A stretch of DNA of 40,275 nt from an uncultured archaeon. Its GTDB lineage: Archaea; Aenigmatarchaeota; Aenigmatarchaeia; CG10238-14; SCSR01. The notes under the pieces are model-generated. The model saw only the letters and a program-made list of their open reading frames with translations. It was not told the origin of the DNA and did no database searches. Location of the stretch: positions 1 through 40,275 of the forward strand of contig CAYRSM010000004.1 in NCBI GenBank assembly GCA_964427125.1, read 5' to 3'. Each line of letters opens with the position of its first letter. Position 1 is the stretch's first letter. Shown piece by piece: positions 1-40,275 of this stretch. The translations under genes and the position numbers were made by a program.

Positions 1-156
1 GCTTAAATCAAATGATTTCCAATGCTTACAGCATGCGTTGTATCTGATTTCCAAGATCAGTTTTATTCTGATTTTATTTTTTACAATTTCAAATCCTTTC
101 GGTATCAATCTCAAGTAGAGAAGCTTAACAATATATTAGTGTTCATTTGGCATTGG

Positions 157-1122
157 TTAAATTATTTCAAATTCTAGACTTTTCTTCAAATCCACGAAGG
201 CAAATTTCCCCTTCCCTACCAATCTGGTCAAACTGTATTTTACTAGTTTTACTCCATAGTCTTTGGCTACGCTAACTATTTTTTTCTGGAAGTCTTTGGA
301 TATCAAAACGCCTGTTACACATTCCTTACCCAGTTCGTCCATGTACGACTTAACCTGTTCCAAGTCTTCATTCGAAGCTTTGTTTAATTTGACTTCTAAA
401 ACTATTTTCTTGGACATCCCAATAGGTACGGCTTCTTTTATAAGAATATCGACATGACCTTGTGGTAAGGCTTTTTCTCCAAGCACTTCCAGTGTCTGGC
501 AATTCAATCCTACAATATCGAGCTTTCTAAGAAACTCTTTCAAATTGCCCTCGTCAGATATATTTTGCCTTATGGCCGATTGTAGAAGCAATTCGTTTAG
601 TCTAAAATCGCCGCTTTTATCAAATGAAATGTGCGGTTCGAAATCATCATATTTTATTGCCAGATTGCTTACTCTAGAATTGTATAATTTTCCCATCTCA
701 GAAACGTTCTGTAATGTTGTCTGGTCTGCTTGGAAATGCGTTTTCATGTAACCACCTCTCAGCAGAAGATTTTCCGCTACATAGGAAAACTCGGTTCTTA
801 CTAGAGATTCTTGAAATTCTCTTATGGGTTCAAGAACCAGTCTAAAAGGAAAGTTGTATGTTTTTTTGTATGTTCTTCGGACTATTGGCTTCCAAGGCGG
901 AAGTTTATCGGCGTTTTTGACAGCGATTTTTCCCTTTACCCTGTACAGATTGTAAGCTTTTGCACCAAAAAGAAAAGAAATGAAATCCCCTTCGTTTATT
1001 TCAGAGAACGTCCAGAAACCATTTCTGCTGCTTGGAAATCCTGCTAAAGCATACTTAATACAAAGTTCCAAATTTTCTCTAGTTGACACTGAAATCAAAA
1101 AGTACGAGCTTCTGACTTCCAT
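157..1122 (-). CDS. EVE/PUA-like domain fused to a NucS-like PD-(D/E)xK nuclease (putative modification-dependent restriction enzyme)
   Basis: 321-aa ORF. N-terminal ENLELC..GF..INEGDFISF..FPFRL pattern resembles EVE-like domains. C-terminal VDILIKE..VLEVK..DLEQVKSY fits PD-(D/E)xK with a QxxxY motif. AT-rich relative to the rest of the window. Confidence 0.6.
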   Translation of the reverse strand: MEVRSSYFLISVSTRENLELCIKYALAGFPSSRNGFWTFSEINEGDFISFLFGAKAYNLYRVKGKIAVKNADKLPPWKPIVRRTYKKTYNFPFRLVLEPIREFQESLVRTEFSYVAENLLLRGGYMKTHFQADQTTLQNVSEMGKLYNSRVSNLAIKYDDFEPHISFDKSGDFRLNELLLQSAIRQNISDEGNLKEFLRKLDIVGLNCQTLEVLGEKALPQGHVDILIKEAVPIGMSKKIVLEVKLNKASNEDLEQVKSYMDELGKECVTGVLISKDFQKKIVSVAKDYGVKLVKYSLTRLVGKGKFAFVDLKKSLEFEII

Positions 1123-1158
1123 TAATTAAATAATTGTCTTAAATGATCTTATTTGAAA

Positions 1159-1419
1159 TCATAACTTCCTCAGTTCTTTGGCCAATTTGATAATTTTATT
1201 CACAGTCTTTGCGTCAAATGGTATTATTATTGTGGCCGAATCTTGGTCATCTACTTCTCCTATTAGAAACTCATCCAATTCGAAGTCTGTGACCTTTGCT
1301 AACTTGAGATTATTTTCCTTTTTCACTCTTTCCCTTTCCTTTTCCACGTTTATTATCCAATACCTAAAGTAAGGCTTCATGTCAACACGCAATTGTAACA
1401 TCAATCTTTTCTCAGTCAT
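1159..1419 (-). CDS. hypothetical protein
   Basis: ~86-aa ORF co-oriented with and just upstream of the nuclease gene, with the same low GC. No motif recognised. Confidence 0.55.
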   Translation of the reverse strand: MTEKRLMLQLRVDMKPYFRYWIINVEKERERVKKENNLKLAKVTDFELDEFLIGEVDDQDSATIIIPFDAKTVNKIIKLAKELRKL

Positions 1420-1491
1420 CAAATCACGCCATTGAAATTTTCAACTTTATTATATGATCTGATCGATCGCTTTGCTAGTATTTAAACTCGA

Positions 1492-1614
1492 TCAACCTCT
1501 AGGAAGAGTCTTGGTGTGCTTGGCCTTGAAGCTCCACTGGTCGGCTATGTACAAAGCGCTAATCCTGCCCTTGTCGCAGAACGGACACGCCAACTCCTCG
1601 TACTGCCCCACCAT
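1492..1614 (-). CDS. short CxxC (Zn-ribbon-like) peptide, possibly truncated
   Basis: ATG at 1614 gives MVGQYEELACPFCDKGRIS...LPRG* (40 aa). It has only one CxxC and ends where GC content drops. Confidence 0.4.
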   Translation of the reverse strand: MVGQYEELACPFCDKGRISALYIADQWSFKAKHTKTLPRG

Positions 1615-1818
1615 AATTAGAATAATTGAAGGACAGATGCTTATTAAACTCCTTTTCAACTGGCTATTTATCCCTATGCTGAAAATCTTCTTTGGGAAAG
1701 TGAAGGACAATGGACAGGGTGCGGGGGGTGCGCAGGGTGCCTGCCTAGTACGGTAGCTGGCACGGTGGATAGGCAGTACGCACGGTAATATATATCGCAG
1801 ATTCCTACATTAGATTGT

Positions 1819-1968
1819 ATGGCAGTGAAGCTGGGAAGATTCAGCCTGTCTGGCAGGGTGGTAAGCAGGAGGTTCAACCATCACATAGTGAAGGTGCTGG
1901 AGCCGACCAGAAAGCTGACCTGCGAGGAAGCCGAACAGCGTGTCAAAGAACTGCTGAAAGGCTCCTAA
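1819..1968 (+). CDS. small hypothetical protein (49 aa, not in ORF track)
   Basis: Manual translation MAVKLGRFSLSGRVVSRRFNHHIVKVLEPTRKLTCEEAEQRVKELLKGS*. TATA-like tract at ~1787-1795. Stop overlaps the convergent PIN stop. Confidence 0.5.
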   Translation: MAVKLGRFSLSGRVVSRRFNHHIVKVLEPTRKLTCEEAEQRVKELLKGS

Positions 1969-2423
1969 TCGAACTGTTTCATGAATTTTGACATGCACAT
2001 GACTGGCTTGTACACCTTTCCCACCTTGCCAATGTCCTCGTCCCTGGTGACAAATGTCAGGTTCTCGTTCTTGGCTATCTCTATGTGGACGGCGTCGTTG
2101 TGGTCGTTGCACAGGTCCGCAAATGTCACGATGCTGTTTGTCAGCTTCGCCTCTATGATTATCTTCAGGCCGATGTGGTCTTTCAGGATTTCGAAGAAGG
2201 GCGAAATCTTGTCCTCGGACAGGCCCCTGTCCTGGAAGTCTTTCTTCAGGTTTACCAGAAGTTCCGCGATTGAGTAGATTGAGATGAACTTTTCAACGCC
2301 TTTGCACCTGCCGCACAAAAATTCTATGAATTCCGGTTTCGGGTGCTTTTTAGGGTTCAGCTGGTTTTTGAACCATCCGTAAATCAGGTTCGTGTCCAGA
2401 TAAATCCTTTTTGGAACAGGCAT
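1965..2423 (-). CDS. PIN-domain (VapC-like) ribonuclease
   Basis: IYLDTN, SIAEL, DAVHIEIA and FVTRD carry the PIN acidic residues. Start placed at MPVPKRIY. Confidence 0.8.
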   Translation of the reverse strand: MPVPKRIYLDTNLIYGWFKNQLNPKKHPKPEFIEFLCGRCKGVEKFISIYSIAELLVNLKKDFQDRGLSEDKISPFFEILKDHIGLKIIIEAKLTNSIVTFADLCNDHNDAVHIEIAKNENLTFVTRDEDIGKVGKVYKPVMCMSKFMKQFD

Positions 2424-2544
2424 GCGTCCATTCACCGGTCCTAATAGATACATTGGTGACGACGCCCTCTTAAGGCTTTCCATGACGAAATTGTCAAAAT
2501 CGTTATATGCATACTATTTATCCGTGCAGTGGAATCTTCAAGTG

Positions 2545-2937
2545 ATGATCATGGATATTTGTGACAACTGTGTAAAGTGCTGCATGGACACGGAGATGCC
2601 CCTGTCGGAGGGGGACATAGCCAGGATAAGGAAGCTCGGCTTTACAGATTTTACCATCGAGAGGGACGGCTGGCTCCAGCTCAGGAACAGCGGGGGAAGG
2701 TGCGTCTTCAACGGCGGCTCGAGGTGCAAGATCTATGCGGACAGGCCCGAGGGGTGCAGGTTCTACCCGGTGATATACGACGAGGAGAAGGGGGAGGCTG
2801 TGCTGGACGGGGACTGTCCGAGAAGGGAAAGTTTCAATGTCTCCGATGTGGATTTGAAGGGGTTGAGGGAGCTTGTCGCGAGGCTGAGGAAGGAGAGGAA
2901 GGCTAGGATGAAGAACCGCTTAAATGTTCGCATTTAG
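2545..2937 (+). CDS. YkgJ-family (CxxCxxCC) cysteine-cluster protein
   Basis: CDNCVKCC, CVF, CKIYADRPEGCRFYP motifs. Confidence 0.85.
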   Translation: MIMDICDNCVKCCMDTEMPLSEGDIARIRKLGFTDFTIERDGWLQLRNSGGRCVFNGGSRCKIYADRPEGCRFYPVIYDEEKGEAVLDGDCPRRESFNVSDVDLKGLRELVARLRKERKARMKNRLNVRI

Positions 2938-2982
2938 ACGTCACCGCAACCTAAATCTGTATGCGAATGGAATTATAATTCT

Positions 2983-3360
2983 ATGGAATTGAAGTACCTT
3001 ACCACGGAGGAAATCGTGGACATACACAACGAGATAATAAAGGAGACAGGCGGTCACACGGGAGTTATTTCCCTTGGTAATTTGGATTTCATAGTCTCGC
3101 AGATAGAGATTCCAAGATCAATGGAAAGGAAGGCTGCCACGTTGCTGTACGGCATACTGACTAGCCATCCTTTTGCCGACGGAAACAAGAGGACCGCCTT
3201 TGAGAGCATGAAAGTGTTTCTTAGACTGAACGGCAGGAGCTTCGAGGACGATGAGGAAGACCTTTGGAATAAACTGCACGAGATATCTTCGGGAACGCTT
3301 AAGTTTGAAGAAACAGTAAAATGGGTTAGCGGGAAGGTTGTTTCAAATGGCAAGGCCTGA
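2983..3360 (+). CDS. Fic/Doc (death-on-curing) family toxin
   Basis: Doc-type motif HPFADGNKRTA in a 125-aa ORF. Confidence 0.9.
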   Translation: MELKYLTTEEIVDIHNEIIKETGGHTGVISLGNLDFIVSQIEIPRSMERKAATLLYGILTSHPFADGNKRTAFESMKVFLRLNGRSFEDDEEDLWNKLHEISSGTLKFEETVKWVSGKVVSNGKA

Positions 3361-3451
3361 AGTGATGAAAGTCGCAAGGAAGCTGATCAAGGAAGACAGG
3401 GATTTCCTCAAGTATCTGGCGGAGGAGCACAGGTCTTTCAAGAGGCAATAA
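3347..3451 (+). CDS. 34-aa peptide overlapping the doc 3' end, putative antitoxin (not in ORF track)
   Basis: MARPEVMKVARKLIKEDRDFLKYLAEEHRSFKRQ*. Amphipathic helix resembling the C-terminal Doc-binding helix of Phd-like antitoxins. Confidence 0.55.
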   Translation: MARPEVMKVARKLIKEDRDFLKYLAEEHRSFKRQ

Positions 3452-3468
3452 AAATCAATGCAGAAAGA

Positions 3469-3657
3469 CTAGCCCTTACCGACAATGATTTTTACCTTCG
3501 CGTACATCTCGGGGTCGCTGTCCGCGCCGCGCATCACGGAATTGATTAAATCAGCTTGTTGTTCCGACCACTCCCTGTTCGTATGACCTTTCATGTACCC
3601 GACCCAGAACCTCACAAATGCCAGCCGCTCATTCATGTCCCTTTTAGACGATGCCAT
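3469..3657 (-). CDS. small helical protein coupled to the nucleotidyltransferase gene
   Basis: 62-aa ORF whose start overlaps the NTase stop by 14 nt. Confidence 0.7.
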   Translation of the reverse strand: MASSKRDMNERLAFVRFWVGYMKGHTNREWSEQQADLINSVMRGADSDPEMYAKVKIIVGKG

Positions 3658-4246
3658 ATTTCTTCATCTCCTCCCCGACCTTGAGCTTCTTTCCAATGTC
3701 CTTCAATAGCCTTTTGTCCAATTTATCCTTGAACAGCTCGCTCACATGCACAGCGTCCTCTATGTCCTTATCGCTCCCCAGCCATAACTTGAACGCTATC
3801 TGCGTTTCCAGTTTGGAAGTAAGGAGCATCCTATCGCCAATCTTCATCTTAAGCGGGTGTTCCAGCGAGTCAAAGTCCGTGTCCTTCTTCGGGAACTTTA
3901 TCTCGAAGTTTGGGATTGCCTTGCCTTTCCTTGCGACCCTTATCGAGAGGTTGTCCTCGAGCATTCCGAACGGCTCCTCCATGTCGCTCGCGTTGATTAT
4001 CCAGTACCCTTTCTTCTCAAGCTCGTTGTAAAATTTCTTATACGTCCCAAGGTCCATCCTCTCGACGAACATGTCCACGTCCTCTGTGGTCCTGGTCCTG
4101 CCGAGGATTATCGATATGTAGCCGCTTATCACCACGTACCTTATGCCGAGGTCGTTGAGCAATTCCACGAAATCGAAGACAAACCTGTCCAAGTCTGACA
4201 GAACCTTGTCAAATTCCAGCACGTTGCCCCTGAGATTGAACTCCAT
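3644..4246 (-). CDS. nucleotidyltransferase-fold protein (DUF6036/AbiEii-like)
   Basis: YVVISGY..GRTRTTEDVD motif (G..DxD) and C-terminal K..LGSDKDIED. Confidence 0.7.
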   Translation of the reverse strand: MEFNLRGNVLEFDKVLSDLDRFVFDFVELLNDLGIRYVVISGYISIILGRTRTTEDVDMFVERMDLGTYKKFYNELEKKGYWIINASDMEEPFGMLEDNLSIRVARKGKAIPNFEIKFPKKDTDFDSLEHPLKMKIGDRMLLTSKLETQIAFKLWLGSDKDIEDAVHVSELFKDKLDKRLLKDIGKKLKVGEEMKKYGIV

Positions 4247-4288
4247 GATATACTAATTTTTGCCGCGGGCTTATATTTCGAAAATTTT

Positions 4289-4390
4289 TCATACCGCCTT
4301 CTCCATGCACTCCTCCGAGCAGTAGAACGCGCCCATCTTCTTCAGCTTCGCGAACGGTATGTCCCTGCCGCACCAGCCGCACTTCTTCAT
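4289..4390 (-). CDS. 33-aa TRASH/YHS-like metal-binding peptide (not in ORF track)
   Basis: MKKCGWCGRDIPFAKLKKMGAFYCSEECMEKAV* with CxxC...YCSxxC. Confidence 0.65.
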   Translation of the reverse strand: MKKCGWCGRDIPFAKLKKMGAFYCSEECMEKAV

Positions 4391-4427
4391 GGATAACAAT
4401 TGTGTTAGGTAAGATAACAACCTGAAT

Positions 4428-5207
4428 TCACTGCGCGGCGAAATTCAGCAGGAGCTTTCCCCTCTGCCAGTCCCTTATCACAAGCCTGGCCGTCCTTGTC
4501 TCATCCACCTTGCCGCCCCTTGCGAGGAAGTTTTTTTTGCCGCCTATCTTCAGGAGCACACCCTCCGCATCTTCAGCCCCAATTTCTATTTCGTATAACT
4601 TTTCCAGTTTCTTCTTGTCCGTTTCGAGGAACATCCTTATGATTGTCGTCGCTGCAAGCCCCGGGTTCTCGAGGTTGTCGGGGTCCATCGCCGACATGAG
4701 CGCCTTATCCGTCTCGTCCTTTTCGTCCATGGGCATCACGCCAGGAGTGTCTAGGAACATTATCTCATCGCCGCCGCTTATCCACTGCACTCCCCTTGTC
4801 ATGCCCGGCATGGGAGACGTCTTTGCGGCATGCCTTCCTGTGAGCGAGTTTATGACTGACGACTTTCCCGTGTTCGGATAGCCTATCACACCCACCCTCA
4901 CCTTGCGGGACCACTTCCTCCTGCTCGCGACATCCACAATCATCTTCTCCAGCTCGGCCATGCCCGTCTTCCTCTTGGACGAAACGAACACCGCCTTCTG
5001 CTGGCAGACCTTTAGGAAATCCTCCCTCATCCTTTCGGTTATCAAATCTGCCTTATTCAAAACCAGTATGAGGGTCTTCCTTCTCCTCTGTATGCTGTTC
5101 TCCACGTCCCTGTTCCTCGTCTGGTCCGGCATCCTCGCGTCCAGCACCTCGAGCAGTATGTCCGCCCTGTTGATCACGAAGCTCACGGTCCTCCAAAACC
5201 CCTGCAT
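4428..5207 (-). CDS. circularly permuted ribosome-biogenesis GTPase (RbgA/YlqF family)
   Basis: Motif order DAR, NKAD (G4), GYPNTGKSS (G1), T (G2), DTPG (G3). GGTGA RBS upstream of ATG 5207. Confidence 0.92.
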   Translation of the reverse strand: MQGFWRTVSFVINRADILLEVLDARMPDQTRNRDVENSIQRRRKTLILVLNKADLITERMREDFLKVCQQKAVFVSSKRKTGMAELEKMIVDVASRRKWSRKVRVGVIGYPNTGKSSVINSLTGRHAAKTSPMPGMTRGVQWISGGDEIMFLDTPGVMPMDEKDETDKALMSAMDPDNLENPGLAATTIIRMFLETDKKKLEKLYEIEIGAEDAEGVLLKIGGKKNFLARGGKVDETRTARLVIRDWQRGKLLLNFAAQ

Positions 5208-5380
5208 GGTCTTCACCTTCAATCATTTGTCCGCAAAGCACTTAATCTCGATGAAGTGCACGCGAGCCTCAGGCCGAACGGTATTATAAGAAAGTACAGA
5301 GGATGGGGCAGCGGTTTTAGCATGTTCTCCGGTAAAATAACTAGTGCCTTATTTTAGACAAAAAGGCGATAATTAGAATT

Positions 5381-6772
5381 GTGGAAAGGCACAGGTTGGA
5401 GAGGGATGTTCTGGGCGAGGTGAAGGTACCTTCCGATGCCTATTACGGCTCATGGACACAGCGCGCGATTGAGAATTTTCCCGTGTCGGGATTGAGGATT
5501 TCCGGAAAGTTCATCAGGGCGTACGTCATAGTGAAGCGTTCGGCGGCACTGGCAAACATGAGAATCGGCAAGCTGGATGGAAAAATCGGCAGCTCTATAG
5601 TGAAGGCGTGCGACGAGATGCTGTCGGGCAAGCTCTTAGACCAGTTCGTAGTGGACGTATTCCAGGCCGGTGCCGGCACCAGCACGAACATGAACGTGAA
5701 CGAGGTGATAGCCAACAGGGCAATCGAAATTCTGGGAGGGAGAAAAGGAGATTACAACATAGTTCATCCGAACGACCACGCCAACATGTCACAGTCCACG
5801 AACGACACCTTCCACACCGCCACGCACATAGCGGCGTACCTTGCGATACGTGACGGCCTTTTGCCGGCACTCCACAATCTTGAAAAATCATTTTCTAAAA
5901 AATCCGAGGAGTTCGCAGCCATGCTGAAGATTGGCAGGACTCATCTTCAGGATGCCGTGCCGATGACTCTGGGTCAGGAATTCTCGGCTTACGCCTCTGC
6001 TGTCGGGAATTCTGCCAAAAGGCTGGACTTGGCGAAGGATGCTCTGCTGGAGCTGGCAATAGGCGGCACCGCAGTCGGCACCGGTATAAACGCAGGGCCT
6101 GATTACGCCAAAAATGTCCTGGGGGAGATAACCAGGTACACTGGAGTGAAGTTCGAATCATCCAAGAATCTTTTCACCGCCATGCAAAACCAGAACGTCG
6201 AGTCGGGAATAATGGGAGCTGTCAAAAATGTGGCTGTTGCGCTGAACAAGGTTGCGAACGATTTGAGATTGTTGAGTTCTGGGCCGCGCGGCGGATTGGG
6301 GGAGATAACCCTGCCAGAGGTGCAGCCAGGTTCTTCCATAATGCCGGGAAAGATAAATCCCAGCGTTCCGGAGATGTTCGGCATGGTCTGTTTTGAGATT
6401 ATGGGAAATGATGTTACGGTGTCGACAGCCGCACAGTCGGGTCAGCTCGAACTTAACGTCTTCATGCCGATAATCGCGCACAACCTGCTATACTCGATTG
6501 AAATTCTGGCCAACGCAACAAAAATCCTGGACGAAAAGTGCGTGAAGGGCATAAGGGCGAACAAGGAGAGGCTGGAGGAGAATATCGAGAGAAACCTTTC
6601 GTTGGCAACTGCACTCGTGCCTCACATCGGCTACAGCAAGTCGGCTGATGTGGCGCGGAAGGCCTACCTGGAGGGCAAGACAATCAGGCAGGTCTGCATA
6701 GAGATGAATCTGTTCAAGGAAAAGGAGTTGGACAAGATTCTGGACGCTAGGAAGATGGCTGGGATAGGCTGA
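5381..6772 (+). CDS. class II fumarate hydratase / aspartate ammonia-lyase
   Basis: GSSIMPGKINP signature, GRTHLQDA, QSTND. FumC versus AspA cannot be resolved by eye. Confidence 0.92.
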   Translation: MERHRLERDVLGEVKVPSDAYYGSWTQRAIENFPVSGLRISGKFIRAYVIVKRSAALANMRIGKLDGKIGSSIVKACDEMLSGKLLDQFVVDVFQAGAGTSTNMNVNEVIANRAIEILGGRKGDYNIVHPNDHANMSQSTNDTFHTATHIAAYLAIRDGLLPALHNLEKSFSKKSEEFAAMLKIGRTHLQDAVPMTLGQEFSAYASAVGNSAKRLDLAKDALLELAIGGTAVGTGINAGPDYAKNVLGEITRYTGVKFESSKNLFTAMQNQNVESGIMGAVKNVAVALNKVANDLRLLSSGPRGGLGEITLPEVQPGSSIMPGKINPSVPEMFGMVCFEIMGNDVTVSTAAQSGQLELNVFMPIIAHNLLYSIEILANATKILDEKCVKGIRANKERLEENIERNLSLATALVPHIGYSKSADVARKAYLEGKTIRQVCIEMNLFKEKELDKILDARKMAGIG

Positions 6773-6781
6773 TTTATCCGG

Positions 6782-7069
6782 TCAGAGTCTTGGCTCGAAC
6801 CCGAACGAAACCCTGAATTTGTTCCTGTCCTCGGCTATGATGAAACCCTTCGGTTTGATTTCGCTCACGACCATGCCTGTTCCGGTCTTGACCATGGTTA
6901 TCAGGTCCTGTCTGGCAAGATACTCCAGTGCTTTTTCCACACGGACCGTTTCAAGCTTGTTCCTCTCGGACAGTTCCTTTTCATCAATGTCCAGTTCCCT
7001 TGCCCTCGAGACTGAGAACCTCTCGTGCAGGTATATCATCAGGGTGCCCGCGTCCTTCTGTATTCCCAT
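6782..7069 (-). CDS. small winged-helix-like protein
   Basis: 95 aa. VEKALEYLARQDLI..IKPKG resembles a wHTH. Confidence 0.6.
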   Translation of the reverse strand: MGIQKDAGTLMIYLHERFSVSRARELDIDEKELSERNKLETVRVEKALEYLARQDLITMVKTGTGMVVSEIKPKGFIIAEDRNKFRVSFGFEPRL

Positions 7070-7102
7070 GATTAGATGATTGCCTGTTCGTGGATAAATC
7101 TT

Positions 7103-7429
7103 TTATCCTATCGAGATCGCTTCCAGCACGCCAGTCGAATTGTCGAGCCTTCCGAGCACGTTGAGCATCTTTCCGTCAAAGCCTGACAGCCTCCACGCAC
7201 CGCTGAGTTTCGTAGACGGCGTCACCTTGATTTCGATTTTGCCGCCTTCCGAATCTGTCAGGAAATACTTGTTTTCAGCGGACTCGTTTCCGCCAAGCCA
7301 CATCACGTTGAAGCGTCCGTGTAGCGTCACAAGATTCGAATCTGCCTGTGTCGGAAAGACTGTGTAAAAGTATGCAAATGCCGACACGGCCATAACGGCA
7401 ACCAAAGGAACCAAGATGCGAACGTCCAT
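7103..7429 (-). CDS. membrane-anchored/secreted hypothetical protein
   Basis: Hydrophobic N-terminal helix followed by a beta-rich domain. Confidence 0.65.
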   Translation of the reverse strand: MDVRILVPLVAVMAVSAFAYFYTVFPTQADSNLVTLHGRFNVMWLGGNESAENKYFLTDSEGGKIEIKVTPSTKLSGAWRLSGFDGKMLNVLGRLDNSTGVLEAISIG

Positions 7430-7505
7430 ACTCTTATGTGAGCAACCTAAGGATATGTCGTTTCACTCGGCAGCCTATTTGTAAGACAAAACACAATTGA
7501 CTATT

Positions 7506-8330
7506 ATGGCGGCCGAATTGGACGACATGGACTGGAAAAAATTTGCGGAGTTCTGCACGCTCAAATCCAAAAACAAAGCGCACATCAACAACCTTGTTAA
7601 CTATTCTAAAAGATATGGCAGGATGCTTTTCATGAACCCCCTCGACTTTGCGCTCGAGTTCAAGAAGCTGTCTCAGGAGGGAAAGTCCATGAAGAGGCAC
7701 ATGCTTCAGGCGCTCGCCGCGCTGTCGAAATACCTCGACCTGAAGGAGGACACGAGCAGGTACTATGACAGGTTCAAGGAGCTCAGGACAAAGTCCGGCA
7801 TAAGCTGGAACGAGGAGAAGGTGCCGCAGATACTCGTTAGGGAGATACCAAAAGAAAAAACTCTTGAGATAATTAAATCGATAAGCGGGAGAAGACTGAA
7901 GGCCACATGCATGATACATTTGTTGACCGGTTTGAGGACATCGGAGGTTTTCTACCTTGTGAAAAATTTCGACACCCTCAAGAAGACAGAGACAGGCAGG
8001 GGTTACATAATAGAACTCTCCTATCTGAGAAGGACGAAGAAGGCTTTCGTCACTTTCCTGCACAAGGACGCAATCGGCCTTCTGAAGGACGCCTACATGG
8101 ACAAGCGCAGCTACTGGAACAACATCAAAAAGTACGGCGTGAAGCCCTACGACTTCAGGAGGATGTTCGAGTCGCTCTACGGAAACCTGAGGAGCCACGA
8201 GGTCGATCTGCTGCAGGGAAGGCTGACAACCGAGCTGACAATCCATTACACCAGGGACATGTCGTCGATCGCTGGCAAGGTTCTCTCGACGCAGGAAGGG
8301 CTTCTCAGGGAGATGCTTCCAAGCCGGTAA
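7506..8330 (+). CDS. tyrosine recombinase/integrase (archaeal SSV1-like family)
   Basis: LLTGLRTSEV (catalytic R), TKKAFV, YDFRR, VDLLQGR, IHY (catalytic Y). Confidence 0.8.
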   Translation: MAAELDDMDWKKFAEFCTLKSKNKAHINNLVNYSKRYGRMLFMNPLDFALEFKKLSQEGKSMKRHMLQALAALSKYLDLKEDTSRYYDRFKELRTKSGISWNEEKVPQILVREIPKEKTLEIIKSISGRRLKATCMIHLLTGLRTSEVFYLVKNFDTLKKTETGRGYIIELSYLRRTKKAFVTFLHKDAIGLLKDAYMDKRSYWNNIKKYGVKPYDFRRMFESLYGNLRSHEVDLLQGRLTTELTIHYTRDMSSIAGKVLSTQEGLLREMLPSR

Positions 8331-8364
8331 CCGTTTTAATTGCTTCCGCCGCGAATTGTATTTC

Positions 8365-9336
8365 ATGGACGTGCTGTTTGACGTCGTAGTGCTGGTGATA
8401 TTGATAGCCCTAGCGGCTTTCTTCTCGTGTGCGGAGCTGGCCCTCGTCTCGACAAGCCACATAAAGGTGAAGAGCTTCGTTGACGAGAGGAGGAGGGGAG
8501 CCGATGCCCTGCACAGGCTTAAGAAGAACCCGTGGAGGATGATAACAATCATACTTATTGCAAACACCGTCGTGACCATCGCAGCCGCCTCGTTCGCAGC
8601 CGTGATCGTGACTGACATATTCGGCTCGTCCGGGCTTGGCATAGCGACCGGGGCGATGACACTGATAACGCTTGTTTTCGTGGAGATACTTCCCAAGACG
8701 TTCGCCACAACCCACGCCGGAAGGATATCGCTCGCAGTGGCGGGTTCGATAGAGGCGCTCGGGTATGCCCTCTACCCTCTTGTGGCAGTCTTCGAGCGGC
8801 TCTCGAATTTCGCGATGGGCATGGTAAAGGTCAAAGGAATGGAGCCCGTGACAAAGTCGGAGATAAGGGCTATGATAGAGTTCGGTGGCGAGAAGAACGT
8901 CATCGAGCCCGAGGAGAAGGAGATAATGGAGCGGGCTCTCAGATTCAGCGGCACCAAGGTGCAAGACGTGATGACGCAGTTCGACAGGATACTCTGCCTG
9001 GACGGCAACTCCACCATAGACCACTCCTTCAACCAGATAGCCGCGAGCGGTTTCTCAAGGATACCCGTGTACACTGGCAGGAGGGAGAAGATGATGGGCG
9101 TCCTTTTCGTAAAGAATGTGCTGAAGGCGATGGATGAGGGTAGGGGCGACACGAGGCTGAAAAACATCGCGACAAAGCCCATAGTCGTGTCGAAGGAAAC
9201 CGGCATAGACGACCTGCTGAAGGTGTTCCGGGACAAGAAGATGCACATAGCACTTGTCAGGGATGGGGGCAGGGTCGTCGGTCTGGTCACGATAGAGGAC
9301 ATCCTTGAGGAGCTCATAGGCCATATGGCTTGGTAG
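8365..9336 (+). CDS. CNNM/DUF21 + CBS-domain membrane protein (hemolysin/CorB family)
   Basis: FFSCAELAL, EILPKT, FSRIPVY and GLVTIEDILEELIG motifs. Confidence 0.92.
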   Translation: MDVLFDVVVLVILIALAAFFSCAELALVSTSHIKVKSFVDERRRGADALHRLKKNPWRMITIILIANTVVTIAAASFAAVIVTDIFGSSGLGIATGAMTLITLVFVEILPKTFATTHAGRISLAVAGSIEALGYALYPLVAVFERLSNFAMGMVKVKGMEPVTKSEIRAMIEFGGEKNVIEPEEKEIMERALRFSGTKVQDVMTQFDRILCLDGNSTIDHSFNQIAASGFSRIPVYTGRREKMMGVLFVKNVLKAMDEGRGDTRLKNIATKPIVVSKETGIDDLLKVFRDKKMHIALVRDGGRVVGLVTIEDILEELIGHMAW

Positions 9337-9377
9337 ACCACAAACAATAAGCGTGCATTTTCCCAAATTTTATTTAT

Positions 9378-9510
9378 CTGAATACCCCACCGCTTGCGGT
9401 GGGGATGAAATCGTTTCCTAGTGACGCATAGTCGTTGCAAACCGTTCGTGTGAAATAACCTAGAATATTTTTAGCCACGATGCCCCAGGGCTTGCCCTGG
9501 GGTAGTTCAC
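9378..9510 (+). mobile_element. non-autonomous miniature IS200/IS605-family element (PATE-like)
   Basis: Two analogous hairpins, CCCCACCG-CTTG-CGGTGGGG (9385-9404) and CCCCAGGG-CTTG-CCCTGGGG (9483-9502). Right end GGGGTAGTTCAC. TTTAT just upstream. No transposase ORF. Confidence 0.75.
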
Positions 9511-9513
9511 TCA

Positions 9514-9783
9514 ATGCCAGTAAGGTACAAAGCAGAAAAGCAGGACGTGTGGCTTTGGGCAAAGGCGCTCGCGGGCGTCGGCTTCGTCACATGGCTGCTA
9601 GGTGTGCTCTGGCACGGTGTGTTGGGTTACCCGGACACAATCATGACGATGTTCGGGTACGGCATGTCCGGCTGGAACATGATAATGTCGGTTTACACGC
9701 TGCCGCTGTTCGTGCTTGGCGGTGCGTTCTACGGCTGGCTGTTCGCTGCCATATGGAACTGGATAATCGACATGAAAAAATGA
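9514..9783 (+). CDS. small membrane protein (2 TM)
   Basis: 89-aa hydrophobic ORF ending GWLFAAIWNWI. Confidence 0.7.
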   Translation: MPVRYKAEKQDVWLWAKALAGVGFVTWLLGVLWHGVLGYPDTIMTMFGYGMSGWNMIMSVYTLPLFVLGGAFYGWLFAAIWNWIIDMKK

Positions 9784-9857
9784 GCATGGTTGTGTGCGCG
9801 CCTGCGGTCGTTGCACTGCAGGTGCTTTTGTTTTTTCCATAGAAAGGCTTGGTGCAG

Positions 9858-10493
9858 CTATTTCTTCCTGTAGACAATCTTGTACATCGTGGTGAACGCG
9901 GAAAAGCCGAGCACGGTGCCGAGAAGAGCATCGGGTATGTAGTGCTGTTTGAGGAAGAACGTCGACATTGCCACCAACACCATCAGCGCGAACGCCATGT
10001 AGCCGTAGCCACGCCTAATCTTGTAGTATGTCGCGACCATTATAGCGGATATCGCCATGTGTAGGCTGGGAAAGGCGTTGTACGGGGCGTCACTCTCGTA
10101 GACGAACCTGAGCATGTTAGAGTATATGTCGTCTCCGGTCACGATTGGCCTGGCAACGTACGTCTGCATGAATATGTAGAAGAAGTAGGCAACTAGGTTC
10201 GCTGTTATTAGTGCAAGCGCGAATGGCTTGAACAGCCTGCCCCTAAAGAAGACTGTTACAATTGTCAGGGAAAACACAAAGTAGAACACGGGCGCGTATA
10301 TCGTCACGAACGACGGGATGAGCGGTATCATGCTGTCTATGGGCGTACTCATTATCAGGAGGTTGGATGTGGGTCTGTTCAGGTATGTGTAGGGCATGTT
10401 GCTAGCAAGCACCAAGACCAGAAGCAGGGCGTTTTGCCAGAATGTCTTTTTGTTCCTGACGAAGTGTTTGTGTAATCTGCTGATGTTTGTCAG
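9858..10493 (-). CDS. PAP2-superfamily membrane phosphoesterase/phosphotransferase
   Basis: NAFPSLH and KQHYIPD motifs. Start uncertain: track TTG 10415, or CTG 10493 preceded by GGTGG. Confidence 0.8.
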   Translation of the reverse strand: MTNISRLHKHFVRNKKTFWQNALLLVLVLASNMPYTYLNRPTSNLLIMSTPIDSMIPLIPSFVTIYAPVFYFVFSLTIVTVFFRGRLFKPFALALITANLVAYFFYIFMQTYVARPIVTGDDIYSNMLRFVYESDAPYNAFPSLHMAISAIMVATYYKIRRGYGYMAFALMVLVAMSTFFLKQHYIPDALLGTVLGFSAFTTMYKIVYRKK

Positions 10494-10539
10494 ATGCCAA
10501 CCACCGTTTCTTAAAAATTGGTCGGGACGGTTAATTAAA

Positions 10540-11847
10540 TTATCGCGAGACGCCGCGGCCGGAGCTTCTCCTGAACGGCCTTCTGTGTCCCCCGTCCGTG
10601 TGCGGCCGCCCCTCGCCGAACCTTTGCCCGTGCTCCCTGCGCTGCGGGAACCTTCTCCCGTGTCCTCTCGGTTCCGGGAACCTCCTTCCGGGGAACTCCC
10701 TCCTCTTGTGGTAGTCCTCGTGCGGCTCGACCTTTATTCCCAGCTCCTCGTTCAGCTGTTTCACCGCGGTCTGTGTGTGCTTCAGTATGTTCTGGAAGTC
10801 GTCGTACTCGCGCTGCGTCACAAGAGTGAGGGCCTTGCCAGACTTTCCCGCCCTCGCGGTCCTGCCTATCCTGTGGAAGTACATCATGGGGTCGAACGGA
10901 ACGTCGTAGTTGACAACATGCTCAACCATCGGTATGTCGAGCCCCCTGGCCGCCACGTCCGTGGCCACAAGTATCTGCGCGATACCCTGCTTGAACTTCC
11001 CCAGCGCCTTCTCCCTCCTCTCCTGGTCCAGGTCGCCGTGTATCGCCACGGTCCTGAAACCCCTCCTGTAGAGGTCCTGCGACAGCCGCCTGGTCATCAT
11101 CTTGGTCGAGCAGAAAATCACTATCTTTCCCTTCATAGTCCTCAGTATCTCGGTGAGGTGGTCGAGCTTCCTCCTCTCATCCACGACAAGGTATGTCTGC
11201 TCTATGAGGTCGGCGCTGAGGTCGTCGGTGTCCAGCAGCACTTTGACGGGGCTCTTCATGTATTTCTCCGAGAGCTTGATTATCTCCGGAGGCATCGTGG
11301 CGGAAAACAGCATGGTCTGCCTCTCCTTCGGCACGTTGTCCATCACAAACTTTATGTCGTCTATGAAACCCATGTCGAACATCCTGTCAGCCTCGTCAAG
11401 GACGACATACTTCACGTTCTTGAAGCTTGTGGCCCCCTTCTTGAAAAGGTCTATGAGCCTTCCCGGAGTGGCGACTATTATCTGCTGCCCCCACTTCAAC
11501 GAGTCTATCTGCGTCTGGAGGTTTGTCCCGCCGTACAGCGTGACAGACTTCACACCAGTGTTGACCGACGCCTTTTTGATTTCCTCCCTGATCTGTAAGG
11601 CAAGCTCCCTCGTGGGGGTGATTATGAGCGCGACGGGACCCCAAAAGTCGGGGTCTATCTTGTCTATTATGGGCAGCCCGAAGGCGAATGTCTTCCCGGT
11701 GCCCGTGTGTGCCTGGCCTATGACATCCTCACCCTTCATCGCATGCGGTATCGCGTTCTCCTGTATGGGCGTGAGCTCGGTTATGCCTGCCGCACTCAGC
11801 GCGCTCACTATCTCCTTCTTGAGACCCAGTTCCGAAAACTTCACCAT
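10540..11847 (-). CDS. DEAD-box RNA helicase
   Basis: GTGKT, PTRELA, DEAD, SAT, HRIGRTAR motifs, Arg/Gly-rich tail, GGTGA RBS. Confidence 0.96.
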   Translation of the reverse strand: MVKFSELGLKKEIVSALSAAGITELTPIQENAIPHAMKGEDVIGQAHTGTGKTFAFGLPIIDKIDPDFWGPVALIITPTRELALQIREEIKKASVNTGVKSVTLYGGTNLQTQIDSLKWGQQIIVATPGRLIDLFKKGATSFKNVKYVVLDEADRMFDMGFIDDIKFVMDNVPKERQTMLFSATMPPEIIKLSEKYMKSPVKVLLDTDDLSADLIEQTYLVVDERRKLDHLTEILRTMKGKIVIFCSTKMMTRRLSQDLYRRGFRTVAIHGDLDQERREKALGKFKQGIAQILVATDVAARGLDIPMVEHVVNYDVPFDPMMYFHRIGRTARAGKSGKALTLVTQREYDDFQNILKHTQTAVKQLNEELGIKVEPHEDYHKRREFPGRRFPEPRGHGRRFPQRREHGQRFGEGRPHTDGGHRRPFRRSSGRGVSR

Positions 11848-11900
11848 TCTTATCACCTATACTTTAGTAAAAGAATCTATTTCTGTATTTTTAAACCAAC

Positions 11901-13214
11901 CTATGCCTCGCCAGAAAGCTTAACGTTCTTCCCCAGCAGCCTGCTCAGCTTTTGCTCCAAGCCTGATTTTTTCGAGGAAATGTCGCCTGCGAGCCTTTCC
12001 AATGATGCCCTCTCCTTAGGCAGTTCGGCCTCGGCCTCCGTTATTTTCCTGTTCATTGATTCCAGTTCCGATTTGAGCCTGTTTATCCTCTCCTGTATGC
12101 TGGATTTTGAGATTTTGTCTTCGACATCACTGAGCTTTCCCGAAAGCAGCTTGATATCGCCGGATATTTTTTTGGGAAAATCTGACGACAGCAATGATTC
12201 GACAATCTCCAGAGTCTTGGCAGACCTTTCCTTCAGCTCAAGCTTGCCCATGTTTGCCCGGAGAGCTTTCAGAAGGCTTGTGAACGATTCTGCATCGCCG
12301 AGCACTGCGTCCGCGGGATTTTCAAGGAACACGTTGACGAACCTTTTGTTGCCAAACGATACCTCGCCGTCCTCGATGGACTTTTTGAATTTCTTCACGG
12401 CCTTTTCCAGAGGGGATGTGCTTGCCGCCGCCTCGCTTGTCACCCTTGACATTCTCATTTGTACCTCCTCCTTTTCTAGCGCCATCCTTTCAAAATCCTT
12501 GGCCTCGTCGCTCGTTGAAATGTTCAAAATATCCTTCTTTAGGCGCTCCTCGTCGCCCTTCATTTCCATTATCTTGCGCTCCGCATCATTCAGCCCCGAT
12601 TTTTTCCCACGATAGGAAGCTATTGATGATTGGATATTTTTCAGCTCCGATTTGCATAATCCTATATCATCCACTCCCTTTTTGCTAGGTTCAATCGTCC
12701 TTCCAAGCTCACCCGACAGTTTCGCCAATCTTTTGAAGCTGTCCAGGGCAACAGAGGACTCCTTTCTGAACAGTTCTCCGAAAAATCTGTAGTCCGCAAA
12801 TGCGGTGCTGTTCACATTCTTCAGTATGGCCACGGAAGATTCGACAAAACTGATTACAGAGTCCATGTCATCGCCCATCGGCTTTCTGAGGTCCCTTGTC
12901 ATGGAGTTCATCCTCTCGATGAAGTTCCTCCTGCCTGCCATAGCCGCGGACAGTATGCGCTGGTTCATGGCGTCTTTGTCCACGTCCTCGCTATGTTGTG
13001 CGCCTGCCAGATTTTTGATGGCGCCCTCCAGTTCGGTCACGCATCTCTGCATCTCCGAGTATTTCGGCTTGGCGTTTTCCATCAATTCCCTGGCCGTCTC
13101 TTCCCGCCTTCTTTCCAAAAGGTCATGCGCACGATTGATTGTCATCGTTTCCGAATCGGGTTCCTTTTCGGTTTCCGCCCTGCCGCCCCCGAATATCCTT
13201 TCAAGCAATCCCAT
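11901..13214 (-). CDS. long coiled-coil hypothetical protein
   Basis: ~437 aa, E/K/L-rich heptads, N-terminus MGLLERIFGG. No ATPase motif. Confidence 0.75.
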   Translation of the reverse strand: MGLLERIFGGGRAETEKEPDSETMTINRAHDLLERRREETARELMENAKPKYSEMQRCVTELEGAIKNLAGAQHSEDVDKDAMNQRILSAAMAGRRNFIERMNSMTRDLRKPMGDDMDSVISFVESSVAILKNVNSTAFADYRFFGELFRKESSVALDSFKRLAKLSGELGRTIEPSKKGVDDIGLCKSELKNIQSSIASYRGKKSGLNDAERKIMEMKGDEERLKKDILNISTSDEAKDFERMALEKEEVQMRMSRVTSEAAASTSPLEKAVKKFKKSIEDGEVSFGNKRFVNVFLENPADAVLGDAESFTSLLKALRANMGKLELKERSAKTLEIVESLLSSDFPKKISGDIKLLSGKLSDVEDKISKSSIQERINRLKSELESMNRKITEAEAELPKERASLERLAGDISSKKSGLEQKLSRLLGKNVKLSGEA

Positions 13215-13266
13215 AATCAACCATCCGCTCCCGAAGCTTAAAAGCGCCTTCTGGTTTATTTATGTT

Positions 13267-13497
13267 ATGACAATCGCTGTGAAGGTCTCGCCGAACGCGA
13301 AAAAACCCGGCGTGGAAAAGCTTGACGAGAAGACGTTCAGGGTAAGGGTGGACGCAAGGCCGGTGGAGGGCGAGGCGAACAAGCGGCTCGTAGAGATTCT
13401 CGCCGACTATTTTGGTGTGACCAAGTCGTCGATTCGCATAGTGAGGGGTTTCACTGGCAGGAACAAGGTTGTAGAAGTGGGTGTGCGGGGCGATTGA
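13267..13497 (+). CDS. DUF167/UPF0235 family protein
   Basis: VKVSPNAK..PVEGEANKRLVEILADYF..GFTGRNK. Confidence 0.9.
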   Translation: MTIAVKVSPNAKKPGVEKLDEKTFRVRVDARPVEGEANKRLVEILADYFGVTKSSIRIVRGFTGRNKVVEVGVRGD

Positions 13498-13553
13498 TTG
13501 CATCACGTCAAACGTTCAAATAAACTCTGGCACAACTATCTTTCAGGTAGAAA

Positions 13554-14522
13554 ATGATAATAGATGTAAGAGGCATTACAAAGAGGTTCAACCATTTTAC
13601 CGCCGTAAACGGCGTCAGCTTTTCTATAAAAGAGGGTGAGGTTTTCGGTCTGCTCGGCCCCAACGGTGCCGGCAAGACAACCACGCTCCACATGCTCGCC
13701 ACTCTGCTGAAGCCCACCTGCGGCTCGGCGTACGTGAACAATCATGAGATATCAAGGGAGCCGTCGGCGGTCAGGGCCAGCATAGGGATAGTCTTCCAGG
13801 ATCCGAGCTCCGACGACCTTCTTACCGGCTACGAGAACCTCAGGCTGCACGCGCTGATGTACGGCGTGCCGATGTCCACGGTCAGGCAGAGGATAAAGGA
13901 GGCGCTGGAAATAGTCGATCTCACCGACAGGAAGGACGACCTCGTCAAGAAGTACTCGGGAGGGATGAGGAGGAGGCTGGAGATGGCGCGGGGACTGCTG
14001 CACACGCCGAAGGTGCTGTTTTTGGACGAACCCACATTGGGCCTTGACCCGCAGACACGGGAGAAGATGTGGACGTACATAAAGGACATGGTGAAGAGGA
14101 AAAAGGTCACAATCATAATAACCACCCACTACATGGACGAGGCCGACAGGCTGTGCGACAGGATAGCCATCATCGACAAGGGAAAGATAGTTGTCATAGG
14201 CTCGCCCGAGAAGCTCAAGAAGACCATAGGCGGGGACATAATAAGGCTGAGCATAAGGCGGCCGCATGTCAACGCGCTGAAAAGGCTCAGGTACGTCAAG
14301 AAGGTCGGCAAGCTCAGCAGCGGCATCGCGCTTACCGTGGAGAACGCCAACAAGCACCTTCAGGAGATACTCGGGGTCGTCGGGAATGTCGAGTCTGTCG
14401 AGGTGCGCTCGCCCACTCTGGACGACGTTTTCCTTTATTACACGGGAAGGGCCTTGCACGAGGAGCAGGCGGAGGGCGGCTTCTGGGAGAGGGCTGAGAG
14501 CTATATGGCGGGGAGAAGATGA
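13554..14522 (+). CDS. ABC exporter ATP-binding subunit (DrrA-like)
   Basis: GPNGAGKT, YSGGM, LFLDEPT, TTHY motifs. Confidence 0.95.
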   Translation: MIIDVRGITKRFNHFTAVNGVSFSIKEGEVFGLLGPNGAGKTTTLHMLATLLKPTCGSAYVNNHEISREPSAVRASIGIVFQDPSSDDLLTGYENLRLHALMYGVPMSTVRQRIKEALEIVDLTDRKDDLVKKYSGGMRRRLEMARGLLHTPKVLFLDEPTLGLDPQTREKMWTYIKDMVKRKKVTIIITTHYMDEADRLCDRIAIIDKGKIVVIGSPEKLKKTIGGDIIRLSIRRPHVNALKRLRYVKKVGKLSSGIALTVENANKHLQEILGVVGNVESVEVRSPTLDDVFLYYTGRALHEEQAEGGFWERAESYMAGRR

Positions 14523-15265
14523 GCGAGCTGGGCGGACTTTACGCAATCTGGGAGAGGGAGTTCAAGGTCTACCTGAGGGAGCATTCAAGGATTTTTTCCT
14601 CCATAGTCAACCCTCTTTTCTGGCTTGTCGTGTTCGGGGGCGGGCTGGGTTCGAGGTTCTCCGTCGAGAACGTTGGCTACCAAGTGTTCATCTACCCGGG
14701 AATCATAGTCATGTCGGTCCTTTTCTCCTCGATATTCTACGGCGCCTATGTAGTGTGGGACAAGAGGCTCGACTTCCTCAAGGAGGTGCTCGTCTCCCCT
14801 CTCAGGAGGTCGACCATCTTCATGGGAAAGGTCTTGGGTGGGGTCACGGACGGTCTCATACAGGCCAGTATCCTGCTGTTGCTTGCACCCTTCTTCGGCA
14901 TAAACATCGCCATGACCTTCGCGATAATCTACCTCTCCCTCTTCGTGCTGGTGGTCGGGCTCGTCAGCATAGGCCTGATAATCGGCAGCGTCATGGAGTC
15001 TCCCGAGGGCTTCGGCTTCATAGTGGGCTTCATCAACTTTCCCCTTTTCTTCCTCTCCGGGGCTCTCTTTCCAATCGACAACCTGCCGAGCTGGCTTACC
15101 CTGTTCACAAGGATAAACCCGGTCACATACGGCGTGGACATCGTGAGGGGGCTGACTCTCGGGCTGAACACCTTCAACATGCTCTTCGACTTCTCGGTGG
15201 TCTTGGCATTCGCGCTCATCATGGTCGCGCTTGGGACTGTTGCCTTCAACAGGATGAAGCTTTGA
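14519..15265 (+). CDS. ABC-2 type permease
   Basis: Multi-TM protein with FFLSGALFP and NPVTY. ATGA overlap with the ATPase gene. Confidence 0.93.
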   Translation: MSELGGLYAIWEREFKVYLREHSRIFSSIVNPLFWLVVFGGGLGSRFSVENVGYQVFIYPGIIVMSVLFSSIFYGAYVVWDKRLDFLKEVLVSPLRRSTIFMGKVLGGVTDGLIQASILLLLAPFFGINIAMTFAIIYLSLFVLVVGLVSIGLIIGSVMESPEGFGFIVGFINFPLFFLSGALFPIDNLPSWLTLFTRINPVTYGVDIVRGLTLGLNTFNMLFDFSVVLAFALIMVALGTVAFNRMKL

Positions 15266-15307
15266 GCCAGGCCAACGAATAAATAGGGCCGGGGCGAAGA
15301 TTACCTT

Positions 15308-16132
15308 ATGGGCGTGATCAATTTTCCGAGAAAAACCAATCCGTCCGAAGATTCCGCGAGTCTTAAGGACCTTGAGAGCCTTGAGATGAAGCTCATAAAC
15401 ACAATAAACGGGCTGGACGATGTCAAGGCGAAGATAGACGAGTCCTCGCTCAAGATACTGGAGGAGATAAAGGCCACTTTCACGGACATGCTGGGCCAGT
15501 TCAAGAGCATGCGAGCCGACATGGAGACGCTGTCGGACTTTGTGAAGCATGTCCCCAAGGAGACGCTGTTGGAGCTGAGCAACATCAAGAAGAGCCAGCC
15601 CATCATGTATGACGAGCTGAAGTTGTCCATAAACGAGAACATCAACAAGTCCGTCCTCAATGCGGTGGATACGGGCATACTGACAATAGTGAAGGGTGCT
15701 GGAAAGCTGGACAGCCACGACCTTCTGGAGAAGGTGGAGGCAGCGCGCGTATGCTCGAAGAACACCTTTTTCAGCCATCTCTCCCGCCTTGAGGATAAGG
15801 GGTTTTTGGTCAGGAAGATGTCCGGTCACAAGGCGATGTACTCGGTCACGGAAGCGGTTGCCCTTGAGCTGGACAAGAAGGCTGCGGCAGGTAAAATCAA
15901 AAACGAAGCGCCTGCTGAAGTCAAACCGGCGGAAGCGCCTGTTAAGCCAGCCGAAAGCGCTCCTCAGCCGCCTGTCCAACCGAAGACTCAGGAAAATGCA
16001 CCCCAACCGGTCCAGCAACCGCCTTTGGAAGGCGCCGCCCGGCAGCTGGTTCCGGAAAAACAGCCGGAAAGCGCGCCATATCCTGCAAAACAGTCCCCAA
16101 AGCAGGGAACGAAAAAGTCGGACAAATCCTAG
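15308..16132 (+). CDS. coiled-coil + winged-helix protein with Pro/Gln/Ala-rich tail
   Basis: N-terminal heptads, SKNTFFSHLSRLEDKGFL wHTH, low-complexity C-terminus. Confidence 0.7.
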   Translation: MGVINFPRKTNPSEDSASLKDLESLEMKLINTINGLDDVKAKIDESSLKILEEIKATFTDMLGQFKSMRADMETLSDFVKHVPKETLLELSNIKKSQPIMYDELKLSINENINKSVLNAVDTGILTIVKGAGKLDSHDLLEKVEAARVCSKNTFFSHLSRLEDKGFLVRKMSGHKAMYSVTEAVALELDKKAAAGKIKNEAPAEVKPAEAPVKPAESAPQPPVQPKTQENAPQPVQQPPLEGAARQLVPEKQPESAPYPAKQSPKQGTKKSDKS

Positions 16133-16196
16133 TTTCTATACATTGAACCTATATTCCACAAGATATATATCCTTGTACCACTAAATAATAAAGACT

Positions 16197-16424
16197 ATGA
16201 GAGGAAGAAGTACGAATTTCGAATACCTTGGTGTGGAAATAATGAAGATACTGGAGGAGGCGAGCGTGCCGATGTCCGCATTGGGCATCAATTTCGCCAT
16301 AAACTCCAAGCTGGACAGGATAGTGGAGCTCAATACTGTAAAGACCCACCTTTCCACCCTGGTTAAGAGCAGGAAGCTCGCCGCAAAGGAAAGGGACAAG
16401 ATAGTATTTTACAAGCTGCACTAG
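16197..16424 (+). CDS. small winged-helix protein
   Basis: EIMKILEEASVPMSA..NTVKTHLSTLVKSRKL..IVFY pattern. Confidence 0.7.
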   Translation: MRGRSTNFEYLGVEIMKILEEASVPMSALGINFAINSKLDRIVELNTVKTHLSTLVKSRKLAAKERDKIVFYKLH

Positions 16425-16479
16425 GCCTTGTACACTATCGATTAATAAATAAATCCTGGGTCAGTCATAATTAGTAAAT

Positions 16480-16827
16480 ATGCAGGTCGTAAACCGGCTC
16501 CTCTACGGCACCCACCCGAAGACGGGGAGGATAAAGGAGAGGACGGTGCAGATAGTGAAGGTCCTCAAGAACAACAACGGGAGGATAGAGGCCAAGCAGC
16601 TGGAGGAGGCGCTGGGCATATCCAGGCTCCAGAGGCCGGCCATGTTCTACAAACCCCTGCATTTCATGAGGAAATGGGGCATGATAAGGGTGCACAAGAA
16701 CGTGCTGTTCGACGAGAGGGGGAAGAAGAGGTTCCAGACCATCTACGAGTACACACCGCACATGTTCTACCAGTACATACAGAGGACCCTTTTCGAGCTT
16801 GTAAAAAGAGAGCTGGACACAGTTTAG
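16480..16827 (+). CDS. winged-helix-like protein
   Basis: KQLEEALGIS..FYKPLHFMRKWGMI followed by a beta wing. Confidence 0.65.
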   Translation: MQVVNRLLYGTHPKTGRIKERTVQIVKVLKNNNGRIEAKQLEEALGISRLQRPAMFYKPLHFMRKWGMIRVHKNVLFDERGKKRFQTIYEYTPHMFYQYIQRTLFELVKRELDTV

Positions 16828-16839
16828 CACAGGCTCGTT

Positions 16840-17556
16840 CTAGCCGACGACCTTTACTCCGGGCATAACCCATTTTTCACTTCTTCTTTCCTTCGCCCGC
16901 CCGATTATCTCCTCGGGAACAGTTGTCACGCAACCCTTTGCGCCTTTCAGGTCCAGCCCCAGTTGCACGACCATCGACGCCATTGACATCGGGTCCCTCA
17001 GCTCAAAGTGGCTTATCCCGCCAGAACAGACTACAAGAGGGGCCTTGTACTTTTTCGCCAGCATGACGTTCTGCCTCATCTGCTTCAGTATCTTTGCCCT
17101 GTTGTAGCCGCTCGTCGTCATGATGCTCCTCAAGTTTATCTCTATCGCGACGTTGTTCTTCGCGGCTAGCTTGGCAAGCGTGTGGTTCATTCCCGAATCG
17201 TTGCGTCCGTACTCGGGGCGGGACAGTATGTCTACCTCTGGAGTCTCCACGGCGGCACGGTTAGTTTCGAGGTCGCCGCCCCTGACTAGGAGTATGTCGA
17301 ACATCCTTCTCATCTCTGCGAGTTTCCTAAGCTCCCTGATGTCCCTCGCTTCAAATCCCGAAAATGTCCTTACCCCCACTACCTTCTCGACCCTTTCTAT
17401 CTCGGTCTCGATTATCTCCAGCTGCCTCTGGTCCTTCCAGTGAGCGGTAAAGCAGAACCCCGAATATCCGAGATCCTTCGCCATCCGGGCGAGCTGTTCA
17501 AGAGTCGACTCGCCCTCGCTGAACTCGCTGTGCACGTGTAGGTCGTATGCTCTCAT
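16840..17556 (-). CDS. rnp3: ribonuclease P protein component 3 (Rpp30)
   Basis: YDLHVH, NRAAVETPEVDIL, LAAKNNVAIEIN, ELRDP motifs. Start at MRAYDLH. Confidence 0.88.
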   Translation of the reverse strand: MRAYDLHVHSEFSEGESTLEQLARMAKDLGYSGFCFTAHWKDQRQLEIIETEIERVEKVVGVRTFSGFEARDIRELRKLAEMRRMFDILLVRGGDLETNRAAVETPEVDILSRPEYGRNDSGMNHTLAKLAAKNNVAIEINLRSIMTTSGYNRAKILKQMRQNVMLAKKYKAPLVVCSGGISHFELRDPMSMASMVVQLGLDLKGAKGCVTTVPEEIIGRAKERRSEKWVMPGVKVVG

Positions 17557-17647
17557 AATACCTATTTGTGTGTGATAGGGATTTAACAAAGCGCAAAAAC
17601 ATTTATAAGCGTATTCACGATAATTAAAGAATTGGAAAGGTGGGAAT

Positions 17648-18073
17648 TTGCCGAAAGAGTTCAAGATGAAGGGAAGGAGCCTGGAGCAGATAAAGCAGCT
17701 CAGCACGGACGACTTTGCAAAGCTAATAGGAAGCCGCGAGCGCAGGCACCTGAAGCGCGGGATGGGTTCTGACGAGAAGAAGTTCTTGGACAACATAAAG
17801 AAGCAGCCGGACAAGTTCCACAAGACCCACCTCAGGCACATGGTCATTTTGCCGCAGATGATCGGGGTGAAGATTGGCGTTTATGTCGGCGGCGCAAAGG
17901 CGGAGGAGGGCGGTTCTGCGAAGGAGAGCGAGAAGTGGACCACGCTGACGGTGACCCCCGACATGATAGGGCACAGGCTTGGGGAGTTTTCTGTGACCAC
18001 AAAGCACGTGAGGCACAGCGCGCCGGGACTGGGTGCGACAAGGGGCTCCAAGTTCTACGCTACAAAGACCTAG
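17648..18073 (+). CDS. rps19p: 30S ribosomal protein uS19
   Basis: KTHLRHMVILPQMIG, MIGHRLGEF, HSAPGLGATRGSKF. TTG start. Confidence 0.95.
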   Translation: MPKEFKMKGRSLEQIKQLSTDDFAKLIGSRERRHLKRGMGSDEKKFLDNIKKQPDKFHKTHLRHMVILPQMIGVKIGVYVGGAKAEEGGSAKESEKWTTLTVTPDMIGHRLGEFSVTTKHVRHSAPGLGATRGSKFYATKT

Positions 18074-18083
18074 GTGACATGAG

Positions 18084-18443
18084 ATGAAGACAGCGAGCGC
18101 AAGGTTGACAGGTGCGAGGGTTTCCCCGCTAAAGTCTGTTGTGTTACTGGACAAGCTGAGGAACAGGAACATTGCCTACGCGAAGACCTTTTTGAACCAC
18201 CTGCTTGACGAGACCGAATCCCTGAATGGAAAGCAGTACACTAAGACCGCACAGGTGATACTGAATTTCCTGGAGAGCGCTGAGGCGAACGCAAAGCAGA
18301 AGAACATGAACATAGAGAAGCTTTTCATCAAGACCGTCTCCGCCAGCAAGGGTGAGAAGACGTTCAAGGGAAAGACGAGGTGGAGGCTCAGGGGAAGGAA
18401 GGCCAAGGTCACGAACATGGACCTGGTCCTTGAGGAGAGGTAG
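18084..18443 (+). CDS. rpl22p: 50S ribosomal protein uL22
   Basis: LESAEANA motif and position between uS19 and uS3. Confidence 0.9.
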   Translation: MKTASARLTGARVSPLKSVVLLDKLRNRNIAYAKTFLNHLLDETESLNGKQYTKTAQVILNFLESAEANAKQKNMNIEKLFIKTVSASKGEKTFKGKTRWRLRGRKAKVTNMDLVLEER

Positions 18444-18445
18444 AT

Positions 18446-19084
18446 ATGGCGATAGAAAAGGCATTTGTGAAGGAAGGGATAAGGCTGTCCAACATACAGA
18501 GCTATCTGGCGAAGAAGTTTGCAAAGGCGGGGTACAGCCACAGCGAGATGCAGAGGACGGCAGTTGGGACTAAGATAGTCGTTTACGTCAACAGGCCAGG
18601 TCTGGTGATAGGGAAGTCGGGGAAGAGGATAGGCGAGATAACCGAGGACATAAAGGTAAAGTTCGGCATAGACAACCCCATGGTGGATGTTAGAGAGGTC
18701 GAGAACAAGTTCCTGGACGCCAACATAGTCGCGAGCAGGATAACTGATTCCATAGAGCGCGGCATCAACTACAAGAAGGCGGTCAACTTTTACATCGACA
18801 AGATAATGGAATCCGGCGCGATAGGAGTCCTTGTAATAGCCGCGGGAAAGCTAATCGGGAGCGAGAGGTCGCTTGTGTCGAAGTTCAAGCGGGGCTATAT
18901 AGTCCATTCGGGCGATTATGCGGAGACGCTTGTCGACCACGGCCATGCGACCGCGAACCTAAAGGCGGGGATAGTGGGGATAGACGTCAAGATTCTGAGG
19001 CAGAGGCCGGCGGAGTTCCAGTTCCTGCCTGTCGCGCCAGAGGCGTCCAAGGAAGCGGCCCCGGCCGAAGTCAAAAAGGAATAG
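18446..19084 (+). CDS. rps3p: 30S ribosomal protein uS3
   Basis: RPGLVIGKSG KH motif and GIVGIDVKI. Confidence 0.95.
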   Translation: MAIEKAFVKEGIRLSNIQSYLAKKFAKAGYSHSEMQRTAVGTKIVVYVNRPGLVIGKSGKRIGEITEDIKVKFGIDNPMVDVREVENKFLDANIVASRITDSIERGINYKKAVNFYIDKIMESGAIGVLVIAAGKLIGSERSLVSKFKRGYIVHSGDYAETLVDHGHATANLKAGIVGIDVKILRQRPAEFQFLPVAPEASKEAAPAEVKKE

Positions 19085-19085
19085 G

Positions 19086-20321
19086 TCAAAAGCCGCATCT
19101 TTTCAGGACGTCCTTTCCACAAAGCTTTCCCATGGAGCCTTTCATGCACGCTCGTTCGCTGTAGGCCTTGACGCCGTCCTTCCCATCACCGTACCACAAA
19201 AGAGGCAATGGGTCCGAACTGTGATTTTTCTTCACACAGGGTGTACTGTGGTCGCCAGTCACTACAAGTTGAAGGTTCTTGATGCCTCTCAAAAAACCGA
19301 AGAACTCCCTGTCTATGATTTCAACCATGCGCATTTTCTCCTTGTAGTTTCCATCATGACCCGCCACATCGGTCTCCTTGAAGTGAATGTAAAAATGATT
19401 GGCAGCCTTTTCCTCTATGGCCTTTCTACTCTCACTTATCGTCTTTTCCAGCCCAGCGTGCAGATTGGCGTACACGTCCCTCACCTTCATCTCGGGGTAG
19501 TCGAATTTTATCACCTTCATGCCGCACAGTTTCGAAAGCCCTATCTCGAGCGGCATGCTCATCACTGCGGCCCAACCCTTTCTCGCTGCTAGCTTTGGCA
19601 GCCTCACCCCGGCGTCGCGAAGCAGCAGGGCGTTCGCCGGAAGCATCCCCTCCTCCACCCTCTTTTTGTTAAGCGGGTGCTCGGCCAACACTTTCAAGCA
19701 TTGCTCCACAAAGTCGTTCACGGTATCCGCGCTCTCCCTTGCGATTTCGCTGTCATCGAGTGGCTTGCACGGCAAAAGCTCCTTGCCCTGCCTCTCGTTT
19801 ACCACGCCGATCTTTCCAAGTTTCGTGTACGCCGGATCGACATTGCTTATCTCGTCGGAGAATTCCCCGTGGATGACAAGCACTCCCCTGTGCTGCACCG
19901 TCGATTTGAATGTGAACGGGAATCTGAGCTTGACCTTGGAATTTATGTCCTTCTCAAAGACCTTCGCCTCCTCTGTGGTGAGCCCCCGTCCCGCTCGCCT
20001 GTCCGCGACTGTCCTGCCGTCCACTGTGGCAAAGTTGGTCCTGAGCGCAAGGTCGCCGTTCTTGAATATGACTCCTGCGCCAAATGCTTCCAGAGGTCCC
20101 CTCCCCGTGTACACCTTTTCGGCGTCGTTCCCTAGAAGGGCGACCACCGCGCCGTCGCTCTCCGGGGCGAAACCCTCGCGTATCGTGAAGACATGCCCGC
20201 TTTTGCCGTTTGCGGCGAACCAGTCCATGTTAGGCTTATTGGCGGCTTCGAGCGGTGTCTTGTTGCCTAGCTCGGGGATGGACAAATCCCCCACGCCGTC
20301 TATGATGACAAACACTTTCAT
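19086..20321 (-). CDS. apgM: 2,3-bisphosphoglycerate-independent phosphoglycerate mutase, archaeal type
   Basis: IIDGVGD, TPLEAA, GRGPLEA, DVAGHDG, TGDHSTP motifs. Confidence 0.92.
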   Translation of the reverse strand: MKVFVIIDGVGDLSIPELGNKTPLEAANKPNMDWFAANGKSGHVFTIREGFAPESDGAVVALLGNDAEKVYTGRGPLEAFGAGVIFKNGDLALRTNFATVDGRTVADRRAGRGLTTEEAKVFEKDINSKVKLRFPFTFKSTVQHRGVLVIHGEFSDEISNVDPAYTKLGKIGVVNERQGKELLPCKPLDDSEIARESADTVNDFVEQCLKVLAEHPLNKKRVEEGMLPANALLLRDAGVRLPKLAARKGWAAVMSMPLEIGLSKLCGMKVIKFDYPEMKVRDVYANLHAGLEKTISESRKAIEEKAANHFYIHFKETDVAGHDGNYKEKMRMVEIIDREFFGFLRGIKNLQLVVTGDHSTPCVKKNHSSDPLPLLWYGDGKDGVKAYSERACMKGSMGKLCGKDVLKRCGF

Positions 20322-20359
20322 TGTAAAATAATTTTGTTGTTTGTTCTAAGGAAAAAGGT

Positions 20360-21838
20360 TTAACCAGTGGTAAGGAAGCTCCACCACGGTGCAACCTCGA
20401 CCATGACCGTCCCGTTGCCCGCATCCGCTGTTACATCCTTTTCCACCTCTGTTGCAAAAAGGCCCAGCAGTTTCCTGTTCTCCGCCGCCTTTATCTTGTA
20501 GACAGCCGTGTCGTTCATGTTCTCCAGCGCGACAGACTTGGCCTTCATCCTTATCTTGTTTAGGACATCGCTAGCCGCCATCTTCACGGCGGCGTTCCCC
20601 ACGGTCAGTGTGCCGTTCACTATCGACACGCCTGATGTGCTGACGTTAAGGTCCTTGTCCCTGATGATCACGTTTTCCTCGGACGGCTCTATGGCAAGGA
20701 GGCTGTTGTTGACGTCAATCGTCACCTGCTTTCCTATCGTGTTTACTCGTACGTTGTCTGCGGTTATCGCTCCTGGCGTGACATTTATCTCGTCCACTAC
20801 GCCGCTGACCTCTGTGGTCGACAAGGAATCCCTGCTCTTTATGAGGTTTTCAATCATAGAGTCTATGTTCTTCCTTAATTCCTTCAGGCTGCTTATCTGG
20901 CTGTCTATGCTCCCCGAGGACGTTATCTTCTCTATAGCACTCTTGTAATAGTTGCTGATGCTGGCGCCGGAGTCGGCCATAATCGCAGAAGGCACCGATA
21001 TGTTTGCAGCAGCGTGCATTTCGCCCGTTCCGGACACACCGGACGACACAGTTTTTCCGGTGCAACTGGCCTTGATTCTTTCTATGTTTGTGTTAAGCTC
21101 GTTCAAAATCGACAAGACCTCGTCCCTGCTAGAATAACCCTTGTTCTTCAGCGCATCGTCCGACATGGCATACAGTCCTTTGTAAAAGGCGTACTTCGAC
21201 TCCCACTGGGAAACCTCACCGCAGCTGACTGTCGGCACACTATGCGAAGATGTGGCGCCGGCCTTTGCAGTCGCAGGCGTTGTTTGGCCAGAGCCTACGG
21301 AGTTGCATTTGTCCCTGTAGTTTGAAATCTCCTGTTTGAGCCCGATTATCTTGCTGGTCGCGTAGCTGGCTGTAGTATTGTCGCTCTCGTTGTTTGCTGC
21401 CGCAAGTCTGTTCATTAGCTCATTGTACTCCCTGAAAAGCGACTCGACCATCCTGCATGCAGCGGAGTTGTCCCAATCCTGTGTAGGGACAAGTTTTACA
21501 ACCGGCGCAGGTATCTGTGTGGGCAAGCCGGCGGTGGTGTTCGCTGGCACTGTTTGAGAGGGTGTTGTGTTCGCATAAACCGGGCACGGGTAGAACTCGC
21601 AATTCGCGCCGGGGTTCCTAGTAACGTAGCTGCCGTCCGGACACTGTTTGGCATCTGCTGTGCAAACTGACATGTTGCTGGAAGATGGCATTGTGGATGG
21701 AACAGGGACGGTGATCGCAGTGGCGGCCGCGGTCGTGTTGGTGATTGTCGCCGAATCGTTTGCAGCATCCTGGGCAAGAACCGAACCAGAAAACAGGATT
21801 ATCGATGTCAGGAATAGAACAATGATTGCGTGCTTCAT
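20360..21838 (-). CDS. secreted/surface protein with CTADAKQCPDGS..CEFYPCP motif
   Basis: Signal peptide, Thr/Pro-rich linkers, many NxT/S sequons, C-terminal PWWSFL. Confidence 0.75.
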   Translation of the reverse strand: MKHAIIVLFLTSIILFSGSVLAQDAANDSATITNTTAAATAITVPVPSTMPSSSNMSVCTADAKQCPDGSYVTRNPGANCEFYPCPVYANTTPSQTVPANTTAGLPTQIPAPVVKLVPTQDWDNSAACRMVESLFREYNELMNRLAAANNESDNTTASYATSKIIGLKQEISNYRDKCNSVGSGQTTPATAKAGATSSHSVPTVSCGEVSQWESKYAFYKGLYAMSDDALKNKGYSSRDEVLSILNELNTNIERIKASCTGKTVSSGVSGTGEMHAAANISVPSAIMADSGASISNYYKSAIEKITSSGSIDSQISSLKELRKNIDSMIENLIKSRDSLSTTEVSGVVDEINVTPGAITADNVRVNTIGKQVTIDVNNSLLAIEPSEENVIIRDKDLNVSTSGVSIVNGTLTVGNAAVKMAASDVLNKIRMKAKSVALENMNDTAVYKIKAAENRKLLGLFATEVEKDVTADAGNGTVMVEVAPWWSFLTTG

Positions 21839-21862
21839 GAGCTTATTTTTTGTTTTGCGCGA

Positions 21863-23044
21863 TTATAAAGATGCCGCCGCCTTCTTCAGCACTTCCGCCT
21901 TGTCTGTCTTCTCCCACGTAAAGTCGGGGTCGTTCCTTCCAAAGTGGCCGTAACATGCAGTCTTCTTGAATATGGGCCTCCTGAGCTTCAGGTCCCTGAT
22001 TATGGCTCCGGGCCTCATGTCAAAGTTCTTCTTCACAATCTCGGTGAGCCTCTCGTCGGGGACCCTCCCCGTGCCGAAGGTGTCAACGTAGACAGAGACT
22101 GGGTGCGCCACACCTATGGCATAGGCTATCTGGACCTCGCACCTCTCGGCAAGTCCGGCAGCGACTATGTTCTTGGCGATGTACCTTGCCATGTAAGAGG
22201 CGGAGCGGTCTACCTTTGTGGGATCCTTGCCGCTGAAACACCCTCCTCCAGACCTTCCCATGGCACCATAACTGTCAACGACTGTCTTCCTGCCCGTTAG
22301 TCCCGAATCTGCCAGTGTGCCGCCTATGACGAACCTCCCAGTGCCATTGACTATGAACTTTGTGTCCTTGCCCATCATCTTCTCCGGGATGACCTGCTTT
22401 ATGACCTTCTCAACGATGTCCTTCCTTACCGTTTCTATGTTCGCGGAATCGCCGTGCTGTGCGGCTATCACCACGGCATTGACATTTACTGGCTTGTCGT
22501 CCACATACTCTACCGTGACCTGCGACTTCCCGTCCGGCCTGAGATAAGGAAGTATCTTCTTTTTCCTGCACTCCGCAAGCCTCATCACGAGCTTGTGGGC
22601 CAGCACTATCGGCAGGGGCATCATCTCCGGGGTCTCGTTGGTGGCATAGCCGAACATAAGGCCCTGGTCGCCCGCCCCTATGTCAAGGCCCTTGCTCTCG
22701 TCAACGCCCCTGGCAATGTCCGGGGACTGCTCCTCTATGGATGTGAGCACCCCGCAGGTCGCCCAGTCCATGCCGTCCTTTGCGTTGTCAAGGCCTATCT
22801 CCTTGAGGGTGTTCCTGACAATGTTCGGGACGTTCACGTAGCTTGTGGTGGTTATCTGCCCCGTCAGGACGGCCATCCCCTGCATTATGAGGGTCTCGCA
22901 GTCCACGTGGGCGTCGGGGTCTTTGGCTATAATTGCATCTAGGATGGAGTCGGAAACCTGGTCAGCCACTGTGGACACGCATTACAGCGTTTTGTCCGGG
23001 TGACCTTCCGCAACGCTCTCTGATGTGAACAGGTATCTCTTCAT
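21863..23044 (-). CDS. metK: S-adenosylmethionine synthetase, bacterial/eukaryotic type, interrupted by a 21-nt intron (exons 23044-22992 and 22970-21863)
   Basis: ATG 23044 gives [18 protein letters not shown], then an insert reading TL*CVST, then VADQVSD. Downstream motifs [15 protein letters not shown] and YGHFG are intact. Spliced product is 386 aa. Confidence 0.93.
22971..22991 (-). other. putative BHB micro-intron in metK mRNA (AACGCTGTAATGCGTGTCCAC)
   Basis: GGAC/GTCC 4-bp helix, bulges AAA and ACA, inner stem ACGC/GCGT with the stop codon in the loop. Cutting after the 2nd nt of each bulge gives GAC AAA GTG GCT. Confidence 0.85.
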
Positions 23045-23047
23045 TGG

Positions 23048-23851
23048 TCAATGCCCCCTTTCAAGGCATTTTTCGTAGTTAATATATTTCCTTCCTAAAT
23101 ATAAATTTGTATCCTTGTAAATCCAGTCGGCCAAGACACTCGCTCTTTTGCATGTGTACGGCAGGCTGAACGTATTTTTATGATGCGTTCTGACTCTGGA
23201 AGAAACACCAATGCTATTTTTCACTGCATTTTCAAGTTTGTCCAAGAATTTCTTAGATCCTGAAAATATGATAATCCTGAAATATGGGCTTCTTTTCCTG
23301 TCGAAGTATGATATACTGCCGTCTCCGTCAATGACGCCTCTGATGAAATCCGGTAGCACTTCTTTTGGTATGTCCGGGAAATCGACTACAAGAGATTTTC
23401 TGGGGATTACACCCAGTTTAATCAGATCTTCGCATATTATCCTGTTCGCAACTGTCAGCCTGTATGATTTTGTTTTGGGCGAGTAGAGAAGCTCCTTGCT
23501 GCTTCCGAGAATGTTTCTTATCCTTTCCAAATGGCTAAAATCTTTCTCGGATTGCGTTATGGTCAGTGTCCAACGGGATTCCTCAGGCTTATAGCTGACA
23601 TTTCCGTCGGTAAAAACAAACCCCAAGATGTAGCTCATCTCCCTTGTAAATTTCTTGAAGAAATGCTCGTTGACTGTGTTTTTCTTAATCTCTATCCCTA
23701 GCTCTTTCCTGTAACGGTTGACCGTAGTCTTCCCGATTTTTAGCTTTCTAGCCATTTCCCGTTCCGATATAACGCCAAAATTGCCACTTATATAATCCAG
23801 ATAAAATGCCTTGTTGTGACCAAACTCCTTACTCAACAGCGTCTGGGCCAT
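23048..23851 (-). CDS. free-standing LAGLIDADG endonuclease with N-terminal HTH
   Basis: YILGFVFTDG and FIRGVIDGDG motifs, EREMARKLKIGKTTVNRY HTH. Lower GC than flanks. Stop lies 3 nt before the metK ATG. Confidence 0.88.
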   Translation of the reverse strand: MAQTLLSKEFGHNKAFYLDYISGNFGVISEREMARKLKIGKTTVNRYRKELGIEIKKNTVNEHFFKKFTREMSYILGFVFTDGNVSYKPEESRWTLTITQSEKDFSHLERIRNILGSSKELLYSPKTKSYRLTVANRIICEDLIKLGVIPRKSLVVDFPDIPKEVLPDFIRGVIDGDGSISYFDRKRSPYFRIIIFSGSKKFLDKLENAVKNSIGVSSRVRTHHKNTFSLPYTCKRASVLADWIYKDTNLYLGRKYINYEKCLERGH

Positions 23852-23891
23852 TGTATAGTAATTGCTGGGTGTGCTTATACGTCTTTCGGGG

Positions 23892-23910
23892 GTTCATTTC
23901 CGGTGAGTTT
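23892..23910 (-). repeat. 19-bp motif AAACTCACCGGAAATGAAC, copy 1
   Basis: Exact match to 38359-38377. Lies 40 nt upstream of the LAGLIDADG ATG. Confidence 0.85.
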
Positions 23911-23980
23911 TGACAACTGGCACTTTCAACATCTCTTATACCGCCCAAAACATGCCTAGAACGGATTTCGGCAGAATTAC

Positions 23981-23994
23981 GTTACATATGTAAC
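23981..23994. promoter_or_regulatory. perfect palindrome GTTACATATGTAAC in an AT-rich divergent promoter region
   Basis: 14-bp palindrome sharing the TACATATGTA core with 27181-27196. Confidence 0.45.
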
Positions 23995-24184
23995 TAATAA
24001 ATTAATTAATTAAATATTTTAATAATAAATGTCATAAATCTGTTTAAGAAACAATTAAATGTGTTTTTATACCTCATATAAACTATTTTCCATATATTTT
24101 ATAACCAAAAAAATGTCAAGTCAATTGTTTCACACAATCCATATATACCACCCAGAGCTAATTACATATTACGAAAAATCCCAA

Positions 24185-24230
24185 GCGCCGGGATCCACCG
24201 ACTTCGAAAGGGGGAGGCGGGTTCCGGTGT
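24185..24230 (+). promoter_or_regulatory. 5'-leader stem-loop of the S-layer gene
   Basis: GCGCCGGGATCC pairs with GGGTTCCGGTGT (with GU pairs), immediately before the AGGTGA RBS at 24241. Confidence 0.55.
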
Positions 24231-24252
24231 TCAAAAAAGTAGGTGAAAAAAA

Positions 24253-26580
24253 ATGAATTTCAAAGAGCTGATTGCCGGTATGCTTAGCTTACTGGTAACC
24301 GGCGCGACTTTCGCGTTCGCCGTTTCGGCGGCGACGACCCTGGACACATATCCGGGGTTCCTAAAGTCAGCCGGTCAGCTCTCTGCCTACGTAGTAGTAG
24401 GATCCGGCGGAACGGATCCAGCAGGACTAGCTAGCGACATTGCCGGTGCGGTCGATATCGCAGTCAGATTGGCTGAGGTGCAGTATGCACCAACGACCGT
24501 GTCTGGCGGTACAACGACGACGGCTGGTTTCAGCGGGCTGGAGAGGGACATACAGGTCCAATCTCCGGTTACGGTGAACGACTCAAACTCTGGTTTCCCA
24601 GGATCACTGCAGAGCTACCACTTCTCCGGCCTCAAGAGGGGCACTGTGACCTTCAACGGTCAGCAGTACAACTATCACGAGGAAGTTGACGTAGGGAGCG
24701 GTGTGCTTGTCGAGCACAACGCATCCGTTAACAATGTCAACGGCACGGAGACTCTGGTTGTCCCTAGCGGCGGATTCACGAACGGAGGCATATCGTACAG
24801 ATTTGTCTTCGACCAGGCCATATCAGGTCTGGGCTCCACGGCAACGCCCAACTACACATACACGCTGACAGTTCCAGTTGCAGGTACGAACATGGTGATA
24901 ACTGGTGTCGACACAGCCGGTTTCTCCGCTTTGGCGGGGAACGTGGGTGTCGCCGACTCCAAGACGCCTATAACCTACAGCGGCTACAGCGTATATGTGC
25001 TTGACGGCTCTTCCGGAAGCTGGGCTAAGATCCAGATAAAGGACGCCTCGGGCAACATTGTCCAGACTGACATACTGAACCTGAACCAGCAGAACACATA
25101 CACGTTCGGCTCCACGACCTTCCAGGTCAGAGTCATAAACGTGTACGCTTCGACCGTGACAAGCACTGCGAGCGCGCAGATAGCTGTGGGTTCGAACGTT
25201 GCAGTTACTTACCCTGCGGGCGAGTCGGTAGACCCGAAGTACCAAGTTGACAGCCAGCCGTGGTACATACATGCACCAACAGGCGGCTATTCGACTGCGG
25301 GTACTCTAGCTGCGGGTAGTTACATAGCTGTTTCGTACGATTCACAGAACACGTCGTACTTCAAGACTGGCACGTATCTGACAGGACCGAACAATTACTT
25401 CTCGTTCGGTGTTGGCGGAATATTGCCGGTCAGCTGGGCAACGATAACTGTCACGCCTGTATCGGCAGGACAGACAGTGTACGCAAGCTCGAGTGCGACT
25501 ACGTCTCTGGCAAACGGCTTGTCGGGCTTCAAGGTGCATTCTGACACAGCGGGAACTATATATCCGGCTGCAACAGCTGGAACATTCAGTCCCTATAGTT
25601 GGCAGGATGCGTACTTGCTGTTCAACACCACCAACACAGGTGGCGGGCTGAACGGCAGTGCGACGTACGCGTTCATAGGACACTATGACACGGCGGCCTC
25701 GAAGATAGTGGTCGATTACAACATATCGGCTGCATTGCCACAACAGGCGGCCTTTAAGTTGCAGTACGGCGGTAGCGGAACAGGAGTATACTATCTGAAC
25801 TTCACGTTGGTCAACAGCACCACCAACGCACTAAATGGAGCATTACTGTATGCTGCTTCAGGTCCAACAAAGACTGGTAGCGCAACATACGTAAACTACA
25901 CTTTCGTGCAGGACAGTGGTGTCACGTGGGGTACTTCGGTAGTTCCGACGTTCCACCTCGGAACCAACAAGGGGTCTGCCGACACAGGCGACCTCGTGAT
26001 GATTTACGAGGGTAACTATCCTGCCGGACAAGTATCGCAGGACCTGCTGACAGACGGCCAGATGATAGTCAAGGCGCCTAACTCGAACGACGCGGCCGAC
26101 ACGGCCGTGTTCCAGATACCTGCAGACCTTGTGAAGGACAAGTATCTGTTCGGTACGTTCGGCGGCACCACGACGACAACCACCACGAGTGGAACTGTCT
26201 ACAGTTTCACAGGCCCGATAACCAGCCCGGTCGCATACCTGGACACGGACATGACGACCGAAAAGAAGGCTGCAAAGGACCTGGTAGTGGTCGGCGGTCC
26301 GTGCATCAACTCCGTCGCTGCTGACGTCCTCGGTCTGACGTACCCGGCGTGCGGTGCGGCCTCGGGCATAACTGCTAACACTGCCATGATAAAGGAAGTG
26401 GACAACAAGTATGCCTCGGGACAGAACATCGTGCTGGTTGCGGGCTGGTCTGCCTCCGACACAAGGTTGGCGGCTGACGTCCTGCAGAACTACGACCAAG
26501 CGACAGTCTCAGGCAAGCTAGTAGGCAAGAGCTCGGTAACGGTAAGCGGTACATCGGTAGCTACGGCTACGATAGCCTAA
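24253..26580 (+). CDS. S-layer protein
   Basis: Signal peptide. N-terminal VVVGS..SDIAGAVDIA and C-terminal LVVVGGPCINSVA..LVAGWSASDT match the archaeal S-layer N/C domains. Thr/Ser/Gly-rich, strong RBS. Confidence 0.88.
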   Translation: MNFKELIAGMLSLLVTGATFAFAVSAATTLDTYPGFLKSAGQLSAYVVVGSGGTDPAGLASDIAGAVDIAVRLAEVQYAPTTVSGGTTTTAGFSGLERDIQVQSPVTVNDSNSGFPGSLQSYHFSGLKRGTVTFNGQQYNYHEEVDVGSGVLVEHNASVNNVNGTETLVVPSGGFTNGGISYRFVFDQAISGLGSTATPNYTYTLTVPVAGTNMVITGVDTAGFSALAGNVGVADSKTPITYSGYSVYVLDGSSGSWAKIQIKDASGNIVQTDILNLNQQNTYTFGSTTFQVRVINVYASTVTSTASAQIAVGSNVAVTYPAGESVDPKYQVDSQPWYIHAPTGGYSTAGTLAAGSYIAVSYDSQNTSYFKTGTYLTGPNNYFSFGVGGILPVSWATITVTPVSAGQTVYASSSATTSLANGLSGFKVHSDTAGTIYPAATAGTFSPYSWQDAYLLFNTTNTGGGLNGSATYAFIGHYDTAASKIVVDYNISAALPQQAAFKLQYGGSGTGVYYLNFTLVNSTTNALNGALLYAASGPTKTGSATYVNYTFVQDSGVTWGTSVVPTFHLGTNKGSADTGDLVMIYEGNYPAGQVSQDLLTDGQMIVKAPNSNDAADTAVFQIPADLVKDKYLFGTFGGTTTTTTTSGTVYSFTGPITSPVAYLDTDMTTEKKAAKDLVVVGGPCINSVAADVLGLTYPACGAASGITANTAMIKEVDNKYASGQNIVLVAGWSASDTRLAADVLQNYDQATVSGKLVGKSSVTVSGTSVATATIA

Positions 26581-26593
26581 AACAACATACTTT

Positions 26594-26633
26594 GAAAAGA
26601 AGCCGAAACGGCTTTCTTTTCTTTCTTTTTCTT
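26594..26633 (+). terminator. hairpin plus T-tract terminator of the S-layer gene
   Basis: AAGCCG-AAA-CGGCTT followed by TCTTTTCTTTCTTTTT. Confidence 0.7.
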
Positions 26634-26731
26634 CGCAACCCCCGAGGTTTTGCTAGGTTTCGGAAATTGTGCATGCTTTCCTGATTGAACGAATATAAGT
26701 CTGCAAACCGCAATGATTAGTGTCCGGTACC

Positions 26732-27103
26732 ATGGGGGTCATAAAGGAGAAGGTAAGGATAAAGGACTCGGAAATCGAGGCGGTTGTTGACACCGGTTCA
26801 GACCATATGGTCGTTGACGAAAATTTTCTTGTGAAGATTGGGCTCAAGCCGGCGAAGCAGGAGTTCGCCTCGTTCGCTGACGAGTCGAGGAAGAAGGTGA
26901 ACGTGTACCTTGAGGACATTGAGATTAGGGGCTGGAAGATACCCGCGGTCGTAATCGTTGGTGGGAGGAAGAACCTTCTGGGTCGTTCTGTCCTGCAGCA
27001 GCTGGGTGCGAAGATTGACCGGGAATCGGACACGATAGCGTACACGAGGCAGCCGACTGGTGCCATTGAAATTACTTGTGTGGAGCTGGATGACAAAAGC
27101 TGA
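26732..27103 (+). CDS. retropepsin-like aspartyl protease
   Basis: AVVDTGS catalytic motif and LLGRSVL. Confidence 0.85.
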   Translation: MGVIKEKVRIKDSEIEAVVDTGSDHMVVDENFLVKIGLKPAKQEFASFADESRKKVNVYLEDIEIRGWKIPAVVIVGGRKNLLGRSVLQQLGAKIDRESDTIAYTRQPTGAIEITCVELDDKS

Positions 27104-27180
27104 TTTTTGTGCGGTTTTTAGCGCATGACGTTTTCCGGGAAAACTTATATGCTGGACAATATAAATGCTTAAATATAACA

Positions 27181-27196
27181 TGATACATATGTATCA
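27181..27196. promoter_or_regulatory. perfect 16-bp palindrome TGATACATATGTATCA (putative operator)
   Basis: Lies between a TATA-like tract and the ATG at 27199. Confidence 0.55.
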
Positions 27197-27198
27197 AA

Positions 27199-27420
27199 AT
27201 GGAAGACGGCGAGATGTTCGTGCTCTCCTACGACATCCCCACCGGAGAGTCGGCGTTCAAGCTGAAGATAAACAGGCTGCTCAGGAAGATGAGGGCGGCC
27301 ATGGCCCAGAGGAGCGTGTGGCAGCATCCCGGGCTGGACGAACTGGTCAGGATTGCGATACTGATAAAGAACGTGGGCGGCAGGGCGAGGATAATGGAGG
27401 AGAGGCTCATCTTCGAGTGA
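27199..27420 (+). CDS. stand-alone Cas2/VapD/PaaX-central-domain-like small protein
   Basis: FVLSYDIP..INRLLRK..QRSVW ferredoxin-like pattern. No cas1 or CRISPR array nearby. Confidence 0.65.
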   Translation: MEDGEMFVLSYDIPTGESAFKLKINRLLRKMRAAMAQRSVWQHPGLDELVRIAILIKNVGGRARIMEERLIFE

Positions 27421-27511
27421 CTGTGTCCGCGCATGTTGCTGCGTGCCGGAAATTTGCCGAAGGGGCCAACCAAGCGCGATTTTTATTTAAACCCAGCCAT
27501 CTTAATTATTG

Positions 27512-28198
27512 ATGATGTCCGTGATACTGTTCGGCCCGCACGGCGCGGGGAAGGGCATACAGGCCGAGCTCATAGCAAAGCACTACAGCATACCCCACGT
27601 CTCGACGGGAGACATCTTCAGGGGCATAGCAAAGGACCCGTCCAAGGTGCGCTACCTTCCGAAGGAGCTTGGGGAGGCGATAAGGGACACACTGGCAAGA
27701 AATGAGTATGTTTCGGACGACATAACCAACCGCGTTGTGGAGTACAGGCTTTCGCACGGCGACTGCAAGGACGGCTTTGTCCTGGACGGCTATCCCAGGA
27801 CCACACAGCAGGCAAAGGCTCTGGATTCGCTCATGTCAAAGCTGGGCAAAAAGGGGTACATCGTCGTCAATTTTGCAAACCTCAGCGACGACCTGCTTGT
27901 GAAGAGGCTGCTGCACAGGGTCATCTGCCCGAAGTGCGGGGCGTCCTACAACACCCTGCTGAACCCGCCGAAGAAGAGTGGCGTGTGCGACGCGTGCGGC
28001 TCGGCCCTTACAAAGCGCTCCGACGACACCGACGAAGGGATAAGGAGCAGGAACAGGGAGTACGAGACGAAAGCAAAGCCCCTGCTCGGCTACTACAGGA
28101 GGAAGGGCGTGGTGGTGGACGTGGATGCCTCCAGGAAGCCCGAGGAGGTATTTAAGGACATCAGGGTAATCTTGGATAACAGGGGGACGGAAGCATGA
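27512..28198 (+). CDS. adk: adenylate kinase (bacterial type, Zn-LID)
   Basis: GPHGAGKG, STGDIFR, LDGYPRT, CPKC..CDAC, RSDD motifs. Confidence 0.93.
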   Translation: MMSVILFGPHGAGKGIQAELIAKHYSIPHVSTGDIFRGIAKDPSKVRYLPKELGEAIRDTLARNEYVSDDITNRVVEYRLSHGDCKDGFVLDGYPRTTQQAKALDSLMSKLGKKGYIVVNFANLSDDLLVKRLLHRVICPKCGASYNTLLNPPKKSGVCDACGSALTKRSDDTDEGIRSRNREYETKAKPLLGYYRRKGVVVDVDASRKPEEVFKDIRVILDNRGTEA

Positions 28199-28737
28199 TG
28201 GAGAAGACACTTGTCGTTGTGAAGCCGGACGGCATGAAGAGGAACATGGTGGGTAAGATTCTCGCAAGGCTGGAGGAGAACGGCCTGAAGGTGATAGGGA
28301 TGAAGCTTGTGAAGGTTGACAGGAAGCTGGCCGCGAAGCATTACACCGATTCAGATGCCCAAGTAGTGGGTATGGGAAACAAGACGCTCAGCTCCGGCGG
28401 CCCCGAAAAGGCCAGGCAGCTCTTCGGCACGGACGACCCGAAGAAGATAGGGATGATGCTCAGGGAGTGGATGATAGACTTTATAACATCGGTGCCGGTC
28501 GCTGCATTCGTTCTGGAGGGCGAGGACGCCGTGAAGAATGTGAGGAAGATTGTGGGTTTCACCGACCCGGTCAGGGCCGAGAAAGGCACCATAAGGGGCG
28601 ACCTGGGCGCCGACAGCATAGCAAAGGCCAACGAGGAAAGGAGGGCCACCGAGAACCTTGTCCACGCCTCGGGCTCGGCAGAAGAGGCGGCGAGCGAGAT
28701 AAGGCTGTGGTTCAGGGACAATGAAGTCTTCCAGTAA
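28195..28737 (+). CDS. ndk: nucleoside-diphosphate kinase
   Basis: EKTLVVVKPDG, GTIRGD, NLVHASGS motifs. Overlaps the adk stop. Confidence 0.93.
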   Translation: MMEKTLVVVKPDGMKRNMVGKILARLEENGLKVIGMKLVKVDRKLAAKHYTDSDAQVVGMGNKTLSSGGPEKARQLFGTDDPKKIGMMLREWMIDFITSVPVAAFVLEGEDAVKNVRKIVGFTDPVRAEKGTIRGDLGADSIAKANEERRATENLVHASGSAEEAASEIRLWFRDNEVFQ

Positions 28738-28813
28738 ATTTCTGCCGCATTCGGGAAAAATTAATAAGCTTGCTCGGCAAAACAATTAAATCAACAGGAG
28801 CTCAAAATCCAAA

Positions 28814-30127
28814 ATGTCCAACGGCAACGAGAAGAAAAAGTACAAGTTCTTGGTCGTTTCAAATATCGGGTGCGGCACAAACATCGCATACATGCTGAAG
28901 AAGGAGGGGAACGACGTAAAGATGTTCATACAGGAGTCCAGCGAGAGCGACCTTCTGGACAATGTAGTCGAGAAGGTGGACGACTGGGAGAGCGAGAAGA
29001 GCTGGGCGGACATAATAATCTTCGACGACACGTTCTTCGGCTTCAGGCAGAACGAGCTGAGGCAGCAGGGATTCAAGGTGATTGGAGGAAGCTATCTCGG
29101 CGACCAGATAGAGCTCGACAGGAAGCTTGCCCTGGACTATTTCAAGAAAATGAACGTGAAGATACCGCAGACGTACGATTTCGAGAGTTTTGCTGCGGCC
29201 AAAAAGTTCCTCAGGGACCAGCCGAACAAAAGATTCATAATAAAGTTCGAGGGAAAGGCCGGCGACGAGAAAAGTCTTCTCTATCTGGCACAGAGACACG
29301 ACAACAGCGACCTGATCAGGATTATCGAGCACTATGACAAGAACTGGAACACTGCTTGGGGCGATCCGAAGTTCGTGTTGCAGGAGGTGATTGAGGGCGT
29401 CGAAGTGGCCGTGACGGCCTTCTTCAATGGGGAGAAGTTCATCATGCCGGTCTACATGAACTTTGAGAACAAGAGGCTGCTGACCGGGAATCTCGGTGTG
29501 ATGACAGGCGAGATGGGCACCCACGGGTATTTCACTTTCGACAAGCTGAAGCTTTTCAAGAACACGCTCAAGAAGATAGAGGACGACCTAAAGAAAGATG
29601 GCTACGTCGGCTGCATCGACATAAACACGATAATCAACGAGGAGGGCATCTGGCCTCTGGAGTTCACAAGCAGGTTCGGATATCCCCTGATAAATCTGAT
29701 ATTCGAGGCAATCAGGGGGCATACGCGTGTCACGGACCTTTTTGTGGGCCTTATCGACAAGACATTGGATTTTATAGAAGCTGACGACGGCTCCCAAGTG
29801 GGCGTGCTCGTTTGCGTGCCTACGTTCCCCTACGAGGAGGGGTATGAGCGGTATGGCAAGGAGATGCCGGTCATCATCATGGATGACGGCGTGCACGACC
29901 ATTTCCATCTGGGGGACATGAAGATGGACAACGGCGACTGGGTTACGGCAGGCTCCATAGGATACGGCTTTGTAATAACTGGCAGAGGGGATACCATGTT
30001 CGACGCCAAGACGCACGCCTATAACACCCTCAAGGACATAATCGTGCCCAACGCCATCTACAGGATCGACATCTCAGACCGCTGGGTGAAAGACTACCCC
30101 CGCCTGCACCGCTGGGGCTACGTCTAG
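28814..30127 (+). CDS. PurD-like ATP-grasp ligase
   Basis: IELDR, QEVIEGVEV, FENKRL..GVMTGEMG, LEFTSRFGYP, YRIDI. N-terminus is divergent from canonical PurD. Confidence 0.75.
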   Translation: MSNGNEKKKYKFLVVSNIGCGTNIAYMLKKEGNDVKMFIQESSESDLLDNVVEKVDDWESEKSWADIIIFDDTFFGFRQNELRQQGFKVIGGSYLGDQIELDRKLALDYFKKMNVKIPQTYDFESFAAAKKFLRDQPNKRFIIKFEGKAGDEKSLLYLAQRHDNSDLIRIIEHYDKNWNTAWGDPKFVLQEVIEGVEVAVTAFFNGEKFIMPVYMNFENKRLLTGNLGVMTGEMGTHGYFTFDKLKLFKNTLKKIEDDLKKDGYVGCIDINTIINEEGIWPLEFTSRFGYPLINLIFEAIRGHTRVTDLFVGLIDKTLDFIEADDGSQVGVLVCVPTFPYEEGYERYGKEMPVIIMDDGVHDHFHLGDMKMDNGDWVTAGSIGYGFVITGRGDTMFDAKTHAYNTLKDIIVPNAIYRIDISDRWVKDYPRLHRWGYV

Positions 30128-30943
30128 TCACTTGTTCCAGAAGACCTTCAGCGCGTTCCTGTACATTATCTTCTCCGTGTCCTGCTTCTTGACCTTGAGG
30201 TTTTTCGTGACAAATCCTATGTAGTCCTTCATCCTTATGAGCGGCCAGTCCGTCCCGTACATCAGCTTGTCCGGTCCCACGAAGGAGACAAGGAACTTCA
30301 GCTTGTCCCTCATCACCTCGGCGTTTATCTTCTCTATCTTGCCCAAAAACCACCCGGAGACGTCAAGCCAGACGTTCGGGTTCTTGAAAGCCACCTCTGC
30401 AGCGTCCTGCACCCACGGGTCGCCGGCGTGCGCCACTACTATCCTGGTGTCGGGAAAGTCCACTGCCGCATCATCCACGTAATGGGGCCTTGCATACTTC
30501 ACCTTCGGCTTGTGCTCGGTGCCGGGCGTGGACGTATCTCCCGTGTGTATGACCACGGGGACGTTGTATTTCGCCGCAATCTGGAATATGGGCCTGCACT
30601 TGTCCTCGCCGGGGTGAAAGTACTCATAGCCCGGGAAAAGCTTCATGCCCTTGAAGATGCCGTCCTTCAGGCTGTTCTCTATAGAAGCCATGTACTCCGA
30701 GGAGGAAGTCCTGAACGGATCGACGTACATTACCATCAGTATCCTGTCCCTGTCTATGTCCAGCTTTGCAAGCTCCGCATTCTCGTCCTCGTCCTCAGAT
30801 ATTAGCACGGCCCTCTCTACCTTGTTTTCCTTCATCTCCTTAAACAGACCGGCAAAAGAAGCGTCTATGCCGAAGTTCTTGATGTTCTCCCTCTGGTCTT
30901 CCGGGTCCAACTCCACATGGACGTGCGCGTCTATGATTTTCAT
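30128..30943 (-). CDS. amidohydrolase-family metallohydrolase
   Basis: IDAHVH, IHTG, AHAG, YGTDWP motifs. Confidence 0.9.
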   Translation of the reverse strand: MKIIDAHVHVELDPEDQRENIKNFGIDASFAGLFKEMKENKVERAVLISEDEDENAELAKLDIDRDRILMVMYVDPFRTSSSEYMASIENSLKDGIFKGMKLFPGYEYFHPGEDKCRPIFQIAAKYNVPVVIHTGDTSTPGTEHKPKVKYARPHYVDDAAVDFPDTRIVVAHAGDPWVQDAAEVAFKNPNVWLDVSGWFLGKIEKINAEVMRDKLKFLVSFVGPDKLMYGTDWPLIRMKDYIGFVTKNLKVKKQDTEKIMYRNALKVFWNK

Positions 30944-30992
30944 AAAACCTAATAAGAATTAATCCAGCGCCAGCCTTAAGCTTGAGCATAGT

Positions 30993-31175
30993 CTACCCGT
31001 AGTGCCCTTCCATGAGTACGCCTGCTATCTTGAATATCGCGGAGACGGCCAGCACGGCTGACAGTACGAAAAGAATCTCCCTCGGCAGCCAGAAAAAGTT
31101 GAAGAGGATCACGGCCGCCGCTCCCAGTTGCGTCAATCCAATCAGCGCGTCGAACATAGTCTGTTTATATCTCAC
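30993..31175 (-). CDS. small 2-TM membrane protein
   Basis: Two hydrophobic helices. Start may instead be ATG 31157. Confidence 0.5.
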   Translation of the reverse strand: MRYKQTMFDALIGLTQLGAAAVILFNFFWLPREILFVLSAVLAVSAIFKIAGVLMEGHYG

Positions 31176-31250
31176 GAATTGAGCTTTGCTATTCTTAAGT
31201 TTTTCTGTATATAATCATATAAATCGTTTTTAAGAAACAAACGCACAGTC

Positions 31251-32174
31251 TCAATACTTTTCTGCAAGGCACGAAAAAATAATCGGAAGCATCACAGTGG
31301 CGTCGCCAATCACGTTGACGTGACGTGCTTTTTCCTTCAATTTCCCCCACGAAATGGCTTCCCGCGTCTGTGCGCCGGACAGGCTCCCGTCAAATTCCTG
31401 CGCCGTAGTAACATAGACCGCTTTGTCCAATCCCCCGCAGAATTGCGTATGCCATATCACGTGGTGCTTTGAAATCCCGCCTCCCACTATGAGAGCCCCT
31501 GACTTTTTTGCGTTCCACACCAAGTCGCTCAGCATCTGCTCGTCCTTGAAGACGTCGACCCTGAAGTCCTTGTGCTTCTGCCTGAACTGCAAAATCTGGT
31601 AGCCAATTGAACCGTCGGTTATGCCCGGTATGACCATGGGAACCTTGTTCTTCCATGCCCAGTGGAGTACAGAGTCCTTGTTGTCTATCCTGCTGCCGAA
31701 CTCCCAGCACAGCTCATGAGTAGACAGTTCCCTCTTGCCCTGCGCATAGATGTCGTTCAGGAACTCGCCCACCTTGTCCTCAAGGATGATGCCATACGAA
31801 TCGACAGGAACCAAGACATTTCCCAGCCTGTGTATGTCCTTCTTGTGCAGCTCCACGTCGTCCATCTCGAACTCGCCGTGGTAGTAGTCCCTGTAGCTCC
31901 TCGCGATGTCGTGGTCGAGCGTCCCGCACGTGGTGCTTATGACGCCAAACCACTTCCTCTTCACCATCTCCTTTATTACGCCCCTTGTCCCGGTCGCGAT
32001 TATGTCGGCGGGAAAGGAGAGGAAGTTCAGGCTCTCCTTGTCGTTGAGCATCTCCTCGACTATCTCCGTCGCGACGGCCAGCTTCTTTGAGGTGAACCCT
32101 CCGCTGTCCTTCATCTGCCTGACGAGCTCCTTTGCGTCGGAACTCTTGATGTCAAAGTCCTTTACGGGTATCAT
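31251..32174 (-). CDS. dys: deoxyhypusine synthase
   Basis: TDGSIG, GGGISKHH, DGSLSGAQTREAISWGK motifs. Confidence 0.95.
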   Translation of the reverse strand: MIPVKDFDIKSSDAKELVRQMKDSGGFTSKKLAVATEIVEEMLNDKESLNFLSFPADIIATGTRGVIKEMVKRKWFGVISTTCGTLDHDIARSYRDYYHGEFEMDDVELHKKDIHRLGNVLVPVDSYGIILEDKVGEFLNDIYAQGKRELSTHELCWEFGSRIDNKDSVLHWAWKNKVPMVIPGITDGSIGYQILQFRQKHKDFRVDVFKDEQMLSDLVWNAKKSGALIVGGGISKHHVIWHTQFCGGLDKAVYVTTAQEFDGSLSGAQTREAISWGKLKEKARHVNVIGDATVMLPIIFSCLAEKY

Positions 32175-32210
32175 GAAAATCAGTTGGCAGGCGGAGTTAA
32201 AATGCTTTGC

Positions 32211-32468
32211 CTACAGCGTGCAGAATACAGAAGCTATCAGGATGATTACGCCGATTGACAGCCATATCTTGATCAGCACGTCGCCAGCGAACGATGCGAA
32301 CACACCGATAAGAGGCATTTTTGTAAGCCTTGAAATGACGAAGAACACAGCCAGTATAGAAACATAGCCAACTACAGAGTACGCAACAGGTGCAAGCCCG
32401 GGTACAGCCGACTTCCAGAGCGGAGCCAGCAGCAGCCACGTGAGAGTGTCACAAACCGCCATATGCAT
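32211..32468 (-). CDS. small membrane protein
   Basis: 85-aa hydrophobic ORF filling the gap between dys and argS. Confidence 0.5.
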   Translation of the reverse strand: MHMAVCDTLTWLLLAPLWKSAVPGLAPVAYSVVGYVSILAVFFVISRLTKMPLIGVFASFAGDVLIKIWLSIGVIILIASVFCTL

Positions 32469-32525
32469 CCAAATAGATATTTCTCCTGAAACGGCTTTAA
32501 GCTTGATTTTTACAAAGACTAGATT

Positions 32526-34199
32526 ATGCTAAAGTCGGAAGTCGCGGGGCTGCTGAAGTCTGCTGGTGTGGATACTACAGAGGATAAGCTGGAGATTCCG
32601 CCGCAGGACGACTTTGGAGATGTCTCTTTCCCCTGCTTCGAGTTCAGCAAAGCGCAGAAGAAGAACCCCAACGAGATTGCAAAGTCGATAAGGGAAAGGA
32701 TAGTAATACCAAAGTCCTCGGCTGTTGCCCGCGTGGACGTGAAGGCAGGGTATGTGAACTTCTTCTTCGACTGGGGGAAGGTTGCTGGCGGCCTTCTGGG
32801 CGAGATTTCCAGGAAGGGAGGCGATTACGGAAAGTCCGACATGGGCAAGGGCAATGTCGCGATAGTGGATTATTCCTCCCCCAATCCCGTCCATCCGATA
32901 CATGTGGGGAGCGCGAGGAGCACCCTCATAGGCGAGTCGCTCTGCCGGATACTTGAGGAGGCTGGCTACGACGCGAAGAGGCTGCTTTTCATCAACGACC
33001 TCGGAAGGCAAGTGGCGATACTGCTCTGGCACTACCTGAAGCACATGAAGGGCGCAAAGCCCGACAAGAAGGAGGACCACTGGCTGCTGGACATCTATGT
33101 GAAGGCGAACAAGGAGCTGAAGGACAACCCGGAGTATGAGAGGGAGGTCGAGCAGACCCTGAACAAGTGCGAGTTCGGCGACAAGGACATGATGGCCGTC
33201 TTGAGGACGATAGTGGAGTGGTGCCTGAGCGGCTTTGGCAAGACATATGAGACACTCGGAATAAAGTTCGACGAGCGCATCTGGGAGAGCAGTTTTGTGG
33301 AAAAGGCAAAGCTGTACGTCTCGAGCCTTCTGAGGGACAAGGCGGCCTTTACAACGGCCGACGATGCGGTGGTCATAGACCTTGAGAGGTACGGCATGCC
33401 CAGCACCGTGATACTGAGGCGCGACGGGACGACTCTTTATCTGACAAGGGACGTGGCTGCGAGCATATACAAGATTGAGAAGTACAAACCGACCCTGAAC
33501 GTCTATGTGGTTTCCGAGGAGCAGAGCCTCCACTTCAGGCAGGAGTTCAAGGTCCTGGAGCTTCTCGGCTACAAGAGCTACGTCTCCAACAGCCACCATC
33601 TGGCTTTCGGCTACGTCTCTCTCCCGGAGGGCAAGATGAGCTCAAGGCTTGGGAGGGTTGTGCTTCTGGACGACCTGATAGACGAGGCTACCTCAAAGGT
33701 GAAAGAGAAGTTCGATGTGTCCGATGAGAAGGTCGCCCGCGCAATAGGGCTGGGTGCGGTCATATATTCCATACTCAAGGTGGAGGCGAAGAAGCAGGTC
33801 ATGTTCAGGTGGGAGGATGTCCTCAGCCTGGAGGGGAACTCGGCGCCCTACGTGCAGTACGCCTATGCGAGGTGCTGCAGCATACTCGAGAAGGCGGGCG
33901 ATTGGGACAGGAAGTTTTCCGCAGGCAAACTAACCGTCCAAGAGGAGAAGCTGCTGAAGGCGCTGGTCTCGTTCGGCGACGTGGCGAGGCAGGCCGCGAG
34001 AGAGCTGAGGCCGGACATAATGTGCAACTACGCCTTTGAGCTGGCGACAAGGTTCAACACCTTCTACCAGTTCTGTTCTGTGTTAAATGCTGACAGCGCG
34101 GAGACGAAGAACTTCAGGCTAATTCTTGTGGAGTCGGTTAAGACGGTGCTTGGGATTGTGCTCGGCTTGCTAGACATAGAGAAGGTGGAAAAGGTCTAG
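32526..34199 (+). CDS. argS: arginine--tRNA ligase
   Basis: SSPNPVHPIHVG (HIGH), KMSSR, YVQYAYAR motifs. Confidence 0.96.
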   Translation: MLKSEVAGLLKSAGVDTTEDKLEIPPQDDFGDVSFPCFEFSKAQKKNPNEIAKSIRERIVIPKSSAVARVDVKAGYVNFFFDWGKVAGGLLGEISRKGGDYGKSDMGKGNVAIVDYSSPNPVHPIHVGSARSTLIGESLCRILEEAGYDAKRLLFINDLGRQVAILLWHYLKHMKGAKPDKKEDHWLLDIYVKANKELKDNPEYEREVEQTLNKCEFGDKDMMAVLRTIVEWCLSGFGKTYETLGIKFDERIWESSFVEKAKLYVSSLLRDKAAFTTADDAVVIDLERYGMPSTVILRRDGTTLYLTRDVAASIYKIEKYKPTLNVYVVSEEQSLHFRQEFKVLELLGYKSYVSNSHHLAFGYVSLPEGKMSSRLGRVVLLDDLIDEATSKVKEKFDVSDEKVARAIGLGAVIYSILKVEAKKQVMFRWEDVLSLEGNSAPYVQYAYARCCSILEKAGDWDRKFSAGKLTVQEEKLLKALVSFGDVARQAARELRPDIMCNYAFELATRFNTFYQFCSVLNADSAETKNFRLILVESVKTVLGIVLGLLDIEKVEKV

Positions 34200-34298
34200 T
34201 CAGTTTTTGAATGTCCATTAATTTTCAAATCATTTTGCTTGTGTAGAACGTTCTACATCGGCATCAAAAACTGTGAAGCAAGTATACGCAGGAAAATT

Positions 34299-34832
34299 TT
34301 ATTCTAGCGGAAAATCTTCGACAACCGTATAGACGGGCCCCTCGCTGGAAAGTTCGCTCTTTATCAGCTGTATGCTATTTACATCGAAGCTTCCCGCATC
34401 GTACCCCATCAGCGGCGCGATAAGTTCTAGGAACTGTTTCTTGTCCGGTATGTTCTTCACCCTGCAGAGAGTTGCATGTGCCTTGTAGGAGTCGCCGCCC
34501 ACGATTTTCCTTACGTTGAGCCTGAGTCTTTCCAGCTCGCCGGTATTGTCGTGCGTGTCCAGGGCGATGACCCTTATGAACTTCTCGTTGGGTATGAACA
34601 TGATGCCCTTCACGTCTACGGAAAACCGCTTCATCCCCGTCACTGCCATCTTTGTCTTCTCCGATATGCCCTCCAAGTCCTCCACATCGCCGAGGAAGGA
34701 GAGCGACAGATGGAGATTTTCCCTCTCGACCAGCTTGCACTGCGCGCCCGTCCCGACAATCTTCTTCTGAAGGCTTTCGATGCCGTCCTTGAGACCCTCG
34801 GGAATCATGATTCCGATGAAGCATCTGACCAT
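34299..34832 (-). CDS. thpR: RNA 2',3'-cyclic phosphodiesterase (2H family, LigT/ThpR)
   Basis: MVRCFIG, HLSLSFLG and HATLCR 2H motifs, SELSSEGPVY. Confidence 0.9.
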   Translation of the reverse strand: MVRCFIGIMIPEGLKDGIESLQKKIVGTGAQCKLVERENLHLSLSFLGDVEDLEGISEKTKMAVTGMKRFSVDVKGIMFIPNEKFIRVIALDTHDNTGELERLRLNVRKIVGGDSYKAHATLCRVKNIPDKKQFLELIAPLMGYDAGSFDVNSIQLIKSELSSEGPVYTVVEDFPLE

Positions 34833-34868
34833 AAGTAAAATATAGGGCTGGGAAAATAAAGTATAATC

Positions 34869-36143
34869 ATGCCGACTTTCAACCTGGACTACTCCGTCCT
34901 CGCCGAGATAGCCCTCGCGCTCGCGCTGGGCGCCCTCGTGGGGATAGAAAGGGAGTTCCACAGGACCGTGGAGAAGAAGGTCAACTATTTGGGGGTGAGG
35001 ACATCAATGCTCCTTTCGCTTTTGGGGTTCATCTTCGGCAACATCTATGCCAGCACAGTCAACAGCCCCCTGGTGCTGATTGCGGCATTCGGAATCATAA
35101 CAGTCATCTCATCCCTAGTTTATTGGGCGAAGTTCATGCTGCACAAGGCGGCCGGCGCGACCACCTACACGGCGATGTTCCTGGTATTCATGGGCGGCGT
35201 CATGGTGGGGCTTGGCCTGGCGTTCCTTGCGGCGATAGTCATAATCATAGCCACCAGCCTGCTGGCGGTCAAGGAGGAGTTCGCGGAGTTCGTGATAATC
35301 CTCAACAAGAACGAGATTCTCTCCGCAATAAAGTTCGCGATAATAGCCTTCGTAATCCTTCCGTTTCTGCCGAACAGGACCCTGGACCCTTGGAACGTTT
35401 TCAACCCATTCTCCTTCTGGCTCATAGTGGTCGTTTTCTCGTCGATAAACTTTGCGTCGTTCATACTTTCCAAGGTACACAAAGAAGGCCTCTTCCTCGG
35501 CAGCCTGACCGGCGGCTTTGTGAGCAGCAGCGCCGTGACATACAGCCTGGTAAGGATGTTCGGCAAGCGCGAGGTCGACCATAAGACAACTCTGGCTGGC
35601 ATACTTGTGTCGGACGTGGGGATGATACTCTCGCAGGTCCTTATTATATCGCTGCTGGTCTACGGAAACGTATCAGTGCTCAGGTACATATTTATACCAG
35701 TCGCGGTGCCTGCCCTCCTGCTGGTGGCGTATTCGCTGATGCTGGGCAGGAGGCCGGTGAAGAGGATAACGATGGAGTCGCCTTTCTCGCTGAAATCTGC
35801 TCTCACGTTCGCGCTGCTTTTCTTCCTCATAAGCATACTCTCGCTTGTCTTCAAGGACAGCGCCGGCCAGTCCTCGCTGTATGCACTGTCAGTGATATCA
35901 AGCATAGCGAACGTAGGCGCCACCGTCGCTTCCATGGGCCTCCTCGCAGCGGGCGGGGTGATAAGCCTGAAGATGTTCGGCCTCCTGACGATAATCTCCA
36001 TGGCTGTGGGCATGATGAGCAAGCTGGTCTGGATATTGGGCCACAAAAACAGGGGGATGCTGAGGAAAGTACTTGTACCAAGCGTCCTGCTGAGCGCGCT
36101 GTCAATCGCCCTTTACTTCGCCCAGTTCCTTTTCATTGGGTAA
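34869..36143 (+). CDS. MgtC/SapB + DUF4010 membrane protein
   Basis: LGALVGIERE, GVRT, LPFLPN, GGFVSSSAVT motifs. Confidence 0.88.
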   Translation: MPTFNLDYSVLAEIALALALGALVGIEREFHRTVEKKVNYLGVRTSMLLSLLGFIFGNIYASTVNSPLVLIAAFGIITVISSLVYWAKFMLHKAAGATTYTAMFLVFMGGVMVGLGLAFLAAIVIIIATSLLAVKEEFAEFVIILNKNEILSAIKFAIIAFVILPFLPNRTLDPWNVFNPFSFWLIVVVFSSINFASFILSKVHKEGLFLGSLTGGFVSSSAVTYSLVRMFGKREVDHKTTLAGILVSDVGMILSQVLIISLLVYGNVSVLRYIFIPVAVPALLLVAYSLMLGRRPVKRITMESPFSLKSALTFALLFFLISILSLVFKDSAGQSSLYALSVISSIANVGATVASMGLLAAGGVISLKMFGLLTIISMAVGMMSKLVWILGHKNRGMLRKVLVPSVLLSALSIALYFAQFLFIG

Positions 36144-36176
36144 ACCTTTATATTGGAAGCTGACGATATTTAATCT

Positions 36177-36440
36177 ATGGCAGAAACAAGGGTCAGGGCG
36201 GGAGAGGTAGTCGGCAAGACTGTCATAAGTTCTGAGAGCGGGCGCAAGTTCGGCGTTGTCGGGAACATAGACTTTATCACCGAAAGCGGGGAGCTCCTGA
36301 ACATAGTGGTCGAACAGCCTACAAAGCACCTGCTCGACATGAACCTGAAGGCAGACGACAAGGGAAGGCTGCTGGTCCCGTTCTCCGCCGTAAAGTCCGT
36401 CGGGGACTTTGTGGTCGTGAGCGAGGCAGACCTTGTATAA
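36177..36440 (+). CDS. PRC-barrel protein (CdpB-like)
   Basis: GKTVIS..GRKFGVV..VPFSAVKSVGDFVVV. Confidence 0.85.
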   Translation: MAETRVRAGEVVGKTVISSESGRKFGVVGNIDFITESGELLNIVVEQPTKHLLDMNLKADDKGRLLVPFSAVKSVGDFVVVSEADLV

Positions 36441-36504
36441 GGCGTCTCAGGCGCAGCATATCAACAGTTTTGAATAATTCTTTCCCTAAGAAAAACTTTT
36501 TCCG

Positions 36505-37497
36505 TCAGAACCAGATGGACCGCACCTCGTCTACCCTCCATTTGGGTGTTATCTTTTCCGTAAAGTCTGGTTTCCATCCCGACCTGTGCGCCAGCATGCC
36601 GGTCCAAGCTATCATCGCGCCCTGATCGCCACTGTACTCGGTAGGGACAATGTGTACCTTCGCTCCCCTTTCCTCGGCCATGACACCGACCATCTCCTGA
36701 AGCCTCTTGTTTGCCGCAACGCCGCCCACAAGCAATACCTCCTTCTTTTCCGTGTGCGCGAGCGCCCTCTCCACGACCTCTGTGAGCATCGCAAAGCACG
36801 TCTCCTGCAGCGAGAAGGCTACGTCCTCCCTGACCGCACCTTTCTTCAGCAGCTTTATCGCGGCGGTCTGTATACCGCTGAATGAGGTGTCCATACCCTT
36901 CACAACATAAGGAAGCTCTATGTATTTCCCCTTTATTGCCAGCCTTTCAATCTCCGGGCCCCCCGGCATGGGAAGCTTCATCTCCCTGGCAACGACATCG
37001 AAACAGTTTCCCACGGGGACGTCTTCAGTTTCACCAAACACTCTAAAAAAATTTTCTGCATACGCAACCACCATCGTGTTGCCGCCGCTCAGGTAGAGGT
37101 AGACCGGGTCTTTTGTGTTTGTCATGAGCCGCCCGATTTCTAAGTGTGCGACTGAGTGGTTCACTGGAATTAGCGACTTTTTGTGCAACTTTGACAGGTT
37201 GATTGCAAAATCTGCTCCCTTGTTGAGGCAGGGAGGCAACCCCGGTCCAGCGGAGTAGCTTAGAATGTCGATGCCATCCCAACCGAGACCAGACTTTTCC
37301 AAAGCTCGATTTAATATTTTTTCTCCGACTGCTTGGTGGTGCGCCGCGGCCTCGTGCGGGATGATTCCCTTGCCCAAGGCTGGCCTGTACATATCGCGTT
37401 CATTAGCCAAGATTTTCCCGTCTTCCGTCACTATGCCGATGCCGAAGGTGTGTGCCGTACTTTCTATGCCGAGGCACACTAGTTTGCCGTCTAGCAT
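36505..37497 (-). CDS. kae1: tRNA t6A synthase Kae1 (KEOPS complex)
   Basis: LGIESTAHT, HSVAH, SGGNT, GGVAAN, DQGAMIA motifs. Confidence 0.95.
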   Translation of the reverse strand: MLDGKLVCLGIESTAHTFGIGIVTEDGKILANERDMYRPALGKGIIPHEAAAHHQAVGEKILNRALEKSGLGWDGIDILSYSAGPGLPPCLNKGADFAINLSKLHKKSLIPVNHSVAHLEIGRLMTNTKDPVYLYLSGGNTMVVAYAENFFRVFGETEDVPVGNCFDVVAREMKLPMPGGPEIERLAIKGKYIELPYVVKGMDTSFSGIQTAAIKLLKKGAVREDVAFSLQETCFAMLTEVVERALAHTEKKEVLLVGGVAANKRLQEMVGVMAEERGAKVHIVPTEYSGDQGAMIAWTGMLAHRSGWKPDFTEKITPKWRVDEVRSIWF

Positions 37498-37544
37498 AAA
37501 TAACAAGTGAGATTTGCCTGTTTAAGATTTTAATAAAAAAGGAG

Positions 37545-37657
37545 TGGGACGGAGGAGATTTGAACTCCCAACACTTCCCGGGTCTTTCAGACCTATCGGT
37601 CTTCAGCATCAACGGACTCTCGTCCTCGATTGCTCTCCCGGATTGAGCTACCGTCCC
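37545..37657 (-). tRNA. tRNA-Phe(GAA) with two non-canonical BHB introns (37608-37626 at 30/31; 37575-37594 at 43/44)
   Basis: Acceptor GGGACGG/CCGTCCC, D-stem GCTC/GAGC, T-arm GGGAG-TTCAAAT-CTCCT. Removing 19+20 nt gives a 74-nt cloverleaf with ATCGG-CTGAAGA-CCGAT. Confidence 0.9.
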
Positions 37658-37676
37658 CTAACATAATAAGCCATTT

Positions 37677-38315
37677 TCATTTTGAAGAACTTATAATTTC
37701 ATAAGCTTTTCGCAGCTTGCGAGGATTTGAAAAACCGATATCTGATAGCCATTTTTTAATCATTTTCATGCCATAGAGAGCTATCTTGTAAGTCTTGGTT
37801 CCGTATCTTTTGTCGATGTAGTGTCTAGTTCGAATTCTGTATCCTCTGGCAGTCAACACTTCGGTTAATTGCAGTGCCAAATTTTGGCTCGTGGTTGTTA
37901 TTTCCAGACTCGGATAGTTGGGACTTCCCGCTTTTTGAGAGGTGAATATTGAACCGTCTGTGTCGGCGATTCCCCTTATGATGTATTTTAATTTTTTCCA
38001 GTTCTTCAAAAACATCGTGGGTATGCGTATTGTGAAACATTTTCCCTCTCCGACGGGCAAGCCAATCTCATCAATAAGCGAAGTTATCAATGTCTTTGAA
38101 TGGAGTCTCAGTCTCAAGCCGCCGGAATAAGTTTTGATTTGCGGGCGCTTTTTCGCTACATGAAAAATGATATTGCTTATGTGGTCGAAATATTTCATGT
38201 CTGTTTTGGGATTGCCTGTAATCATCAGGACATACTTCGAGCCATTTCTAAAGTATATGTTTCCGTCACCGATTGTTATTCCTATCAGTTCGCAAAGTTC
38301 TTTTGTAACTAACAT
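37677..38315 (-). CDS. free-standing LAGLIDADG endonuclease
   Basis: ELIGITIGDG and IIRGIADTDG motifs, C-terminal IGFSNPRK, low GC. Ends 19 nt before tRNA-Phe. Start ATG 38315 or GTG 38342. Confidence 0.88.
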   Translation of the reverse strand: MLVTKELCELIGITIGDGNIYFRNGSKYVLMITGNPKTDMKYFDHISNIIFHVAKKRPQIKTYSGGLRLRLHSKTLITSLIDEIGLPVGEGKCFTIRIPTMFLKNWKKLKYIIRGIADTDGSIFTSQKAGSPNYPSLEITTTSQNLALQLTEVLTARGYRIRTRHYIDKRYGTKTYKIALYGMKMIKKWLSDIGFSNPRKLRKAYEIISSSK

Positions 38316-38358
38316 ACCTGAAATAACTATGGCACGAAACACTATCCCCTTTTGGGGT

Positions 38359-38377
38359 GTTCATTTCCGGTGAGTTT
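38359..38377 (-). repeat. 19-bp motif AAACTCACCGGAAATGAAC, copy 2
   Basis: Exact match to 23892-23910. Lies 43 nt upstream of ATG 38315. Confidence 0.85.
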
Positions 38378-38410
38378 ATGTGTAACAGAAAAAGCTATTT
38401 CTGGCTTATT

Positions 38411-39082
38411 TTAACCTTTTATCCTGTACTTCAGACCCTCGGCTACTATGAAAAGCAGCACGCCGAAGAACATCTTTGCGAACTTTGGTACCTTCCTCCT
38501 TCCGTAACTCACGTGCACCGGCACCTGGCGGACTTTCAGCCTGCCCCTCACACAGTCCGCGAATATGGAGTTCTCGATTATGTACCCACCGTGGATGTGT
38601 TTTATTTTGGGCAGCGCTTCGCGTCTCACCCCGATGTAGCCGCAGTTTGTGTCTTTGAAGCTTGCCCCGAAAAACATGTTGAACAGAGACCTCCACGCAA
38701 AGTTTCCCATCCTGTTGGCGTAGGGTATCTCCGAGGGAATCCTGTAGCCGGTCACGACGTCATAACCTTCTTCCAGACCTTTGACAATCTTATCAGAGTC
38801 TTCCAGCCCGTATTGCATGTCGGCATCTACGACAAGTATGCAGTCGATGTCGCTTTTCTGAAAAAATGCGAATCCAGTTTTTAGCGCCTCGCCCTTCCCT
38901 CTGTTGTTTTCGTGCCTAAGTACAATCGCGCCGGACCTTTTGGCGATATTGTAAGTATCATCGCCGGAGCCGTCGTCTATGACAAGTATTTTTGAGCTCG
39001 GCCAATGTCTCCTGCACTCTCGGATTGCTGTGACTATGTTCTTTCCCTCGTTGTACGCCGGAAGCAGGATGCCGATTTTCAT
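38411..39082 (-). CDS. glycosyltransferase family 2 (DPM1-like)
   Basis: LPAYNE, IDDGSGD, NRGKG, DAD, DTNCGY motifs. Confidence 0.92.
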   Translation of the reverse strand: MKIGILLPAYNEGKNIVTAIRECRRHWPSSKILVIDDGSGDDTYNIAKRSGAIVLRHENNRGKGEALKTGFAFFQKSDIDCILVVDADMQYGLEDSDKIVKGLEEGYDVVTGYRIPSEIPYANRMGNFAWRSLFNMFFGASFKDTNCGYIGVRREALPKIKHIHGGYIIENSIFADCVRGRLKVRQVPVHVSYGRRKVPKFAKMFFGVLLFIVAEGLKYRIKG

Positions 39083-39171
39083 TAAACATATTTCATTTTT
39101 GATAGGTACATAAAGCCCGAACAATGAGCTTATATGTTTGCGAGATTATTATTAATGGGTAAGTGCTTAAT

Positions 39172-40275
39172 ATGCCAGAAGTAAATCTTCCTGATGATGG
39201 ACGGATTGCTTTTGCAGACGGATTCGGTAAAAAATTGTTCGAGGAGGTATGCACTGTCAATTCTACGACGTTGAAAAATTTGTGCGCCGAGTTGGGTGTT
39301 AGCTACTTCACACTTAAAAAATGGAAATCGGGTGACTGCCTTGTGCCGGGTCGCATTGTCAACGCTCTTTTGGGCAAGTTGCCCCGCGACACACAAAAAC
39401 AATTTCTCACTAACATAAGAAGTGTCAAGGAACACAATTGGGGAAGTTCTTTGGGAGGCAGGATTTCTTTTTCAAGAGCACCAAAAAGCCTGAGGATGAA
39501 AAGGTTGCGTAGGATGTGGAAGGCTAACAGGATAATATTCAAGTCCCGAGTACCAAGGGTGAAGGTCAACAAGGATTTCTATTATCTGTTGGGCGTGCTT
39601 ATGGGGGATGGTTGCATATCCAAATTTTACTCAAACAGCAAGCGGTGTTTCATTTATGAGACGTCTTTGGTCGGACATAGGACTGATGACATGGAGTTTT
39701 ACACATCGACAATTATACCATTGTTCGCTAAGATATTTCGCACCAATTTGAAGGTCAGGTTCAGGAAAAACGAGAACGCCATCTCCCTGAGCACTACACG
39801 CAGATTCATTTTCGATGTCTTGAAAAAATACGGCATGCCTGTGGGCCTTAAAACAGGTATGAAGTTGGGTAGAACGGCCATGAAATTGCCGCATACATGC
39901 CTGTACAAGATAATCCGAGGACTGTTCGACACAGATGGTACTTTGGCGGCGCGCAAGGATGAAAAATACAGATACCCTTACATAATGATTACAAATTACA
40001 ATTGCGACTTGCGAAATCAAATAAAATCGTTGCTGAGGGGGGCTGGAATGCCTGCCTATATTCATGCCAACGACATAGTTGTCAGAGGGAAGGAAAATGC
40101 TACCAAGTGGATGAAATTAATAGGTACATCCCACCCTATACCTAAATTAAGATACGAGACATGGTTGGGCACAGGGAAACTGTTGCCTAACAGGGCCGAT
40201 GGTCTAATTGGCATGACCCGGGAGAATGAAACCGCATTCGCAAGGCGGAAGCTAGGGGTTCAAATACACGTCGGT
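39172..40275 (+). CDS. LAGLIDADG endonuclease with N-terminal HTH, open at the window end (absent from ORF track)
   Basis: Manual translation from ATG 39172 gives LCAELGVSYFTLKKWKSG (HTH), YLLGVLMGDG, IIRGLFDTDG and IGTSHP. No stop before 40275; the frame runs into the tRNA gene. Confidence 0.85.
   Translation, partial: MPEVNLPDDGRIAFADGFGKKLFEEVCTVNSTTLKNLCAELGVSYFTLKKWKSGDCLVPGRIVNALLGKLPRDTQKQFLTNIRSVKEHNWGSSLGGRISFSRAPKSLRMKRLRRMWKANRIIFKSRVPRVKVNKDFYYLLGVLMGDGCISKFYSNSKRCFIYETSLVGHRTDDMEFYTSTIIPLFAKIFRTNLKVRFRKNENAISLSTTRRFIFDVLKKYGMPVGLKTGMKLGRTAMKLPHTCLYKIIRGLFDTDGTLAARKDEKYRYPYIMITNYNCDLRNQIKSLLRGAGMPAYIHANDIVVRGKENATKWMKLIGTSHPIPKLRYETWLGTGKLLPNRADGLIGMTRENETAFARRKLGVQIHVG
40193..40275 (+). 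tRNA. tRNA-Ala(CGC), intron-containing, truncated by the window edge
   Basis: GGGCCGA-TG-GTC..GAC, anticodon arm CCGCA-TTCGCAA-GGCGG (one mismatch), AGGGG-TTCAAAT. 13-nt insert at 40218-40230 (position 25/26). The 3' T-stem is not visible. Confidence 0.65.

Follow-up and report, generated by a model that had tools for sequence, protein, structure and literature searches.

The metK locus

The window, i.e., the whole 40,275 nt stretch of DNA analysed here, belongs to a metagenome-type assembly of 1.2 Mb in 88 contigs that is 89.7% complete (genome G000). The organism is a small-genome archaeon from acid mine drainage. The genes considered here all lie on the minus strand, and are as follows.

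21863–22970, minus strand: metK exon 2, one base plus 368 codons and a stop; the first base (A) completes a Lys codon (AA/A), followed by VADQVSD...; TIGR01034 match and purifying selection
22971–22991, minus strand: predicted bulge-helix-bulge (BHB) micro-intron, 21 nt (A ACGCUGUAAUGCGU GUCC AC), with an in-frame UAA; based on fold and splice rule, and on same-site introns in 16 other genomes
22992–23044, minus strand: metK exon 1, 53 nt, ATG...GGACAA, 17 residues and two bases of a Lys codon; aligns with the N-terminus of the intronless metK of a congener (G001)
23048–23851, minus strand: LAGLIDADG-family ORF, 267 aa, ending 3 nt before the metK ATG; PF14528, 39.1 bits; PF00961, 25.4 bits
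37544–37657, minus strand: tRNA-Phe(GAA) with two BHB introns, at 37608–37626 (19 nt, 30/31) and 37575–37594 (20 nt, 43/44); ARAGORN with introns allowed

The initial annotation, made from the window alone, had described a conserved MetK motif split by 21 nt with an in-frame TAA, and our reading of the minus strand agrees. The insert adds seven codons and divides GHPDK/VADQ, and its position was set to exactly 22971–22991 by the splice rule (cut after the second bulge base). Exon 2 matches the metK model TIGR01034 at 536 bits over profile positions 15–376, as well as all three Pfam MetK domains (the N-domain from position 17), and its 368 codons carry no further lesion. Between G000 and G002, which both bear the insert, pN is 0.126 and pS 0.98, showing purifying selection on metK and bearing out the statement that the rest of the gene is free of decay. 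The open-reading-frame list gives a 371 aa ORF with a GTG start at 22978, inside the insert, and without GHPDK, so the remark that automated annotation would call metK N-truncated is plausible.

A search of the assembly (89.7% complete) for a second metK or an archaeal-type MAT was negative, in keeping with the expectation that no intact copy exists elsewhere. The insert was also present, with 0 differences and 0 gaps, in the separately built Logan contigs of all four bridging DNA runs, although these runs come from a single sample and study, which may itself have yielded the window, and are not fully independent. None of the runs listed for this sequence was an RNA run.

Fold of the insert

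The minimum free energy (MFE) fold of a 56 nt segment, taken as a single sequence, forms a 4 bp helix (GGAC/GUCC), bulges AAA and ACA, and an inner stem ACGC/GCGU with a 6 nt loop. The two 3 nt bulges lie on opposite strands with the 4 bp helix between them, i.e., the arrangement of a BHB motif. Its elements are listed below.

22994–22997, minus strand: central helix, 5′ strand GGAC, exonic (last base of the Pro codon, then GAC); 98.4% of cells paired in 16 alleles
22973–22976, minus strand: central helix, 3′ strand GUCC, intronic; fold and covariation
22991–22993, minus strand: 5′ bulge AAA, predicted cut after the second base (22992/22991); rule derived from the frame restored in 17/17 alleles
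22970–22972, minus strand: 3′ bulge ACA, predicted cut after the second base (22971/22970); 17-allele comparison
22977–22990, minus strand: inner stem-loop ACGC-UGUAAU-GCGU (helix h′); all eight inner pairs change on both sides among alleles
23000–23005, minus strand: outer helix, 5′ strand GGUCAC, in exon 1, with CC between the outer and central helices; 92.7% paired, zero double-sided changes
22960–22969, minus strand: 3′ strand of the outer helix, lying in exon 2; GUGGCU in the MFE fold of G000, (C)UGACC in the shared register of the other alleles; fold and allele count

The fold energy is −20.7 kcal/mol (z = −1.91) and 12 of 200 shuffled sequences were equally stable, so the single-sequence fold by itself is only mildly unusual, and the weight of the case lies in the comparative data. 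The central helix, both bulges and the inner stem stand as they were originally drawn. The outer helix is offset rather than flush with the 3′ bulge, with two unpaired C residues opposite, and its 3′ strand is GUGGCU in the G000 fold, (C)UGACC being the register shared by the other alleles. Since both of its strands are coding and show no double-sided changes, the outer helix is not independently supported. GGTCAC begins about 20 of 118 intact rows compared to 14 of the 17 interrupted alleles (counted by eye). The predicted motif appears to be a relaxed (HBh′-like) form and not a strict hBHBh′, because h is offset by the two unpaired C residues and lacks double-sided change, while h′ is present and covaries. 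A search of the whole window with Rfam gave 0 matches at the gathering score, whether to group I or group II introns or to any other family. An RNA of 21 nt is too short to be a ribozyme.

Interrupted and intact metK alleles in related genomes

The intronless congener G001, of the same genus, reads GGACATCCGGACAAAGTGGCTGACCAG at this site, encoding DKVADQ, which is identical to the predicted spliced junction and to the in-frame product originally derived from the cut rule. The metK genes of G010 and G024 are likewise uninterrupted. Other congeners have inserts at the same site, of 26 nt in G002 (frameshifting) and 24 nt in G003, and a MAG named as a member of Micrarchaeota (L172) has one of 78 nt. 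Among 371 genomes of the phylum, the interrupted-motif pattern was matched by 15, from nine genera, with 0 matches to a reversed-pattern control; G002 is the 16th interrupted genome of this set, and 114 of the 371 have an intact metK motif. One genome (G120, 56% complete) has an interrupted and an intact motif together. A search of metagenome contigs added no alleles, the closest metK relatives being at best 73% identical and all 80 loci uninterrupted.

Under a single splice rule, 17/17 interrupted alleles, with inserts of 21–78 nt, regain their frame together with the motif GHPDK[VI]xDQ. Exon 1 is conserved and, once the insert is taken out, continues in the phase of exon 2, even where the insert is frameshifting (26, 31 and 32 nt). 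Positions 1 and 2 of the 3′ bulge are variable (AA, AU, AC, UG) and position 3 is a purine in 17/17 alleles (A in 16, G in one), so that the rebuilt codon is always AAR, i.e., Lys.

The pairing is also maintained. By our own count over the 17 alleles, in which related genomes are non-independent samples, the central helix is paired in 67/68 cells and inner pairs 1–3 in 49/51. The first pair of the central helix is GC in ten alleles, GU in three, UA in two, AU in one and GA in one, and a G.A mismatch is found in the central helix of G003. A covariation tool applied to 16 alleles found 91.1% of cells paired, compared to 27.8–42.3% when the partner strand was slid, and nine pairs changed on both sides, while 0 of 500 shuffles reached any of five measures. 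The intronless alleles and compensatory stem changes that the initial annotation had proposed to look for among relatives are thus both present.

Further inserts that fit the same rule

The two introns of tRNA-Phe are removed by the same cut rule to give a clean cloverleaf, as had been claimed for this gene. This gene was missed both by Rfam and by ARAGORN at its default settings, neither of which gave any tRNA for the window.

The suggested scan of the genome for other BHB inserts also proved productive. G000 has predicted micro-introns in the genes for aIF2-gamma (24 nt), aIF5B (34 nt) and RtcB (20 nt), and in each case the restored motif is contiguous in the G001 ortholog. Similar micro-introns occur in Kae1 and aIF5A of a congener. 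The final screen kept only inserts that carry a stop or a frameshift and lie in well-aligned genes, and when the sites were shifted by 11 nt, 0 of 18,174 candidates passed it. Moving the sites by +5 or −5 made a poor control, re-finding the same loci (one or two changed residues are tolerated) plus one unrelated match (on contig C51).

Across the order, 19 P-loop introns were found in 18/118 genomes, with GHVxHGKT restored in all, and those of aIF2-gamma and aIF5B split a codon (C/AY) in 19/19 cases. By eye, about 31 of 65 pattern-matching genomes have an interrupted P-loop; the rest are intact and were matched via a chance upstream GGNCA.

Several other approaches and candidates were set aside. 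A screen of G000 by reading frame only gave 56,654 BHB-like sites, with 20,874 real compared to 21,141–21,585 shifted, and after a second filter 6,969 real compared to 6,725–7,045 shifted, so ORF logic alone is inadequate. A relaxed indel screen against G001 (any gap of at least 4 aa, loose BHB) was too noisy. One candidate (on contig C73) is a 16S rRNA gene on the wrong strand and not a protein gene, and another match (C2:47878) is on the opposite strand, at coordinates that fit an intron-containing tRNA-Leu listed by ARAGORN.

Splicing enzymes and proposed pathway

An EndA of 189 aa is encoded on contig C11 (PF01974, 84.8 bits, and PF02778) and is similar along its entire length to EndA of M. 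jannaschii (1a79). It is the sole EndA found and is a single alpha-type subunit; a candidate for a second endonuclease-like subunit, with E = 0.28, does not establish one. An RtcB gene is present on contig C60, and is the gene noted above as split by a 20 nt BHB-like insert. As the RtcB gene itself appears to need splicing, either the ligase would have to be inherited as protein or another ligase must exist.

The 21 nt at 22971–22991 are very probably a BHB intron of the metK pre-mRNA that is spliced by EndA and RtcB. In the proposed pathway, the exonic GGAC would pair with the intronic GUCC, creating two 3 nt bulges that lie 4 bp apart and are braced by the intronic stem-loop. EndA would cleave both bulges behind their second base, whereupon RtcB would join ...GGACAA to AGUGGCU..., rebuilding the Lys codon and GHPDKVADQ. 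The expected spliced junction is ...CCGGACAA/AGUGGCU..., and the freed 21 nt intron would probably be circular. The unspliced frame stops three codons into the insert, so full MetK would come only from spliced mRNA, and since no other MAT was found in the incomplete assembly, SAM synthesis may depend on splicing. That the transcript is cut and rejoined, and that SAM synthesis depends on this, is inferred from sequence comparison.

Alternative explanations

The same protein could in principle be made from unspliced mRNA by translational bypassing of the phage T4 gene 60 type, in which the ribosome would leave at the Lys codon AAA, skip the stem-loop and stop, and re-land before exon 2. Gene 60 has a stop codon and a hairpin behind its take-off site, an arrangement matched here, and in the 10/17 alleles where both bulges are AAA, a hop from AAA to AAA would yield an identical product. 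In 6/17 alleles, however, the ribosome would have no Lys codon to land on (ACA in G000 and G002; AUA in G003, G184 and G185; UGA in G215), and the unspliced take-off codon of G002 is AAU (Asn). Only the third base of the landing triplet is kept, as expected for a cut after base 2 but not for renewed codon-anticodon pairing. In aIF2-gamma and aIF5B, every sister intron interrupts a codon, and among the metK alleles the exon-intron helix covaries, making bypassing very unlikely. Another route from unretouched mRNA is a shorter MetK initiated at the internal GTG (22978). The 371 aa frame is certainly there, but its product would be without residues 1–18, including GHPDK, while exon 1 and its ATG are conserved among alleles and the intron sequence differs between them, so that a start inside the intron is not conserved. 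We consider this extremely unlikely.

We attach equally little weight to the insert being a lesion in a pseudogene or decaying metK, with SAM or MAT supplied from elsewhere, e.g., by a host. A decaying gene would hardly show low pN relative to pS between two interrupted alleles and no other lesion along exon 2, nor would lesions be expected to sit at precisely the same position in 17 genomes, accompanied by compensatory changes keeping the fold and the Lys codon, and with a conserved exon 1 that returns to phase even where the insert is frameshifting. On the side of decay are the stop in the unspliced frame, a genome as small as those of host-dependent archaea and incomplete enough for a second MAT to have been missed, and a search with this query that gave no metK in 33/41 relatives. 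A sequencing or assembly artefact might be considered for a fragmented metagenome-type assembly, but has next to no likelihood, given the unchanged insert in separately built contigs from all four runs (of one sample) and same-site inserts in 16 genomes from other assemblies.

Neighbouring LAGLIDADG genes and the question of mobility

The metK and tRNA-Phe genes of the window, both intron-bearing, each have a free-standing LAGLIDADG gene immediately upstream. The ORF next to metK has a GC content of 41%, compared to 56% in its neighbours. Collaborative homing would lead one to expect this ORF wherever the intron is found, but it is absent from this position in the intron-bearing G002 and G003 as well as in the intronless G001, and no consistent link is seen.

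The predicted introns lie at MetK GHPD/K, RtcB HxGY/G, Kae1 TA/HTFG and the hypusine loop of aIF5A (GK/HGH). At the P-loop site G/HVxHGKT, those of aIF2-gamma and aIF5B have the same codon phase and near-identical helix and bulges (UCGG-ACA ... CCGA-AAA). It is conceivable, though rather unlikely, that the BHB micro-introns are a mobile family homing to the stretches of essential genes that encode catalytic or nucleotide-binding motifs, and not isolated relics. If so, spread between paralogous P-loops would imply sequence-directed insertion, by reverse splicing or ligation or by a homing endonuclease, a system to which the two LAGLIDADG genes could belong as partners or of which they could be remnants. 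With a predicted intron in the ligase gene itself, expression of the splicing system would then depend on inherited ligase protein, a self-referential loop in which translation factors, SAM supply and tRNA maturation would all be tied to splicing capacity.

Comparison with known systems

BHB introns have reportedly been found in cbf5 pre-mRNA (Watanabe et al. 2002; Yoshinari et al. 2006), and non-canonical BHB introns are reported from archaeal tRNA genes (Marck & Grosjean 2003). The cbf5 introns of Crenarchaeota are 16–44 bp (Yokobori et al. 2009, PMC2738675). The inserts described here are similarly very short (20–34 nt, with one of 78 nt) and interrupt protein-coding genes; they share BHB exon-intron borders that are often relaxed, are too short for a nuclease gene, are patchily distributed among related species, and have EndA and an RNA ligase as presumed enzymes. 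They differ in the genes affected: metK, aIF2-gamma, aIF5B, RtcB, Kae1 and aIF5A are interrupted in this genus, while the cbf5 gene of G000 is uninterrupted, with a stop-free frame of 320 aa (TIGR00425, 346 bits). They also occur in a small-genome mine-drainage archaeon (one interrupted relative being named Micrarchaeota) instead of Crenarchaeota, and there are several per genome, inside catalytic or nucleotide-binding motifs. Splicing has been shown experimentally for cbf5, whereas that of metK is predicted.

In Haloferax volcanii, a BHB intron in the 5′ UTR of the HVO_1309 mRNA has been confirmed in vivo and in vitro (Schwarz et al. 2020, PMC7714728). Like HVO_1309, metK would be a non-crenarchaeal example of an mRNA cut by the archaeal splicing endonuclease; unlike the untranslated leader of HVO_1309, where the frame is uninterrupted, it is the coding sequence of metK that is interrupted, and no full MetK would be made unless the insert is removed. 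The motif and cut rule are those of tRNA BHB introns, of which tRNA-Phe in the window has two, but here they occur in an mRNA, where codons restrict the sequence of the central helix on its 5′ side and joining has to preserve the frame. DPANN EndAs of the alpha4 type with an extra loop have been linked to many disrupted tRNA genes (PMC5829648).

The intron of XBP1 is 26 nt long. The splicing of XBP1 and HAC1 by IRE1 and RtcB resembles the proposed pathway in being independent of the spliceosome, with tRNA-like cutting and ligation of a short mRNA intron and a change of frame, but there the endonuclease is IRE1, the substrate has twin stem-loops and the process is stress-regulated. RtcB-type ligation is noted in PMC8718801.

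Our literature search found only cbf5 (Crenarchaeota) and one haloarchaeal 5′ UTR described as archaeal mRNA BHB introns, and these two are also the ones given explicitly in the 2020 paper (PMC7714728). What is new here is that mRNA BHB introns are predicted in a further group of archaea and affect six or more essential genes. They recur, at the metK site in 16/371 genomes and at the P-loop site in 18/118 genomes of the order. Gene callers will report such genes as truncated, frameshifted or missing, and these miscalls distort the metabolic reconstructions and completeness estimates that lie behind claims of missing core functions in small-genome archaea. The metK gene would allow obligatory splicing of a prokaryotic mRNA to be tested directly, alongside a ligase gene that would depend on its own activity and intron sites that may point to the mode of spread.

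The metK insert and its predicted structure

The features of the window (genome G000) considered here, all on the minus strand, are:
22971–22991, insert of 21 nt within metK (ATG at 23044)
23048–23851, free-standing double-LAGLIDADG ORF
36505–37506, kae1, uninterrupted
37544–37657, tRNA-Phe
37677–38342, free-standing double-LAGLIDADG ORF

Read from the metK ATG, the insert translates as TL(stop)CVST and lies between the K and V of the MetK motif, bearing out the initial annotation, in which a 21 nt sequence with an in-frame TAA was said to split this motif. A mechanical ORF list gives only a 371 aa ORF for metK, beginning at a GTG within the insert. The rest of the gene is undecayed, as had also been claimed: exon 2 (368 codons) matches the TIGR01034 metK profile (536 bits, from profile position 15) and all three Pfam MetK domains.

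Minimum free energy folding of 56 nt spanning the site reproduced the bulge-helix-bulge (BHB) structure of the initial annotation, a relaxed form of the motif.

Predicted structural elements at the metK insert (MFE fold, 56 nt)
Central helix: GGAC/GUCC
Bulges: AAA and ACA
Inner stem: ACGC/GCGU, with a 6 nt loop
Outer helix: GGUCAC/GUGGCU, offset by two unpaired C

Taken alone the fold is unremarkable (−20.7 kcal/mol, z = −1.91; 12 of 200 shuffles were equally good). When each 3 nt bulge is cut after its second base, the rule for the archaeal splicing endonuclease EndA, exactly 22971–22991 is excised and GGACAA is joined to AGUGGCU (D-K-V-A), which restores GHPD/KVADQ in frame as had been predicted. 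The region was found in four DNA runs from one sample of one study, labelled mine drainage metagenome, and contigs from each of the four span the insert with 0 differences and 0 gaps; this excludes an assembly slip, yet the runs may be the window's own source and are not independent biology.

The LAGLIDADG ORF at 23048–23851 terminates 3 nt before the metK ATG, has a GC content of 41% (vs 56% in its neighbours) and is not present at the corresponding spot in three congeners. The other terminates 20 nt before the tRNA-Phe gene and, in NCBIfam, is similar to the endonuclease portions of proteins that contain inteins.

Alleles of metK in related genomes

Intronless alleles occur among relatives: metK of the congener G001 is uninterrupted and has exactly the predicted spliced junction, and the gene is likewise uninterrupted in G010 and G024, which belong to other genera. 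Two further congeners carry inserts, of 24 nt at the same place (G003) and of 26 nt, frameshifting (G002). A pattern for the MetK motif with 15–45 extra bases, searched in 371 genomes of the phylum, matched 15 genomes in 9 genera and several families, while the reversed-pattern control gave 0 matches in the same genomes and the intact motif matched 114. Exon 2 of G002 has D-L-V, which is why this pattern missed that genome. One 56% complete genome (G120; contigs C113 and C92) matched both the interrupted and the intact motif, which could reflect contamination, the binning of two strains together, or the presence of two copies. Among named genome loci, 79 of 80 are uninterrupted at the site, the exception being a Micrarchaeota MAG (L172) with a 78 nt insert at the same place; all 80 metagenome loci, none more than 73% identical, are uninterrupted.

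All 17 interrupted alleles have the same layout (GGAY, or UGAC or AGAC; 3 nt bulge; stem-loop; GUCN; 3 nt bulge; exon 2), and in all of them the reading frame is regained under the one rule. In G003 (contig C62; L007, L011, L013), metK with its 24 nt intron also lies within an open frame of 1143 aa, and MetK residues 2–122 and 106–250 are separated by about 1.1 kb, which looks like an intein in the same gene as the intron. Outside the group, the closest MetK among named genomes is that of Bathyarchaeia, at about 70% identity, with many bacteria coming next; the bacterial-type metK may have passed between archaeal lineages.

Covariation and selection

By our own count over the 17 alleles, the central helix is paired in 67 of 68 cells and inner pairs 1–3 in 49 of 51. 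The central helix opens with the wobble base of the Pro codon, which lies opposite the final base of the intronic strand; this pair is G-C in 10 alleles, G-U in 3, U-A in 2, A-U in 1 and a G.A mismatch in 1 (G003). In a MAFFT alignment of 16 alleles, 91.1% of cells are paired in the true register and 9 pairs are changed on both sides, so that compensatory stem changes are indeed present in relatives. None of 500 shuffles attained the observed value for any of five measures, a figure that overstates the case for covariation because the alleles are kin. Controls with the 3′ partners slid by 1–3 columns retain this kinship and still fall far below the true register (27.8–42.3% of cells paired). 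In the outer helix 92.7% of cells are paired, but there are no double-sided changes and both strands are coding, so no independent weight was given to it. By eye, GGTCAC occurs in 14 of 17 intron-bearing alleles vs about 20 of 118 intact rows, a preference that would fit selection for the outer helix, although kinship confounds it.

The 3′ bulge bears on whether the insert is removed from the RNA or bypassed by the ribosome. Its third base is A in 16 alleles and G in 1, while the first two bases vary (AA in 11, AU in 3, AC in 2, UG in 1), so only the future third position of the Lys codon is constrained, as expected if the cut falls after the second base of the bulge. Ribosomal hopping would also leave the insert untranslated, but requires a Lys-like landing codon, which is missing in 6 of the 17 alleles including that of the window, and the unspliced take-off codon of G002 is AAU; the evidence speaks against it. 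Between the interrupted metK genes of G000 and G002, pS is 0.98 (saturated) and pN 0.126, and other pairs are similar, indicating that purifying selection has continued to act on the gene while it carried the insert.

Putative BHB-like introns in other genes

The same rule rebuilds the window's tRNA-Phe, as the initial annotation had stated: a standard cloverleaf results once two BHB introns are taken out, one at position 30/31 (19 nt) and one at position 43/44 (20 nt). Because these introns are non-canonical, the gene is detected neither by default ARAGORN nor by Rfam at gathering score, and tRNA counts for genomes with such introns will come out too low.

In G000 and in 80 contigs (654 kb) of G001, BHB-like sites were retained if the peptide produced by their removal could be aligned through the junction to the other genome. 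The screen yielded four protein genes in G000, extending the case to other conserved genes, and two in G001. The control, with sites moved by 11 nt, gave 0 matches among 18,174 candidates.

Protein genes with putative BHB-like introns (slash, junction)
metK, G000: 21 nt, GHPD/KVADQ
aIF2-gamma, G000 (C32:1704–1727, L272): 24 nt, MLG/HVSHGKT, family match 535.8 bits
aIF5B, G000 (C22:8116–8149, L273): 34 nt, TVG/HVDHGKT, family match 719.7 bits
RtcB (name of the profile family), G000 (C60:4269–4288, L274): 20 nt, frameshifting, PDMHFGY/GFPIGG
Kae1, G001 (L044:13617–13640): 24 nt, 7 bp outer helix, GIEGTA/HTFG
aIF5A hypusine loop, G001 (L076:6506–6534): 29 nt, STSGK/HGHAK

The split in RtcB is independently visible in G000 as two pieces, and the G001 ortholog is contiguous at the site; this insert has GGCU/GGCA as its central helix, the outer pair being a G.A mismatch. 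The classic case, cbf5, is uninterrupted in G000. On contig C73 of G000 (about 90–210), a region with GGACTACCGGGGTATCTAATCC, which we take to be a 16S rRNA primer-site sequence, is longer than its G001 counterpart by about 100 bases, which may be an rRNA intron.

The introns of aIF2-gamma and aIF5B share phase and P-loop codon (between G and H of GHVxHGKT), and their helix and bulge are near-identical (UCGG-ACA ... CCGA-AAA), which suggests spread between paralogous sites. Across the order, 19 introns of 20–34 nt occur at this site in 18 of 118 genomes (L276–L293); judged from flanking peptides, 15 are in aIF5B-like and 4 in aIF2-gamma-like genes. All 19 restore GHVxHGKT and their inner stems covary. 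Ten of the 20 parsed rows have a length that is not a multiple of 3, among them a false parse (G124, 57 nt). With a looser pattern over the whole phylum, about 31 of 65 matched genomes look interrupted by eye.

Splicing enzymes and proposed mechanism

The G000 assembly (1.21 Mb, 88 contigs, 89.7% complete) encodes RtcB, an RNA ligase, and a 189 aa splicing endonuclease with PF02778 and PF01974 that resembles M. jannaschii EndA over its full length. The MetK of the window is the only one found in this assembly; neither a second intact copy nor an archaeal-type MAT (PF01941) was detected, the incompleteness of the assembly leaving absence unproven. The relatives have genomes of 0.3–2 Mb, and those in which metK is split include one named Micrarchaeota MAG; the host would be a DPANN-type archaeon, probably a member of the Micrarchaeota. 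In PMC5829648, alpha4-type EndAs with an extra loop are described from DPANN lineages having many disrupted tRNA genes.

The metK insert is very probably a BHB intron acting at the RNA level. The best-supported reading is that EndA would cleave the pre-mRNA at both bulges and RtcB would then ligate the exons, as for tRNA and cbf5 introns; in its favour are the conserved and covarying motif, the recovery of the reading frames, the presence of both enzyme genes and the existence of intronless alleles. The splicing ligase would itself need splicing, which implies that ligase protein is carried over or that another ligase exists.

Searches of openly available full-text literature returned nothing on introns in metK, translation-factor, RtcB, Kae1 or aIF5A genes; within that literature, cbf5 is the sole coding-sequence BHB intron and HVO_1309 a 5′UTR case. 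PMC7714728 states that cbf5 was the only earlier mRNA example, and PMC2738675 gives cbf5 intron sizes of 16–44 bp and raises the possibility that they arose from larger mobile introns by deletion. The mechanism itself is known; what is new is which genes and which lineage are affected, how many such introns a genome carries and how widely they occur. The metK case is real, its initial interpretation is supported, and the splicing reading is directly testable. It is the first of a set of new putative BHB mRNA introns, with which archaeal mRNA splicing would no longer be confined to one gene but would recur in essential genes across a whole group.

Follow-up and report, generated by a model that had tools for sequence, protein, structure and literature searches.

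Free-standing LAGLIDADG genes directly upstream of conserved, often intron-bearing genes in a DPANN-type archaeon: candidate homing cassettes

Results and discussion

LAGLIDADG genes and their interrupted neighbors in the window

The window, i.e. the whole stretch of DNA that was analyzed (40,275 nucleotides), covers one complete contig from a DPANN-type archaeal genome of 1.2 Mb. It comprises three LAGLIDADG genes (Pfam PF14528, cut-off 22.5 bits), which are located immediately 5' of metK, tRNA-Phe and tRNA-Ala, respectively. The features of the three loci are as follows:

21863..22970, minus strand: metK exon 2 (bacterial-type S-adenosylmethionine synthetase; all three Pfam MetK domains match)
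22971..22991, minus strand: metK BHB micro-intron, 21 nt, separating HPDK from VADQ and containing an in-frame TAA
22992..23044, minus strand: metK exon 1 (sequence reading; ATG 3 nt past the stop of the upstream endonuclease gene)
23048..23851, minus strand: free-standing LAGLIDADG endonuclease gene, 267 aa (PF14528 39.1 bits, PF00961 25.4 bits)
23892..23910, minus strand: conserved 19-nt upstream motif, core CTCACCGGAAA (motif comparison)
37545..37657, minus strand: tRNA-Phe(GAA) with two BHB introns (ARAGORN -i; RF00005 41.3 bits; orthologue comparison)
37575-37594, minus strand: tRNA-Phe intron, 20 nt, position 43/44 (read against intronless orthologue)
37608-37626, minus strand: tRNA-Phe intron, 19 nt, position 30/31 (read against intronless orthologue)
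37677..38315 (or to 38342), minus strand: free-standing LAGLIDADG endonuclease gene (PF14528 30.7 bits)
38359..38377, minus strand: conserved 19-nt upstream motif, second copy (motif comparison)
39172..40192 (ORF 39163/39172-40275), plus strand: free-standing LAGLIDADG endonuclease gene (PF14528 35.5 bits)
40193..40275, plus strand: tRNA-Ala, partial, anticodon loop reads CGC (by eye against the intronless tRNA-Ala of L189)

The S-AdoMet_synt_N match in metK exon 2 begins at profile position 17, and the absent N-terminus, ending in GHPDK, was found just upstream, beyond the 21-nt insert. Excision of this insert restores the conserved motif, and its minimum free energy structure (RNAfold) shows a helix, a 3-nt bulge, a 4-bp helix (GGAC/GTCC) and another 3-nt bulge, plus a hairpin. 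The exon/intron boundaries are our own reading of the sequence; an intron at the same site is present in G002, G003 and L153. The adjacent endonuclease gene (GC 0.38-0.44) encodes an N-terminal HTH-like stretch followed by two LAGLIDADG motifs ending in TDG and GDG, and its orthologues, with 50-54% identity, are located 5' of metK in L151-L154.

tRNA-Phe was missed by default ARAGORN and by Rfam at the gathering threshold. Its endonuclease gene is located between a glycosyltransferase gene and the tRNA. The same synteny without the endonuclease gene was observed in 8 other genomes and, judged from this gene order, the endonuclease gene was inserted later, between a glycosyltransferase gene and a tRNA-Phe that are conserved neighbors. 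The intron at position 30/31 is common to four other genera without the nuclease. In genus g12, a genome with the endonuclease gene carries the tRNA-Phe intron, while the genome without it is intronless. The same endonuclease lineage also occurs within tRNA-Phe introns, in sense orientation in L164 and in antisense orientation in L160, L161 and L165.

At the third locus, the endonuclease frame continues into tRNA-Ala with no stop before the contig end. The tRNA, which was called by no program, ends with the contig; a 13-nt insert at about 40219-40231 was determined by eye against the L189 orthologue. Orthologues of the endonuclease (36-37% identity) are found 5' of tRNA-Ala in L188 and L189.

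A BRE/TATA-like stretch comes after the 19-nt motif at 23892..23910, about 55 nt ahead of the ORF start. The motif is near-invariant and precedes LAGLIDADG genes as well as the genes of NreA, a PD-(D/E)XK nuclease and a Zn-ribbon protein. All 4 genomes of the genus have it (14, 8, 5 and 18 sites), but none of the 37 other genomes searched. HTH-like N-terminal regions were observed in several LAGLIDADG copies.

Genome-wide inventory

The whole genome showed 20 PF14528 matches. Three of them belong to inteins, one lies in a 16S rRNA intron on contig C73, one is weak, and 14 are free-standing ORFs. For all 14 free-standing ORFs the next gene is co-oriented and at most 117 nt away. The genes directly 3' are 8 tRNAs and 6 protein genes, all of them conserved; assuming that tRNAs make up about 3% of the genes, a tRNA as next gene in 8 of 14 cases corresponds to P of about 2e-9 according to our own arithmetic. 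Sequence inspection showed two LAGLIDADG motifs ending in D/E in each of the 14 copies. The nucleases thus look catalytically intact and not WhiA-like, which bears on the proviso of the earlier note on this DNA that the proteins might be inactive WhiA-like regulators. EndA and RtcB are both encoded in the genome.

The arrangement described in the earlier note, LAGLIDADG genes directly upstream of and co-oriented with interrupted genes, was found again and is far more widespread than the window. The distances given there from the end of the endonuclease gene to the metK intron (56 nt) and to the first tRNA-Phe intron (50 nt) were reproduced, and the comparison with L189 bore out the 13-nt insert in tRNA-Ala. 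Likewise, the low GC content it had reported is reflected by values of 0.38-0.45 for the three genes compared to 0.50-0.60 for their flanks. It had noticed no further BHB insert in the window, and a Pfam scan of 30 more ORFs agrees with this: 21 were matched, and none was split or 5'-truncated.

Micro-introns in active-site motifs

Among the 6 protein genes adjacent to a LAGLIDADG gene, 4 are interrupted by a micro-intron within an active-site motif, compared to 0 of 20 evaluable other genes in the window (Fisher 0.001). The introns lie between HPDK and VADQ in metK, GH and VSHGKT in aIF2-gamma, GAAGRD and FHCFN in a P-loop gene, and PDMHFGY and GFPIGG in RtcB, and all four show BHB geometry. 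For the RtcB motif two intron positions 9 nt apart were determined, between Y and G in type-1 and between H and S in type-2, each accompanied by an orthologous endonuclease; the two introns are taken to be independent of each other. LAGLIDADG inteins of relatives hit the same or neighboring motifs, namely the P-loop of aIF2-gamma in G002 and RtcB between GYGF and C in G043. Endonuclease-encoding introns of protein genes were not found. The candidate L183 was ruled out, its ORF only overlapping exon 1 and the intron.

Target fidelity and patchy distribution

In hundreds of other genomes, loci were chosen solely by homology to the endonucleases. RtcB was found directly 3' of its endonuclease type in 11 of 12 loci from several DPANN phyla, across which the endonuclease shows 44-69% identity. 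The respective target was adjacent for the metK type in 4/4 loci evaluated, for the aIF2-gamma type in 2/2, for the P-loop-gene type in 3/3, for the tRNA-Ala type in 2/2 and for the class-II-tRNA type in 2/2, and the 7 closest homologues of the tRNA-Phe type were all located at tRNA-Phe. The metK, aIF2-gamma and P-loop-gene types were absent from all 69 genomes of the family to which the organism belongs; outside this family they were found in 5, 2 and 3-5 genomes, respectively. One target per nuclease lineage across distant genomes, together with a rare and patchy occurrence, reads as a signature of homing, and on this comparative evidence target-specific mobility of the endonuclease genes is well supported.

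Co-occurrence of endonuclease genes and introns

Pooling the four protein genes, an intron was present in 18 of 24 loci with the endonuclease gene (6 without intron) and in 7 of 35 loci lacking it (28 without intron). The Fisher values of 3.2e-5, and of 3.4e-4 leaving out this genome, overstate the significance, since the compared genomes are kin. Introns without an endonuclease gene were observed for metK (G002, G003), aIF2-gamma (G012, G016), RtcB (G009, G017) and the P-loop gene (G001). Conversely, psmA and a methyltransferase gene in this genome carry the endonuclease gene and no intron. The same holds true elsewhere for RtcB in L141, L143 and L148, all with a diverged motif, for metK in L152, for tRNA-Thr in L168, L169 and L173, and for tRNA-Ala in L189. 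About 80% of the tRNAs of this genome show inserts, regardless of any neighboring endonuclease gene. A co-conversion tract, i.e. raised identity near the cassette, was seen neither in aIF2-gamma nor in RtcB. Introns thus often occur where the endonuclease is lacking, and often predate it.

The co-occurrence across relatives, proposed as a check in the earlier note, was observed for the protein genes, while the tRNAs are not discriminating, since most of them carry introns anyway. The proposal that nuclease and intron spread as a pair was not supported in its simple form, considering the 7 intron-bearing loci without nuclease, the 30/31 intron in nuclease-free genera and the missing co-conversion tract in aIF2-gamma and RtcB. 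What stands of the homing reading is target-specific mobility; a simple joint travel of the pair does not, and some targets of the endonuclease are intron-free. Overall, this reading is partly supported.

Proposed mechanism and alternative explanations

We consider it rather probable that the free-standing genes are LAGLIDADG homing cassettes, each devoted to one conserved host gene, and that they correspond to the collaborative homing of phages, with BHB introns in an archaeal setting. The cassette would consist of the promoter-proximal motif and the endonuclease ORF, parked immediately 5' of its single target gene, while the BHB micro-intron would split the most conserved DNA of the target, an active-site motif or the tRNA body, and would be excised from the RNA by the host splicing endonuclease EndA and the ligase RtcB. 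In cassette-free genomes the enzyme would cut the uninterrupted target, and repair from a cassette-bearing copy would install the endonuclease gene, together with the nearby intron where the conversion tract extends to it. The intron, or another change at the site, would then break the recognition sequence and protect the carrier. From this arrangement we infer the site of cutting, intron-conferred immunity and co-conversion of both elements; the immunity of the cassette carrier is plausible. In consequence, the arrangement suggests a route by which mini-introns may spread and persist in essential genes.

The endonuclease genes could also home to 5' flanks with no part played by the intron, micro-introns being just common at conserved, structure-permissive sites and the co-occurrence reflecting ancestry and sampling. 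Endonuclease-free introns, observed for tRNA-Phe and for each of the four protein genes, intron-free targets next to an endonuclease, inserts in almost all tRNAs regardless of a nuclease and the lack of a co-conversion signal in aIF2-gamma and RtcB would fit this explanation. It is nonetheless unlikely in view of the intron excess (18/24 vs 7/35), the two independent RtcB-motif positions with their orthologous endonucleases, the location of the introns exactly in active-site motifs also hit by inteins of relatives, and the difference between the two g12 genomes. Even less probable is a historical remnant, in which a large BHB intron once harbored the endonuclease and later shrank to a micro-intron, with the ORF moved to, or kept at, an upstream position, so that the link would reflect descent and not current cooperation. 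This would agree with the tRNA-Phe lineage being both intron-borne and free-standing 5' of tRNA-Phe, with LAGLIDADG genes of relatives in tRNA introns (6 of 34 loci examined) and in rRNA introns (another 6 of the 34), and with a tRNA 5' fragment duplicated upstream of an intron-type LAGLIDADG gene in G002:C163. Against it, an endonuclease-encoding protein-gene intron was not found, L183 failing as a candidate, a move from intron ORF to 5' flank is no simple rearrangement, and the intact catalytic motifs and the patchy spread seem to point to present activity.

Domesticated LAGLIDADG-derived regulators or maturases, which control the adjacent gene or help in its splicing and whose genus-specific promoter motif is also found at DNA-repair genes, could explain the motif ahead of NreA, the PD-(D/E)XK nuclease and the Zn-ribbon gene, the HTH-like regions and the persistence of the RtcB-linked form across phyla. 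Such a role is very improbable, since both catalytic acidic residues are present in all 14 copies, low GC and patchy distribution suit a selfish element, and the same introns occur in relatives without an adjacent LAGLIDADG gene, which is therefore not needed for splicing.

Comparison with known systems

WhiA-type regulators likewise combine a free-standing LAGLIDADG fold with an HTH region. WhiA lacks the catalytic acidic residues of its LAGLIDADG ancestors, in contrast to the 14 proteins described here. The archaeal rRNA and tRNA BHB introns of the I-DmoI type share enzyme family and splicing system with the loci of this genome; here, however, the 14 ORFs are located upstream of the interrupted gene and not within it, and the introns are much too short for any coding sequence. 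The I-DmoI-type arrangement itself also occurs, in the 16S rRNA intron on C73 and, in relatives, in rRNA and tRNA introns. Inteins of relatives occupy the same or neighboring motifs as the micro-introns (aIF2-gamma P-loop, RtcB GYGFPIGG), but they are excised from the protein, and their endonuclease is part of the element itself. The BHB intron in cbf5 pre-mRNA of Crenarchaeota is described as too short to code for a homing endonuclease (PMC2738675). Here, by contrast, metK, aIF2-gamma, RtcB and a P-loop gene of a DPANN lineage are affected, and the neighboring gene codes for a candidate endonuclease.

The idea of a collaborative homing pathway reportedly goes back to Bonocora and Shub. In the phage cases described, a free-standing endonuclease acts in collaborative or trans homing with a nearby endonuclease-less group I intron, as for F-CphI and the psbA intron or mobE and the I-TevIII intron (PMC6083498, PMC2790892). 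The putative system described here differs in its occurrence in cellular archaea, in its LAGLIDADG enzyme instead of an Endo VII-like or HNH one, in its 17-36-nt protein-spliced BHB introns instead of ribozymes, and in targets that include tRNAs and mRNAs. In both systems an intron interrupts a conserved gene and the endonuclease is encoded beside this gene, not within the intron, and the proposed logic would be the same, the intronless allele being cut and the intron-bearing allele being immune.

Endonuclease genes in the window and across the genome

The genome assembly comprises 1.2 Mb in 88 contigs with an estimated completeness of 90%, and the window is the entire contig C4. The organism is a DPANN-type archaeon, and the genomes of its relatives range from 0.3 to 1.2 Mb. 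The stretch was present in four DNA runs of one sample from a mine-drainage metagenome, and no RNA run was among those listed for it. Metagenome contigs from these runs, which are not independent of the assembly, span metK, its intron and the endonuclease gene, and no alternative allele at metK and the endonuclease gene was found in these contigs from the four non-independent runs of one sample.

The three LAGLIDADG reading frames which the earlier note had placed upstream of metK, tRNA-Phe and tRNA-Ala proved to be real, with PF14528 scores (39.1, 30.7 and 35.5 bits) above the cut-off of 22.5 bits, and their GC content is, as had been supposed, lower than that of the flanks (38-45% compared to 50-60%). 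The remark that the window holds no other insert also held: a Pfam scan of 30 further reading frames gave matches for 21, none of them truncated or split. A nucleoside-diphosphate kinase gene shows an in-frame insertion of about 30 amino acids at 28375-28474 (+), which splits its Pfam match, and a cluster of strain variants in the metagenome contigs (28347-28452) lies in the same stretch.

Genome-wide, PF14528 yielded 20 hits, 15 over the cut-off and one passing together with its neighbours. Three hits lie within frames of 992-1225 aa and are read as inteins, one is located inside a 16S rRNA intron on contig C73, and one weak hit falls into a frame with a stop. The 16S rRNA gene fragment on C73 contains at least two inserts, one encoding a LAGLIDADG protein. 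The free-standing reading frames amount to 14 hits of 166-463 aa, all of which are co-oriented with the next gene and either overlap it or end at most 117 nt upstream. Eight tRNAs and six protein genes follow them, and the stop codon of five of the eight tRNA-linked frames lies within the D loop of the tRNA.

Pairwise identity among the 14 proteins is just 20-35%. For regulators of the WhiA type, degenerate motifs lacking the catalytic acids would be expected; since all 14 have two LAGLIDADG motifs with a terminal D or E (regular expression and reading of the sequences; in the aIF2-gamma-linked protein the first motif is GDN), these proteins are not WhiA-like. A sequence search of the PDB gave weak matches to a "putative homing endonuclease" (2dch, E 0.003) and to a ribosomal S3 chain (1.7e-5). 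The idea that each endonuclease frame is enclosed in a bulge-helix-bulge (BHB) formed by its own 5' UTR and 3' end was rejected, as all 10 cassettes had duplex energies no better than those of shuffled sequences (z between -2.2 and +1.6). Neither the 117-nt gap preceding psmA nor the C22 and C17 loci yielded a small-RNA gene; Rfam at E values up to 1 returned a single tRNA match there, on C17.

Many of the motif and endonuclease cassettes lie less than 2 kb from contig ends (near contig starts at C3:441, C17:874, C22:1793, C29:777, C32:230, C40:459 and C68:709), likewise in the related genomes G001 and G003. Their position suggests that the assembly broke off at elements that are repeated or polymorphic. 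A near-invariant 19-nt motif with the core CTCACCGGAAA, followed by a BRE/TATA-like stretch, lies about 55 nt ahead of ORF starts, at two window sites and 14 further sites of the genome, among them:

23892-23910 (-), window
38359-38377 (-), window
C20:11379-11397 (-)
C32:11801-11819 (+)
C17:874-892 (+)

The four genomes of the genus contain 14, 8, 5 and 18 such sites and the 37 other genomes none. Most free-standing LAGLIDADG genes have the motif in front of them, as do the genes for NreA, a Zn-ribbon protein, a PD-(D/E)XK nuclease, an unknown protein of 246 aa and an HTH protein of 531 aa. It could be the mark of a regulon for nucleases or repair.

Micro-introns in the protein genes

Four of the six endonuclease-linked protein genes contain a micro-intron in a catalytic motif, with an in-frame or frame-shifting stop, while psmA and a methyltransferase gene, both endonuclease-linked in the studied genome, showed no insert. 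The interrupted genes are metK, aIF2-gamma, a cyclic-diphosphoglycerate-synthetase-like gene (P-loop gene) and RtcB:

22971-22991, metK micro-intron, 21 nt, in-frame TAA
aIF2-gamma micro-intron, 24 nt, between GH and VSHGKT; BHB by hand, H2 TCGG/CCGA
P-loop gene micro-intron, 18 nt, flanked by GAAGRD and FHCFN; its MFE fold is a textbook BHB
RtcB micro-intron, 20 nt, between PDMHFGY and GFPIGGV; relaxed BHB of 3 bp with one mismatch
G000:C60:4043-5520, RtcB, the sole locus found in the assembly, with its intron about 270 nt after the gene start

The metK gene is of the bacterial type, which is patchy and was matched in 8 of 41 related genomes. As had been noticed before, the endonuclease gene ends 56 nt from the intron; 3 nt separate its stop from the metK ATG. 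The match to the N-terminal Pfam domain begins at profile position 17, and the residues absent from it, up to GHPDK, are encoded by the stretch preceding the 21-nt insert. In the MFE fold, a 4-bp helix (GGAC/GTCC) bordered on either side by a 3-nt bulge connects an outer helix to a hairpin, and a cut after the second bulge nucleotide on both sides would regain HPDK-VADQ. Two 3-nt bulges with a 4-bp helix between them are likewise present in the MFE fold of the P-loop gene. Removal of the inserts restores frame and motif as in uninterrupted orthologues, namely those of G001, G010 and G024 for metK, 13 for aIF2-gamma, that of G002 for the P-loop gene and 11 for RtcB. A genome-wide scan for BHB geometry combined with ORF merging was uninformative (869 hits compared to 853-862 in mis-registered controls).

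The splicing machinery is encoded by one EndA locus (PF01974, 84.8 bits) and one RtcB locus. On the reading of its insert as a predicted intron, the splicing ligase RtcB would itself be made from a BHB-interrupted message, and since its sole locus is split in this way, making the ligase would need pre-existing ligase.

tRNA targets

A default tRNA finder detected no tRNA in the window, and ARAGORN -i reported 29 genome-wide, some of them doubtful; default finders miss most tRNA genes because nearly all carry inserts. The gene for tRNA-Phe was missed by default ARAGORN and at the Rfam gathering threshold and was found by ARAGORN with introns and RF00005. Compared to the intronless orthologue of G014, it contains introns of 19 nt at 30/31 and 20 nt at 43/44, the first of which forms a clean BHB by hand (H2 CAAT/GTTG, H3 GGAC/GTCC). 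For tRNA-Ala, the 13-nt insert claimed earlier is located between the D arm and the anticodon stem of a gene that starts at 40193 and runs off the contig, and the endonuclease frame continues straight into this tRNA.

Conservation of the endonuclease-target pairs

Orthologues of the individual endonucleases were sought without regard to gene context. For the RtcB type, 12 loci with 44-69% identity were found in several DPANN phyla (one genome per species), and RtcB lies directly 3' of the endonuclease gene in 11 of them. The motif that is split in the studied genome also contains a micro-intron in seven of these 11 genes; it is masked in one, and in three it is uninterrupted and diverged (MSDGHEGYG or SDAHQGYGAC). 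Within the own family, G042 (65% identity) shows the same gene order together with the intron. The split site is between Y and G in type-1 and between H and S in type-2 loci, 9 nt apart. All nine folded RtcB contexts show a BHB, with z-scores against shuffles from -0.6 to -4.6.

The metK-type endonuclease was absent from all 69 own-family genomes and present in five genomes of other families (50-54% identity), where metK begins 20-26 nt after it in four of four evaluated loci. One of these has a BHB intron of 30 nt whose position is identical to that in the studied genome, and one is uninterrupted. The remaining two, L151 (G272) and L154 (G348), belong to different families and share an extra T, giving CCY-TGA-C inside HPDK, after which the frame stays open for 367 residues. 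We take this sequence to resemble a +1 frameshift site. Recoding, an alternative breaking of the endonuclease site and a pseudogene are the candidate readings of the extra T.

The aIF2-gamma and P-loop-gene types were likewise found in none of the 69 own-family genomes and stand beside the same gene in other families. Two orthologues of the former were detected in 370 genomes, both overlapping the aIF2-gamma start and both accompanied by an intron of 30-31 nt at the same site. All three orthologues of the latter (38-43% identity) lie 5' of the P-loop gene, which in each case has an intron of 17-24 nt between GRD and FHNF. In the sister species G001 (C22, L110), a 329-aa ORF occupies the place upstream of the P-loop gene where the studied genome has the endonuclease gene, and by our own reading its N-terminus is reverse-transcriptase-like; the last 21 codons before the P-loop gene start are conserved between the two genomes.

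Among the tRNA-linked types, the seven closest homologues of the tRNA-Phe endonuclease (39-51%) are all found at tRNA-Phe, three free-standing on the 5' side, one in sense within a tRNA-Phe intron and three antisense within introns. More distant homologues lie 5' of tRNA-Thr, which is intronless in three cases. Two orthologues of the tRNA-Ala endonuclease precede tRNA-Ala, which is intronless in one case. The endonuclease linked to a class-II tRNA on contig C8 keeps this neighbour elsewhere: its orthologues in a different genus and in a different family also lie 5' of a tRNA of this kind.

Rare and patchy endonuclease genes, always found next to their particular conserved gene, are the pattern predicted by homing, and we consider it well supported that these genes are target-specific mobile endonuclease cassettes. 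No orphan duplicated 5' gene fragment was found upstream of the 13 cassettes checked in the studied genome. At L018 (G002:C163), the endonuclease promoter is preceded by a 17-nt near-copy of the 5' end of the tRNA, which is present in complete form, with a D-loop insert, downstream of the endonuclease; the near-copy may be a footprint of one-sided repair. Locus L183, considered as an endonuclease inside an mRNA intron, was discarded, since reading of the DNA placed the ORF partly over exon 1, with its end at the 3' end of the intron.

Co-occurrence of endonuclease and intron

Numbers of loci with and without an intron in the four protein genes
Gene: adjoining endonuclease gene present, intron present/absent; endonuclease gene absent, intron present/absent
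RtcB: 9/3; 2/11
metK: 2/3; 2/3
aIF2-gamma: 3/0; 2/13
P-loop gene: 4/0; 1/1
Pooled: 18/6; 7/28

An intron was observed in 18 of 24 loci with an adjoining endonuclease gene compared to 7 of 35 without (one-sided Fisher, 3.2e-5), as expected from the proposed co-occurrence. Without the four loci of the studied genome the value is 3.4e-4 and for RtcB alone 0.004; since the genomes are related, all these P values are optimistic. Failure of the motif regular expression removed five loci from the counts, RtcB in G024, G006, G005 and G019 and aIF2-gamma in G013. Also left out were L149, whose motif region is masked, and L155, where the metK-type endonuclease has a TAG in frame.

Two further observations point in the same direction as the counts. 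In genus g12, G130 has the endonuclease gene and the tRNA-Phe intron and its congener G014 has neither, and relatives contain inteins in the same motifs. An aIF2-gamma P-loop intein of L060 (G002:C13), between GK and TTL, is five codons from the intron site. LAGLIDADG inteins of RtcB are found in L134 (G022) between GFDIN and C and in L135 (G043) between GYGF and C, the latter in the motif of the intron. The metK gene of G003:C62 has a 1143-aa frame with split matches, from which two inteins were deduced.

The claim that the pair travels together stands only in part. The excess of introns beside endonuclease genes supports it, but seven loci have the intron without the endonuclease gene, and the 30/31 intron of tRNA-Phe is common to four other genera without the endonuclease gene. 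The order of a glycosyltransferase gene and tRNA-Phe is kept in eight genomes, the endonuclease gene being a later insertion between the two in the studied genome. For the four loci of the studied genome, sister species show every combination except an endonuclease gene with an uninterrupted site; at other loci, intron-free targets beside an endonuclease gene do occur. A sliding-window comparison of aIF2-gamma and RtcB, made across large divergences, gave no local excess of identity indicative of a co-conversion tract.

Proposed mechanism

The earlier note had proposed that the endonuclease cuts the intronless allele and that the intron confers self-immunity. Introns may pre-exist the arrival of the endonuclease, which, being specific for the uninterrupted site, would settle only beside a copy that is already interrupted and thus immune, and would later be lost faster than the intron. 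The pattern fits such an introns-first order of events, an order which we infer. That the intron acts as immunity and as a co-travelling partner is supported but unproven, based on the statistics and the two independent RtcB intron sites. The full homing model including this role of the intron appears rather probable to us, with less confidence than the mobility of the cassettes.

More tentatively, and as a possibility we would rate somewhat below even, the DPANN cassettes could represent a widespread "split mobile intron", in which a BHB micro-intron in an active site and a dedicated free-standing LAGLIDADG gene directly 5' of the target, cutting the uninterrupted site, would drive both elements into naive genomes. 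Its hosts would be essential genes (RtcB, MetK, aIF2-gamma, tRNAs), and other site-breaking changes, e.g. the 1-nt insertion giving CCY-TGA-C in the two endonuclease-linked metK genes, could serve as alternative immunity. If true, this would be a DNA-level route bringing non-canonical BHB introns into tRNAs and mRNAs.

Comparison with known systems

How short BHB introns reach non-canonical tRNA positions and occasionally mRNAs is an open question. A 2026 preprint on Asgard tRNA introns tests copying, mobile elements and reverse transcription and leaves the route of arrival open. A full-text search of openly accessible articles found no paper on free-standing LAGLIDADG genes beside BHB micro-introns. 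In a report on the cbf5 mRNA intron, the known example of a protein gene interrupted by a BHB intron, introns of this type are described by the authors as too short for encoding a homing endonuclease (PMC2738675). An endonuclease encoded beside the interrupted gene removes this objection and makes the question directly testable. The four protein-coding genes add to those with BHB introns, including the ligase needed for their splicing, and the cassettes provide a natural set of LAGLIDADG enzymes whose targets, lying in universally conserved motifs, can be predicted.

Compared to the archaeal introns in rRNA and tRNA, the cassettes share the enzyme family and the splicing system; they do not belong to the intron-encoded class, where the ORF lies inside the intron, because their ORF lies outside it. 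Their proposed logic is shared with collaborative or trans homing of phages (PMC6083498, PMC2790892), and the corresponding layout was observed here: the endonuclease gene adjoins the intron-bearing conserved gene and is not inside its intron.
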